From Ruditapes philippinarum (taxonomy: Eukaryota), in contig NW_026859662.1 of the NCBI RefSeq assembly GCF_026571515.1, forward strand, positions 62,001-113,988: a stretch of DNA of 51,988 bases. The letters run 5' to 3'. The notes beneath the pieces were generated by a model. It worked only from the letters and a program-made list of their open reading frames with translations, searched no databases and had not been told where the DNA came from. Made by a program: the position numbers and the translations under genes. How positions within the stretch are numbered: position 1 is the first letter of the stretch; each line of letters starts with the position of its first letter. This document shows, one piece after another, positions 1-51,988 of the stretch.

Positions 1-42
1 ATTACTCGTTTTCTTTAAAACACAATTGTGACTGATTTTCAG

Positions 43-2811
43 ATTAAGTACACTAGCTGGTCACAAGATGACGAAAGATAATCCGAACATCGCTGACTTG
101 AGTGATAACTACAGACCCACAAATATTGCTGAGCAATTTAGAGAAGTATATGACAATGAGTGGACACAAGCTTATGAAGAACTAGATCAGCATTATCGTA
201 ATGACGAGACGAGAATAATTGACTCTCTTTTGTCGATTTTAAAGGTATTTGTATTTGTAAATTAAGGTATGAGGTGCCTAATGCAAAACCTCCTTAGTTT
301 GAGAAAACTTTTCAATTTAAATGAGTATACAGAGTTTACGTGGGATGTGAGTTTAACCCTGATTGATTGCATTTTAAAATGTTTTCTGCTATTTATTGTT
401 ACTTTGATGTCTTTTCAGATTGTCTTGTCCTTGTCTTTTTTCTGAAAATGTTGAATTAAGAAATATTTGGAAATTGATATGTGCTTTGTATGGTTAAAAT
501 AGTAAAAATAAAGTAGTTTTCCAACTGTCTTTATTGTCAAATCGGGATAGTAAGGCTCCCTTATTCTTAGCTCAAATGTTTAGAATTGCATCTTGATAAT
601 TACCATATGAAGATATAACGATGCCCAATTGATAAAATATATATGACCGGTTTTCTGAACCCATCCTTATTCTATTCTATCAAATCTGACAGATACCTGT
701 TTCAATTAACCTCACTTCTTTCAGATATGCTTTTCTTTGCATTACTTGGATTGTTACGTACCGTTTCTCTGATTAGATTAAGATGAAATATGTTAAAACT
801 CGTCCTTAACTGATCAAAACATATGTGTTGCTGTTGTTGTACTATATAACTGATACAATTGTTTGACTTAAATCATCAATATTTTCAAATCAAGATGGTA
901 AACTTATGTTACCTTTGTGTATTTGTTTAATGAGGTTTTAAATTACATAATATTATATTGCACATTGCGTTCTGAATTTCCAATAGCTTGTTTTTGTTAT
1001 GCCTTTAAAAAGTCGCTTCTATTCTGGATAGTTCCCTTTAAAGCGACCTTCAACATTTATTTTCTGTTTGAAAAACAAGTCTGTGTTGTTTCAGTATTTC
1101 ACATTTTGAATTAATATACAAAGAATTTAACCTTCAGTAAAGCTGAACGCCGCTTTAAAACAGTAGCTTTTTACTACCTGTTTTTAAAACTTATTGTAAT
1201 TATCAAAGAAAGAAAACTGGCCTTAACCTATTAAGCCCAGCTATTCATTTCCTACTTTCCTTTATTTATTCATGACGTTATTTCTTATCATAACATTTAT
1301 TAAAGGACACATTGTCATGACCTAATCCTGATACACTTTCAACACTTTGAATATCGTGGTTATTATTGATTCTATCTTAGATAAACATATTTAATTTTCA
1401 GAACATAGAAGCGTTTTGTGTAGAGGTGTCTTCCCATCAATTTGCTTCACTGAAATCAGCAATTGAAAATGAACTGACCTATCCAAAATATAAACTTGAA
1501 AACGGAACTGTAATGGTAATATAGCGCTTATTATTGATTTGAAAGTTAATCCGCCCGATTGTTTTGAGATTAATCCGCCCACTTGCTCGTGTTATTTAAA
1601 CTTCATATGATAAATCATACAGAGGCATAAACTTCAAAGTAAATATTTTCTATTAATTATCAAATTAAAATTGAATTGTTTATTGTATATTTTTACATTA
1701 TTTCTTCTGTTGATTTTTCTACTTAGGCAGGAAAACATAGAGCCGAAATGTCGTCGTCACAAAAAGACATCGAAGATAAATTTCTGAAGGATTTAAGAAA
1801 ATCGTTAGGTATTTTGTCAACAGGGCCACTAGCACAGGTCTGATACTTGTTTGTTTATTAGGGTATTATATCAGACACATGGCATATTAATTGATTATGA
1901 AAAGCCACTCTAAGTTAATTGAAAAAGTTGCTGTAAATTAATTAAATTGGAACTTTAAAATGTCACTGTAAATTAGTTGAAGATGTCAAATGTCGCTGTT
2001 ACTCGAAAATGTCAGTATAAGTAAGTTTATTGAAAATGTCGCTGTAAGTTAAAAAGAAAGGTTAATTGTCGCTGTTAGTAAACTAACATGTCAGTGTAAG
2101 TTAGTGTCAAATGTCAATGTAAGTTAATAAAAATCCTTTCAGTAAGTTTAATAAAAATGATGCTGTAAGTTTATAGAAAATGTTAAATGTAGCTGTAAGT
2201 ATATTTGAAATGTCAAATGTTAATGCCACACATTGATGTAAGTTTTCTGAAAATGTAAGTTAATAGAAAAATGTCAAATACCACTGTAAGCTATTGACCA
2301 AAGTCTCTGTAAGGTAATAGACAATGTTGCTGTCCAATATCGTACGTTTTCTTTCTTCTTCTGATGATAAACACGAATCTATTTTATCTATTCTCTGCAT
2401 TTTCGATTTATCGTATATCGCACAATTATATATACCGAAATATTATATCATATGCGCGTACATACACGGAAAATACAATTTGGAAACTTTCTTTGCTGTT
2501 TATTGTATGTTTCAGTTTGCTATCACTTTCAGATATTTCATGAAGTCCATATGAAAAAACAGCTTGGAGCTGAGTTTTCTTCGGCTGGTCTTAAAACATT
2601 TATTGTCCAATCTGTAAAACTTGTGTGGATGATGAAGATGCAGACGCCACCGATGGCATTTATCTGGGCGGAACCCAAACAAAATGTTGATAAGAACAGA
2701 TTTACGTTCTATACAAGAAGGGGAGACGTTATCAAGCAATGTATTTGGCCAGCTCTTGCACTACATAAAAATGGGCCTCTTATGTCCAAGGGCATTGTGC
2801 AGGCCGTGTGA
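43..2811 (+). CDS. Mieap/SPATA18 C-terminal-domain protein, array gene 1 (5' part outside window)
   Basis: Exons 43-244 (phase-2 acceptor; LSTLAGHKMTKDNPNIADLSDNYRPTNIAEQFREVYDNEWTQAYEEL...ILK), 1402-1515 (NIEAFCVEVSSHQF...), 1727-1837 (...FLKDLRKSLG...PLAQ), 2533-2811 (...VKLVWMMKMQTPPM...FTFYTRRG...IWPALALHKNGPLMSKGIVQAV*). All introns are GT-AG and in frame. AATAAA at 2906. Family assigned by recalled motif match to the Mieap C-terminus, not by a database search. Confidence 0.88.
1915..2335. repeat. Degenerate minisatellite in the last intron of gene 1
   Basis: Many diverged copies of roughly AAAATGTCGCTGTAAGTTAATTG, spaced about 20-30 bp apart. Confidence 0.75.
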
Positions 2812-3102
2812 TGAAATAACATTTTTGTGATATATAGACTTAAGCTCTAAATATATGCATTATCATATTTTTGTCACTTTCATTTGTTGATTTTCTATCA
2901 TATGAAATAAATAAATGTATAATTTTGATTATGATGATCTTTTAGACTTTTACTTATCCCATTGACTTAACACCATCATAAACGTATACTAACGCATAGC
3001 TGTGCTTCATATGATTCTACATAACACCGAATTATTGCAAAACATACTAAGAAGAAATAGTATGCAAAAATGACTATGCATATCATGAACGTATGCCCTG
3101 AT

Positions 3103-3568
3103 TACGGAATACCGTTAAGGCCATCGTGGTTATACTTTATAATCCAGAGGGCGACAATGCGACAGCACGATAGTGTGATGACGACAGTACCACAGTGCGA
3201 TGACCACAATGTGATGACGTCAATGCGATAGTGCATGGCGACAGTGCGATAACGCAATGACGACAGTAAAATAATGCGACAGTGCGATAACGCGATGACG
3301 ACACTGCGAAAACGCGATGGCGACAGTGCGATAATGCGATGGAGACAACGCGATAGTACTATCGCACTATCGTATTGTCGCTATCGCATTGTCGCCAGCG
3401 CACTATTGCATCGTTGCATTATCGTACTGTCGTCATCGCGTTATCGCACTGTCGCCATCAAACTTTGGCATTGTCGTCATCGCACTGTTTACTGTCGTCA
3501 TCGCATTATCACATTGTCGCCCTCTGGATTATAATGCATAGCCACGATGGCCCTTACAGTATTCCGTA
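3103..3568. mobile_element. Non-autonomous foldback DNA transposon (MITE), IS3EU-like
   Basis: Begins TACGGAATACCGTTAAGGCCATCGTGG..ATAATCCAGAGGGCGACAATG and ends with its near-exact reverse complement (...TATTCCGTA). Exact 6-bp TSD CCTGAT at 3097-3102 and 3569-3574. Interior is GCGATGACGACAGT-type repeats mirrored about ~3357. TAY..RTA ends with a 6-bp TSD fit the IS3EU superfamily. Confidence 0.9.
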
Positions 3569-4837
3569 CCTGATGGCTAGACTATGCTGGCAAAATGATA
3601 CTGAAGTTGAACATTATGTACCAACTGTATCCCAAATCCTGAACCACCCAAATCCCAATACAGCTCCTCTCTGTTGTGCTGTGAGTTTGTATACCTAGTC
3701 TAAAAGCGTCATGCCTCTAGATGATCCTCAATATTTCAAGAAAATTAAACATTAAAATGATTTTTTTTAAAAAGATTTAAAGTAAAGTAAAAAGATTTAA
3801 AATTCAAATAATAGTTTGCATGTTATGAGCGATTAAGGACTTATTTTAATGTATTTATCACGATATTTCTACTGCGTTATTAACGCAGTAAGAGCTATTT
3901 TTTACTATTTTGACCGCATTTTTGGTAATTTACGTTTTTTGCAAGTGCTGTTTGCAATATTCGAATAATTTTGTTCAATTCACAATATTTTACTTTTAAA
4001 TACATTTTTCAAATTTAAATGAAAATTAACAAGAATGTGAACGCATGCTACTTTAAACGTTGTCATAAATATTTCATTTTTATCTCCCTTAAAATCGTTA
4101 ACAAAAGTTTAATTTTCTTTATAATGCATTCATGTAAAACAATTATATATAGTGACAATTATAAAGTGTTTCGCTTTTATACTTTGGATATTGATCCGAA
4201 TAATAATAGTAAGGGATTAAATTACCACTCGTATAATTGAATAAACATGGCAGAACAACTGGCATAGTACGAGATAAAAATGGTAAGTAATTTATTTATG
4301 GTTTAACAAGTTTTAATTAATTAAACTATATTCAACCATATTTTTACTAATTGATGATGTATGCTTATCATAAGATTTATTTAAAATTCAACGAAGTTAT
4401 GTCATATGATGAATGGGGCTATCATTGTCCGAGTATTCCACTTTTCAATATGTAAAAAATATACGAACATGTATATAAGTAAGTAGGTGTGATCTGGTTT
4501 TTTAAACTGAACGTATAAATATGTGCGTCCTGAATACGTTTATGTAAGAACACAACGATGCTTGCTAGAGCTATACAGATCTGCTTCTTTCCACTCGTTA
4601 CCCGGGATATATTTCAAACACAAACATACATTTAGTATAAACATACTTTATTCAGGTATGATTATTTGATCCACCCACCAGTCTGTTCTCTGGATCCAAC
4701 CAGTACTGGTTTCATTCGTGATCTCAGTGGAGCTTGTATACTATAAGATCACTTGGTTAATCTGGGTTAAAAGTCTATTAACCAATTGTTAATCCCTGCT
4801 AGTGGCTAATGTCTTATGTTACTTTTCATATTTCATA

Positions 4838-5070
4838 AGGTTGCATGGTCATAGTGTCCGCCTAATATCCTGAAACAATGTCGGGTTCGATATCCTGGCA
4901 GATCGAATCTATGTCAATTAAAATAAGATTATTGTAGCTACCTTACTCTATTGATGTGATTGACAGTGAGGGATATACTTAAAGGTGGAACACACAAGTA
5001 AAGCAATATTATACAATTGAAAACTATGCTCATCCCTGTTTAAACATTGTTGTCACGAAATTAAGCACGC
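4838..5070 (+). mobile_element. Degenerate tRNA-derived SINE remnant
   Basis: A-box-like TGGTCATAGTG and B-box-like GGGTTCGATATCC, followed by a SINE-like body; heavily decayed. Confidence 0.4.
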
Positions 5071-5143
5071 TCTATTTATAACAGTTTCTTCTTCTTCTTG
5101 ATGGACTCTAATCCTAATTTATCTGTATAAAGGTTGTATTAAA

Positions 5144-7930
5144 ATGGCTAGCACGATGAACAGTAGCAAGTCCGATCAGCTAATAGACGTACTGAAACAG
5201 GTTCAAGCAAGGAAGACTGTTAGACCAGAAGATGCGACCAAAGCTTTACAACAATATTATAAAGTTCAAGAACACATCAAAGCGCTTAAGTCTGAAATAG
5301 AACTGTTCAAAGCGAACCAAGAACAAAAGGTATGTTTCTTTCCGTTAAAAGTGCCACAGATAATTTTGTTCGAGATTCAAATATTATGCTTTCGGGATGT
5401 TGATTGTAACAGGCTTCTTCGTGAAATTATATAATGTTAGGAACAAATGAACATTTTATGTGATTCATTTGTAAAATTAACCAATATTAATTTATCTTTA
5501 ACAAATTATAATTAAAATGCTGGTATATTAAACATAGGAAGGACAAGCACGGCCAATACCTCAAACTAAGGGTAAAGTACCAATAACAAGGAAGAATAGT
5601 ATTAATTCCCAAAACAATGGTAATAATCAGCAAAGCCCACTATCCAGACAACCGCCACGTAATATAAATGGCACAGTACAAACTAACGGAACTTCAGGAG
5701 CATCTTCACGTTCTCCGAGACGTCCGTCAAAGGTTTCGACCACCGATGATGTCAGATCACAAGGGACACAATCTTCTAAACTTGTTACAAAGAATGGAGC
5801 TACAGGAATACCAAAACCAAATAATCCAGACTCACCTGAGAAAGATAAAGAAGTATCTAGATTAAAGCTACCAATTACTCAAACAAAGGTCACGCCAGAT
5901 AATAAAGTGAATAAGTAAGACATTTTAAGGTTATTTCCTATTCAGTTTTTGTAGTTTATGTACGTATTTCTCGTTTATAATATGTTACTTTTCTTATTTT
6001 AAAATCTTAAAATAAAAGAACAGTATGTTTTTTTTGCTTTAAGTAGTATAGAACTTAATCATTAGCTAATAATTTATATTTATATTTAAGATAAATGTTA
6101 CACGAACATCTAAATGATAAATTGTAGTTAGAAAGCCTTTGGCTGTAAACAAAATTAACGCTTAAAGTTTATAGCTTATATATCTTATAGATGAGATGTG
6201 TTTGATTTTGGTCTATGCAGGGAACCAAACGCCGTTGCAGTCATGGAGAACGGAAACAAAGTTACATTGTTACAAAAGCGTGATATACCTGTCCCTGCAC
6301 AATTAGTGGAGGAATTCAAGAAAATATATAACACAGAATACAAGACTGCCTACCATGATCTTGAACATCATTATAAACTAAAGGAAGACAATATTACCGA
6401 ACTACTAGCAGCAATAGCAAAGGTAAAATCGGCTAAGAGATGGCTTTCTTTACTGGTATAGCATTTATTCTCCATAAATTTGCGTTTTGAAGATCTTTCT
6501 CTAAATTTGCATAACAATGGTAGCTACAGATTAAAACTTCATAAAGAAGAATGTTTTATAATCTGTCAGTCACTTTTACCCGTTATTTATCATTAATTTG
6601 CATCGTTTTTTAAAAACATTCACAACTTACTTTGTCCATATAAATGAAAACTTATTCACCAAGCATGATTTCATTTTAATATGTGGCTTCTTATTCAATA
6701 CAATAAAATCTGCCATATTCATTTTAGGAGGCGTATACATTTTGCACAAACACTTCAAAACAACAGTTTGACGACATATTTAAGGCCCATGCTCATGTGA
6801 TAGATGTACTTGTTCAACCAAAATATGTACCGCAAATCAAAGATACAATGGTGAGTAAAAAAGAAACGGAGCACACTGTCATTTTACTTGTTTAAAACTA
6901 GAAATTCTTATTACTCTTTGTTGCAACGTTAATCATTCCACATTACGTCTTTTAATAACACTCTGGACAACAAAATAGCCAAATGGAAGCCTTGTCAATC
7001 TCAAGAAATTTCATTTATCTATTCATTTTATTTTGTTATTTATATGTGATACTCAACAAATTAGGATTAATGCTGCTGTTGTTATCTTCATCACTTTACT
7101 CAAAATTTTTAAAAGTTATTTCTTAACCTGTCAAGTTCATTTCGACATACCGTCGCAGATAAAACGTTATATCTAGTATTTGTTTCTATTTTTTGTAGAT
7201 ACCAAAGTCGAAATCAATAATAGACAAAGAGGGTTATCAAGTTACTCGCAGATTTTTAAAAGATTATAGACGAGCAATGGCCAAGTTTCCCATTCCAGGC
7301 CTTATAGAAGTATACTTTAAATATTTCGTTATTAAAAGAATATAAATATATTTGAAATTACATTGACATGAAGATACCATAAAGTACTTGTACATCTTAC
7401 TGTTGTTATTTATAAACTATCAGTCCTAGATAGAGATATAAGAAGTATTTAAACAAATGTTCATTCATTTTACTGAAATTTCAATCGAAAGCATGTGTAC
7501 TGATACGAAAAATGGTACTTATATTGTAAAAGTCTAGGAAAACAATTTTCAGTTTTATTAAATATACATAACTAAATGTGTAAGATGATAATTATTTTGG
7601 TTGAACAAAAATATGTTAATCAAACTTGATTTTCTTCAGATTTTTGAAACGATAGTACAACGAGATGTTCTAAATCGTCATACAGCATTACGGATTACAC
7701 CAAAGGCATCACGACCATACATTCATCGTCTCATTGAAGTCAGCTGGTATATGAGTATGCACGAACCACCGTTAGTTCAAGTGTGGCCACGTGGTGGCCA
7801 ATTAATGAACAGAGATTGGTTTACACCGTATGGCAAGAAAGGTGCAACAATTATACATACAGTATGGCCAGCATTGCTTGACCATAAAGATGGAACTCTT
7901 GCGGAGAGGGGAATCTGCCTTGTGAAGTGA
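5144..7930 (+). CDS. Mieap-domain protein, array gene 2 (~429 aa)
   Basis: join(5144-5329,5538-5914,6221-6422,6728-6850,7199-7309,7640-7930) is open throughout, with intron phases 0,2,0,0,0. Motifs FKKIYNTEYKTAY, EAYTFC, FLKDYRR, WYMSMHEPP, FTPYGKKG, VWPALL, RGICLVK*. Exon 2 is an S/N/Q/P-rich linker read in a different frame from the supplied ORF 5668-5865. Confidence 0.88.
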
Positions 7931-8439
7931 CATTTCAGGCTTTATCTCAAAATTGAACTTTCTTAACTGGCTTTCCTAACAAATCATAAAAGCAAATGAA
8001 GATTTGATATAAAGTAAAGCAGTCTTATGAAATTATGTACAGTTTATTTGGAGCTTCCGTTTATTTTATTGTTATTTATATTATAAACTGAATAAATTTA
8101 TCTATTGTATTACGCTATTTAATGTATTTCGTTTTCTTAACATAAACCTGACAAGAAAAATACCTTTCATAAATTTTTATCCGGAAAAAATGTTTCCATA
8201 TTTGCTTAAACAATTTGCTTAACAAGTCTGAGATTAACAAATTACTCCCGTCACTTTGTATAGCTACTTATCAATTAACTATTTCTAAGCTCAATTAAAT
8301 CGTCATCTCATGACAGTGCTTTCAATCACAACCAATTATAAATTGTGTGCTTAACGTATTTCCAAGTGTATATAACAACACTGAAGTAAAGTACGGACTA
8401 ACACTAACATTTTACAGCTGTTGCACAGCACAAGACACA

Positions 8440-8825
8440 TGCTATTGGGAAGTATAAAAATATGGAGAAAGTCTGATCTCTCGGTAGCATTAATCACAAA
8501 TAAATTACATGTAAATTGCGTACTAAGTATTCTGTTTGATTGAGTCTGTACTCGTGAGAGATTATGAAAAAAGTGCAACATCCCTCACGACCCTAGCACC
8601 GGTTTGATTGGTATTCAATTTTCAACACTTAAAAATGCTAGAATCAATTATCCCGAATGACCAGAAAATACTGAAGTGAAGTTCGAAGCAACATTTTACA
8701 GTTGTTATATAGCACTTGACACCTGCTGTTGTGAAGTATAATGATCTGGCGAAAGTTTGGTCCTCGGAATCATTTATCCAAACAAAATTTCAAGAAATTT
8801 GCAGACTCGGTTTGATTGACAATGT
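8440..8825. repeat. Dispersed repeat, two diverged units, related to 30492-30607 and the 40681/40987 inserts
   Basis: Shares CTCGGxAGCATTAATCACAA..AAATTACA and TTGCAGACTCGGTTTGATTGA with the other copies; likely a Helentron-associated repeat unit (inference). Confidence 0.6.
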
Positions 8826-9936
8826 TATCAATTATATCAAAACTCATATATGTTACATTTTAGTTACATTGACACAGTACAGGCCGAGGTAACATGCAAT
8901 GGCTTGCACTGTTTATTTCTTTTGGTAAGCAATATGAATCGGCAAATTTCCTCTTATCGATATAAAGTACCGGTAAATGAACCTCAGCAATAAAGCTACA
9001 GTCACATAACGATTGATTGATTGACTCATTTTTATGGCGTGACTCTGATAGACAATTTCGACGATTTTGCACAAAAGAATTCCCATAGACCTACAACATT
9101 AATGCCTTATCCTTAATTGTTAGAATATGTAAAATATAAATTCGTTAAATTATTTCTTTCATCAAATGCAATATCTTAAATACCGGTATGTTCCTAATAT
9201 TTTGTGTTGTAAAGACCTCACTAAGTTCGACCATGTGTATTCATACATTATATAACCAAATGGGTAAATGAGAAACAATTGAGTAGAATTCAAACCAGTT
9301 GGCATTTTCAGAACAGCTTTATAATCATATTGCATTACGAGAGAGTCTGTTTTGGTATAACAAATTTAATGTCAAGTGACAGATTTATTACTTTCTATTA
9401 TGCTGACAACGAGCAGACTTTAACGTTCGAATCTTGCCTGGCTAAATTACACACTATATAAGAAACTTAGAATAGTAAGGCAGCTTTGAGTAATTGCTTA
9501 GATATAGTTCCTAGGACGTTATTGTATTGCTCGATAGTTAAGACATACTGCAAGTGGTGTAGATAGTCTTGGTTCGATACATTTTAAGAAATCTTTAAAT
9601 ATTTCATTTCCAATCGATATAATACCTTTAAATTATACATTGCATTTTATTTTTAGAGAGGACTATATAACTTTACCATAAACTATTCAAAATAATCGGT
9701 CCATGAAACTTTTCTGAAATTCAATAGTGCTAAATCTAAATCATATTGATATAATAACCTAATTAAATAAGCATTTTCGATGGAACAAACTCTTGTCACT
9801 AATATTGATTTAATTTGAAATCACAAGATAATAATTAACTTATTATTGTGAAATGTAAATTGTAGAAATTGGCAAAGAGATTTAAGATTTCAGGATTACA
9901 TTATTTGATCAAAAAAAGAAGATAAAATAGAACAAG

Positions 9937-12900
9937 ATGACACAGGCTATGATGCGGGTGATTGAGAAGAAAGGGATTGTAAAGGTTCCTGAGGAATATG
10001 TTCAAAGAGAAAAATTTACGACAAGTTCTCAGCTAGAGGACGATGATGACCTTGTAGCCACTTGTTTAGCCAAGCTCCAAGATGGTATAAAAGTCACTCC
10101 ATTAGAAGCGACAGATGCTCTTAAGCAGTACAGAAAGTTTCAAAATGAAATGGGACGACTACAAACGCTTATCAGCAGACCCTCGGTAATATAGTTTCAT
10201 TTTATATAAATAATGTATTTTTCGACAACAAAGCGTATGTTGACTTGTTTATTTATAACCCATACTTTTTAATGGGAACAAACTTTAAAATGTTAACTGA
10301 GGAACCTTTTTACTTCTTGTTGTTTTGTTGTGTGATTTTTTTTCTTTAATTTTCACATGGACGTCTTCAAAATGCTTGTTAAATACAACAGTACTGTGAT
10401 AAAAGTTATGCAGTTTTGTATCATGCGTCTTTGTTCATTAACATCTGCAAAAGCACGAGGACGCATTTAAAACCCGAGACCGCAGGACGATAGCTTCTGC
10501 AGATGTAAATGTACGAACATGGTGCATATGTGTGGTTCTTGCATGCAAGTACAAATCGGTTATTCCGAGTTTCTGCATCACTTGCATTTCGTATAAAGAA
10601 ACCATTGCTTTTTTTGATATTTTCCATGATTGTGCGCCGTCAGTTGACAATTATGTTTTGGTAATAACTTTACCGGGCCACCATTGCATTAAGCTGTCCT
10701 TAAATTGCCTTGACTTACACAGTCATATTGAAAACGTGCCGCAACGGCGCGAGGTCTATGTTTTTATGTAAGAATCTTATTTAATGGTCTAAATAAGTAT
10801 TTGTAGCATATAGAAAATGAAAACTGTTTGTTTTTTTCAATATACAGAGATATCCGAAGATGACATCTAGCCTTTACATGCAAGAAAAAAGTTTCAAAGA
10901 TAGAACAAAGAAAATAATAGAAGCAAAGGAGAAAGAGATCGTTTCAATGAAACAAAAGGTGACGGAAATGTCTCTCAGGTATTGCTGTCTCATAATTGAT
11001 TTGTCTAATCTTTATCAAGTCACAGAATATGTATTCAAATACGGGGTAATCTGATTTTAATGAGTAGAAACTCAGATAGCCAAGCGGATTTATGTATGTT
11101 CTTTCTCTTCTATCCTTACAGAACGCTAAAACCTGTTGCCAATCTCCATGCATATTAAATTGATACTAGACTTCGCTATCTTTATTCTTGTCTTTTTATA
11201 TCTCGTATCATGAAGTCAGTTTAGTAAGCGCCCCTGGAACCAACATTGAATGCATGTTTTTACTTCCAACGGACAGTCTGTAACTGATATAATGGTATCT
11301 TATACCGCACTCTACAGTACTGTTTATACATTGAAAAGGTCTCCCAGCTATAAAACAAAGAATTTAATTGCATCGAGTACTGACTTCTTTTGCTTTGGAA
11401 AAAAAACCATTGATTTGTTTCAGTGTCTGTAAAAGTTTCAGGTATGGTAAGTTATCGTTTATTAGACATTTTATATTTTACTTTTATATCTTATGCAACA
11501 CAATGGAAATTTACATATCTTGCCTGTTATTGTCAAGTAAACATTATATCTAATGTTCCTATCTATGTAAAGCAGGGTTATCCAATGGTATGTATTTTTT
11601 TTTATTAATTCTCACACATGATGATATCCTCTTCAGATTAAGTGCTATACTCGGTACTCAGGTTGTTGAACCAGATGAGAAGAAAAGTGATCTTACAGAT
11701 AGCATTAAGCCAGTGGATATAGCAGAAAACTACAGAGCAATTTATGATAATGAATACCAAACAGCGTATGAAGAACTTGCAATAGCCCTTGATGAAGCAA
11801 AGGTTTTAGTATATCTTGGCAAAGTAACATGGGTATGTCTAAGGTTTTGTTAATTGTTCGCAAATAAAATGTTATATTATAAATTATTAAATGCATTGTC
11901 AAGTAATAATTTATAGTTTGTCCTATGTTTTTAAAATAGAGTTTGGAAATTTATTTTTATTAAGGATATTCATATAAACTTGAAAGACGATATTGTATCT
12001 TTGCAAAGTAGCATGGGCAGTAACATGGGTATGTTAAAAGTATTGATAGCAACAAATAAGCATTGCATTTACAATAATAATTAATTGTTTGTCTTAAAAC
12101 TTTAAAGAAGAATTTGGTAGAACTTGGATATTTAATCTAGGAAATTCACCAAAACTTCAAGTACGATATCGTACCTTTTTAATTTTTGTGGTCGCATCAA
12201 CACAATTTAGGTCATATAGCTTCACTCTTTACTGGCGGAGAAAGACCTCAGGTGCCCATATGTACATTATTTCAGACACAAACGGGCACCTGAATAGAAC
12301 CACCGCCGCTCCGTAACTTCATTCAATTTCATTTGTGTATGGAAAAGTGAAATGTATTTAGCTAACATGTTTCACACTATCATAAGGCTGCCTATGAATT
12401 CGGAAAAGATATGGCAAAACAGCAACTTGAGGATCTGATGAGAAAGGAAATGGAGATTCTTAAGATAATGTCAAAGCCAAGCTATGAGGAGAAAGAACAA
12501 CGAAAACCAATAGTAAACACATTACGATTTAATATTCTATTTCGTAACGAACACTTGCAAAAGCAAAACTTTGTTACAACTTAACATAACATCTTTATCG
12601 CAATATATTACAACATCTAAATTGATTTTGAACATGTGTCCATTTATTGATACAAAATTCTTTTACTTTATGGTTTCAATTAAAACAAAATGCGTAAATA
12701 CATAAAATATTTACATTCCTCAGGTAGCTGATGGTATTTCAGCCAGAAAGTTTGAGAGGGATGAAACATTACAACTTTTGAAAGACTATCGAAGGTGTCT
12801 AGCTCGGACGTCGGTCCCTGGTGTAAAACAGGTAAATACTAACAGTTACTAGAGCACTACGTACGACGAATTGCTGTTCTCAAGTAGCTTGTTGAACTGA

Positions 12901-14000
12901 CTCTTCTTTTATCAAGCCTTAAATGTTTCATAGATCTTACAATAATTTTTTGTTTTAACAGTTCTTTATTACAGGAAAAAGAGAGAATTTTATTATAATA
13001 AATATTCATAGATAAAAAAACCCAAAGCAACATAGCCGTCATATATTTCTTTGTAATATCTATTTTTTTAAAGATATTTATAACTCTAATGACACGATCC
13101 CCTCCTCAGAAAGGAGGAACATTGACAATTGGTGTGAAGAAGTATATCCTGAAGGTTGTAGAGCAAACGTACTTAATGTGTATACAGGTAAAAATATCAG
13201 TTTTACAGCAATATGATTAACAATTTCAATAAAAAGTCAGAGTAAGAAATTATTATCATAAGATGTTCAAGAAGGCAAATACCTTTTTCTTACTTCAATG
13301 ATTTTTCCATAACTTTTAGTTATTATCATATTAGTTATACGTAAGATTATTTCAAGGTTATATGGCGCTACATAAACAGTTGTTTGCATATATAATTCAT
13401 TAAATTGCGAATAAAAACAACGTTTATATACAACCATATAACCTCTCGGGGTTCTTTATCATAAATTTCTAATACAACAAACTTCTTTTTTAGAGAAAAT
13501 GAGAGATTTTATCGTATATTGACAGTAGTCGTATATATAAAACTATATAAATATCACGCTTGTCCACTTAAAAGCGACGTTACAAACGTGCAGTATTATA
13601 ATTATCCATATAAAGTACGTTTTCAACGACTAATGCAAGAAAGAGACGATATCATTATGTCTCAGTTTCAAATTACTATACATCGTTTAGTTAGTGAATA
13701 AGAAGTTAAAGTGTTTTATTCAATTTTTTTTATGAAAAATAATAGTAACTTCGGTTTGAGTTTTTTCTTTTTTTTGACAGGAGCCTCCAATGTGCCTAGG
13801 TAAGATTTGGAGATATTCTGGACACGGAGAAATACAAGCCCTACTCGGGGGAAGGTAGTACAATTGTTGGGACTATCTGGCCAGTAGTCCTTCGGCACAA
13901 AGGAGGCCCAGTCATGAGTAGGGGTATAGTGGATGTGATGTACGGTCAAATAGCCGAAACAAAATCAGTTACTATACAGAAATACAAACATGATAAATAA
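9937..14000 (+). CDS. Mieap-domain protein, array gene 3; extra intron and frameshift in last exon (possible pseudogene, null allele or assembly error)
   Basis: join(9937-10185,10848-10978,11637-11832,12387-12512,12724-12831,13074-13187,13781-14000). Motifs YRAIYDNEYQTAYEEL, LLKDYRR, YLMCIQ|EPPMCL. The homologous tail GDILDTEKYKPYSGEG..IWPVVLRHKGGPVMSRGIV lies in the +1 frame from 13809; the unshifted frame stops at TAG 13856-13858. Confidence 0.8.
10405..10770. mobile_element. Probable non-autonomous DNA transposon remnant (Crypton-like) in gene 3 intron 1
   Basis: Imperfect hairpin ATGCGTCTTTGTTCATTAACATCTGC...GCAGATGTAAATGTACGAACATGGTGCAT and locally raised GC; superfamily guessed from the hairpin style. 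Confidence 0.4.
11811..12175 (+). repeat. Tandem duplication (~185 bp x2) spanning the gene 3 exon 3 donor
   Basis: TATCTTGGCAAAGTAACATGGGTATGT...AAACTTGAAAGACGATATTGTA is repeated as TATCTTTGCAAAGTAGCATGGGCAGTAACATGGGTATGT...AAACTTCAAGTACGATATCGTA. Confidence 0.75.
12176..12318 (-). mobile_element. Truncated SINE, 3' part (probably molluscan V-SINE/RUDI-like)
   Basis: ACACAATTTAGGTCATATAGC...AAGACCTCAGGTGCCC...CATTATTTCA..GGGCACCTGAATAGAACCACCG resembles a common clam SINE as recalled; contains an internal inverted repeat CAGGTGCCC/GGGCACCTG. Confidence 0.55.
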
Positions 14001-16608
14001 AAATGAATATAAATCGAATATTATTCATTATGAATTTTCAAAGATGAAAACATGAATTGGATGTTTATGCGGAATGATTGGTCATAGGTTCATAATGCGT
14101 GTACACTGCTAAAATCATATGTCACTCGGGCCTGATAAATTTCTTAAAACAATTTTCTCAATATAGAAACCGACTGTTCGTCTGGATTTTATTGTCGTTG
14201 AACTTTTTTGTTTTTCATTCTCACATATATTATAATATGTATAAAGAAATATTAAAAGTGAGAAATCTTTTATAAAGCTGAGTGTATGTGAATGTGCATC
14301 CATGTTTTGTTTAAGAATATTATTTATTCATAGCTAACATTCTTTTGTAGAACTTGTGTGTATGTCTTTGTTAAGATATGTCCAGTTTTGATTTGCATTT
14401 GTTTCACTGGTTAAGATTTTTTTTTATAAAACACAATTATATTATGCACCAAATAATTGTGAAATATAAACAAAACTACTAGATGTTGTTATATATGCGT
14501 TCAAATTCGTACAATCCTAATTATTTTTATATGTACACACTTCGCCGCTTTAGTGATATTATTGGTAAAACATTTGCAATGCCAGGAGAAATACCAATAA
14601 ATCAACAGTTGTTTACCAGTCTGAGATATGTTTATAAACTGACCGAAATTAGCATATTGTAAATGAAATCTATGCTAAAAACATGCCCTATTTAGCTTTA
14701 TTTTTACATCCTAAATAATCTAGTTTCCACATCATACAAAGCGAATATCGTATATATGGTATTTTTTATCGTAGTTTTATTTTGTACTATTGTTCTTAAT
14801 CTTGTTATATCATCATGAAAACAAAGACATGCACTATTAATAATATACTTTACTTAATTTATTTGGAAGATACTCGCATTGTTCATTCATGTTACAAGAT
14901 TCGTACAAGATAGACACGACCAGGGTTATTAAATATAATAAAATGCCTGAAATATTAAGATAGTGTGACCGTCAGCAAACTAATTGATAGGTTTCTGGAC
15001 AACAATCAAGTTATCAACCATCAATCTTCTGATGAAACAAATGTTCATGACCGTGTCATACCTAATAATTTTATCAAATTCTAAAATATAAAATTATAGT
15101 TTTTATATTCGCTTTTAGTTTCGCATATACAGTTAAATACATGTATACATGTTAATGTTTTAACAAGACAAGGGATATAACCTTCTCTAACCAGGGTAAT
15201 TGAAATTTGACCCTTTGTAATTCCTTTTCAATATGTCTTTTATTTTCAAAATAGTTTACAATTGTTATTGTTTTTCAAACAGATTTTTAACTTCGATATA
15301 TAGAGGAACTTTTAAAATACTTAATCAACAATGACAATTTGAATGATAGCGTTGTAGTTAAACAATGTCAAATACTACAATCGATATACACGGGTCATAA
15401 GATTCTATTCATTTTTACAAAGCGTAAAACTAAAGGCATTGAAAATCATCAATGCTTTAAACAACTGCCAATCTATTTAGTGCGTGCATTAACACTAAAT
15501 TAAGGTATGTTTATGGGAATATATTTATTTGTAGCGAAAGTTGTATCGAATGGAAATTGACATATTATTGAGTTGCCAATTTTGGATACACAGTTTTGAG
15601 TCATTTGCTCATATTTTTTTCACTTCTTCATAAAACAAGTTGAGGACACAAGGTGAGTATTTAAAAATATTCATTTGCTTTAGTTATCTAATAACAACTT
15701 CTTTCAGAAAAACATTGAAAATATTCATATTTTTATTTAACTCAAATTATAGTTACGGAAAGTACATTTGTAAACAATACTTTAAAAAGCTTAACTTGAA
15801 ATAAAATAACATTAATAAAGAATATGAAATGTCTGTAATGCATTTAATAATTGAACATTTTTTTATGTTATTTGATTTAAACTCATATAAGTCGTTTGTT
15901 TATTTATTTGTTTGATATGCAAATATTGCTATAGATTCAGACTGTAGCTATAAACTCGCAACACTACAGCAAATATGTTTTTAATAAGACAATAAACATG
16001 AATTTTAAGTTAAATTAAGATACCTAGTTGTACATTGAATGTTTGACTGGTATATGGATATTAAGCCAAATTGTCAAATACATTTTATTACAATTTGATA
16101 TCTTTCCAAACATATATTATGAATGTACACGTATCAATGCAATTTAAACTCTAATGGGACATCACCGTAACAATGTAACAAATACCACCAACTGAAAAAT
16201 ATGTATACTTTATAAAACATGTATTTTTGTCTTATTTTTAAATATCATGATGTGAAATTTTATTTCCCCCTTTTTTTAAAATAATTTTTAAAGTTTTTTA
16301 TCTATTATAGAGAAGAACAATTTTGGGTATAGTTTTGAACACTAAGCGTTAATTAATTAAATGATGATTATCACATATTACAAATTCGCTTCAATGCAAT
16401 CGTACATTTCTTTAACTTTGTCACAATTATTTGCTTGTTTTACTTGTATCATATTTGTCTACCCTTTCTAAAATATAAAGATAAAGATGTTAACAATTAT
16501 AAATTGAATACTATATTAATCTGCCAAACATTCTACATAAAGAAGATTTTTTTGTCTCCCAACTGTTATCAATTATTCAATAATTTCCGATTTTTAGACG
16601 TAGCCAAA

Positions 16609-19600
16609 ATGCCCTACATACCGCCGGTAACGAGTCCCAACATTGAGAAGTTGATGACGTATTTGAACAAGTCTCAGTGGCATAATGTGTCGGCACATTT
16701 CGCTAGCTATGTACGTAAAGAATATGAAAGTTTCATGGAGAAGCTAGATGATGATGAAGAGGTCTTCCGTAATCTTAGGCTTATGATTGAATATTCAGAA
16801 ATGGGCAGGTTTAGTGAGGCGAAGAATCTTATTGATCGTAGCTTTAACAAAGACACTCAAACATATGATTTCGGCACACTCGCCTAAGTCTTAACCAGAG
16901 CTGAATCATCGATAAGGTATTAATTTTACCTAAACAAGCGGTTTATTAACACATTATCAATATGAGGGTGGGCGTTGAAATTTTTTATCATAGGAATTAT
17001 TATAGTAGCACAAATCAGCTGCGGGTGCTGCGTAAACATTAACAAAGGCTTTATGTAAGAGGAGTTTGCTGTTATGACTCGTACATTTTCCCATTGATTG
17101 ATAAAAAATAGAAATGATTTCACATTAATTTGCAGCAAGCCCGGTGTAAATGTAAAGATGTACTGTAAACCATCATGATTCTCAAATAAGTATCAACGTT
17201 ACAAACGGGCAGAGTTATAATTATTTTGAAGAAAAAAAATAATGAAGCGATTATAGAAGGTCAATGGTCTGATACATGACTGTTTATTCAAATCATTGAC
17301 ATTTGAATTACTGAACGTTTGTAATGTTTATAAAGTTAATATACAAGGCTGCTGTCCATTATTTTCTTCAAATGAAAAAAAACCAAAATGCTGTATTAAA
17401 GAATTAGTTTTAAAAATTTTGGCATGGTATGTGGTAGAGTATAACCGGCTGCAAGCCTATATGATTCCTGCCGCTATTTATACTTGACCATATAAGCTGT
17501 CAAACGTCTTTTAAACTAATGATATGTGAAGTAATGTACGAGGTGATAACATATATGTCTTTTTGGAAGTATGATGTTCTTTAGTTTACATATATACATA
17601 CACTTTTTGTCGTGTCACTTACATTCACTCACAAATTGTTTCAGTTCTAAAGAAAATAAAAAAAGAATTTTCATTCCTACCTACCTATTTCTATGAAATG
17701 GAGACATCCCTGTCACATTCCAGTAACTTTGATGCCATATTTATACGAGCCTTTTTTCTTTAATTTAACTCATAATCAAAATGAATGACATTAATGTTGT
17801 GTTCTGTAATTCATGTCAGTTAAATAATATCACACACTGTTATTGAGACAGATTTCCCCAAGACGACCGCCGCATAGACCAGTTGAACATCAAGATCATT
17901 ATAACCGACGTGATGCATATACCCCTGATAGACGAGATCTAGCTACTCCACCAAAACGTTCTACAAACCCACGTGAAGATCATACTCGTGGCAACCCAGG
18001 ATATGAAACACCTAAAAGACATGAGGTAATTTGAAATTTGTCCGGGGCCAGCAAAATCAATTCTTAACTAGTCTGTCAATTCATTAGCTTAAATGTCTTC
18101 AAATTACTTTCACGATATGTGCAGATTCTAATATCTCTTGGTATATTTGATATCAGGAAGTCACCCATCTTGAATACGGAAATCACGTGACTCTTAATTC
18201 AGTGTCTTACCGTGTTTTTTTTTCCTCAACACGAAAGCTTCATATTCGCCGTATGTCCTATGCTGAGTAGTTATAGCACACACAGGCACAAATGAACATT
18301 GTTAAATATTGTTTGTTGCACACAAGAAAGATTCAATCATAACCTAGATATAGCTGAGATATTTCTTAGATATTTATCACATACCTTCTTGTAATATGTA
18401 ACGGACGTGTTTTAATGTTACATTTCTTTTTTATATCTTGAGACAAATTACAGAGTAGAAATTCGGTTTGAATGATAAAGATATGAATGATGTATTTTAA
18501 TATAGGAAATACACGACAGACATCCAAGAACACCTCAATATCAACATGATCAAGGTCCTCAATATGATATACATAGGGTGAGTCATAAATAAGGTCACTT
18601 GATAAGTTATTTTATTAATAAGATAAATTACGCGTACCTTTTCATAATTTTCATTCCGTATTTGTATTTTTCTTTCGTTTTAGAATAGCGTAACTTTTAT
18701 GCATCATTTTACATTATAAAGTAAAAGCACTATACCGAATTTGTGTTCATTCATTCATAATTTTTCAGGTCATATTTCTTTCACTCGAATCGGCCCTTAA
18801 TTTGCCTTGTCCGTTTTCATATCTTCAACATTTTGTGAAGCACATACTGGCCCGTTTTATTATAAGCTGTCCAAGTGTATTCTCATTAAAATGTAAGTAT
18901 CTTTTAATAGAAAAATACTTTTAAATACTAAATTTAAATTTTAAATGTTTTAAATTTTTTATCTAAGATATTGATATCTTTCTTACCATAGCAAAATTAT
19001 GAAAATCTCCGACTAAAGACACCTGAGCAACCAATGAAATACGACTCGACGGGAAATGATTCACATGACGTACATGGCAGCCGACCCAACAGTCATCGTG
19101 CAGACAGGCAAACACCACCTGTGTCTGGAGTTCTCACTAGCGCATCCCAGATGACGTCATCAAAGGCACTCTGGGGTCGTGATTTTGGGGACAAACCAAG
19201 CGAAAAAGTTGGGTCCAGTACATACAGGCAGGATTTCCCAACGTATGCTTTAGACCATCATGAACGTAAAGACAAGGAAAGATATAGAGAAAACTTCGGT
19301 TCGTTAGCTGAAAGAGATATTTATCGCCGAGATAGCGATGATGGTTCAATCCAGGGAGATCAGAGGTAGGTATTACGTCAGTATTTACAGATATAATTGA
19401 TTTTCAAAAACACTTTTTTCAAATGTTGTTTCCATTTCTTCCTAACGCTTTTAATCTTGATATATTAATTTTCTATTGTTCGAAATCACATAACTTGCGA
19501 TATATCAATGAAAATCATTTTCAACACAGAAAAATTTCATCACATTGTTTCGTTTACGGATGCAAAATGTGATTTTTTAAAAAAAATGTTTCATGACGTT

Positions 19601-22577
19601 TGATTTTTCTTAAGAAGATCGGCACAACATGCACGCCATATTGAAACACCAGATCACGATAACAGACCTGTTGAATTAGGTAAACGGTTCAGAGAACTAT
19701 ACACTCATGAATGGACAGATGCCTATGATGAAATATGTAAGGACTTTGGTTCCGAGAAAACCGTGCGACATCTTCTTTGGATTGTAACCGTACGTTTCAG
19801 TCTAATATTCATATGTAATAACTTATCTTATATTTGATATAATATAGTCTTATATTTGATTTAAAAAAAGTTTGTAAAATGAATTCAATTTATAATGTTC
19901 GTAAATTTAAATATTTACAAAGTTAAATAGTTTTAATATTTTATATATGTGACAAACATTGTAAATCGTTCTTAATTACCAAAAATAAGTTTTTGTTATT
20001 AAGATAATAATAAAAAAACAAGATAAATTTATACACTCTCAATCGTTTATAGATATAATAAATATCATTTTAAATCAAGCTATATTGAATATCATAAACA
20101 CGTTCAATATTTTTATACTTAGATTTATTTGTTTTTTTATTATCAATTATTAATCACATGTACAAAGCAAATTTTAATATTAACATTATTTTCGCCAATG
20201 TCGAAACATATTACATATAATATCAAACCTGGCGGTATTTGCAGGAATGCTCATTGATAGCAAATGATGTCGCTGATCATCAGCTCAGAATTTTAGAGAA
20301 AAAAGCATTTGGTGTAATGACAACCCCCGGTGATGTCGAAGTAATTCTTGCACTGCATGATTTCAAGTCCCTTCACTGATTGGAATATTATCCATTACCC
20401 ACACACCTTTTAAGATAGATGATTTGAATAGCAACTATATACTCTGTAAAACAGAACTTTCAATTTCCCTATTTCTTTAAATTTCTTGTGTTCTTTTCTG
20501 ATTGGTAACCTGGCGAATTATCCGTTGACAATTCGCTATTTTTTAAACAATTCTAGCGACTTTCTATTGAAATTTCGGTCCATAAGTTAATTGCCTTTTG
20601 ATAATAAGAACACATGATACCAAAAGGGTACATGTCAAATAAATTATGTATTGTAGCAAAAAGATAATAAAACATACAAATTGGATAATAACTTCAATTT
20701 TTTTAATGTGTGGGTGATGATACTGTTCTATTCAATGAATATACTTTGTAAAATCCTAGGTTTATAATATATTAGATGGCATAGTGAAATGTGCGTTTTG
20801 TTACAGGAAGCATGGTTGATATCCGGAGATGTTGCCGATAAACAGCTTAAAGACCTTGAAAAAACTGCAATACGTTTAATGAAAACTCCAAATAAAGAAA
20901 TCTTAGTGACGACCCCTACACCTACACCAACTCCTTCTTCATCTTCCTATCCTACACCTACGCCTGATAATGTAATACTTGAAATAAGCTTAATCAGAAC
21001 CGCTTGTTAGTATCACGTCGATTGTGTTGTTTCAATAAATTCCTTATGTTTCATGTAGGCAAGCTTGTTAGTAACACTTCGTTCATGTTGACTCAAGAAG
21101 TTCCAGGCAAACCAGGTGCCAAACTGATAATGAACTTTCTCTAATTATCAAAATGGTAGAAAACTGATACTTGATTCAACATGACTAGCCATATTAATTT
21201 GAAAGATCTCGGTAAATGTCTTTCAAGGAAGTAATAAATGAATAAATGCGACATGGTATTTTGAATCCATTTTGATTCTGTAAGAAGCTGTTTATCGAGG
21301 TTGCATCACCGCTATCTTATTTATTCCGTTTAACACATTACTAACATAATCATATCCACCTTATAACACAAGGTAATTTTCATGAAATTAATTCATTTTT
21401 AATACAATTATACTTACAATTACTTCTTGTGATTACTGCAAATATAAGTAGATAATGCTTAATCATTTTTATTTTCAAAATTTTTATCGTGCATAGCTGA
21501 AAAACAACAGATTTTTCTTCTTTTCCATTTTAGAAAGACTTCGTAGTAAAAACATGTCAAATATTTTAGTAGCAATTATTCAATGGCAATATCATTCAGT
21601 ATTTAGCTTTTATCTTGTTTTTATTATAATTGTAACTTTTCTTTTTGTATAAAATAATTTCATTTGTATTTAATAATCTTACAAAGCTTTCCTTGATGAA
21701 GTAAAATATGTGCTGTATTAAGTATTTTTGTTTAGTATATAAATCCTAAAAATTACCATTAAAGTAGTCTACACATCGAATACTAAATACTCAATTTACT
21801 GAGTCTGTTTAGATCATAATTATTTTTATAATTTTTAATTTATAAAGCATGGTAGTTTTATTCCCCGTCAACTTGGAGACACTCTCCCAGCTTCAAGGAC
21901 GCTTCTACTGAAGTACAGGAAGCAAACAGCTGTGTTGTCAATACCGTATGTTAAAGAGGTAAAAATGTTAGACAAAATTGATAAAAAATATACATTTTTT
22001 TTTAAATTTTACCTTATGTCTGAAAATAATGTCGTCTTTTAATTGAAGTATTTAGAAATGGGAACACCAATGTCAGTTTAAGCTATCTATATACTAGCAT
22101 TGGTCTATGAAACAATATTTGTCAAACTTAATTCTTCTAGTGAATTACATGCAGGTTAATTATTGTTTTAATGACTTATATACTTCAAATGAAGAGATTT
22201 AACAAAATATATGAATATTTTTATACTGTTTTTGAAAGTTTATATGAGAATATGTATTGTTATTTTAGGAATGTCGAGAAAAGATCAGTAAAACATTAAT
22301 TGAATCATCTGGATTTCCCAAGTCCTATCTCAGCGATGCATCACGTTTAACTGCTTACATTAACAAATGTGCTGAACTGACGTGGTTAATGTCTGTCCAG
22401 GATCCTCCTATTGTCCTAGAATACATCACCAAGGAAACCGAGGGAGCTCGATTCAACGCTGAACATTACCATGTGTACACGAAACCTGGCAACACTTACG
22501 ACTATGGAGTCTGGCCAATGCTTAGACAGGGCAAGAAAGGACCAATTATAGCCAAAGGAATAGCTCAAGGGATATAA
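16609..22577 (+). CDS. Mieap-domain protein, array gene 4, long disordered linker; first coding exon has in-frame stop
   Basis: Putative exon 1 16609-~16916 (MPYIPP...; TAA at 16885), then 17852-18025, 18506-18577, 18992-19365, 19615-19789 (RPVELGKRFRELYTHEWTDAYDEI), 20245-20340 and/or 20807-20971, 21848-21958 (LLLKYRK), 22269-22577 (YINKCAELTWLMSVQDPP...YHVYTKPG...VWPML...KGIAQGI*). The frame is intact from 17852 onward; the exon 1-2 junction is unresolved. Confidence 0.78.
20245..20340 (+). CDS. Gene 4 duplicated exon A (candidate mutually exclusive exon)
   Basis: ttgcag|GAA...GAA|gtaatt, 96 nt, phase 0/0; ECSLIANDVADHQLRILEKKAFGVMTTPGDVE. Confidence 0.75.
20807..20971 (+). CDS. Gene 4 duplicated exon B (candidate mutually exclusive exon) with T/P/S tail
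   Basis: ttacag|GAA...AAT|gtaata, 165 nt, phase 0/0; EAWLISGDVADKQLKDLEKTAIRLMKTPNKEILVTTPTPTPTPSSSSYPTPTPDN. Confidence 0.75.
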
Positions 22578-24491
22578 CTCGTTCATACTGATAGAATCAT
22601 AGTAGTAATTACTATCTAAATCCATACGGAATTATTGTCTCGTGGACGGTTTACTCTCTGAATTTAAAGATGCACTAGATTAATTTTGCAGCCTGAAAAC
22701 AGTGTATGTTTTCTATTTTAACACTTTAATAATTTTCAGCCAAGTAAAGCAGGAAGCATTATGGGAGAAAACAGTTATTTTTTCATACAAGTGTCTGACT
22801 TTCTTTTGACATGTGCATGTTTGATTGTTTGCAATAGGCCTTTTAGAACTTTAGTAGTTTATACTTAGTGTTCCTATCATTTCGATAAATTTGGAATAAG
22901 AGAAAATTTGAATGTGTTTTATTTTTTTTTATCAAGATACGTTTACCTATTTAATGTAAAAAAGAACTATGTCATTTGACATTCAACAAAAGATAACTGC
23001 ACATTGCCTGTGAATGATAGAAGTAGGTATGTGAACATTATAAAATTATAATTGTTTTTCTATCTTTATTACTATATTATATTTACATTGTACAGTATGC
23101 TATTCTTAATCTGTTATTGTGATACACAAATACCTATATATTTGAAAGTCTGTGATATTTATTTTGTAAATGACTGTGTGAATGAAATAAAACATGAAAA
23201 AACATTTCCATTTTATCGATAGTGTCTTTGCTTTTTTTTGTTATTGATCTTTGTTCGTCTAGGAATTAAGAGGAATAGCGACCCTTATATAAAAATTTAT
23301 AGACATCCAATATGTTATTAGATATTTTTCAATATATTTTCATTGCGTAGTACGTTATTTAGTACACAATTTTTGTCCAATGGCAAATATAGTAAAATAA
23401 GAAATGTTGAATAAAACGGTCTAATTTAAAGAGATACTTTATAGAAATATTCGTTAAGAGATACTGAAAAGAAATATGCGGATGGAAGATTTTATGTAAC
23501 ATACTCCCGGATAAATATATGATAATGTCATAGGAAACAATAACATGACATTCAAATGGAGGGATTTACTCGATTCAATAATAATAAATATCTTAACTGA
23601 ACTATTTGTTCACAATATGTAACCCAATGTAAACATCTTGGTAATCATTAACATTTCTGCCCAATCTTGGGCGTTTTCCTGCAGTCTGCATTTTCTCATC
23701 TGTTTTGGGACTTATTTTTGAATCTCAGTTTTTGAATTGACATCGTGTAGATCGCTGACTTTTAGTCTAACACATGATATCTAAATGTCTCTTGAGCTTA
23801 TGTAGCAGGTGTTGGGGAGAGGGGTTTAAATGGCAGGATGGGTGAACAAGAGAAACAAATGACTCGTACGGTTAACAGCTACAGATAATGATTCAAAACT
23901 TGTACATAATTTAAAAAAATTAATGCCTTTATATTTAGTGTCTTTACAAACAATTAACCTTTCCATTTGTTTCACGTATGCCTATTTCACGTATAGTTTA
24001 TTACACTGAACGAATTTTTATATATATACTATAATGTAAGTTGATCACTAGATTGTCAAACATACAAGTATAAATCATCTCCCACAGGCTGAAGAAGCAA
24101 CAATTCTGATGCCACGTCATGGATTTTAATAAAAAAAAATACCCTCTACATTGGGTTAACTTCACAAAATTAAACAGCCATTTTATTTCATGATCACGTG
24201 ATTATACATTCAATCCGAATTATACACGCGTTATTTCACTCGTCTATTGACAAAGAACAAAGGAAAGAAATCGACTAATCAATATCACATGGTCTGTTAA
24301 TTATATTTTGATTGAACAAAATGGTTGAAAAATGACAATACATTGTACAAGCAATGTCGCTGTTTATTCTGAAATTACTGTTAAATATATTGGACTAGAT
24401 CTATCTCATGTTTTAGTTGCTTTAATTATGTGTTAAGAACATTTGATTTAAACATTTGGAAGACTTTGGTAGACAAAGAAGAGAAGTAAAC

Positions 24492-27400
24492 ATGACTTCA
24501 AAATCAAGTATTCACTTAATGATATTTTATATGCAAAGCAGGGAAATGTTTAAATTAACACCTCAGCTCTGCAGGCTAGCCAAAACTGAGTATGAGGAAA
24601 CAAGAGCAAAGCTTCCCGATGACGTCAGAGGTGACGTCAGTTTTGACAAAGTGTTGCATCTCATTGAACACGTGGAAAAATCGGAATTTGCTAAAGCAAT
24701 TGAACTTTTAGGGGAGGCATACAAAGAACATGAAGAGATGATGAGTTATTTTCCAAAGAAGAGCAAAGAAAAGCATGCGAAGGTAAACTTATCTTAATTT
24801 GAATGATTCGGTGTCACATTTATTAACATAACTATGTCATGTAAGAGACTTGTTTGATCCTTATATCAAAACATTCCAGCACTGATTCATGGGTGTAAGC
24901 ATATGTTTGGGAGTTATAATGTTTAATAATTTTCATATCTTTGTAGAAAATTGAAGAAGCGGGATCACCGTCTATATTGGAAGAAAAATGGGAACAACCC
25001 GTGCGACCCGATGATATCCCTACGCCTCCAGCTGTAAAGCACACACCCAATGAAGACGATAGCAGAAATTGGAATAATAAATCACCAACTGTATCAAAAG
25101 ATTATGACACAATGAACATTAATGGCAAAGGCACCGGAGATGAAGACAATAATAGGTAAACTGAAAACATATTGATATTTGTAATGAATAACTTGATTAA
25201 AGACACATCATCTATAACGCTTTCATTGTTAAAAAATGTGAACATACAAAATTTACTGTATGCATACTCGTATGTACCATTTCCAAAAGGTGACAACTAT
25301 AAGGTCTCTAATTTCAAAACTTTAATACTAGTGAACTGGATAAAGATATCTGTCAGTAATATAGATGTTCCGACAAGTTTTAAAACAGAAGAAAAACACA
25401 CCGTAAAACTTAAAAGAAATAACAATTTGAATTAAACATACAGCCATTTAAGTGACGTAATGACGCGAGAAAGAGATAAAAATTAGTATTTTATTGCGCT
25501 TGTTAAAAATGAATAAAGAAAAAGCCCTATAAACAAACTGACAATAATATTAATAAATTGGAATAAGGTAATTGCAACAATGATTTTCCTTTTCACTTTT
25601 ATTATCTTAGTATTAAAAAAGTAAACAACAATTTGAATATATTGCTTCTTTTTATCAAGTCATAGGATGACGTATCTCACAACATTTAGAAAGCGTAATG
25701 GCAAGGCTGATTATGAGACAGTGTATGTATCAAATAGTCCTGCAGTGCTTGCTGACAAGTTCACAGAGATATACAAGAACGAATGGAAATCAGCTTATAA
25801 TGAACTCGAAGTTGTTCTCGGTAACAAACAGACTATACGACATATGTTGTGGATTATTGCAGTATGTATAAATGTTCTATCACACGTTTGCATACCATAC
25901 TTGTATATCATGCATTTGAATTAAAGGTTTTAAGCACATTTTTTTTTAATTTTGTAAAACCTTAAAGTTAAAGGTGCATAATATATTAAAAAAAGTAAAG
26001 TAATTTTCAAAATGTGACAACGTTGAATATTAAGATAAGAAAAATACAAAAGTAAATGACGATAGCTCAAAAATATTTTATTTGATTAATTGTCACTTGC
26101 ATTTTTATACCTTAAACGCATTATTAAGCTGTAAATACAATGAATTGATTGATAATTGTTGTATAATTGTCATATACATTATAGATATGTGCAAATCTTT
26201 TCGCCAATGTTGGCCGTGCGAGACGCACAGAAACAAATTAATCCTGTATTATCTAAATTTAAGACACACATACCTTCTGTAAAAAAAGCACAAATGAGGA
26301 TAACTTCCTATTTACTAGAATAACTTCTTTATATCTTTTATTCAGAAATCTTCCATTATATGTGCAAACTTAGCAACTCAACAATTATCAGATGTGGAAA
26401 ACTCAGTTGTTGGTATTATGGTGTCACGAGATCCGTTAAACAAGGTATTGATGTTTGCCGAATAATTCAATTAAATCATCTTACCTGTAATTTTCAATGT
26501 GTTGTTTTTGAGTGTATGCCAACACAACATTTCGTCATACATTAAACTTCTCTTGCTCTATGTTACCACCTTTCATGAATTTTAAGCGCAAAAATCCGCT
26601 TGTTTTCGGCATTTATCAAACTTTATTTAGAACTTACGGTTTCCACAACTGTCCTGGGAAAACAGGCAAAATTATCATTTCTTCGTTTTGAATTTTAAAT
26701 CATTATTCTGTAAATGTCCTCAAAATGAATCCACTAGGCAGTCACAGGTACAAAACTGTTCTTCTTTTAAAGAATAAACTGGTGGTTTCGTAACTTGACC
26801 CACGCGGGTCAGGTAAGAGAGTTATAATATAGCGTTCTCAATAGTTGTCACAGATAACTCTAGAAACGGTAAAGAACATGTCAACTGAATGACTTACACT
26901 TGTTTCAATCATTGTAGTTTTCAGGGTTTGTTCGAGTTACATGACATGTTTTAAAACTAATCGGTGTTCTGTCGGCTTCTAAATTTTGTTTAACATGTAT
27001 AGATATATTTAAGCCCCAAACGCAAAATATACAGAATTTATACAGAAATTCATGCTGGGATTTTAAAAAATGTCATTTTATTGTGATTTGAGTACATACG
27101 ATCATTTTAATATTTTTGTCAATAATTTGCCTGAGTATCACAGTTTAACAGATTTTGGCTGTGTAATAAGCTGTTTTTATAAAATTTGAAGTAAATTATG
27201 TTTAAAAACTAAGGCATGAATCATTGCATGTAATACCATATCAAATAAAAAATCAATTATCTTAACAGAAGTCATTGATTGATGAAACATTAGCAAATAG
27301 AAACGAAAACGCTGTAGCAAAAGCAAGAAGTATGCTTGTAGATTATAGAAGAGAGCTTTCAAAACTGTCTATCCCTATGTTACAAAAGGTAAAGTCTATC

Positions 27401-28138
27401 TTGATCTGTCAGCAAATAGTATGTAAATAATAAAATGCTAACATAAACTGATTACTTACTGCCATTTATTTCAAAAGTATACAATTCGTAATTACCATTT
27501 TATACAGGTGCAGTAAATACAGTTAATATTGACAACAATATTACGTTACATGGTGTTTGTCGACACTTCAAATTATCCTGCGTTTAGCTCTCTATCTTGG
27601 ATTTTTTTGTACATCACCTATTGTTGTTTTTTCTCCTTTGACTGAGAGGAGTTAAAAAAAAATAGCCAAGCAGATCCTTTTCCTGAAAGATGTATTGCAA
27701 TTTGCCAATGTATTAAGTTTTATACTTAACATTATGATTAAATGGAGCACGCTCTAATATTGCTGTTCTTCATAAACAGACTACAAGTAAACACATTTTC
27801 AAAATTAAAAGCACGAGTTGTGTCTTGACTTGCAGGAGATAAGACGTGCGATCGCATCTGAACTTGGAACATCTCTGCCAAGAAGATTTACAGGGATCGG
27901 TAACCATTTTGTTGACTATGCCGAGAAGTGTATTGAAGTTATATGGTTAATGTATGTACACGACCCACCTATGCATCTGGAATGGTTGACCAGGGAGCAA
28001 GAGGGGACGTCATTTAAAACTGATTTATACATGTCCTATACGACACCTGGAACTTTATACGATTATTGTGTCTGGCCAGTTGTACGTCTTCATAGGAATG
28101 GCCCTATTTTGTGCAAAGGAGTAGCACAAGGGAAATAA
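24492..28138 (+). CDS. Mieap-domain protein, array gene 5 (~407 aa)
   Basis: join(24492-24782,24947-25155,25660(or 25666)-25861,26346-26444,27269-27388,27836-28138), phases 0,2,0,0,0, open frame. Motifs FTEIYKNEWKSAYNEL, MLVDYRR, YAEKCIEVIWLMYVHDPPM, YMSYTTPG, VWPVVRLHRNGPILCKGVAQGK*. Confidence 0.88.
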
Positions 28139-28811
28139 TCATCCGTTTTGTAGTGCCACATATCAATACAGTACGGATGAAAAAATGAAATGATTATTGC
28201 AATTGCTTGATTATTAAATACAGGAAATATTATTTATCTTCGAGATAAATGTTTAACAATGTATAAGCTTTTAGTTATTAACATACAAAACATAAAGAAT
28301 GTTCAAAATGAATGAAATGAAATACATGAAATAAAATCAGCTGTAAAGAATGTTTTTACGATGCATTCTAGTCATTCTCATACACAACTTTCATAATAAT
28401 GAACTCCACTGAGGTCCAAAACTTAAAAACTGGTATACAGGTATGACACACCCATCATAATGCTCACTATGAATAAAAATACATTTAAAAATAAAAAGCA
28501 GAATAAATCACATGCGTTCATGAGTATTTATATTGCAATATAGAAAAAACAAATTAAAGACAGAAATATAGTAAGTTAGGACTATGATGCATTACATCAA
28601 AAACATAATTATAGTCATACGACTACATGCAAAGATTGCATACCATATACGGTAAAGATAAACCTTGAGCATACATGTATTTTTAAAGAAGAATTTTATG
28701 GAAGTCAAAGCTGTAACAAGAAGGAAGGCCATGGTGTCACTCGCCTGAACATCATTGCATACGTTTGACAACTTAAGTTGTGCAATATTGTGATTTAGAT
28801 TCTGACATTAT

Positions 28812-30110
28812 ATAGAGGATATTGAATGAGTGTTAGTTTGATACTGCATTTATTGAACGAGCATAATATTATTTTATTTAACGAGTTCAATAAATTCAGT
28901 AATGAACTTACACGAATTAAATATTCTATTTATCGCATGCCAAAAATAAAGATCGTTTGAAGGAACCATTTTTCATTGACGCGCCTATAGTATAACGCTG
29001 AAATCCAGCGAGGCTTAACTCTATGCAGTGATCTCCCCTTATCAGTACAGAGATAACAAGCTGCAAAGGGAGGTAATACTGGGAGTTAACTCAGGTAGCA
29101 CTCCACACTAAATTTCAAGTTTCTGCCGTCAATGTCCTACAAGCAATATGTCTGATAAATCTGATCCCAAACTACACAACCTGGAAAAAGAAAACACATT
29201 TTGTTAAGAACATATATGTCATACCATTGCAAATCTGTAATGAAATCATCCCATGTGCAACAGTCAGGCAGTTAAAAAAATCCAATTCATTCCGTAAAAG
29301 CCAAAAATCTATAGTGGTCCGAGACCCAAAACAACATTTTTCGTCCCTCCGGTAAAAAATACCTGCAAATATACGGTCTACAAAAACTCTGTCACTGCTT
29401 TAGCAACTCCCTGTGCATGCAAAATATCACAAAGAAATAGGTGCTTGGCCTTGTAGATTTTTTGCTATTGCTGAAAGTTTGAACCCCCCTGTAAAATTAC
29501 TTTTTTTTCACCGAGCATGCTGTTTAAAAGCAATGTTTACAAACAATGGCGACCTTGACATCAATAATTATCAGCATGTGATTTCGAACCATGTTTTCGA
29601 ATTTGCCAATGATCATATTACATGTCACAAAAACAAATTTCATGCTGAAAATGCATTTTAAAGACAACCAGTCATTTAAATCCACAATAGTCACTATATC
29701 CATGAAATCCTCCCTGGCCATTCGAAGCTGCGGCTTCATTTAGTGTGGTGTGCTGCCTCATTACAGGATTGGAACAGTACCTCTAGACGCTTGCAAAATT
29801 CATGATCACAAAATAGACAAATATCGTTGGGGTTTTTCGCCAATTATTACATTTTTCATGCATCTACACTCAAAACTCGGGGTAAAAAGATGACTTAGAC
29901 CTTTTAAAGTTCATTCCGTTAGGTAAAAAGGCAAGATTTTAGCATTTTATCATTCAAGCGCCTTGTCCTGTATATACCGGAATACTGTATTTAGTGTGGT
30001 GCTCCAATCTCACTCGAGTTTGCTTAACGCTATGTTTGTATATGCAATATCGCAAATGACGTCACGTCAAATATATGCACGGCCGTGCAATATCCTTTTT
30101 GGTTATGAGA
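28812..30110. mobile_element. Probable decayed DNA transposon (Crypton-like ends)
   Basis: Starts ATAGAGGATATTG with a TTATTGAAC..GTTCAATAA hairpin and has CAATATCCTT near 30090. Interior GC is higher than the flanks; no recognisable ORF. Confidence 0.35.
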
Positions 30111-30491
30111 TAATATGTTGATATTTCCTATTAACTTTTAGAGATCAGGTCGGTACTTGAATGTTTAATTGAAATACCAATTGAGTGCAACCATGATGCA
30201 AGGAAGTTTTGTTAAAGCCGCAGAGACTAAAATCCCGCCCGAAGTTCATACTAGGTATTAAATACTTACAAGAAAAAAAAAGAAAAATATTGTGTAGCCT
30301 TTGTATAATTTTGATCCCAGTAAAGGGATGCAGTTTGTGAAAAGTGAGTATTTATATTAAAAGAATACAGAATATGATATTGAAAGCAAGATGTTTACAT
30401 AATTACATAATTGTAAGATATGTTTGGTTTATACATAATTTATTTTGTTTGGTTTATACATAATTTATTTAAGTCCGATTGTGTAGAAATC

Positions 30492-30607
30492 TATAAATAT
30501 CTGGAAATAAAGTGATCCCTCGGAAGCATTAATCACAACAAAATTACAAGAGAATTGCAGACTCGGTTTGATTGAGTCTGTTCATGAGGGATAATGAAAA
30601 TGTGCAA
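30492..30607. repeat. Dispersed repeat unit, near-identical (inverted) to the insert at 40681-40776
   Basis: About 4 mismatches over ~96 nt versus the reverse complement of 40681-40776, by manual alignment. Confidence 0.85.
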
Positions 30608-32978
30608 GCCTATAGACACGCTCTTGGATTGAATATTTAACTTCTGAATTTCTTATAACCCTAGTTAAGGGCTGGTCTGCGAGGACAATGAGGTCTATTC
30701 TCCGTCTACGCTATAAGCACTGGCACTGCGATTTGAAAATATCCCTGATCATATTGGCGAGAACTCAAAACTACAGCATTGCCCTGGCAGAGTTGTATAA
30801 TAGTTGTATAATATTTCATTTCTTAAGCATTGCTTTTGAAAAAAATATCTGATATATATAGTGAATATATATACGAAAAGAATAAGTATTTTGCAAGGAA
30901 GTCAAAATACTATTTTGTTTACAATTTGCTAGTTTTGTGACAAATTATTTCACACCTATCGCTACATTTTCCAGGAACAATCATCTAACATTTCTCTAAA
31001 ACCATTTTATTTAAACATTATAAATTCGTGTTTACCCTTCCTAAAAAAAGTAAAACATTATTTGTTTCTATGGCAATATGTGCCTTAAAGAGTATGTTTG
31101 TTTGTTTGTTGTTGTATTTCTTATTTATTTTTTTTTCTCGTTATTTTTTGTTGGTTTTATTTGTATTTCTCTCTCTCTTTGACCTAATATATGATTACAT
31201 ATATCATTGAAATTGTTTCTGTAAATTTAACAGAGCTTTTCGGTTAATCATTTTGGATTATTTGAAGTATAGATTTGAAACCTCGTGCTTGTTACAACGC
31301 AGAAACGGTCAGTAATTCAGTGGTAACGCGCTGAACTTGAAAACCGGGGACATAAGCTTCACCGCCAACAAAATAAATGGTATCTGGTACCCTAAAAACC
31401 CGAAGCATTCTAAACCAGGCGTGTTTTCGACTTGTCCACTAAGAAAAGACCAGGATCAAATGATCCTGATTTTATTATCATTGTTTTATAACACTTACAT
31501 TGATCGTATGTCGCTAGAATTAAGTGACACATATTCAAAATGTAAAAGAACCTACTGAGTACCAAAGAAACCATATTTTGGCATAGCATAAAATCAACTA
31601 ATAAAAAAGCGAATACAAAAATAATCGGATCACAAAAAGGATACATTCTAGAATGAAGCTCGATAATTGGATCACTGTTAAATGCCATATCTTGCAAAAA
31701 TAACAATAGATTTATAATAAAATTTCAAAAACACCCTGTTTCAAATTCTGTTCTATCAAGTAAATATTAGAAATTTAATCTATGAGGGTAAACAATGGAG
31801 AATATTTGAGTTTTTAAATTTGATCCTGATTCTTAAATCTTTCTGAACACCAGACTGGGGTCGCCTCAGTACAGGGCACACTGTATCATGCAATTTCCTG
31901 AAAATAACGCTACAGGGTTGCGTCAAATATGGTCAACTGTCAACCGAATGAGTTTTCTTTTTTCATATATTTTTCTGTCACGTATACTTGCGAATTAAGC
32001 TCTTTTTATGACACATATTTTCAAATGCGGACTTTATCCTCATCAATTTCTGTTCCAGGTTTCAGATTGAACAATCATACACTATCTTAAGATAAGTGTT
32101 TCTAGTAAGAAAGGATACCGACGACACGAACATTTAATTTAAGTGACTTTGATATTCCCTAATTGTTAATAACACAGTCATGTCATATGTCACAATTAGA
32201 ATAGGAAAGTGTCTTAAGTAGTTTATGTTTCTCGGATTTCAGTTTGATAGTTTAGAAGATTCGAGACTTTTTTATCTTTCTCAAATATTTTCTGATTACA
32301 GTTCTATATTTTTCAGATGGCCGTTAAGTCAGTGCGGAGATTATATTTTAAAATTTTGTGGAATAGTTAAATAATTTTTGTTTACTGGTTTCTTACATGT
32401 GAATCATACGATGTAATTAATGAAACCGGTTTGTTTTGCTCTATTACGTTTGCATTTTTCGTTTTAAAAATTAGCTGTTGAATTATTTATTGTTTCATAA
32501 TTTCCATAAAGAAACGGAAGAAAACATAGCTATTACTATTAAGTTTAGATATAACTGGAAATACCGGGGGGGGGGGGGGTATCACACGTTCTAAACAAAT
32601 ATCATTTGTGTTTCGTTGTAAAATATAATACTTCAATTAATTACATCTGTCAAAAATGTTATAAATATTCAGACAAAATGAAGTTTTTGTAATTGTGAAG
32701 ACAAAATTGTGCCCTTTCACTTATACATGTTTATAGTAAGGGTATTCTCCAAATAGTTATATAAGGTTCAGTTGTTCTATTAAAAAGTCAAATTTCAATA
32801 CCTTACACAAGCAAGCATGGTATAAGATAAAGATACCGCGTGACTTTGACTTAAACCTAGGTATATGAAATAAAATGAACGATGCTTACGACGTTTATAT
32901 TAGGTTCAGATTACTGCAATATTTTGCTTTTTCGCGTATGTTAGGCTGGAAAAGTTCAATATTGACATCAGTAAATAC

Positions 32979-33092
32979 ATAAAGGATATTTGTTTGCATT
33001 GCATGTAAGATTGAAATATTGAACACCAAATGCAATATTTTCACGTGTGGCGTAGCTGGTGTTAACGAATGAAATATAATTTAATCTTACAT
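32979..33092. mobile_element. Deleted terminal fragment of the element family at 51490-51653 (opposite orientation)
   Basis: AGGATATTTGTTTG..TTGCATGTAAGATTGAAATA..TGAACACCA.ATGCAATATTTTCACG.GTGGCGTAGC matches the reverse complement of 51500-51650 with two internal deletions. Confidence 0.75.
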
Positions 33093-33678
33093 ATTATATG
33101 ATTATGAAATGACATATCAAGTGAATCGAAATATGAAAGATATTAAAAATACAGAAGTCCAATTGTGCAATTTACAAAAACTTTAGTAAATTTAAGGTGC
33201 TAAAGAAATTTGACAACCTCGAAGTAGAGGACAAGGTTAAACATATCCTTGGACAGGCATCCAGCTTTTCAGGTTGCATATCAGAATTATATCATTTATT
33301 GTTATAAAAATGCAAGTCCATTTTGTTTGTGTTGCGGTTTTAAGACAGCTTTTATACAATCTACACGGTTAAAGGCCGGGTTTTTTAATTGATTATATTG
33401 ATATAGAAAGTGCACAAGCAAAGCATATAAAGTGTTACACTGTATAAAGTTAACTTAATTCAAACGTGTCTACGTTTATAAATGAATAATCGTTACTGAT
33501 AACCGTCTCAGAGCAAGTTAAACGTTTCATAAACTGGTCTCTTATATATCTTGTTGGAAAAGTTATTTTCATTGTACGAGTTTACGACCTTATCTTTAAA
33601 ACGCAACAGGTCACACAGGATTCAATATAGTTTGCGGTTATTTATATAAACCAGGAAGTTTATTGTATGTTTTGAATC

Positions 33679-36600
33679 ATGGACACAGAATGTGCAATCG
33701 AACGTGTTTTCGCTACCATAGAGATGAAAAAAGTAGCAAGTCTTGATGATGTTTGCATTAACAACGCAGAAGCAGAGGTAACCTTATTAAGAAATGAGAA
33801 ACTAAACTCTAACGCAGAGAAAACTTTTAAGATCGTCGATGAGATTGTAAAGAAAGTTTCTCAACGTGAGTATAATTTAGCCAAGGAAAAATACACCAAA
33901 GAGATACATTTAAAAAGAGACTTTGCTAAGCTGCTCAAGAAATATTTAGTAAAGGTAAGCATACATTTTACCCAAGTCTTGTGGAATAACACGTTTTTGA
34001 TTAAAAGAAAACAACTGTACGATTATTTACTGAAGGTATTTAAGGAGATATTTTTATAAGTTAAATGAATAAATAATGCTGTCTTTTTCAGCTTGGTAGA
34101 ACAGCATTTAAAACTAGATATTCATTTATTAAAAGTTATATATCTTTAACAGAAATACAAAGACTCAAATTTAACAAAAGTTAAAGAAAACAAAATAATA
34201 TGATATATTTGTGTGTGCGTGCGTGCGCGCGCGTTCGTTGGTGCGTGCGTGTGTGTGTGCGTGTGTATGTGTGTGTGAATTAGTACATGTATAGTAAAAA
34301 TTATTTAACTCCGTACTGAATAATTCAAGGAAGTAGATACGACCTCTTATTTCCGTGAAAAATATAAATAGATTCTTATATTGGTATATTTTACACACCT
34401 GACCTATTATGTACACATCTGTATTAAAGATTTAAGTTACTATACTAACATACTAAGCACGTTTTAAGTAAAATACAGGAGAACATAGATTATATATGAA
34501 TGTATACGGTTAGATGTCTGAAAAAAGCAGATGATTTTAATTCATCTTTTGGATTTGATTTATATGAATATTTCTTAGATCGATTTTACTAGAGGGCGAA
34601 TTATATGAGATGGACCGAATTACTTTAACGATAAGCTCCACACGCTTAGCTGATTATGGAGAACATAAAATTAGAAATTCATCGGCTACTAGTCTGATCC
34701 TTGGGCGAGACGAAGTTACTATAATTATGGCAACTGTTCTCGGACATTGTTTCTATGGTCATTTGCCTCTCACCTCTGATTCAGTTATCATGTCGAATTA
34801 GTTAGTACTCGGTAAATACTGGTTAGTTATCCAGGTTGAACAAAAATGTGTTAAAATCGGCTTCACAACCAGAAAAACACAGAAAAGAACAAAAATGTAA
34901 CACGGTAAATACGTAAACATAGCGTTTTACATAGTTCAACACCATGATTCTGTTGTAATATAAAATACTTTTAAAAACGAACTAATAGATACGACATTGA
35001 CTGGCTGACTAAATTAGAAAAAACGTGTATGTTATATGAATCAATAGAGAGGTATCGCACATAAAATTAATAATGCAGCATAGAGGGAATTGCCGGATTT
35101 TAGAAAGATATGTATTTTATACATACATGCTTTATGGTGTTAAAACTGGAGACAATATTCATTGTATCATACCCATTTCTAAATGAATCGCACATTAATT
35201 GTGTTTATTATGTGTAAAGATAATTTCAAATACTACTATCATATGCAGCTTTCGGTTATTTCATTACTCAATGATAGTTCCTAATGGTTTCATCTTTTTC
35301 TTCGAGAATAACAACAAAGGCGGTGCCGCTGAACATCAGTTACGTGAGGAACCAGAGCCCGATTATGATCAACCACCAAACAATAATGAAAGAAGTTTAC
35401 AAAGTGATGGCCAACAAAGTAGCAGAAATATTCAGGATCATGCAAAAATAAACGCAGCAGCAGCTGAAGAATATGATAGACAGAGAGGGTAAATTTTGCA
35501 ATAGTACTCTTAAAAAATTGCTTTAGACATGATGAACACACCAAATAGCTTTTCTAACTGTTAATGCCATCATATTCGAACCGACTTGACTAGACACGAC
35601 CGTAACTATGTGCCAATAATGAAGTCAAGTATATGAAAATGAAAAGAAATCACATAATGAAAAAATGATCGTGTTTTCGGAATTCCTTGTTAATTTAAAG
35701 GAATATATAAAATTTATAACCAGATATGTTAAACTTGTTAAAATGAGTCGCGGATTATTTTTGCCCATCTCCAATTTTAAGATGGGGTTTGTCCATTTAC
35801 CCCAATGCTTAGCTTGTTAAAATATGCAAATCAACTGGATTCACAATTAAACATACGCATTTTTCTTTTGAAGAGTTGCCTGTCGAGTTCAATATGTAAT
35901 GATAGTGAGCGCATTATTTCTTCATCATACCATATAAAAGAGTATGCAATATCCTCGAGAATTATTTTGCTAAAATTCTACCTTTACAATTTTAGACAGA
36001 AAGCTAGCCAGGCGATGAGGCACAACAACCCGGATATAGCGGATCTAAGTGATCATAACAGACCAACCAAAATTGCTGAACGCTACACACAATTCTATGA
36101 CAACGAATGGACAACAGCTTTTGAAATATTAAGTGAGAAAAAGAAAACTGAAGAAAAGAAAATAACACAACTTCTTTTGGAAATAATTGAAGTAAGAAAG
36201 CGACAGTAGTACATGTAGTTATTCTGTTTCACCATATTCTTTATGTGTAGAATAATTTGAATTGTAATTTTTCTCTGTAACTGTATCATAAAGAAAGGCA
36301 AAGAATCCTATTGTAATATGATGTTTCCTTTCTTATCAATTTGCGCTGATCTGCCTTTTGTTTGATAAGATTCTGAATAAGTTATGTAAATATTTAATTT
36401 TATTATCCTTATTTTTATTTTAATTTGCAATGCACTGTGATTTTTTTTGTCATTATATCAACTGTTTTATTTTCTTGAAAACAGTACATAAGTGAAAATT
36501 AAATGATAACAAAACAAAGTTTTATTAAGACATGGTTATAATCTATTCAAATTCATCGATTAATTTGAAGCTAGAAATGAAATGATGTATTTAGATATAT

Positions 36601-37934
36601 TTACTGCATATTAGACAACTGTTTACTAGGTTTAAGACTGATAGATGCAGCTCTAATATAAGCCCAGTATTTGTACATAGCAACGAGATAGTGTCAGATT
36701 CCGGTTGTGTGATTTTAGTCATATACATAACACTGCATTTTGTATTATAAACAATGTTTCAATGTTCCAGGAGGCATACATTTTCACAAAGAAAGAGGCT
36801 GAGAAACAGATACTTAAGATGAACTCGACCATTATGAATATTTTGGAAAGTGGAGATACGAAAGGGAAACCCTCAGTAGTAAGATTTTTATATTAAATCT
36901 TATCTCATATAACTACGGTATTCTATTCGGGCCATCCTGATAGATGCATAATTCGAAACAGCGAAAACACGGAAAAGGTTGATAAATGTCGAAATAACGA
37001 AACCACGAAAAACCCCTTTTTTAATTGATTTTTTATCGTCGTTTATGCACTCAAAACTGATTGTACTGATACATCAAGTTGTTTATATTTCTAATAGGAA
37101 GACTTATTCATATGTCTTTCTTTATGAATCAAGACATTTCGTCCTTAATATTCACTGATGTTAATTAAATTTTATTTCATACAGAAAGACATGCAAAATG
37201 ACGTAAGCTTGTTAGTCCAGTTTCGCAAACAGCATGCAGAAAGGTCCATAAAAAGATTACAGGCAGTAAGTTTTATTTATAAATACGTATATTCTACATT
37301 TCAAACAACAACTTGTCAAGAAACTTGTAGTTAGAGCTAACCAAATTCTCGTCAAGTAATTGACGGAATGTTATAATATTTCTCATCAAGTTAAATTTGT
37401 CGAAACCTTACTTTTTTCCTGTTTTATGTGTTTTTGACTGACAATTACATCAAACATTGTGTTTGTAAAGAGAGAATCTAGCATAAGTGATTGTTTCTAA
37501 AATATTACTATTGATTTAAGTTATAACACATGCTTTATTCTGTTTTGATATTTACAATGCAATATTTTTTTTGAAAAGATAATAGAACAGGCCTATGAAA
37601 TAGGATTGATGAGTATTTATCTGTGTATTCTTTTTCAAATTCAAAGAACTTTGCTGTCGAGGTAAGAAAGATGTGTACCAAAGTTGTAAGTGGGAAGCCG
37701 CCTACAGATAAGAGTGTAATGATAACATATGGTAACAAAGCTGTAGAACTTACATGGTGGATGTGTGTACAAGATCCCCCTGTTTACATGGTAACATCTC
37801 GAGACAAATTCAACCCCGATTTCTACAGGGCTTATACCAAATCAGGAACTATCCCAGACTTTTATGTCTGGCCGCCATTGAAGCTGCATAAAAGTGGTGG
37901 TATATTGGCAAAGGGTGTTGTACAGTACAAATGA
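33679..37934 (+). CDS. Mieap-domain protein, array gene 6 (~376 aa)
   Basis: join(33679-33954,35307-35488,35996-36191,36771-36878,37185-37265,37647-37934). Motifs NNPDIADLSDHNRPTKIAERYTQFYDNEWTTAFE, EAYIF, LLVQFRK, VELTWWMCVQDPP, YRAYTKSG, VWPPLKLHKSGGILAKGVVQYK*. The exon 2 acceptor is an uncommon GAG, so its 5' edge is less certain and further small linker exons cannot be excluded. Confidence 0.87.
34210..34277. repeat. (GT)n/(GC)n compound microsatellite in gene 6 intron 1
   Basis: TGTGTGTGCGTGCGTGCGCGCGCG...GTGTGTGTGCGTGTGTATGTGTGTGTG. Confidence 0.9.
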
Positions 37935-39214
37935 CTACTTACATTTATATATTTACTCGACTTGTTCTGTAATTATCATTTGATTTACATGAGTCATCTG
38001 AGCCAATCATCAACACCAGGAATCAACTTCGATTACTACTCGTATACTTTTATTTGACTATTGTTCGACTTTTTGGGGTCAGGCAGATGAAATGATTTAG
38101 GAATGAAATTACTTTTTGTCAGGTCTTAATATAATTTTTCTATGATCATTGTTTAAGTACTATGTATACTGCATAAATAAAAGAATATTTATCTTTGACA
38201 AAACAAATAAAAACCAGAAAATACATGAATAATTTTCAAAAAATAAATTAAGGTTAGGATGAAACAGTGGCGCACAATATCAATACTTTATAAAAAAAAG
38301 ATATCATCATTTCCATTATTATTACTATTAATTATTATTTCAAAATTTCTGTAGAATTACTAACGACTATATCTGATCATCTTACGTAAGAACAGTAAGA
38401 ACATCCATGATACCATTCTAGATAGAAGAAATGACTGTAATGATCTGATATTTCCACAAACAAAACAAAACAATGCCGAAATATATAATACGGCATGTAA
38501 ATCATTTTTCCTGAATAGAATAACAAGTGGCTTGATGGCATAATACATATGACATGACATCTAATGAACAAAAAACTCTGAATGAAATTTGTACCAGACA
38601 ATCTATATTGGTTTGTTTGATTATTGTTTGCTGTTGTATTTTTTACCTCACTTAGATTTTGTTTGTTTCCTTTTTCATTTATATTGTTTTTGTTCATTTG
38701 CTAGTTTATTATTGTTTTATACGGTTATGTGATCGTCATATTATTTGCATCGTTGAATAAGATATTAGAGATTAAACGTCTAAAATATTTGGTTTGATAT
38801 ACATTTATATGAATGTATTTTCTTTACATTGTGTTTTTAAGTTGAAAAATACTGATACATATGGACTCTTGAATTGGCATGTTTCACTTATGATATAGAA
38901 CAGCCCTATACGAATTTAATGGTTTTATAAAACAGAATAATAATAAGAATTGAACAGCCTTAGAACAGTATTAATGTTTTAGAATAAAATTGAACTGCCT
39001 TAATGTTTTAGTCAAACTGCACTGCTCCAGTTCTGTACTTTTTATATATTTTCATTGACATTGTACATTGTAGCAGCTAGTACAATTTTGAGTTATACAG
39101 GTATATTTGACGTTTTTGAATATTATTAGTTATTTAAGCATTATTATTCATTTCATATTAAAGAATATAAGTTTCAATGTTGTTTTTCTCATTTTACAGT
39201 TATTTTGCCACAGT

Positions 39215-39995
39215 ATTTCGTTTGAGGCCATTGTGTCTCTGTATTGCTGACCTCTCATAAACCTAAAACACTTAAGCGACGAGAATATACGTTGAAAAAA
39301 ACGAGATGATCCATTAAAGAGTCAGGACGATGAGACGATAGGAATGTACAAAATATATATCGCCCGTGTCATAGTTTAGTGGCTCTCTTGTATTGTCTAA
39401 TCGTCTCGTTACTCCGGTGAACCTTCTGGAATTGCTTGTGTCTATTGTTTCGTTGCTTCAACGCACTGTCTCGTCACTTCGACGCATCGTTTTTGGTCTA
39501 GTCGCTTGGTGAATTGTTTATTCACTTTTTATCATCATCTCTGCTTCGGCGATTGTCTTATCGGGTCTTTGTATTGCATATATTGTCTTGTCACTTTGGT
39601 TTCTTGTTTGCTCGTGATATTGTCTCATCGCTTTGGCGAATAGTTTCCAAGCAATGAGACTGCACAAAAGTGACTTAACGATAACGCAATGGAATCACGC
39701 GACAATACTTTGAAGTAACAGCACGTTGTTAAGCCATTAGACAATGCACCAAAAAGACGACACAAAAAGCAAAGAAAAGAAAGGAGAACAGAAACGTGAC
39801 AATGCGCCAAAGCGACAAGACGATACGCTGAAGCTACGAGACGATACGCCTTACGCATCATACGTCATCCAGTCGTCTCGCAGCTTTGGCGTATCGACTC
39901 GATCGTCGTTCCGATGTATCGTTTCATTGCTCCGCGCCCACAGGCGCGGAGCTATTTGTGTTTACTATTTTTTTGTCCAATGGCCCGGATTTGAT
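39215..39995. mobile_element. Old degenerate foldback element
   Basis: Alternating GACGA/GACAAT-rich and TCGTC/ATTGTC-rich blocks mirrored about ~39630, with residual inverted GGCCATTG/CAATGGCC near the ends; same style as 3103-3568. No TSD found. Confidence 0.45.
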
Positions 39996-41401
39996 CAATT
40001 AATCCCTTCGATTTACAACTAAAAATAGATCCGCATTCAAGAACTCCCTTTGATTTCTATATTGGTTTCCCCGTCGGTGATTCGCAACATGTCATATCAA
40101 TGAATGAGAACTGGAATGCAGTTCTGCTGTACATGAATTCGAAAGCTATAAATAGCTATAAAAGTTCTGAATTTTGACACTTAGGTTATAAATTTGTTAT
40201 TTTCCTTTTTTAGTAGTACATAGATTTATAATTTGTTACATTTTTAATTACATTTACACACAGCATATCAAGTATACTATTAGTGATTGAATTTGTCAAT
40301 ATAAATAAGATTTCAGGCATAAGACTTTAATAATTTCGCTTTTGATAATTATTCTTAATTTATATTTATGAAATTAAATGTTTAATAATTACATACGGAA
40401 GCGTCCTGGTGCCAATTCATAATGTTCTATAAAAAAGATAAACTCCTACGTAGGAGATAAAAAAGCCTAATTAGGAGTTTGTAACTCCTACGTAGGACTT
40501 TTAAATTCCTACTACGTAGGACTTTGTAACTCCTACGTAGGACTTTGTAACTCCTACGTAGGACTTTATAACTCCTATGTAGGAGATAAAAAAGCCTAAT
40601 TAGGAGTTTGTAACTCCTACGTAGGACTTTAAAACTCCTTCGTAGGACTTTGTAAGTCCTACGTAGGATTTTTTAACTCATCATGTACAGACTCAATCAA
40701 ACCGAGTCTGCAATTCTCTTGTAATTTTGTTGTGATTAATGCTTCCGAGGGATCACTTTGTTTCCAGATTTTTATAACTCCTACGTAGGAGATAAAAAAA
40801 GCCTTATTAGGAGTTTATAACTCCTACGTAGGACTTTTAAACTCCTACGTAGGACTTTATAACTCCTACGTAGGAGATAAAAAAAGCCTAATAAGGAGTT
40901 TGTAACTCCTACGTAGGACTTTTAAACTCCTTCGTAGGACTTTGTAAGTCCTACGCAGGTCTTTATAACTCCTACGTAGGACTTTATCATGTACAGACTC
41001 AATCAAACCGAGTCTGCAAATCTCTCGTAATTTTGTTATGATAAATGCTTCCGAGGAATCACTTTGTTTCCAGATTTTTTTATAACTCCTACGTAGGAGA
41101 TAAAAAAAGCCTTATTTGGAGTTTATAACTCCTACGTAGGACTTTTAAACTCCTACGTAGGACTTTATAACTCCTATGATTTTTATAACTCATACGTAGG
41201 AGATAAAAAAAAGCCTAATTAGGACTGTATTACTCCTACGTTGGACTTTGTAACTCCTACGTAGGACATTTAAACTCCTACACAGGACTTTATAACTCCT
41301 ACGTAGGATACATATCAAAGTACTGAAAGCACAGAGTTCGACGGACATGTATGCTAGAGTATAACTAAAGATAGCATATTATGTAGGAAAATAAATTATA
41401 T

Positions 41402-41636
41402 GAGCCGCGCCATGACAAAACCAATATAGTGCATTTACGACCAGCATGGATCCAGACCAGCCTGCGCATCCGCGCAGTCTGATCAGGATCCATGCTGTTC
41501 GCTTACAAACCCTATTACGAGTAGAGAAACTGATGGCGAATAGCATGGATCCTGATCAGACTGCGCGGATGCGCAGGCTGGTCTGGATCTATGCTGGCCG
41601 CAAACCCACTATGTTGGTTTTGTCATGACGCGGCTC
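41402..41636. mobile_element. Palindromic MITE (Sola2-like) nested in the foldback element
   Basis: GAGCCGCGCCATGACAAAACCAA...TTGGTTTTGTCATGACGCGGCTC, with ~100-bp near-perfect inverted arms and ATAT on both sides (41398-41401, 41637-41640). GAG termini with a 4-bp TSD fit Sola2. Confidence 0.85.
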
Positions 41637-42144
41637 ATATGTGTCAAGTTGTAAAGTGCAAGCCGCTTTAGTAATAACCTTTAGTCTGTAGCCAGAGATG
41701 ATTTTGTCATTCTACGATGATTCTGTATTATGTACGTTTAGTTATATTTATTATAAACAGGTACACAAAATGTATGGGGAAAGTAAGATATACAATGTAA
41801 TTCATTATTAAACATATGCATGCATAATGCTCCGCAAACCGTCATCCATCTAAACTTTACGGAGCAGGAACAAGACACTCCACTACTCCCCATGCCCCCT
41901 ATAAGGATTTAATCATTTGAAACGGCCGAAAATGGATAAATTGCTCGTTTTGTTCAGCTAGTTCGTATGGAAAACGAAATCGTTAAAGCCTTTTAAAATT
42001 GTGATATATATGCTTGTTGTCGAGTAAGTTTTTTACGTATAGCTGTAAAGCAATTTTTCGGGATACATCGCTAATGCTTACAGACACCTCACCCTAAGAC
42101 ACTGTACACTCTAGAAACCTGAGACACTTTATTAAAAGATGAAG

Positions 42145-42345
42145 TGTGGTGGCATGGCCGTGTGACTAGTATCTTAATGATCGCTAGCCGCATGGGTTCA
42201 AACCCCGTTAGGCGCAAGCCGTTCTTTCCTTGAGCAAGAAACTTTACACTCATTGCTAAGTACGTACTGGTTGGTTCCAGGAACGGATTCGAAAGTGTCT
42301 ATAAGCTTATAGCTTCATACACAATCAAACTTAAATAAATTCTGT
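42145..42345 (+). mobile_element. tRNA-derived SINE nested in the foldback element
   Basis: A box TGGCCGTGTGA (~42155), B box GGGTTCAAACC (~42194), CORE-like TCCTTGAGCAAGAAACTTTAC, then AGTACGTACTGGTTGGTTCCAGGAACGGATTCGA and an AT-rich tail. Confidence 0.7.
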
Positions 42346-44976
42346 ATGAACCAAAGGTGAAATGTCCTCTATATTTAAGATTTGAAATTTAAGCCGGGGG
42401 GGGGGGGTTAAGTGTCTTGTTCCATCACCGATATACCGGTCCGGAATGTTGAGATTTGCAAGGCATTCTGTATGCATTTCTTATAAAGTTATAAAGTCCT
42501 ACGTAGGAGTAGTTAAAAGTCCTACGTAGGAGTTTAAAAGTCATACGTAGGAGTTTAAAAGTCATACGTACGAGTTATAAACTCCTAATTAGGCTTTTTT
42601 ATCTCCTACGTAGGAGTTATAAAGTCCTACGTAGGAGTTAAAAAGTCCTACGTAGGAGTTTAAAAGTCCTACGTAGGAGTTATAAACTCCTAAATAGGCT
42701 TTTTTATCTCTTACGTAGGAGTTATAAAGTCTTACGTAGGACTTTAAGTCCTAAGTAGGAGTTTAAAAGTCCTACGTAGGAGTGACAAACTCCTAATTAG
42801 GCTTTTTTATCTCCTACGTAGGAGTTTATTTTTTTATAGAACATTAAGAATTGGCACCAGGACACTTCCGTAATAACATGTTGATATATTGGTTGTTTTG
42901 AAATAATTAAATTTAGTATATAATGTTACATTTCATTGGCGTCACTGATACTGCATACCACTTTGTGCTTCAAAATTATCTTTTTAAGGGTATGACTGGT
43001 AACATGTCCGGAGTCCGTACTCGACAGCAAAGCTGCATTTTGTGGCCTTACGAGCGGATGGACCATCATTAAGCATAGGCTATAAATAGATAGCATCATT
43101 GATAACAAAAGAAACTTGATCTGCAGATTGAACATGAAGTGTAATGTTTTTTAAGAATGGTTTTAAAGCAATTCAACAAAAAAGTATATTGATCTCCCAA
43201 TAAATCAATTAACAATAGTTTTTTATATATCACCAATGTCAAATAGCTTTTATATCTTTGACTCGCACGAACATGATGTTAGTGACTTTCCTTATACCTG
43301 CCTATAATTCAAGTAACAGTCTTCTATTATATTGATCAATACTGTATCACCATTTAACGCGTATATAACAAACAAAAATATCCTGAATTTGGTCTTTTTG
43401 AAATTCATCCAATTTTTTCATTCCAGAATGAGTTCTACTTTCAGTATTGAAAGAAACCTTTTTTTTTAATGTTAAATTAAAAAATGCATGTAATATTACT
43501 ATATTATCATATTAGTCCCTTTTGTTACAAATTGTATATTACAATTATAATAATAAAAACAAATAGACTTTGATATTTTTATAATCATATGTTACTGACT
43601 ACAGTAGTGACACAAACAGAACATAGTACAGTCATGTCACATAACACTTACAAGTCTTGTAAGTCTTGTTTGTATTCAATGGAATTACTTTCTTTTCCAG
43701 GTAGGCATCAGTAAAAGCATTTTTTATATTAAATATTTTTCCCCTCTTTTTAATTATGGACAGTGCATAAGATAAATATAATTATGCAAAAAATGTTTTA
43801 CAAAACATTCGGAAAAAAATCTACAATAGTACTTCTGAATATAACATGACCTGTGCGCAGCAATAATTTGATAAAGTATCTGTAATGAGCGCATTTTTTT
43901 TGCGCGGAGCTTCTCAATTGCTCAACATTTGTACTTTTTGCTTTGGTGTTTTAGAGTGTATCAGAGGTCTCTGATGCGAAAAATTGATGACCCTAACAGT
44001 ACACCGTAATTCATAGATTATCAAATATCTATTAAATTCATCTTTATCGTATTATCAACATTTTAACGAGAGGTTTACAATTCACCTCAATGACTAATTG
44101 ATTTGATTTTATGTCGTGCTGAATGCAATGACAAAAATATCAAGATTTTCATTTTCCATGTTTAAGGTAAAAAAATTAATCACTTATTTTTATTATGATT
44201 ACCATTTTTTTCTAGTGGCATAGTTTTAAAGACTTGATTCTCGAACTTACTTAAATCAACACAAATCATTCTGATAAAGTTTGTCGAAGGTAGAAGTTTA
44301 ACCACGGTGTTAATATAATTTGTCCTGTAAAATGATATTTACCGTGTCTCTGATGACCGATCTTTTAAATTGAACTAGAAAAGACCAGCATTTTGAGCAG
44401 GTTGCAATTAGACAGGATAAAATTGTGGTTTCTAGAGTGTCATCGAAGTTTTCTTTGATCCAAGCTTATCATCAAACTGTGAACCTCAGTCGACTTATGA
44501 AAATAAATATTATAACAAAGCTTGATTACGATGCAATTGAAACTTTGGTCATCAAATGTGTTTGTAGGATTTCATGGAGAGATACAATTTACATCGACTT
44601 AACCTTTCATCCCCTTCCATACCATTATCTTTACCCACTGTATTTTAAAACGTTCCTGTATATAACTATTATCGGATATCTTACTGCCTTCTATGAATAT
44701 ACATAGATAAGATAAGTATTTAAAATTTACTTTAAAATTCACAAAATTTGACTTTAGTTTTTAATGACGCGATAGAGATTAAGGATTAGAATGACTAAAA
44801 TCGTATTATTATAAACTACCGTACAGATATACATAAAAGTGGTGGACTTTTATCATGTTACAAATGCGGAAGTAAATAAGAATTAAATAAAATTTCTTTT
44901 TGCATTTCCAAGAAATCATAGCATAATATATTACGTGTCTCAACAAGGAAGAAATAATACAAGACGTGTTAAAATC

Positions 44977-47900
44977 ATGGAACCATGGGGAAATTTTGGT
45001 ATTTCGAAGCTTATGTCTGGTGTTGAGAAAGGAATGTCATCGGATTTGAGGAATCTTTGTTATGAGGCAGAAAAGGATGTCAGCATGATAGAAAGAAAAA
45101 TTCAGTTAGGACACAGGAAAAAGATAGAACCAATTAAAAAATTGATCGATGATGTTGCTCATATGAGAGTATGTAAGCGAGAAGAGGTGAAGGAAGTGCT
45201 ATCGATATTTAACGAATACGTAAAACCATTCTTGGAGGTATATATATTATACTATTTATGTGTTGAGTTAAACAAAGAGTTGCTAAATTGTTTCCAATTA
45301 GCCGGTTTTTTTATATAATACAGGGTAGAAGAACTACAACTCCCGGTGTGGGTTTGTTTTGTATACAAAATGTATTTAAATAAAAGCCTAAAAACATAAA
45401 TACTTAAAAACTTTTTGTCACAGTTCTCATGTCACCGACTCTCAAATTCATATATCAAGTTAAACTGTATTAATTAATTAACACGCTGTTAATACATTAA
45501 CAATTGTATATTACCTGTTTTTAAGGAGGAAGAAAGAACAAAATCTGATATTGATAAAGGCTCAAAGAAAGATCCTGTTAACAAAGATGATGATAACTTC
45601 AGTGGAACAAACGAGAATGAGAAACAAAAATTAGATAATAATACCCTACAAACAAAACATCTTCAGGATATGAACACGTAAGTTCAGATAATACAGTGAT
45701 TATACGAATTATGCGTGTAAAAAGCTTTTCGTGCCATGCACTTATGTAGTTAACGATACTGTAGGACCATTGTATTTTTTGAAAATTTTAAACAATATTG
45801 CGAGACTATTCAAAAGATATACATGTAATATGTCTTACCCAAAATATATTCAATGAATTAAATTTGAAAATGTGTTTTTTCCTATCTGAAAAGAAAAGAA
45901 AATGGCACTCCACATTCATTGTCATATATTTTATTGTGTCAGAGAGATGCATCAGATATATATTTACATTATACATAGTTTGTATCTAAAACATAGTATT
46001 TTTTTTTTTTCAAAAGGCTATCCCCCAACACTCCTTTAAACAATACTTGGATACGGTACATTTTAACACATTTTTGTTGTTTAACTTCAGATCAATAAAA
46101 AGAGGAATAGACGGACTTGTTGATGCATTTCGAGAGCTTTTCTTGAATGGTCATTGGAAAAAACTGTTTGATGATATCTCGAAACGCACAAATTCCCAGC
46201 ATCTGAGCACTGAATGCATTATGGAAATAGTAAAGGTAAAAAATTTAAAAATATAGTATATGAAAGATGTAAGAGTATCTTTATCTTGATGTTTTTTTAC
46301 CGGTGACGAGTGGATTTTGCCAGAGGCGCGGCGGCACCATGTATTACTTTTTAAAAATATTTATATATCCAAATTATCTAATTAGAAATGGACAAAATTT
46401 GCAATATCTTATCTTACTTATGATATTCGAACGTGTTCAGATTATCTAGAGAGGCTTTTATTGTATATAAAGGTCTGGATGTGCTAGATAAAAACATACA
46501 GGTGACTCTTACATATATTGCCCTGCTTCTTCTCGTATTTTAAACTGACTGCTAAATTTCTATTCATTACATAAGCAATTAACTTATATTCAACAGAAAG
46601 CGTTTAAAATAAGTAAGATTGAGGCTGCCAAACAGATTAGTAATGCAAGACAGTGTGCAAAACAGATAGTAGAGACTGGGGAGACTGAGGATGTACGTAT
46701 ACATACTCAGATTTATCTTTATACCTTCTATTACTTTGCATTGTATTAAATCTGTGAAGTTAAAATCTAAATGTTATATGTCAGACACATATTAGTGTGT
46801 TTATGCAGTACCATAGAAATCAGGAAAAAAATGATAAATTAATTGCTAAAGAGATGATAAATGTGTAACACCTCTCACGCCTTTTAGTGGAGTTTATCTG
46901 TTAATATTTAAAACGTATTGGATATTATATTCTAAAGGAACTGTTATTCTAACAATATTTACTGTACCCTAATCACAATCATAGGGACGTTTCAGACGAG
47001 TTTCGTGTAACATGTGTTTTTTATATCTGAAAATATTTGTGCAAATTCCATTAATCAGTGTGTTCGAAAAAATTAATTAATTGTCCTTTACTTTCTGAAG
47101 GTGTCTACTGACGATATCCATTCTTCAAAGCATATGGAATCCTCAGACGAACTTCTTCGTAGATATAGATATATACATGCAGATATGTCAACAGAAAGGC
47201 TTCAAGGAGTAATGTTCATTTCCATATATTTTTTCATTTTTAATAAGTGTAATTTTAAACAGTGCGAAAAATGTTTTGATCCAAAAGGAATTATTGTGTA
47301 TTATTGTCTGCCAATTAACATATTGAAGGTAGAAGATTAATTCAAACAGTACTCCTAATTAATTGTAAGTGTGCCTTTAAATTGTATTTAAAAGTCTAAT
47401 TTTAAGAGCATACTCCAGTTCTTAAACTAACAAATACAGGCGTCGTATGAAGAAACGTGGTGGTAACCTACAGGTGTCGAATCCACAATCCCTGTACTGA
47501 TAGGCTTACAAATTCACCACTACGCCACCGCTTCCCTTTAAATGATTATTTTGAATTCCTTAATTTCGGCTTTTTAAATATGTTTGTATGAAAAGGTAAT
47601 TCTTCAAACTTAAATGGTTTTAAAGAAAATCCATTTGATTGTTTTAATTATCAACACATTGCCTGTAATCCTATTTTGAACATAATGACAATGCTTGTAT
47701 TCTCTTTATTTCAGCTTCTTTTACAAAAAGTTAAAACATTCCTTTTTAAAACTTACAATATTGAGACGGAAGAGAATATAAATCTTGCATTGTTCATACG
47801 TGATTGTGCTGCCATAACATGGTTAATGTGTGTTGAGGACCCACCAATTGATATGGTATATGACAAATGTTCAGACAGAATGGACGAGAACAAATATGAC

Positions 47901-47999
47901 ATTATAAAAGGAAAACCATTTAAAAACATTGTGTGGCCTGCATTACAATTTGAAGGCACTGGAAGCATGTTATCAAAGGGAGTAATATGGTGTAAATAG
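44977..47999 (+). CDS. Mieap-domain protein, array gene 7 (~348 aa, most divergent)
   Basis: join(44977-45237,45526-45677,46091-46235,46597-46692,47101-47208,47715-47999), phases 0,2,0,0,0, open frame. Motifs FRELFLNGHWKKLFDDI, LLRRYR, FIRDCAAITWLMCVEDPPIDM, IVWPALQFEGTGSMLSKGVIWCK*. Confidence 0.86.
47442..47537 (-). mobile_element. tRNA-derived SINE head in the last intron of gene 7
   Basis: Reverse complement reads GGGAAGCGGTGGCGTAGTGGTGAA...GTGGATTCGACACC (A and B boxes) but does not close into a cloverleaf. Confidence 0.6.
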
Positions 48000-48864
48000 T
48001 TTTGAATGCTATAGAGTCGAAATCGGAGACAACCAGAACTGAGTTAAAAGCTATTTGTTGTACATAGTTCATTGATAATATTGCAGTGCCTTTTTCAAGC
48101 AGGGGGGGGGGGGGGGAAATTACACGGTATATTTGCAAAAGGGAAAAAGCTTAACGTAAATTTAATTTTTGGGAAAACTGCATGATTTTAAATAATTTTT
48201 CTTTAAAAAAGCAGGCTTATAACGGCCCCTGCTATAGAAGGAAAAAAACTCTATATGGATATATTTTAAATTCATTATTTGCCAAAGTCCTTAGAAAAAA
48301 TGTAAAAAATAAAGATTTTCTTTGATATTTTAACATACGTTCCCATTTCCTTACAAACTCCAAAGGTGTACATTTTATGAAAGTGATTAAATATCAGCAG
48401 ACTATTAATATCGCTGGAATTCGTTATGATAGAATAAATGTACTGTATGGAAGATTTTTCTTTTCACAATCAGTTAAACGAGAATGTTGTTTGTTTATTT
48501 TTGCGATGATATCTACAAAACACAAAGAGTCATGTCTTGTCACAATTAGAGTTTTTAACTGTAAATATATTGAAGGACACTACAAAACCTAGGGTATATG
48601 TCTTATTTTATCATTTATTTGAACATGTATCTTATAAAAATAAAACCATTGTATGTTATATAGCGTTAAGTTAGTTTATCATTAACCGCATAATACAAAA
48701 CCAGGAAGTATAATGACAGTATATGTTCCATGAATTCGTGTACTTTTCTTTTAAAATCTGCTTATGTTAAACTTTATTCAAAAGGTTACTGCCTTATACA
48801 TGTAACTTAAACTGTGTTGTGTTGACATACAAAGAGTTGATTTTATTGATAAACCTGTACACGT

Positions 48865-49800
48865 AGAACAACTAAATGAAACGAGAAGCAGTCAAAGACT
48901 GCTAAATCCCCCGCCGGATAGGAGAAAAGTTTGTTTTTAAGACCACATTTAAATGCATTTCAAATGGCAATATCACAAATACATGAGAGCTATCAACCAT
49001 GAAGTTATATACTGTTATAGCTTGGACAAAAATAAAAATTAAGCTTATTTATAAAAATAACAAGGGCAATTGCTCCAAAATAACTTCCGGAAGTCGCATG
49101 AATGGTACAAGTTCAAAAATATAAGCTCCAAAGAAAGGTACAGTGATCGGAAGAAGCAAGTGCTTGTAATTGCAATCAGGGTACACAGTGAATTGTATAT
49201 GCTCGCAAGACCGGGTACAGTGATTTCGTTTATCTACTGAGTAATTGACATCTACAATTTTAAATCACATGATGACAATAAGCTAAATATAAACATATCT
49301 AATCAAGACTTAAGTCAGGTAACACATAGGTTCGCACGAGTTACTAAGTCGTGCGAACGATATAATTACATGGTGCGCACGAGATACTTTGTCGTGCGTA
49401 GGAGTACTTATTCGTGCGCAAGAGATAATTAAGTTGTGCGCATGAGATATTATGTCGTGCACTCGAGTTACTGAGTCGCGCGAACGAGTTACTAAGTCGT
49501 GCGCACTAGATAATTAAGTCGTGTGCATGAGTTACTATGTGATGCGAACGAGATGAATACTAGTAAGTCGTGCGCACCGTGGCATATACACACCAATGCT
49601 TAATAAGCTTCACCTTTGACCTTATGACTTGAAAATGAGAAGTTGTCATCTACTTGCCTGCCAAGTAACATAAACAATTGCTTATTTATTAAGGATTATA
49701 CATTATGTGTCTCTGTGGACTTGACATTATATCTAATGACATCGAAATCAATAGGATTTTCTACTGGCCATTTAGGAACTAAAGGCAATCAATAAATAAA
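48865..49800. mobile_element. Helentron-associated (HINE/pearl-like) repeat remnant
   Basis: GCAGTCAAAGACTGC hairpin followed by CCCCCGCC near the start, CAAGGGCAATTGCTCC, and ACCTTTGACCT..AAATCAATAGG units of the kind seen in bivalve Helitron-linked satellites (recalled); decayed. Confidence 0.4.
49331..49580. repeat. 21-bp minisatellite, about 11-12 units
   Basis: Consensus GAGTTACTAAGTCGTGCGCAC repeated in tandem; each unit centres on the palindrome TCGTGCGCACGA. Confidence 0.88.
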
Positions 49801-51099
49801 AACATACTCATGTCACCTTTGAGCCACCATACTTAATTGGTATACATGTATTGGTCAAATTCTAGCAATTTCAAATCCATTGTATTTGATAGCAAAACTG
49901 GTTTACAATGATGGTAGCATACAACTATTTGCAGCGACTTTAAACTCACTGAAATTTGAGTTTATAGGTACATGCACTGTATAAGGTTCATGTCATGCGA
50001 GAGAAAAACTTCGTTTACCTTAACTTTTTTTTCTGTTTTATAAAAGATGATGTTTTCTAATCCGAATATCAAAGTTTAAATAGATTATTTTAAAGAAATT
50101 AGCGGATAGGGTACTATACTACAGATAATAATGTACAATACGTTGTGTCTGGTTTTTACGTCTATTCAAGACATCCAAAGTTTATATAACAAAACATAGG
50201 AAGCGACGTACTTTAACGTCACACATACGTTGGCGTCATTTAACGGCACATGAATATGAGCGCAATTCCCAACAGAAATAATATCGTAAAAGAGTCAGGC
50301 AAGTTCTATATAAACAACATATGTATCTTTTTTCACATTTTTTGCTTTAACTGTAATAAATTGTTACGATATATAGATTTATATTCTTTCCGTGATCCAT
50401 CCTTTATAATTTTGTGCAAGTTGTGAAAGGAACCATAATAGTTGTTAGAACATGTATTTTCTTAAACTGGTACAACACTTTGAAAGTGGGTAAAATGTAA
50501 TAAGTTATATATCTGCATTTTGTAGTTTACAAACGAATTGTTCAAACTTTGAACAGATATTTTTCCATATTTCCGGTATAAAAGAAATATATTAATATAT
50601 TTTTTAAAAGAGCGAATGGCGCATGCACGAAATCATTGAACGGTTAAAAACCTATTTAAAATACCTCCATAATATTTCTTGATAAATTTTATTCTGTTTA
50701 CATATATAGATCTTTATTCATGTGTGTTAAATAACAGAGACAATCTATGTGACATTTCTTTTGAGAAACGACCATGAGATTATGCAAAAAAACACATAAA
50801 TAAATTTACTGTTAATAAAACATTATACACATATATATTACACCCTTTAAAGGCACACTAAACCTTAGGAATCTATATATTTTAAATCTTTAGAAATGTC
50901 AAACATGTGTTCAATAATGGATTAAGAGCATGTAATATATTTAACAAATGAAGTAAGTAGCGTTAAATGTTTGCATAAATGTGTCTTCTTAAAAGTAGCA
51001 AAAGTAGTAGTTTGACTTCCAAACAAAATACTACATCACTTTAATTATATTAATTGCCAACAGAGCTAACGGAACAAAAGATAGTTCATGTTGTTGTGT

Positions 51100-51653
51100 A
51101 ATATGATTTATTTCATGCTTTCCAGTGTTTTATTATAATATATCAGATGATTATATTCTGATAAACCACTAGTGAAATTTATAAAATATAATTTTCACTG
51201 TAGCCGGACTATATCAGAATGCGGATGAAAAAAAATCATAACTAAATGGATTAACAGGCAGAAATAGATGCCGTCATGCGTTAATTTTGCTTCTTTAGGA
51301 AAAGAAAGTCGAACCTTACATCATGTTAAAAACGTAACAAAATTAGAGAAATTTAAAAGAACTATATTTCAAAATTGATGATGTGACGTCATGATGTGAT
51401 GACGTCACATAGGAGAATGCGCGACGTTACGCGGCAAAATCAGTAAAAAAAAACTTAAAATCACTTAAAAAGCATGAAATAAAAAGAAAATTCATTTGTT
51501 TTACATGTAAGATTGAAATATATTTCATTCGTGAACACCAGCTATTATATTTTCACTCGTGGCTACGCCACTCGTGAAAATATTGCATCTGGTGTTCACT
51601 CAGTGAAATTATATTTCAATCTTACATGCAAAACAAACAAATATCCTCTCTAT
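51100..51653. mobile_element. Non-autonomous DNA element with long terminal hairpin (Crypton-like)
   Basis: Hairpin TTTGTTTTACATGTAAGATTGAAATA..TGAACACCAG..TTTTCACTCGTGGC/GCCACTCGTGAAAA..CTGGTGTTCA..TATTTCAATCTTACATGCAAAACAAA, ending AATATCCTCT. A second partial copy is at 32979. Left boundary uncertain. Confidence 0.6.
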
Positions 51654-51988
51654 GTTTTCTCTTTCAGTCTAGTCACGTGGGTTTAACTCGGTGTCTAGCA
51701 TGCTTTGACATGGTCAGAGTATCGCATTGTAACTTGGCCAGCAATTGGCTGAAAAAGTTCAGGGAAAAGGGTATGATTCAATTTATACATGACGTGATTG
51801 GATAAAAATGGGGTATTTTTAAGTATTATAACTAATTCAAAAAGCAACACTACATTGTTTTCTGAAGAAAATGAAATATTTCATGAGTCTCTATGATAAT
51901 TTTGACTTGGATATTTGCATTTATAAAAAGTGTATGTCAGTCCTGTGATCAGCATAAAATTTCAATGAAACTCCTCTTTGAAGTCATT

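What the first reader, a model, noticed from the sequence alone, without database searches (positions are those of the whole stretch)
43..47999. Tandem array of at least seven highly diverged Mieap-domain genes with one shared exon plan
Seen: seven co-oriented genes with matching intron positions and phases and a recognisable C-terminal domain, but no obvious intron similarity and low protein identity. Known: vertebrate Mieap/SPATA18 is a single p53-inducible mitochondrial quality-control gene. Inference: this is an old, maintained, lineage-specific expansion with a different modular design (helical N-domain, variable linker, Mieap domain). The birth-and-death pattern is typical of invertebrate innate-immunity or stress-response families, making it the best candidate for an undescribed system here. 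The sequence alone gives no function.
Basis: partly seen in the sequence, partly recalled or inferred. Interest (0 to 1): 0.85.

Follow-up and report, generated by a model that had tools for sequence, protein, structure and literature searches.

The report
Old seven-gene Mieap-like array, bivalve
This is a real row of seven very old, highly diverged copies of a "mitochondria-eating protein"-like gene in a bivalve genome; the family is already known to be hugely expanded in bivalves, so the array is an ordinary member of a known but functionally unstudied expansion.

Summary
Observation confirmed. Seven co-oriented (+) multi-exon genes lie between 43 and 47999. Each ends in an exon that matches Pfam MIEAP (PF16026) or, for gene 3, a family HMM built here. 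Predicted introns are all GT-AG, with phases 0,2,0,0,0, and fall at the same domain positions. Paralogues share 18-36% protein identity and no detectable DNA similarity.

Interpretation partly supported.
- The duplications are ancient. Gene 5 has colinear orthologues in Mya, Dreissena and Mactra (69-76% overall, 85-87% in the last exon). An AU test rejects one clade for the seven (p 1e-42).
- The expansion is not undescribed. Regan et al. 2021 report about 53 Mieap genes per bivalve. This genome has at least 149 MIEAP hits in many tandem clusters. The scan already holds about 15 notes on Mieap arrays elsewhere in this genome.
- The design (helical N-terminus, disordered linker, C-terminal MIEAP domain) matches human Mieap rather than differing from it.
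- Nothing here shows recent birth-and-death or immune function.
- Gene 3 lacks a conserved core motif.

The MIEAP domain models confidently (pLDDT 88.6) as four long helices plus a beta cap, with no significant PDB match. GrpE is only a weak lead.

Function remains inferred by homology.

The parts
43..2811 (+). Gene 1, 3' part (MIEAP-domain exons E3-E6); its first two exons lie upstream of the window
   Evidence: Exons 43-244, 1402-1515, 1727-1837, 2533-2811 (GT-AG, phases 2/0/0/0). Terminal exon Pfam MIEAP E 1.7e-12, 48.2 bits. E3 Pfam positions 1-42, E 0.0045. Candidate first exon and acidic linker at contig C8149 55.0-56.7 kb.
5144..7930 (+). Gene 2, six coding exons
   Evidence: Exons 5144-5329, 5538-5914, 6221-6422, 6728-6850, 7199-7309, 7640-7930; phases 0,2,0,0,0. 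Terminal exon Pfam MIEAP 32.2 bits. Exon 2 is hydrophilic low-complexity sequence (GRAVY -1.32).
9937..14000 (+). Gene 3, seven coding exons; atypical or possibly decaying copy
   Evidence: Exons 9937-10185, 10848-10978, 11637-11823, 12387-12512, 12724-12831, 13110-13187, 13800-14000. An extra phase-0 intron splits the last exon. The W-x-M...DPP segment and first beta strand (HMM positions about 170-183) are absent. No Pfam hit; family HMM E 1.6e-10.
16609..22577 (+). Gene 4, with an extra linker exon and a tandemly duplicated exon 4
   Evidence: Exons 16609-16808, 17848-18025, 18992-19365, 19615-19789, 20245-20340 or 20807-20905, 21848-21958, 22269-22577. Terminal exon Pfam MIEAP 44.9 bits. 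79% identical to an unnamed Logan protein, P0164.
24492..28138 (+). Gene 5, six coding exons; the best-supported model
   Evidence: Exons 24492-24782, 24947-25155, 25690-25861, 26346-26444, 27269-27388, 27836-28138. Colinear with the Mya arenaria models P0151/P0001 at 65-86% per exon, with exon ends matching alignment ends. Orthologues in Dreissena and Mactra. Single copy in the assembly.
33679..37934 (+). Gene 6, six coding exons
   Evidence: Exons 33679-33954, 35307-35488, 35996-36191, 36771-36875, 37185-37265, 37647-37934 (the last acceptor could also be 37662). Terminal exon Pfam MIEAP 36.8 bits. Groups with P0028 and P0092 from other species, support 96/93.
44977..47999 (+). Gene 7, six coding exons; the most divergent copy
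   Evidence: Exons 44977-45237, 45526-45677, 46091-46235, 46576-46692, 47131-47208, 47715-47999 (the exon 5 acceptor could also be 47101). Terminal exon Pfam MIEAP 38.9 bits. Long branch, unplaced in the tree.

Best explanation
Shown:
- The window holds a tandem array of seven anciently duplicated paralogues of the bivalve-expanded Mieap-like family (Pfam PF16026).
- In the five genes whose first exons could be modelled on the common plan (2, 3, 5, 6, 7), one exon encodes a 60-100 residue helical N-terminal region. One or two exons encode a strongly hydrophilic, disordered linker of variable length. Four exons encode a C-terminal MIEAP domain of about 210-225 residues. Genes 1 and 4 share the four domain exons and a hydrophilic linker exon.
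- The domain models as four long helices capped by a small six-strand beta subdomain. That subdomain carries the family's invariant Trp-Pro and Gly and the near-invariant Lys and Gln.
- There is no signal peptide or transmembrane segment, so the proteins are intracellular.

Inferred, by homology with human Mieap/SPATA18 only:
- They act as self-assembling scaffold or adaptor proteins.
- The conserved C-terminal domain binds a common ligand. For human Mieap the proposal is mitochondrial phospholipid (cardiolipin or phosphatidic acid).
- The divergent N-terminus and linker set oligomerisation, condensate behaviour and partner choice.
- The paralogues would then be long-standing subfunctionalised variants in mitochondrial or cellular stress quality control.

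Gene 3 has lost a core motif and may be non-functional.
For: - Pfam MIEAP hits above cut-off on six terminal exons.
- Full-domain hit (profile 2-193, 41 bits) in the gene 5 orthologue P0151.
- All 73 aligned relatives hit MIEAP.
- Shared intron phases and positions.
- AF2: P0151 has helices at 4-85, low-confidence stretches at 90-110 and 120-183, and a structured domain at 188-384. The domain alone (P0001) gives pLDDT 88.6, pTM 0.84.
- Linker exons have GRAVY -0.95 to -2.24 (five of seven below -1.3) and 65-84% disorder-promoting residues.
- Conserved columns are mostly hydrophobic or structural plus Lys/Gln/Tyr, with no catalytic-looking set.
- Age and constraint: gene 5 is 76/72/69% identical overall to Mya/Dreissena/Mactra and 85-87% in the last exon. 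Window genes sit in separate starred clades with other species. Monophyly is rejected, p-AU 1.4e-42.
- Human Mieap architecture and the proposed lipid-binding C-terminal half: PMC10845071.
- MIEAP-annotated proteins are detected and change abundance under cadmium in Dreissena (PMC11036304). The Pfam domain is enriched among gill-expressed genes of a mussel (PMC5549309).
Against:
- The mechanism rests wholly on transfer from one vertebrate protein at low identity.
- These genes are not the SPATA18 orthologue. Other loci score far higher: C6225 90.9 bits and C6085 69.8 bits. Those two also branch apart in the tree.
- No solved structure resembles the domain significantly: Foldseek best E 0.4, VIA best Z 7.2. 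The ligand is therefore unknown.
- No full vertebrate-type p53 response element; half-sites are at or below the shuffled expectation.
Confidence: 0.55

Rival explanations
1. One reading: the array belongs to a fast-turnover (birth-and-death) innate-immunity or stress-sensor family. Diversified paralogues would recognise different pathogen or damage signals.
For: - Tandem arrays and very low paralogue identity.
- The family is expanded together with immune and stress families in bivalves (PMC8382680).
- Elsewhere in this genome there are near-identical copies, for example L019/L029/L030 and L017/L020/L026, which suggests recent births or haplotigs.
- Gene 3 looks degraded.
- A RING/B-box TRIM-like gene lies about 18 kb upstream of gene 1.
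Against: - Within this array there is no recent duplicate and no DNA-level similarity.
- Gene 5 is kept as an orthologue across Myida and Venerida, with 85-87% identity in its last exon.
- Genes 1, 4 and 6 also pair with other species' sequences.
- No signal peptide, immune domain or hypervariable patch was seen.
- The most variable parts are disordered linkers, which diverge quickly without selection for diversity.
Confidence: 0.15
2. The MIEAP domain is a GrpE-shaped co-chaperone: a nucleotide-exchange factor or regulator for Hsp70-type ATPases such as the HSPA12 family, which is also hugely expanded in bivalves.
For: - GrpE/GrpEL1 chains are the family that recurs most often near the top of the Foldseek lists for both models (rank 2 for the full-length model, rank 1 for the domain). 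They are the only VIA hits spanning both the helices and the beta cap: 4ani_A Z 6.3, 103 aligned, rmsd 4.3; 9bls_B Z 6.0; 1dkg_B Z 6.0.
- HSP70 and Mieap are both ancestral bivalve expansions.
- HSPA12-like ORFs share 3 contigs with MIEAP hits. One lies 7 kb from, and head-to-head with, a MIEAP gene on C6085.
- Unchecked earlier scan notes propose the same idea.
Against: - All fold scores are in the noise range: Foldseek E 0.4-1, probability <=0.21, TM 0.2-0.3; Z under 8 is common for helical models.
- Pfam GrpE hits only 3 of 73 relatives, best E 0.24.
- No contig carries both a PF00012 hit and a MIEAP hit.
- No Hsp70 or HSPA12-like sequence exists anywhere on this 114-kb contig.
- With 993 HSPA12-like candidates genome-wide, three shared contigs may be chance.
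Confidence: 0.06
3. Much of the array is transcriptionally dead. The open frames would be relics and only one or two copies (for example gene 5) are functional.
For: - No RNA evidence was obtainable.
- Gene 3 lacks a core motif.
- Several acceptor sites have weak polypyrimidine tracts and alternatives.
Against: - At 18-36% identity the copies are far too old for unconstrained frames to stay open. With about 31% GC, a random 95-codon frame stays open with probability about 5e-4 (my own estimate from base composition).
- All 42 predicted exon pieces are stop-free with GT-AG borders.
- Invariant family residues are kept in six of seven.
- Genes 1, 4, 5 and 6 have orthologue-like partners in other species.
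Confidence: 0.07

Closest known systems
Bivalve-expanded Mieap-like family (orthogroup OG24 of Regan et al. 2021, Genome Biol Evol, PMC8382680; proteins named 'Mitochondria-eating protein (C-terminal domain-containing protein)' in UniProt for Mya, Dreissena, Sinanodonta, Potamilus and Magallana)
   Same: - Same Pfam domain and same three-part architecture.
- Gene 5 has named orthologues in Mya arenaria (WAQ97966 / XP_052794082), Dreissena polymorpha (DPMN_106874) and Mactra antiquata.
- Tandem clusters occur genome-wide.
   Different: Nothing essential. This array is one locus of that family. New here are the locus-level anatomy (exon plan, phases), the demonstration that neighbours in the array are ancient lineages, and a confident domain model without a PDB match.
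Vertebrate Mieap / SPATA18 (p53-inducible mitochondrial quality-control protein; condensate-forming scaffold for cardiolipin metabolism, PMC10845071)
   Same: - C-terminal PF16026 domain.
- Hydrophilic N-terminal half with helical or coiled-coil segments and disordered regions, followed by a structured C-terminal half.
   Different: - These are not orthologues: other loci in this genome match the Pfam model far better.
- The proteins are shorter: the gene 5 orthologues are 385-459 aa, against 538 aa for human Mieap.
- Seven highly diverged copies sit side by side instead of one gene.
- No vertebrate-type p53 element was found.
- Localisation, lipid binding and condensate formation are untested.
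GrpE / GrpEL1 nucleotide-exchange factors of Hsp70
   Same: Overall arrangement of long helices followed by a small C-terminal beta domain. GrpE is the recurrent but non-significant top family in the fold searches.
   Different: - No sequence relationship.
- Scores are within noise.
- The MIEAP helices form an intramolecular four-helix bundle, whereas GrpE's bundle is built across a dimer (established knowledge of GrpE structures).
- No Hsp70 gene lies on this contig.

Membership tests
Pfam MIEAP (PF16026) domain family | Match to the Pfam HMM above the gathering score (27 bits) | tested here: met
   Terminal exons alone score 48.2 (g1), 32.2 (g2), 44.9 (g4), 36.2 (g5), 36.8 (g6) and 38.9 (g7) bits. 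g3 has no Pfam hit and matches only a family HMM built here (E 1.6e-10). So the feature is met for six genes and not for gene 3.
Pfam MIEAP (PF16026) domain family | Whole domain present (profile positions about 1-195), not just the C-terminal part | tested here: met
   Tested exon by exon because spliced models were not joined. E3 matches positions 1-45 in g1, g4 and g5 (E 0.0045-0.034). On the family HMM, E3 covers positions 2-54 and E6 covers about 128-227 in all seven, with E4 and E5 between them. The full-length gene 5 orthologue P0151 covers profile 2-193.
Pfam MIEAP (PF16026) domain family | Conserved motifs W-x-M-x(3,4)-P-P and V-W-P-x-L ... G-x-x-L-x-K-G (invariant P, W-P and G in 63-73 relatives) | tested here: met
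   Both motifs are present in g1, g2, g4, g5, g6 and g7. g3 keeps only the second.
Mieap/SPATA18 orthologue (single-copy p53 target) | Best reciprocal relative of SPATA18-type sequences within the genome | tested here: not met
   C6225 (90.9 bits) and C6085 (69.8 bits) match the Pfam model much better than any window gene (at most 45.7 bits in that search). Those two loci branch apart from all window genes. No vertebrate SPATA18 sequence was available for a direct tree.
Mieap/SPATA18 orthologue (single-copy p53 target) | p53 inducibility, mitochondrial localisation, cardiolipin-containing condensates | not testable with these tools
   The only test was a consensus scan: no full p53 element, and 6 half-sites against 9.3 +/- 3.0 in shuffles. 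This is weak because the consensus is vertebrate.
GrpE nucleotide-exchange factors | Sequence match to Pfam GrpE (PF01025) | tested here: not met
   3 of 73 relatives, best E 0.24. These hits probably come from coiled-coil N-termini.
GrpE nucleotide-exchange factors | Significant fold match covering both the helices and the beta domain | tested here: inconclusive
   Foldseek E 0.4-0.9, probability <=0.21. VIA Z 6.0-6.3 over 103-105 residues, rmsd 4.3-6.3. This is below the level that separates true relatives from common arrangements.
Birth-and-death immune or stress multigene family | Recent duplicates, lineage-specific copies and turnover at the locus | tested here: not met
   No nucleotide similarity between the seven genes. 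Gene 5 DNA is single copy. Orthologues exist across orders. The array is polyphyletic. Only gene 3 hints at decay. Recent copies do exist at other loci of the family.

The most novel reading that the evidence does not exclude
The MIEAP domain is a GrpE-like module, and the bivalve Mieap-like proteins are a diversified set of co-chaperones (nucleotide-exchange factors or regulators) for the equally expanded Hsp70/HSPA12 ATPases. This would also reinterpret vertebrate Mieap as an Hsp70-linked factor. My evidence neither supports it above noise nor excludes it.
Probability: 0.06. Interest if true: 0.75.

Novelty: new member of a known kind. Interest (0 to 1): 0.3.

Why it matters
Bivalves carry dozens to more than a hundred Mieap-like genes where most animals have one. 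Nobody has tested what the extra copies do.

This locus shows that neighbouring copies are ancient and individually conserved. One copy is 85-87% identical in its C-terminal exon across bivalve orders. That points to long-standing division of labour rather than rapid turnover.

The domain models confidently but resembles no solved structure, so one experimental structure and one ligand assay would inform both the bivalve family and human Mieap. As a genome feature, however, the array is what a specialist would expect from the published expansion.

Tried and rejected
No spliced-read test, tissue profile or presence/absence test was possible.
- Spliced models were never joined for any search. 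Exons were searched one by one, by reference. Full-length analyses used the public Mya orthologue P0151/P0001.
- L003 and L007 were tried as possible intronless full-length copies. They are terminal exons with long Gln-rich C-terminal extensions and were not usable.
- Fold searches of the full-length model returned only generic helical hairpins for the N-terminus.
- Complex prediction with an HSPA12-like ORF of this genome (residues 119-688) and the MIEAP domain P0001 gave 'no answer' (score 0.00). This is no evidence either way.
- Contig-level linkage of PF00012 hits with MIEAP hits: none shared. With an HSPA12-like protein query, 3 contigs are shared, but only 65 of 993 candidates were scored, so this is inconclusive.
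- p53 response-element scan: nothing above chance.
- tRNA and Rfam scans of the window were empty.
- Pfam on the N-terminal exons gave only sub-threshold hits: DUF6565 at 21.7 bits for gene 4, and PMBR. I did not use them.
- A full-text search for 'PF16026' found no paper.
- The species could not be named. Gene 5 is about equally distant from Mya, Dreissena and Mactra, which suggests another heterodont bivalve.
Full report
**What is there.**
The window is G000:C8149:62001-113988. It is AT-rich (about 31% GC), has no N, and reaches the end of a 113,988-base contig in a 1.41-Gb assembly.
- An all-against-all BLASTP of every open frame finds two recurring + strand exon families.
- The first is a C-terminal exon at 2371-2808, 7592-7927, 13800-13997, 22269-22574, 27809-28135, 37599-37931 and 47592-47996.
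- The second is an upstream exon, found by BLASTP at 32-262, 6195-6458, 11554-11850, 19604-19834, 25637-25921 and 35781-36206. Gene 7's copy, at 45990-46253, was placed by position and a weak HMM match.
- Pfam scores six of the C-terminal exons above the MIEAP (PF16026) gathering score. The genome-wide search hit the same six.
- The seventh, gene 3, is recognised only by its paralogues and by a family HMM I built.
- The upstream exon matches the first 45 positions of the Pfam profile in three genes, below threshold.
- No other MIEAP-like frame exists on either strand of the window or in the 62 kb of contig upstream. The array has exactly seven members on this contig and may continue past its end.

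**Gene models.**
I placed exon borders from open frames, GT-AG sites and frame continuity.
- The common plan has six coding parts: a first exon with the ATG, a linker exon, and four exons (E3-E6) for the MIEAP domain.
- Intron phases are 0, 2, 0, 0, 0.
- On a family HMM numbered as in the Mya arenaria protein P0001, E3 ends at 54 in six of seven genes; gene 3 extrapolates to 51.
- E4 begins at 55 in six of seven; gene 7 extrapolates to 48.
- E5 ends at 127 in six of seven; gene 1's weak alignment gives 147.
- E6 begins at 124-133.
- Gene 5 is the best supported. Its six exons align end to end, in order, with the Mya models P0151, P0001 and P0152 at 65-86% identity, and exon ends coincide with alignment ends.
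- Gene 1 is cut by the window edge. A candidate first exon and an acidic linker lie at contig positions 55.0-56.7 kb.
- Gene 4 has an extra linker exon, a phase-2 first intron and a duplicated exon 4.
- Gene 3 has an extra intron inside the last exon and lacks about 14 residues that hold the W-x-M...DPP motif and the first beta strand.
- All of this is prediction.
Exons were searched singly.

**Divergence and age.**
- Summed over E3-E6, paralogues share 18-36% identity.
- First exons align only weakly, and no pair of genes gives a blastn hit at E<=1e-3, in exons or introns.
- Gene 5's DNA is single copy in the assembly, apart from an interspersed repeat in intron 4.
- Gene 5 has orthologues in Mya arenaria, Dreissena polymorpha and Mactra antiquata. 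Identity is 76, 72 and 69% overall, and 85-87% in the last exon for all three.
- A maximum-likelihood tree of the last exon (51 rows, 96 columns) places the window genes in separate groups.
- Genes 4 and 5 are sisters, each with its own partner from another species (99/92).
- Gene 6 groups with two other-species sequences (96/93).
- Genes 1-3 group with a copy from contig C10372 and two other-species sequences (96/94). Genes 2 and 3 join each other on long branches, which the tree tool flags as possibly false.
- Gene 7 sits alone on a long branch.
- An AU test rejects a single clade for the seven: delta lnL 155, p 1.4e-42.
- The neighbours are therefore old lineages, not a recent local burst.
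- All 42 predicted exon pieces are stop-free despite this age. That argues for purifying selection on at least six of the genes.

**Family context.**
- PF16026 gives at least 149 matches in this genome (202 candidates, 150 scored), mostly in clusters of 2-7 per contig, for example C12669, C10372, C5923 and C756.
- Two loci, C6225 and C6085, match the profile far better than any window gene. They branch apart from the window genes and are likelier SPATA18-type genes.
- C6085 appears to share the E3-end border and a terminal exon starting near the same position. The exon plan therefore looks ancestral to the family rather than special to this array.
- The expansion is published. Regan et al. 2021 list a Mieap orthogroup of 807 genes, 53.1 per bivalve against 0.6 in other species, with duplications in the bivalve ancestor.
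- Family members are named 'Mitochondria-eating protein' in UniProt for several bivalves.
- The Pfam domain is enriched among gill-expressed genes in a mussel atlas.
- MIEAP-annotated proteins change abundance under cadmium in Dreissena.
- I found no functional study of the expanded copies.
- The scan's own notebook already holds about 15 first-reader notes on Mieap arrays elsewhere in this genome.

**Structure and mechanism.**
- The AF2 model of the full-length orthologue P0151 shows helices at 4-85, low-confidence stretches at 90-110 and 120-183, and a structured domain at 188-384.
- The domain alone (P0001) models at pLDDT 88.6 and pTM 0.84. It has four long helices followed by six short strands.
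- Linker exons are strongly hydrophilic: GRAVY -0.95 to -2.24, and 65-84% disorder-promoting residues.
- This is the layout reported for human Mieap, where the N-terminal half has coiled coils and disordered regions. Its structured hydrophobic C-terminal half is proposed to bind cardiolipin-type lipids in condensates.
- Conserved columns are mainly hydrophobic, plus Pro, Trp, Gly, Lys, Gln and Tyr. That looks like a binding module rather than an enzyme.
- My best reading is a Mieap-like scaffold. A conserved C-terminal binding domain is joined to a divergent assembly and partner region.
- The domain assignment is shown. The function is inferred.

**The GrpE lead.**
- No solved structure matches significantly: Foldseek best E 0.4, VIA best Z 7.2 on generic helical bundles.
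- GrpE/GrpEL1 recurs at or near the top of the Foldseek lists. It is the only family aligned across both helices and beta cap (Z 6.0-6.3), but that is within noise.
- Pfam GrpE does not match.
- No contig carries both a PF00012 hit and a MIEAP hit.
- An HSPA12-like query shares three contigs with MIEAP hits, including a head-to-head pair 7 kb apart on C6085. However, only 65 of 993 candidates were scored.
- This contig has no Hsp70-like sequence at all.
- The complex test gave no answer.
- I keep this as the novel case at about 6%.

**Verdict.**
The array is a new, well-resolved locus of a known, published, functionally unstudied bivalve expansion. Interest is modest.

Noticed in passing
window 20245-20340 and 20807-20905: Gene 4 carries two tandem copies of exon 4 (32 and 33 codons, both phase 0/0, alignable end to end). 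They could be mutually exclusive exons or both be included.
   Followed up: partly
window 40394-42872: Satellite-like arrays of a 21-bp unit with a palindromic CCTACGTAGG core. They occur in direct and inverted orientation, with higher-order periods of 85, 104 and 306 bp, between genes 6 and 7. A 96-bp piece recurs at 30492-30587 (97% identical).
   Followed up: no
window 3103-3568: Self-complementary block of 22-bp repeats just downstream of gene 1 (74% identity over 488 bp to its own reverse complement).
   Followed up: no
window 26662-27139: An interspersed repeat of about 480 bp inside intron 4 of gene 5. The 40 scored matches elsewhere in the genome are all copies of it at 78-83% identity (3110 first-look candidates for the whole 3.8-kb query), so it is probably a SINE- or MITE-like element.
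   Followed up: no
window 49333-49554: Tandem repeat with a 21-bp unit (10.5 copies) in the 4 kb between gene 7 and the contig end.
   Followed up: no
L034 (G000:C8149:35153-37548, + strand): Two long open frames with a C3HC4 RING motif and a B-box-like Cys/His motif. This is a TRIM-like gene about 18 kb upstream of gene 1. A ribosomal protein S3a-like exon lies at C8149:26672-27049.
   Followed up: no
G000:C6085:126198-127244 (-) and 134573-138651 (+): An HSPA12-like open frame lies 7 kb from, and head-to-head with, a high-scoring MIEAP gene. Two other contigs (C4942, C9370) also carry both families within 24-32 kb.
   Followed up: partly
L003 1507-2766 and L007 1456-2793 (G000:C4090): MIEAP terminal exons that read on into C-terminal extensions of about 350 residues with long Gln/His runs. 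This is a different architecture from the window genes.
   Followed up: no
L019/L030 (C12669) with L029 (C13070); L020/L026 (C12669) with L017 (C13070): Nearly identical terminal exons within one contig and between two contigs. These are recent tandem duplication of a two-gene unit, or haplotigs. The family does have young copies elsewhere.
   Followed up: no

What the first reader, a model, noticed from the sequence alone, without database searches (positions are those of the whole stretch)
5144..45237. Unnamed N-terminal helical domain encoded by the first coding exon of every complete copy
Seen: the first coding exons share a loose amphipathic pattern. g2 QLIDVLKQVQARKTVRPEDATKALQQY; g3 DLVATCLAKLQDGIKVTPLEATDALKQY; g4 NIEKLMTYLNKSQWHNVSAHFASYVRKEY; g5 SIHLMIFYMQSREMFKLTPQLCRLAKTEY; g6 AIERVFATIEMKKVASLDDVCINNAEAEV; g7 GISKLMSGVEKGMSSDLRNLCYEAEKDV. 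Genes 4-7 continue with a second helix pair (e.g. LRLMIEYSEMGRFSEAKNLI / VLHLIEHVEKSEFAKAIELL), whereas genes 2-3 run into a short coiled coil. Inference: a one-exon helical-bundle module in long and short versions that may act as the interaction or effector unit. I do not recognise it as a named domain.
Basis: partly seen in the sequence, partly recalled or inferred. Interest (0 to 1): 0.7.

Follow-up and report, generated by a model that had tools for sequence, protein, structure and literature searches.

The report
Hairpin-bundle cap on clam Mieap proteins
In a clam gene cluster of mitochondria-eating-protein (Mieap) relatives, the first exon encodes a small helical module with no named family, predicted to fold as a four-helix bundle in four genes and as half of one in the others, which likely lets each copy pick its own binding partner.

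Summary
All quoted peptides are present, each in the first coding exon of a tandem MIEAP (PF16026) gene. They form two families, not clearly one. The long form (g4-g7) is one homologous domain of about 90 residues (22-37 bits with close relatives removed), made by duplication of a 33-residue helical hairpin (hhalign 95%). AlphaFold2 predicts a four-helix bundle (pLDDT 87.5) with only generic fold matches (Z up to 7.4). The short form (g1-g3) is one hairpin running into a long helix. Short-long homology is probable but unproven (hhalign 13-21%; sister groups on a core-domain tree, SH-aLRT 93). No Pfam family fits; every named relative is a bivalve MIEAP protein. Exon 1 of g2-g5 is 67-84% identical between orthologues, yet paralogues from different subgroups do not align above chance, as expected of a paralogue-specific interaction cap. 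Binding was not tested. A full-length model resembles GrpE weakly. Real and unnamed, but an ordinary fold.

The parts
5144..5329 (+). g2 first coding exon, short form (one hairpin plus long helix, 62 aa)
   Evidence: 73% and 80% identical to orthologues P0034 and P0035
9937..10185 (+). g3 first coding exon, short form; hairpin from about 10036, preceded by a 33-aa extension of low model confidence
   Evidence: orthologue model helices 41-50 and 57-82; equals P0003 residues 1-83
16609..16914 (+). g4 first coding exon, long form; frame open to 16884, tail from about 16837 departs from relatives and ends in a stop in this assembly
   Evidence: open counterpart P0037; orthologues P0005, P0007 72-75%
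24492..24782 (+). g5 first coding exon, long form (two hairpins; predicted four-helix bundle, helices at residues 6-15, 24-40, 52-62, 66-85)
   Evidence: 72% identical to P0002
33679..33954 (+). g6 first coding exon, long form
   Evidence: equals P0001 residues 1-92
44977..45237 (+). g7 first coding exon, long form
2530..2811 (+). g1 last exon, MIEAP core (its short-form exon 1 lies 6.8 kb before the window, L009:3182-3349)
   Evidence: PF16026 E 2.8e-12; P0031
7640..7930 (+). g2 last exon, MIEAP core
   Evidence: PF16026 E 1.5e-7
13781..14000 (+). g3 last exon, MIEAP core, with a frameshift near 13790-13800 in this assembly
22269..22577 (+). g4 last exon, MIEAP core
   Evidence: PF16026 E 1.7e-11
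27833..28138 (+). g5 last exon, MIEAP core
   Evidence: PF16026 E 8.5e-9
37647..37934 (+). g6 last exon, MIEAP core
   Evidence: PF16026 E 5.1e-9
47715..47999 (+). g7 last exon, MIEAP core
   Evidence: PF16026 E 1.9e-9

Best explanation
Exon 1 encodes a small helical module at the N-terminus of one bivalve branch of MIEAP-domain proteins, predicted to be two hairpins forming a four-helix bundle in g4-g7 and a single, probably related hairpin in g1-g3, and it likely works as a paralogue-specific binding cap rather than as an enzyme or pore-forming effector. Shown: the two sequence families, the internal repeat of the long form, the one-exon layout, and strong conservation within orthologue groups. 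Predicted: the folds. Inferred: the short hairpin exposes the hydrophobic face that the second hairpin covers in the long form, so it would pair with a second copy when two chains are held together by the downstream coiled coil; a duplication of the hairpin would have made the self-contained bundle, whose outer surface would then be free to recruit partners to the MIEAP core.
For: Long family: 22.0-36.8 bits for g4-g7 after removing relatives of 30% identity or more; short family 23.8-35.9 bits for g1-g3. Internal repeat: probability 95.1%, P 3e-8, 0 of 40 block shuffles as high. Model: pLDDT 87.5, pTM 0.76; best matches are up-down four-helix bundles (talin Z 7.4, rmsd 3.9, 97 aligned; PsbQ Z 6.9, rmsd 2.6, 80 aligned). 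Short form: helices of 10 and 26 residues, block pLDDT 82-86, like the 10-11 plus 17-20 pattern of each long hairpin. Short-long link: summed score of 8 short representatives 35.8 against shuffled mean 17.5, 0 of 200 as high; sister groups on a tree that excludes exon 1; same exon position and phase-0 end. Conserved columns are almost all hydrophobic or small, plus one Glu in 43 of 46 rows; no catalytic pattern. Orthologue identity 67-84% for g2-g5, close to that of the core exons (51-84%). In human Mieap the N-terminal region is proposed to recruit enzymes while the C-terminal region binds lipid (PMC10845071, passages).
Against: Short-long hhalign probability is only 13-21%. Singly, only g1 stands out from its shuffles (2 of 200); g2 (131 of 200) and g3 (50 of 200) do not. 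The tree join has SH-aLRT 93 on a branch of 0.017, 141 columns, no star, midpoint root, and the database rows were collected by likeness to this window's genes. Z of 7 is within the range of chance arrangement for helical bundles (note). In the g6/g7 group exon 1 is only 29-30% identical to the nearest relatives while the core is 36-66%. Other clam MIEAP genes have other helical first exons, so a hairpin before a coiled coil may arise repeatedly.
Confidence: 0.55

Rival explanations
1. The long and short modules are unrelated: a four-helix bundle in g4-g7 and an ordinary helix-turn-coiled-coil start in g1-g3 that look alike because both are amphipathic helices.
For: Cross-profile scores 0.6-8.7 bits and -1.0 to 1.7 bits; hhalign 2.7-5.3% and 13-21%; 11 of 15 pairwise comparisons at chance; further helical first exons in other clusters.
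Against: Ensemble score above all 200 shuffles and an ungapped-plus-one register around a shared turn glycine; score rose when one more short member was added; sister groups on the core tree.
Confidence: 0.25
2. The module binds membrane or condensate surfaces through amphipathic helices and so sets where each paralogue sits, rather than binding proteins.
For: Amphipathic helices; human Mieap is reported to sit with its N-terminus outward on lipid-rich condensates (PMC10845071, passages).
Against: The hydrophobic columns fit a buried bundle core in a confident model; exons are near neutral in charge and the first 25 residues carry net -5 to +2, unlike a cardiolipin-binding or import helix (comparison from general knowledge).
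Confidence: 0.1
3. The long module is a cell-death or immune effector of the MLKL/HeLo/CC type that is released by the core and permeabilises membranes.
For: It is a predicted N-terminal four-helix bundle on an expanded family (143 PF16026 matches in the genome).
Against: No such Pfam family among the 25 of 90 listed or the 25 of 34; no PDB sequence match under E 0.04; one-to-one orthologues at 72-75% identity across clam families are not what a fast-evolving immune effector usually shows (general knowledge), although the g6/g7 group does diverge fast.
Confidence: 0.05
4. The long module is a TPR/Fis1-like adaptor that links these proteins to mitochondrial fission machinery.
For: ESM Atlas first hits for g5 exon 1 are Fis1_TPR_N clusters, score 0.93-0.94; single weak TPR_2 and TPR_8 matches (E 0.006, 0.047).
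Against: Atlas recognition 1825 is below its 2300 threshold; PF14852 finds only one other locus in the genome at E<=1, not these exons; that exon is not among the five best frames of its locus on the long profile (best 3.3 bits); hairpin spacing is about 47 residues, not 34.
Confidence: 0.05

Closest known systems
MIEAP / SPATA18 family (Pfam PF16026), bivalve expansion (orthogroup OG24 in PMC8382680)
   Same: All seven genes carry the MIEAP core; six last exons pass the Pfam cut-off and g3 matches by orthologues. Tandem expansion agrees with about 53 genes per bivalve in that paper (passages).
   Different: The N-terminal module is outside PF16026 and was found in only 11 of 78 other clam MIEAP genes with enough upstream DNA. 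Whether the N-terminus of human Mieap is related was not tested.
Up-down four-helix bundles (talin rod R3 and full-length talin, TLNRD1 4-helix bundle, PsbQ, cytochrome b562-like)
   Same: Best structural matches, Z 6.9-7.4 over 80-97 residues.
   Different: Identity 4-14%, Foldseek E above 2, no Z of 8: a shared arrangement, not shown homology.
GrpE / GrpEL1 nucleotide-exchange factor (PF01025)
   Same: Top hits for a full-length model in both programs: Foldseek ranks 1-5 (best E 0.086) and VIA ranks 1-3 (Z 6.7-6.9, 143-145 aligned); long helix, helical domain, C-terminal beta head. GrpE is a homodimer through its stalk (PMC12987570, passages).
   Different: rmsd 15.6-18, no E under 0.001, no sequence signal against the clam's own GrpE. 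GrpE has a disordered N-terminus, not a folded cap. The match concerns the core, not exon 1.

Membership tests
MIEAP (PF16026) - host proteins | C-terminal MIEAP domain above the curated cut-off | tested here: met
   6 of the 7 last exons scanned and all 6 above 27 bits; g3 by orthologues carrying PF16026
MIEAP (PF16026) - host proteins | Mitochondrial location and quality-control activity | not testable with these tools
   No functional data for these genes
MIT domain | Three-helix bundle (recalled definition) | tested here: not met
   Model has four main helices plus one short linker helix
MIT domain | Structural match to solved MIT domains | tested here: inconclusive
   Not among the 50 rows shown
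Death fold (DD/CARD/DED/PYD) | Six-helix bundle (recalled definition) | tested here: not met
   Five helices at most, two long ones
MLKL / HeLo / CC four-helix bundle | N-terminal four-helix bundle | tested here: met
   generic feature
MLKL / HeLo / CC four-helix bundle | Sequence or structural match to family members | tested here: inconclusive
   Not listed; lists are truncated
MLKL / HeLo / CC four-helix bundle | Membrane permeabilisation on oligomerisation | not testable with these tools
   Needs experiment
TPR / Fis1 N-terminal TPR (PF14852) | Match to the family profile | tested here: not met
   Genome search at E<=1 scored 31 candidates and found one locus elsewhere, none in this contig; g5 exon has no Pfam match at E<=1
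TPR / Fis1 N-terminal TPR (PF14852) | 34-residue repeat spacing (recalled definition) | tested here: not met
   Equivalent positions of the two hairpins lie about 47 residues apart
GrpE (PF01025) - host protein core | Stalk helix, short helical domain, beta head | tested here: inconclusive
   Top hit in two programs but E 0.086, Z 6.9, rmsd 17.6
GrpE (PF01025) - host protein core | Sequence similarity to GrpE | tested here: not met
   Profile of 96 last exons against one clam GrpE exon: -0.6 bits, 170 of 407 reported shuffles as high; a single-sequence test
GrpE (PF01025) - host protein core | Nucleotide exchange on an Hsp70 | not testable with these tools
   Needs experiment

The most novel reading that the evidence does not exclude
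Bivalve MIEAP paralogues are GrpE-like dimeric co-chaperones of the co-expanded HSPA12 ATPases, and exon 1 is their pairing code: short hairpins complete a four-helix bundle between two chains and so decide which paralogues dimerise, while one lineage duplicated the hairpin to make a self-contained partner-binding bundle. This would catch a half-domain to full-domain transition inside one gene array and give the HSPA12 and Mieap expansions a shared, testable mechanism.
Probability: 0.12. Interest if true: 0.75.

Novelty: new variant of a known kind. Interest (0 to 1): 0.37.

Why it matters
Mieap-like genes are among the largest bivalve-specific expansions (PMC8382680) and have no known mechanism beyond the name. 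A defined, folded, paralogue-specific N-terminal module gives a handle: it can be expressed alone, swapped and deleted, and it separates one branch of the family from the rest. The single-hairpin and double-hairpin forms in one array are a possible natural example of bundle origin by duplication. The fold itself is common and the range seems limited to clams and freshwater mussels, so the wider impact is modest unless the GrpE/HSPA12 link holds.

Tried and rejected
RNA evidence: no RNA holder was listed for the stretch; laying four raw RNA runs on 4950-24949 showed reads piling on repeats (8285-8951, 11620-13620), depth mostly under 3 elsewhere, and no splice joints among the rows shown, so expression and the g4 and g3 breaks are untested. 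Foldseek against PDB and BFVD gave no E under 2 for the long model; no MIT, death-fold, MLKL/HeLo or TPR chain was among the 50 VIA rows shown, which does not exclude them. PDB sequence searches with three profiles gave nothing under E 0.04. ESM Atlas for the short form gave only unnamed clusters at 0.87-0.90. My early guess that g3's 33-residue extension is a first hairpin was dropped: it is poorly conserved (31-78%) and mostly under pLDDT 50. The N-terminal exons of the clam gene with the best PF16026 score were not found in 30 kb fetched. Shared module on HSPA12-like proteins: none in 20 chosen PF00012 loci, best E 0.18 against 0.24 for reversed frames. Linkage: no contig is shared between the PF16026 and PF00012 match lists (compared by eye; both lists are lower bounds). 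A scan for prokaryotic GrpE loci found none, so a profile-profile GrpE test was not possible. The first tree had the wrong exon assigned to g6 and g7 and was replaced. PMC7159879 (passages) does not mention Mieap.
Full report
Setting. The window holds seven tandem genes on the + strand, each ending in a MIEAP (mitochondria-eating protein, PF16026) exon; six last exons were scanned and all six pass the Pfam cut-off, and g3 matches through orthologues. Database records identical to g3 and g6 are labelled Ruditapes philippinarum. The genome has at least 143 PF16026 matches, in line with a reported bivalve expansion of about 53 genes per species in orthogroup OG24 (PMC8382680, passages). g1 starts 6.8 kb before the window. 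Contig C5923 overlaps the g7 end at 88-95% identity and carries five more long-form genes, so the array probably continues.

Observation. All eight peptides checked are present. Exon 1 runs from ATG to a phase-0 donor in g2, g3, g5, g6 and g7. In g4 the frame leaves the family pattern at about 16837 and stops at 16885, while P0037 has the same exon open; g3 has a frameshift in its last exon. Both look like local assembly errors, but this is inference: RNA reads were uninformative. Pairwise alignment supports only g2-g3 and g4-g5 clearly (2 of 15 pairs).

Two families. Homologue searches gave 8, 21 and 12 proteins. A profile from 14 outside proteins scored g6 26 bits and g7 24 bits and aligned to the g4/g5 group with probability 83%. 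After removing every member with 30% identity or more to the test exon, g4-g7 scored 22-37 bits on the long profile and g1-g3 24-36 bits on the short profile; reversed exons scored at most 4.2. Cross scores were 0.6-8.7 bits one way and at most 1.7 the other.

The long form is a duplicated hairpin. Its two halves align with hhalign probability 95.1%, P 3e-8, over 33 columns; 0 of 40 block shuffles reached that score. AlphaFold2 on g5 exon 1 with 46 sequences gave pLDDT 87.5 and helices at 6-15, 24-40, 43-48, 52-62 and 66-85. Foldseek found nothing under E 2. VIA-align over 48,161 chains gave no Z of 8; the best rows are up-down four-helix bundles (talin Z 7.4, rmsd 3.9, 97 aligned; TLNRD1 Z 7.3, rmsd 3.7; PsbQ Z 6.9, rmsd 2.6, 80 aligned). 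Conserved columns are hydrophobic or small, with one Glu in 43 of 46 rows.

The short form. In a full-length model of the g3 orthologue P0006 it is a 10-residue helix, a 6-residue turn and a 26-residue helix at pLDDT 82-86, followed by a 43-residue helix. Its link to the long hairpin is weak by profile (2.7-5.3%; 13-21% and P 0.001-0.002 with 16 rows). Eight short representatives together beat all 200 heptad-shuffled sets, but singly only g1 stands out, and g2 and g3 do not. A tree of the MIEAP core without exon 1 (109 rows, 141 columns; 16 genes with too little upstream DNA and 8 duplicate or fused records left out) puts 13 of 13 short rows in a group of 16 (SH-aLRT 88) and 27 of 28 long rows in a group of 29 (86), joined at 93 on a very short branch, apart from 63 of 68 other rows. 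I put common origin at about 70%. Which hairpin the short form matches is not settled; the second scores slightly higher.

Range. The long profile found 37 proteins at E<=0.001 among 1.84 billion representatives: 14 full-length MIEAP-type proteins (11 of them seeds or their near copies) and 23 records of 91-134 residues that look like exon 1 read into its intron and give no context. Named sources are Ruditapes, Mercenaria, Mya, Dreissena, Mactra and Sinanodonta; no oyster, mussel or scallop name appeared, but most records are unnamed. In 1.27 Mb fetched around part of the PF16026 matches, 7 long and 4 short modules were found among 78 other MIEAP genes with at least 6 kb upstream or a preceding gene. 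No Pfam family matched more than 4 of 46 long or 3 of 15 short members. Nine literature searches (listings, plus passages of six papers) showed no description of this module.

Conservation. Exon 1 of g2-g5 is 67-84% identical to orthologues in other clam families, about as much as the core exons (51-84%), and more than the linkers in g2, g4 and g5 (29-70%). In the g6/g7 group it is 29-30% against 36-66% for the core. A folded, non-catalytic module that is fixed within orthologue groups and different between them fits a paralogue-specific binding surface. This is inference; no binding test was possible.

Mechanism. The full-length model has GrpE as top hit in both programs (Foldseek E 0.086; VIA Z 6.9, rmsd 17.6, 145 aligned), without sequence support. 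GrpE dimerises through its stalk (PMC12987570, passages; no mention of Mieap). If these proteins also dimerise, two short hairpins would sit side by side and could complete one bundle; the long form would be the fused version. Earlier scan notes report HSPA12-like genes paired with GrpE/MIEAP-like genes in fungi (unchecked AI notes), and HSPA12 is expanded in this clam (PMC6831834, passages). Here I found no shared contig and no copy of the module in 20 chosen Hsp70 loci, so that link stays a lead. Mieap-family transcripts are reported enriched in mussel gill (PMC5549309, passages).

Comparison. It is not a death fold or MIT domain by helix count, and not a Fis1 TPR by profile or spacing, despite an Atlas lead below its own threshold. 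An MLKL/HeLo relationship is neither shown nor excluded.

Verdict. A real, unnamed accessory domain of one bivalve MIEAP branch, with a clear internal repeat and a common fold; the unity of short and long forms is probable, the function inferred. Interest 0.37; new variant of a known kind.

Noticed in passing
window 11554-14000 (MIEAP core of g3; model of orthologue P0006): The predicted full-length structure has GrpE as best match in Foldseek (ranks 1-5) and VIA-align (ranks 1-3), suggesting the MIEAP domain is GrpE-like; weak scores, no sequence support, and only one paper in the library holds both words (listing only).
   Followed up: partly
window 16837-16914 and 13790-13800: Local frame breaks in g4 exon 1 and the g3 last exon; relatives are open at both places. 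Probably assembly errors.
   Followed up: partly
window 20245-20334 and 20807-20899: g4 has two similar copies of one internal coding exon (both match the same orthologue segment); Mya record P0004 shows the same pair, so the duplication or alternative exon may be old.
   Followed up: no
L149:470-5656 and L033:4222-6451 (contig C5923) against window 43957-51988: Contig C5923 overlaps the window's 3' end at 88-94% identity, apparently another haplotype, with a frameshifted g7 exon 1, and continues with five more long-form genes.
   Followed up: partly
L009:3182 to window 2811: g1 (P0031, labelled 'Daple-like', 1004 aa) has the short module, then about 700 residues of coiled coil and low-complexity sequence, before the MIEAP core.
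   Followed up: partly
L027:4426-4641, L052:1061-1555, L092:2992-3372, L107:5193-5738: Other clam MIEAP clusters have different upstream helical exons that also look like hairpins but do not score on either profile.
   Followed up: no
L153-L172: HSPA12-like single-exon Hsp70 genes; many begin with an MG motif and a repetitive low-complexity N-terminal stretch (possible myristoylation, from general knowledge).
   Followed up: no
window 8285-8951: A repeat between g2 and g3 draws about 430-fold RNA read depth from elsewhere in the genome.
   Followed up: no
L006:4672-5049 and L007:3153-5548: Upstream neighbours on the contig read like a ribosomal protein S3a exon and a RING/B-box (TRIM-like) gene (recognised by eye, not scanned).
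   Followed up: no

What the first reader, a model, noticed from the sequence alone, without database searches (positions are those of the whole stretch)
20245..20971. Tandemly duplicated exon in gene 4: candidate mutually exclusive splicing inside the Mieap domain
Seen: two homologous phase-0/0 exons 466 bp apart, both open and with intact splice sites, and 16 of their first 28 residues identical (ECSLIANDVADHQLRILEKKAFGVMTTP vs EAWLISGDVADKQLKDLEKTAIRLMKTP). I found only one such exon in each other paralogue. Exon B adds a TTPTPTPTPSSSSYPTPTP tail. Inference: including both would duplicate a core helix, so they are probably alternatives, adding isoform diversity on top of gene duplication. 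The TP/S tail could be a phosphorylation or O-GlcNAc switch.
Basis: partly seen in the sequence, partly recalled or inferred. Interest (0 to 1): 0.72.

Follow-up and report, generated by a model that had tools for sequence, protein, structure and literature searches.

The report
Ancient either-or exon in clam gene
A clam gene of the "mitochondria-eating protein" domain family carries two old copies of one exon, kept in four clam lineages, and it likely uses one or the other, which would swap part of the surface where two copies of the protein are predicted to pair.

Summary
Observation confirmed. Exons A (20245-20340) and B (20807-20971) are homologous (16/28 residues), phase 0/0, open and AG/GT. 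Both are conserved, each as its own type, in Mercenaria, Dreissena and Mya. Five of six named models hold exactly one: Mercenaria RefSeq X1 has B and X2 has A. The one model with both is a fused, truncated Mya prediction. No RNA junction could be read for this clam, so either-or use is inferred from relatives. The exon encodes the last 22 residues of a long MIEAP-domain helix. In a homodimer model of the Mercenaria A form (0.65, best control 0.00) it gives 15 of 32 interface residues, and the best-resolved contact joins two positions fixed differently in A and B. A short intron, reading frame and splice-site class cannot enforce exclusivity. An intronic element (21282-21321) antisense to both exons is a candidate RNA switch, but covariation is untested. 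The TP/S tail is not conserved, so a phospho or O-GlcNAc switch is unlikely. Verdict: a new member of a known kind, with testable leads.

The parts
20245..20340 (+). Alternative exon A, 32 aa, phase 0/0; donor lacks both -1G and +5G
   Evidence: A-type in Mercenaria X2 (XP_045204350.2), Dreissena KAH3833564.1 and KAH3833563.1, Mya WAQ97965.1
20807..20971 (+). Alternative exon B, 55 aa, phase 0/0; donor lacks both -1G and +5G
   Evidence: B-type in Mercenaria X1 (XP_045204345.2/XP_045204348.2), Dreissena XP_052283530.1, Mya WAQ97965.1
20909..20965 (+). Lineage-specific Thr-Pro/Ser tail of exon B, in the loop after the helix; not conserved
   Evidence: matching loop in Mercenaria models has pLDDT about 50-58
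19615..19789 (+). Upstream constitutive exon (start of the MIEAP domain); tandem AAG/AAG acceptor
21848..21958 (+). Downstream constitutive exon; its orthologue gives 16 of the 17 other predicted interface residues
22269..22577 (+). Last coding exon, MIEAP beta domain (Pfam PF16026, 44.9 bits vs cut-off 27)
21282..21321 (+). Candidate docking element D, antisense to the homologous 5' halves of both exons (13-nt perfect stem with B)
   Evidence: one match in G000
19761..19808 (+). Upstream exon end and donor, predicted to pair with B's acceptor and 5' end (20770-20838)
   Evidence: rank 1 of 179 donor-acceptor pairs, -42.6 vs mean -17.1 kcal/mol
20380..20731 (+). Predicted stem (20380-20403 with 20708-20731) that loops out most of the A-B intron
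   Evidence: (z -1.8, weak)
16609..19365 (+). Coding exons 1-4 of gene 4 (16609-16916, 17852-18025, 18506-18577, 18992-19365): N-terminal helical bundle and disordered linker; the end of exon 1 likely carries assembly noise

Best explanation
Exons A and B are an old tandem duplicate, kept in four clam lineages, that is likely spliced either-or, so the gene would make two proteins differing in one MIEAP-domain helix that is predicted to form half of the protein's self-pairing surface. SHOWN: homology, phase, open frames, type-specific conservation, and one-exon-only annotated isoforms in relatives. PREDICTED: the exon covers the last 22 of 35 residues of helix 358-392 plus a loop. In the homodimer model it crosses its mate, with the best-resolved contacts at 390/394. 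Those two positions are K/Q/H + V in all four A exons and T/A + L in all four B exons. INFERRED (about 0.35): the switch retunes dimer stability or A-A versus B-B preference, and also swaps a family-conserved aromatic site (W in B, S/A in A). INFERRED (about 0.35): exon choice is set by RNA pairing. Intronic element D would mask B by default so that A is used; when B is opened, D is freed and can partly pair with A. The TP/S tail is likely a neutral loop expansion.
For: Five of six named models hold exactly one exon; the unnamed P0007 also holds one, A-like. Over 28 residues, window A matches foreign A exons at 23/23/18 and foreign B exons at 16/17/15; window B matches foreign B at 22/21/19 and foreign A at 16/18/16. 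Five columns are fixed differently in 4 of 4 A and 4 of 4 B exons. B exons group at 88/92. A then B, in the same order, in Mya, beside the gene-5 orthologue. Helix position from AF2, pLDDT 89-98. Homodimer of Mercenaria A-form residues 320-541: ipSAE 0.65, best of 3 controls 0.00, runs agree in at least 83% of contacts, pLDDT 86, alignment not used. That mark was reached by 21 of 30 solved microbial homodimers and 0 of 23 monomers; on eukaryotes by 17 of 29 pairs (animals 7 of 16) and 0 of 30 single chains, but by only 1 of 7 pairs without an older solved relative. Position 3 is Y/F in 87 of 124 other family domains. D pairs with the B core at -32.9 and the A core at -27.8 kcal/mol; the weaker-of-two score is reached by 0 of 48 shuffles and 0 of 25 real tiles. 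Both alternative donors lack -1G and +5G, unlike the other six donors of the gene.
Against: No spliced read or contig from this species was seen, so junction use here is inferred. Annotated models are predictions; that RefSeq isoforms rest on RNA-seq is recalled, not checked. One of six named models (Mya WAQ97965.1) carries A and B in tandem, although it also fuses gene 3 to gene 4 and stops just after B. A exons are not a supported clade (13% of bootstrap trees) and the B clade falls below the 95 star. Diagnostic columns are not enriched in the interface (3 of 15 vs 2 of 14, p=1.0). Only the A form of a relative was folded as a dimer, and the pass may come from likeness to solved dimers: the domain weakly resembles GrpE. 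In the whole pre-mRNA ensemble D pairs with B (22.6 bp) and not with A (0 bp). With B held open D:A reaches only 9.9 bp and A is no less accessible (0.44 vs 0.46). One of 25 real tiles matches the B energy and one comes within 2 kcal of the weaker-of-two score. A and B are 63% alike, so pairing with both is not two independent facts.
Confidence: 0.8

Rival explanations
1. A and B are two independent cassette exons. Single inclusion dominates, but A+B and skip-both forms are also made and matter.
For: All four outcomes stay in frame without stops, so NMD would not remove them. The 466-nt intron gives no steric block. One Mya model has both exons.
Against: Skipping both removes 22 residues of a pLDDT 89-98 helix, and including both duplicates it. 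No named complete model has zero or two exons.
Confidence: 0.09
2. In this clam one exon, most likely B with its repetitive tail, is a decaying leftover and only the other is used.
For: B has an unconserved repeat expansion and departs from the other B exons at a few interface positions, for example R at position 23 and N at 29. No RNA was seen here.
Against: B keeps 22/28 and 21/28 identity to the Mercenaria and Dreissena B exons, all five type-specific residues, an open frame and AG/GT sites.
Confidence: 0.06
3. Both exons are always included, so the protein has a duplicated helix.
For: The A+B join is in frame; the Mya GenBank model has both.
Against: Mercenaria has two RefSeq isoforms with one exon each, and Dreissena has models of each kind. 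The Mya model is a fusion that ends right after B.
Confidence: 0.03
4. The function of B lies in its TP/S tail, acting as a phosphorylation or O-GlcNAc switch.
For: A TP/S-rich stretch in a flexible loop is the sort of place such marks fall (general knowledge); the Mercenaria counterpart also holds a few S/T.
Against: The tail is absent from the Dreissena and Mya B exons (31-32 aa) and unlike in Mercenaria (41 aa), while the helix differences are fixed in all four lineages.
Confidence: 0.07

Closest known systems
Tandem duplicated exon substitutions / mutually exclusive homologous exons (Martinez-Gomez et al. 2022, PMC9741552; abstract and outline read)
   Same: Adjacent homologous same-phase exons, ancient, with core residues kept and mostly conservative changes.
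   Different: Here the host is a bivalve gene in a family already expanded to at least 150 last-exon matches. Tissue specificity is unknown.
Competing RNA structure MXEs: human ATE1 7a/7b (PMC7797038, passages read), Drosophila serpent exon 4 (PMC4691838, abstract and one section read), duplication model (PMC6071210, abstract read)
   Same: One element complementary to homologous sites at both exons, plus a predicted upstream pairing that loops out the first exon, as in serpent.
   Different: The predicted selectors lie inside the coding exons, not in introns. The upstream pairing covers the splice sites themselves. Nothing is shown by conservation or mutation.
Mieap/SPATA18 and the bivalve MIEAP expansion (PMC10845071 and PMC8382680, passages read)
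   Same: Pfam PF16026 C-terminal domain preceded by a long disordered region; part of the bivalve expansion (OG24: 807 genes, 53 per bivalve on average in that paper's table).
   Different: One of very many paralogues, with its own N-terminal helical bundle. Orthology to SPATA18, mitochondrial location and p53 control were not tested. The passages read mention neither protein dimers nor isoforms of Mieap.
GrpE nucleotide exchange factor fold
   Same: Long helices plus a small beta domain. Eight of the top ten Foldseek rows are GrpE chains; VIA Z 6.6 (rmsd 5.7, 104 aligned) and 6.2 (rmsd 4.0, 100 aligned) on the MIEAP domain.
   Different: All Foldseek E-values are 0.19 or worse, and Z is within the range of common arrangements. 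No evidence of Hsp70 binding.

Membership tests
Mutually exclusive tandem-duplicated exons | Two homologous adjacent exons between the same flanking exons | tested here: met
   16/28 aa, 53/84 nt, 0 of 5000 shuffles
Mutually exclusive tandem-duplicated exons | Same phase, intact splice sites, each alone gives an open protein | tested here: met
Mutually exclusive tandem-duplicated exons | Both copies conserved across species as distinct types | tested here: met
   four lineages, five fixed differences; B clade 88/92, A unresolved
Mutually exclusive tandem-duplicated exons | Annotated isoforms hold exactly one copy | tested here: met
   5 of 6 named models; the exception is a fused, truncated Mya model
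Mutually exclusive tandem-duplicated exons | Junction reads in this species show A-only and B-only forms and almost no A+B or skip-both | tested here: inconclusive
   one search gave no spliced reads; remains open
Mutually exclusive tandem-duplicated exons | Tissue- or stage-specific use | not testable with these tools
   no usable RNA data obtained
MXE enforced by steric hindrance, frame/NMD or U2/U12 incompatibility | Very short intron between exons, frameshift on double inclusion, or mixed spliceosome sites | tested here: not met
   466-nt intron, all forms in frame, all GT-AG with ordinary donors; branch point not mapped
MXE enforced by competing RNA pairing | One docking site complementary to a selector at each exon, beyond chance | tested here: inconclusive
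   0 of 48 shuffles and 0 of 25 tiles, but D:A is 0 bp in the global ensemble and 9.9 bp with B open
MXE enforced by competing RNA pairing | Conservation and compensatory changes in orthologous introns | not testable with these tools
   no orthologous intron DNA; the one metagenome locus ends before this region
MXE enforced by competing RNA pairing | Disruptive and compensatory mutations change and restore exon choice | not testable with these tools
   needs a minigene
MIEAP domain family (PF16026) | Pfam score above the curated cut-off, with the exon inside the domain | tested here: met
   44.9 bits (last exon) and 59.6 bits (P0001 329-538) vs 27; Atlas top hits MIEAP at 0.93
MIEAP domain family (PF16026) | Orthology to SPATA18, mitochondrial location, cardiolipin or mitophagy role | not tested
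   no vertebrate tree built; function needs experiments
GrpE-like fold | Significant structural match over the domain | tested here: inconclusive
   Foldseek E 0.19-1.4, VIA Z 6.2-6.6 on a 541-residue model

The most novel reading that the evidence does not exclude
An intracellular self-recognition switch. An antisense intron element masks one of two coding exons and so recodes the two-fold contact (390/394) of a GrpE-like MIEAP dimer. A and B isoforms then sort into separate homodimers, a two-state, Dscam-like code kept since the Venerida-Myida split. This would also imply that dimer specificity is what diversifies across the hundreds of bivalve MIEAP paralogues.
Probability: 0.12. Interest if true: 0.78.

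Novelty: new member of a known kind. Interest (0 to 1): 0.5.

Why it matters
Bivalve MIEAP genes are among the most expanded families in the class (PMC8382680, passages), yet what the domain does at the molecular level is open. A natural swap of one helix, kept for hundreds of millions of years, points to the part of the domain under selection. It gives a clean A-versus-B pair to test self-pairing. It is also a mollusc candidate for RNA-structure-driven exon choice with selectors inside exons. The splicing pattern itself is a familiar kind and is already implicit in RefSeq isoforms of a relative.

Tried and rejected
RNA evidence: no RNA holder was listed. The four raw runs laid were uninformative. 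X21 and X22 (72 and 74 reads) show intronic depth, no listed joints and GATC loose ends, so they look like proximity-ligation DNA; X23 and X24 gave 1 and 2 reads. Junction use in this species stays open.

Orthologous intron DNA: the metagenome scan gave one locus that ends about 1.1 kb after exon 1. A third protein search added no new orthologue.

A scan for double exon hits within family proteins missed its positive control P0008, so its blank is discarded.

The first all-against-all duplex scan was unconvincing as a regional test: the best duplex was -25.3, reached by 0/60 and 3/60 shuffles but by 7 of 22 real tiles. One search used windows picked after seeing the result and was replaced. 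The A-B intron fold is weak (z -1.8; 6 of 100 shuffles). A serpent-type downstream pairing from A's donor to 21050-21082 (-22.1) gets 0-0.9 bp in the ensemble. The six paralogue single exons show no duplex beyond shuffles, so there is no sign of an ancestral stem.

An internal in-phase GT at 20906 would cut off B's tail. I judged it less likely, because the Mercenaria B exon runs past that point and the site fits the donor consensus worse.

Pseudogene reading: the stop at 16885 was rejected as likely assembly noise.

Literature: six locus or protein ids gave 0 papers; Mieap with GrpE gave 1 unrelated listing; searches listed nothing on this exon pair. Subscription papers and supplements were not searched. 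Earlier findings: none.

Full report
SETTING. The window lies at G000:C8149:62001-113988 in a 1.41-Gb genome. It holds seven same-strand genes that end in a MIEAP-type exon. Gene 4's last exon matches Pfam MIEAP at 44.9 bits against a cut-off of 27 and has 150 scored matches genome-wide out of 183 candidates. The next best after itself is gene 5 at 44%, so gene 4 looks single-copy. The nearest named proteins are from Mercenaria mercenaria (84% over the last exon) and Dreissena polymorpha (81%), so the source is likely a clam.

OBSERVATION. A (20245-20340, 96 nt) and B (20807-20971, 165 nt) are bounded by AG/GT, phase 0/0 and open, with a 466-nt intron between them. They share 16 of 28 residues and 53 of 84 nt; 0 of 5000 shuffles reach the score. 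A search of the own genome with B finds only B and A. Each of the six other genes shows one such exon, by a weak HMM scan. With exons 17852-18025, 18506-18577, 18992-19365, 19615-19789, 21848-21958 and 22269-22577, the A, B, A+B and skip-both forms all read without a stop.

BOTH EXONS ARE OLD AND ANNOTATED SEPARATELY. Mercenaria LOC123557131 has RefSeq isoform X1 with a B-type segment and X2 with an A-type segment, otherwise aligned alike. Dreissena has a RefSeq model with B and two GenBank models with A. Mya MAR_022338 has A then B in tandem, but that model fuses the gene-3 and gene-4 orthologues and stops four residues after B; the gene-5 orthologue is the next locus tag. So 5 of 6 named models have exactly one exon and 1 of 6 has both. 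The unnamed P0007 has one, A-like. Across species A-A identity is 16-23 of 28, B-B 19-22 and A-B 15-19. Five columns are fixed differently: 3 (S/A vs W), 7, 12 (H/R vs K), 20 (K/Q/H vs T/A) and 24 (V vs L). In a 29-column tree the B exons group at 88/92, while A is unresolved. The duplication therefore likely predates the Venerida-Myida split. One mitogenome study dates that split to 447 Ma and calibrates Veneridae at about 336-339 Ma (PMC10449738, passages); placing Dreissena in Myida is recalled. I obtained no spliced reads from this species, so either-or use here is inferred from relatives.

WHAT THE EXON ENCODES. AlphaFold2 models of the Mercenaria A and B forms (95-row alignments; mean pLDDT 72 and 71) show an N-terminal helical bundle, a long disordered linker and a confident MIEAP domain. 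The exon starts at residue 371, inside helix 358-392, and ends in a low-confidence loop. Skipping both exons would cut that helix and including both would duplicate it. B's tail maps to the loop and is not conserved: B is 55 aa here, 41 in Mercenaria, 31 in Dreissena and 32 in Mya. Position 3 is Y or F in 87 of 124 other family domains; B has W, while A and the gene-5 orthologue have S/A.

PREDICTED DIMER. Two copies of the Mercenaria A-form domain (320-541) scored ipSAE 0.65 against a best control of 0.00. The runs agree in at least 83% of contacts, pLDDT is 86, and my alignment was not used. The mark was reached by 21 of 30 solved microbial homodimers and 0 of 23 monomers. On eukaryotes it was reached by 17 of 29 pairs (animals 7 of 16), by only 1 of 7 without an older solved relative, and by 0 of 30 single chains. 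Fifteen of the 32 interface residues come from the alternative exon. The lowest-error pairs include 394-390', 391-391', 394-383' and 390-390'. Residues 390 and 394 are diagnostic columns 20 and 24, and the window's A and B differ at 7 of the 15 interface positions. Diagnostic columns are not enriched in the interface (p=1.0). The model supports pairing and does not show it. The domain weakly resembles GrpE (Foldseek E 0.19 or worse; VIA Z 6.6, rmsd 5.7 and Z 6.2, rmsd 4.0), a dimer by recalled knowledge, so the pass may come from likeness. B-B and A-B were not folded.

HOW EXCLUSIVITY COULD BE ENFORCED. A short intron, a frameshift with NMD and mixed spliceosomes are all excluded; the branch point was not mapped. 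Both alternative donors lack -1G and +5G, unlike the gene's six other donors. A GC-richer island, D (21282-21321), is antisense to the same 5' half of both exons. With whole 84-nt cores and all three introns, D pairs at -32.9 (B) and -27.8 (A) kcal/mol. The weaker-of-two score is reached by 0 of 48 block shuffles (mean -19.9, sd 1.6) and 0 of 25 real tiles (best -25.9); the B score by 0 of 48 and 1 of 25. D has one match in G000, though that search skips common words. The upstream donor pairs with B's acceptor better than any of 179 donor-acceptor pairs (-42.6; mean -17.1, sd 5.2), although B's acceptor takes 5 of the top 6 places. Against the simple model: in the folded 1.66-kb pre-mRNA, D pairs only with B, and holding B open yields 9.9 bp of D:A without hiding A. 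The most likely reading is that B is masked by default and A used, with B released under regulation. This resembles ATE1, where competing pairings hinder one acceptor at a time (PMC7797038, passages), and serpent, where an upstream pairing favours the second exon (PMC4691838, abstract and section 5). It fits the duplication model of PMC6071210 (abstract). No covariation test was possible.

COMPARISON AND NOVELTY. The pair works like, and meets the sequence and annotation tests of, a tandem duplicated exon substitution (PMC9741552, abstract and outline). Junction counts and tissue pattern remain open. The gene is a MIEAP-domain family member of the bivalve expansion (PMC8382680, passages). Human Mieap functions (PMC10845071, passages; PMC11036304, passages) cannot be transferred without tests. 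Searches found no paper on these loci; subscription papers and supplements were not seen.

CAUTION ON THE ASSEMBLY. Exon 1 has a stop at 16885 and about 20 extra bases over its last 83 nt, relative to a metagenome protein that is identical over the first 76 residues. This looks like unpolished long-read noise, so single bases elsewhere in the window, including B's tail, want confirming.

VERDICT. Real, and a new member of a known kind. Mutually exclusive use 0.8; dimer retuning about 0.35; RNA switch about 0.35; tail as switch 0.07. Interest 0.5.

Noticed in passing
window 16834-16916: The end of gene-4 exon 1 has about 20 extra bases and a TAA at 16885 relative to protein P0013, which is identical over the first 76 residues; likely long-read insertion noise that makes the gene look broken.
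   Followed up: yes
P0001 320-541 (window 19615-22577): The MIEAP domain model gives GrpE as top structural neighbour in Foldseek and as the only domain-level match among the 50 VIA rows, both weak; a search for Mieap with GrpE listed one unrelated paper.
   Followed up: partly
window genes 3-5 (about 9200-28135): The order gene 3, gene 4, gene 5 is kept in Mya (MAR_022338 fuses 3 and 4; MAR_022339 is gene 5).
   Followed up: partly
G000, many contigs: At least 150 matches to the last MIEAP exon, often in tandem clusters (C2644, C12669, C9370, C10372 and others); some carry stops.
   Followed up: no
window 18506-18577: Dreissena models P0002 and P0005 differ by a 30-residue block in the disordered linker around this exon; possibly a second, cassette-type alternative exon.
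   Followed up: no
window 19612-19617: Tandem AAG-AAG acceptor that would add or drop one Arg.
   Followed up: no
window 21002-21043 and 21063-21104: 42-nt direct repeat (79% identical) just after exon B's donor, in GC-richer islands.
   Followed up: no
window about 3100-3700, 39600-40000, 40400-41600, 42660-42800: Repetitive, strongly self-pairing stretches (duplexes of -29 to -62 kcal/mol) between or within genes.
   Followed up: no
window 33400-34056: A 127-codon open frame (33676-34056) and weak HMM hits between genes 5 and 6, not assigned to a gene.
   Followed up: no
runs X21, X22: Labelled RNA-Seq but behave like proximity-ligation DNA libraries (GATC loose ends, intronic depth, no splicing).
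   Followed up: no
P0001 320-541: The Atlas lists an unnamed, mostly Mucoromycota cluster at 0.90 with 167 shared features: a possible fungal MIEAP-like family, lead only.
   Followed up: no
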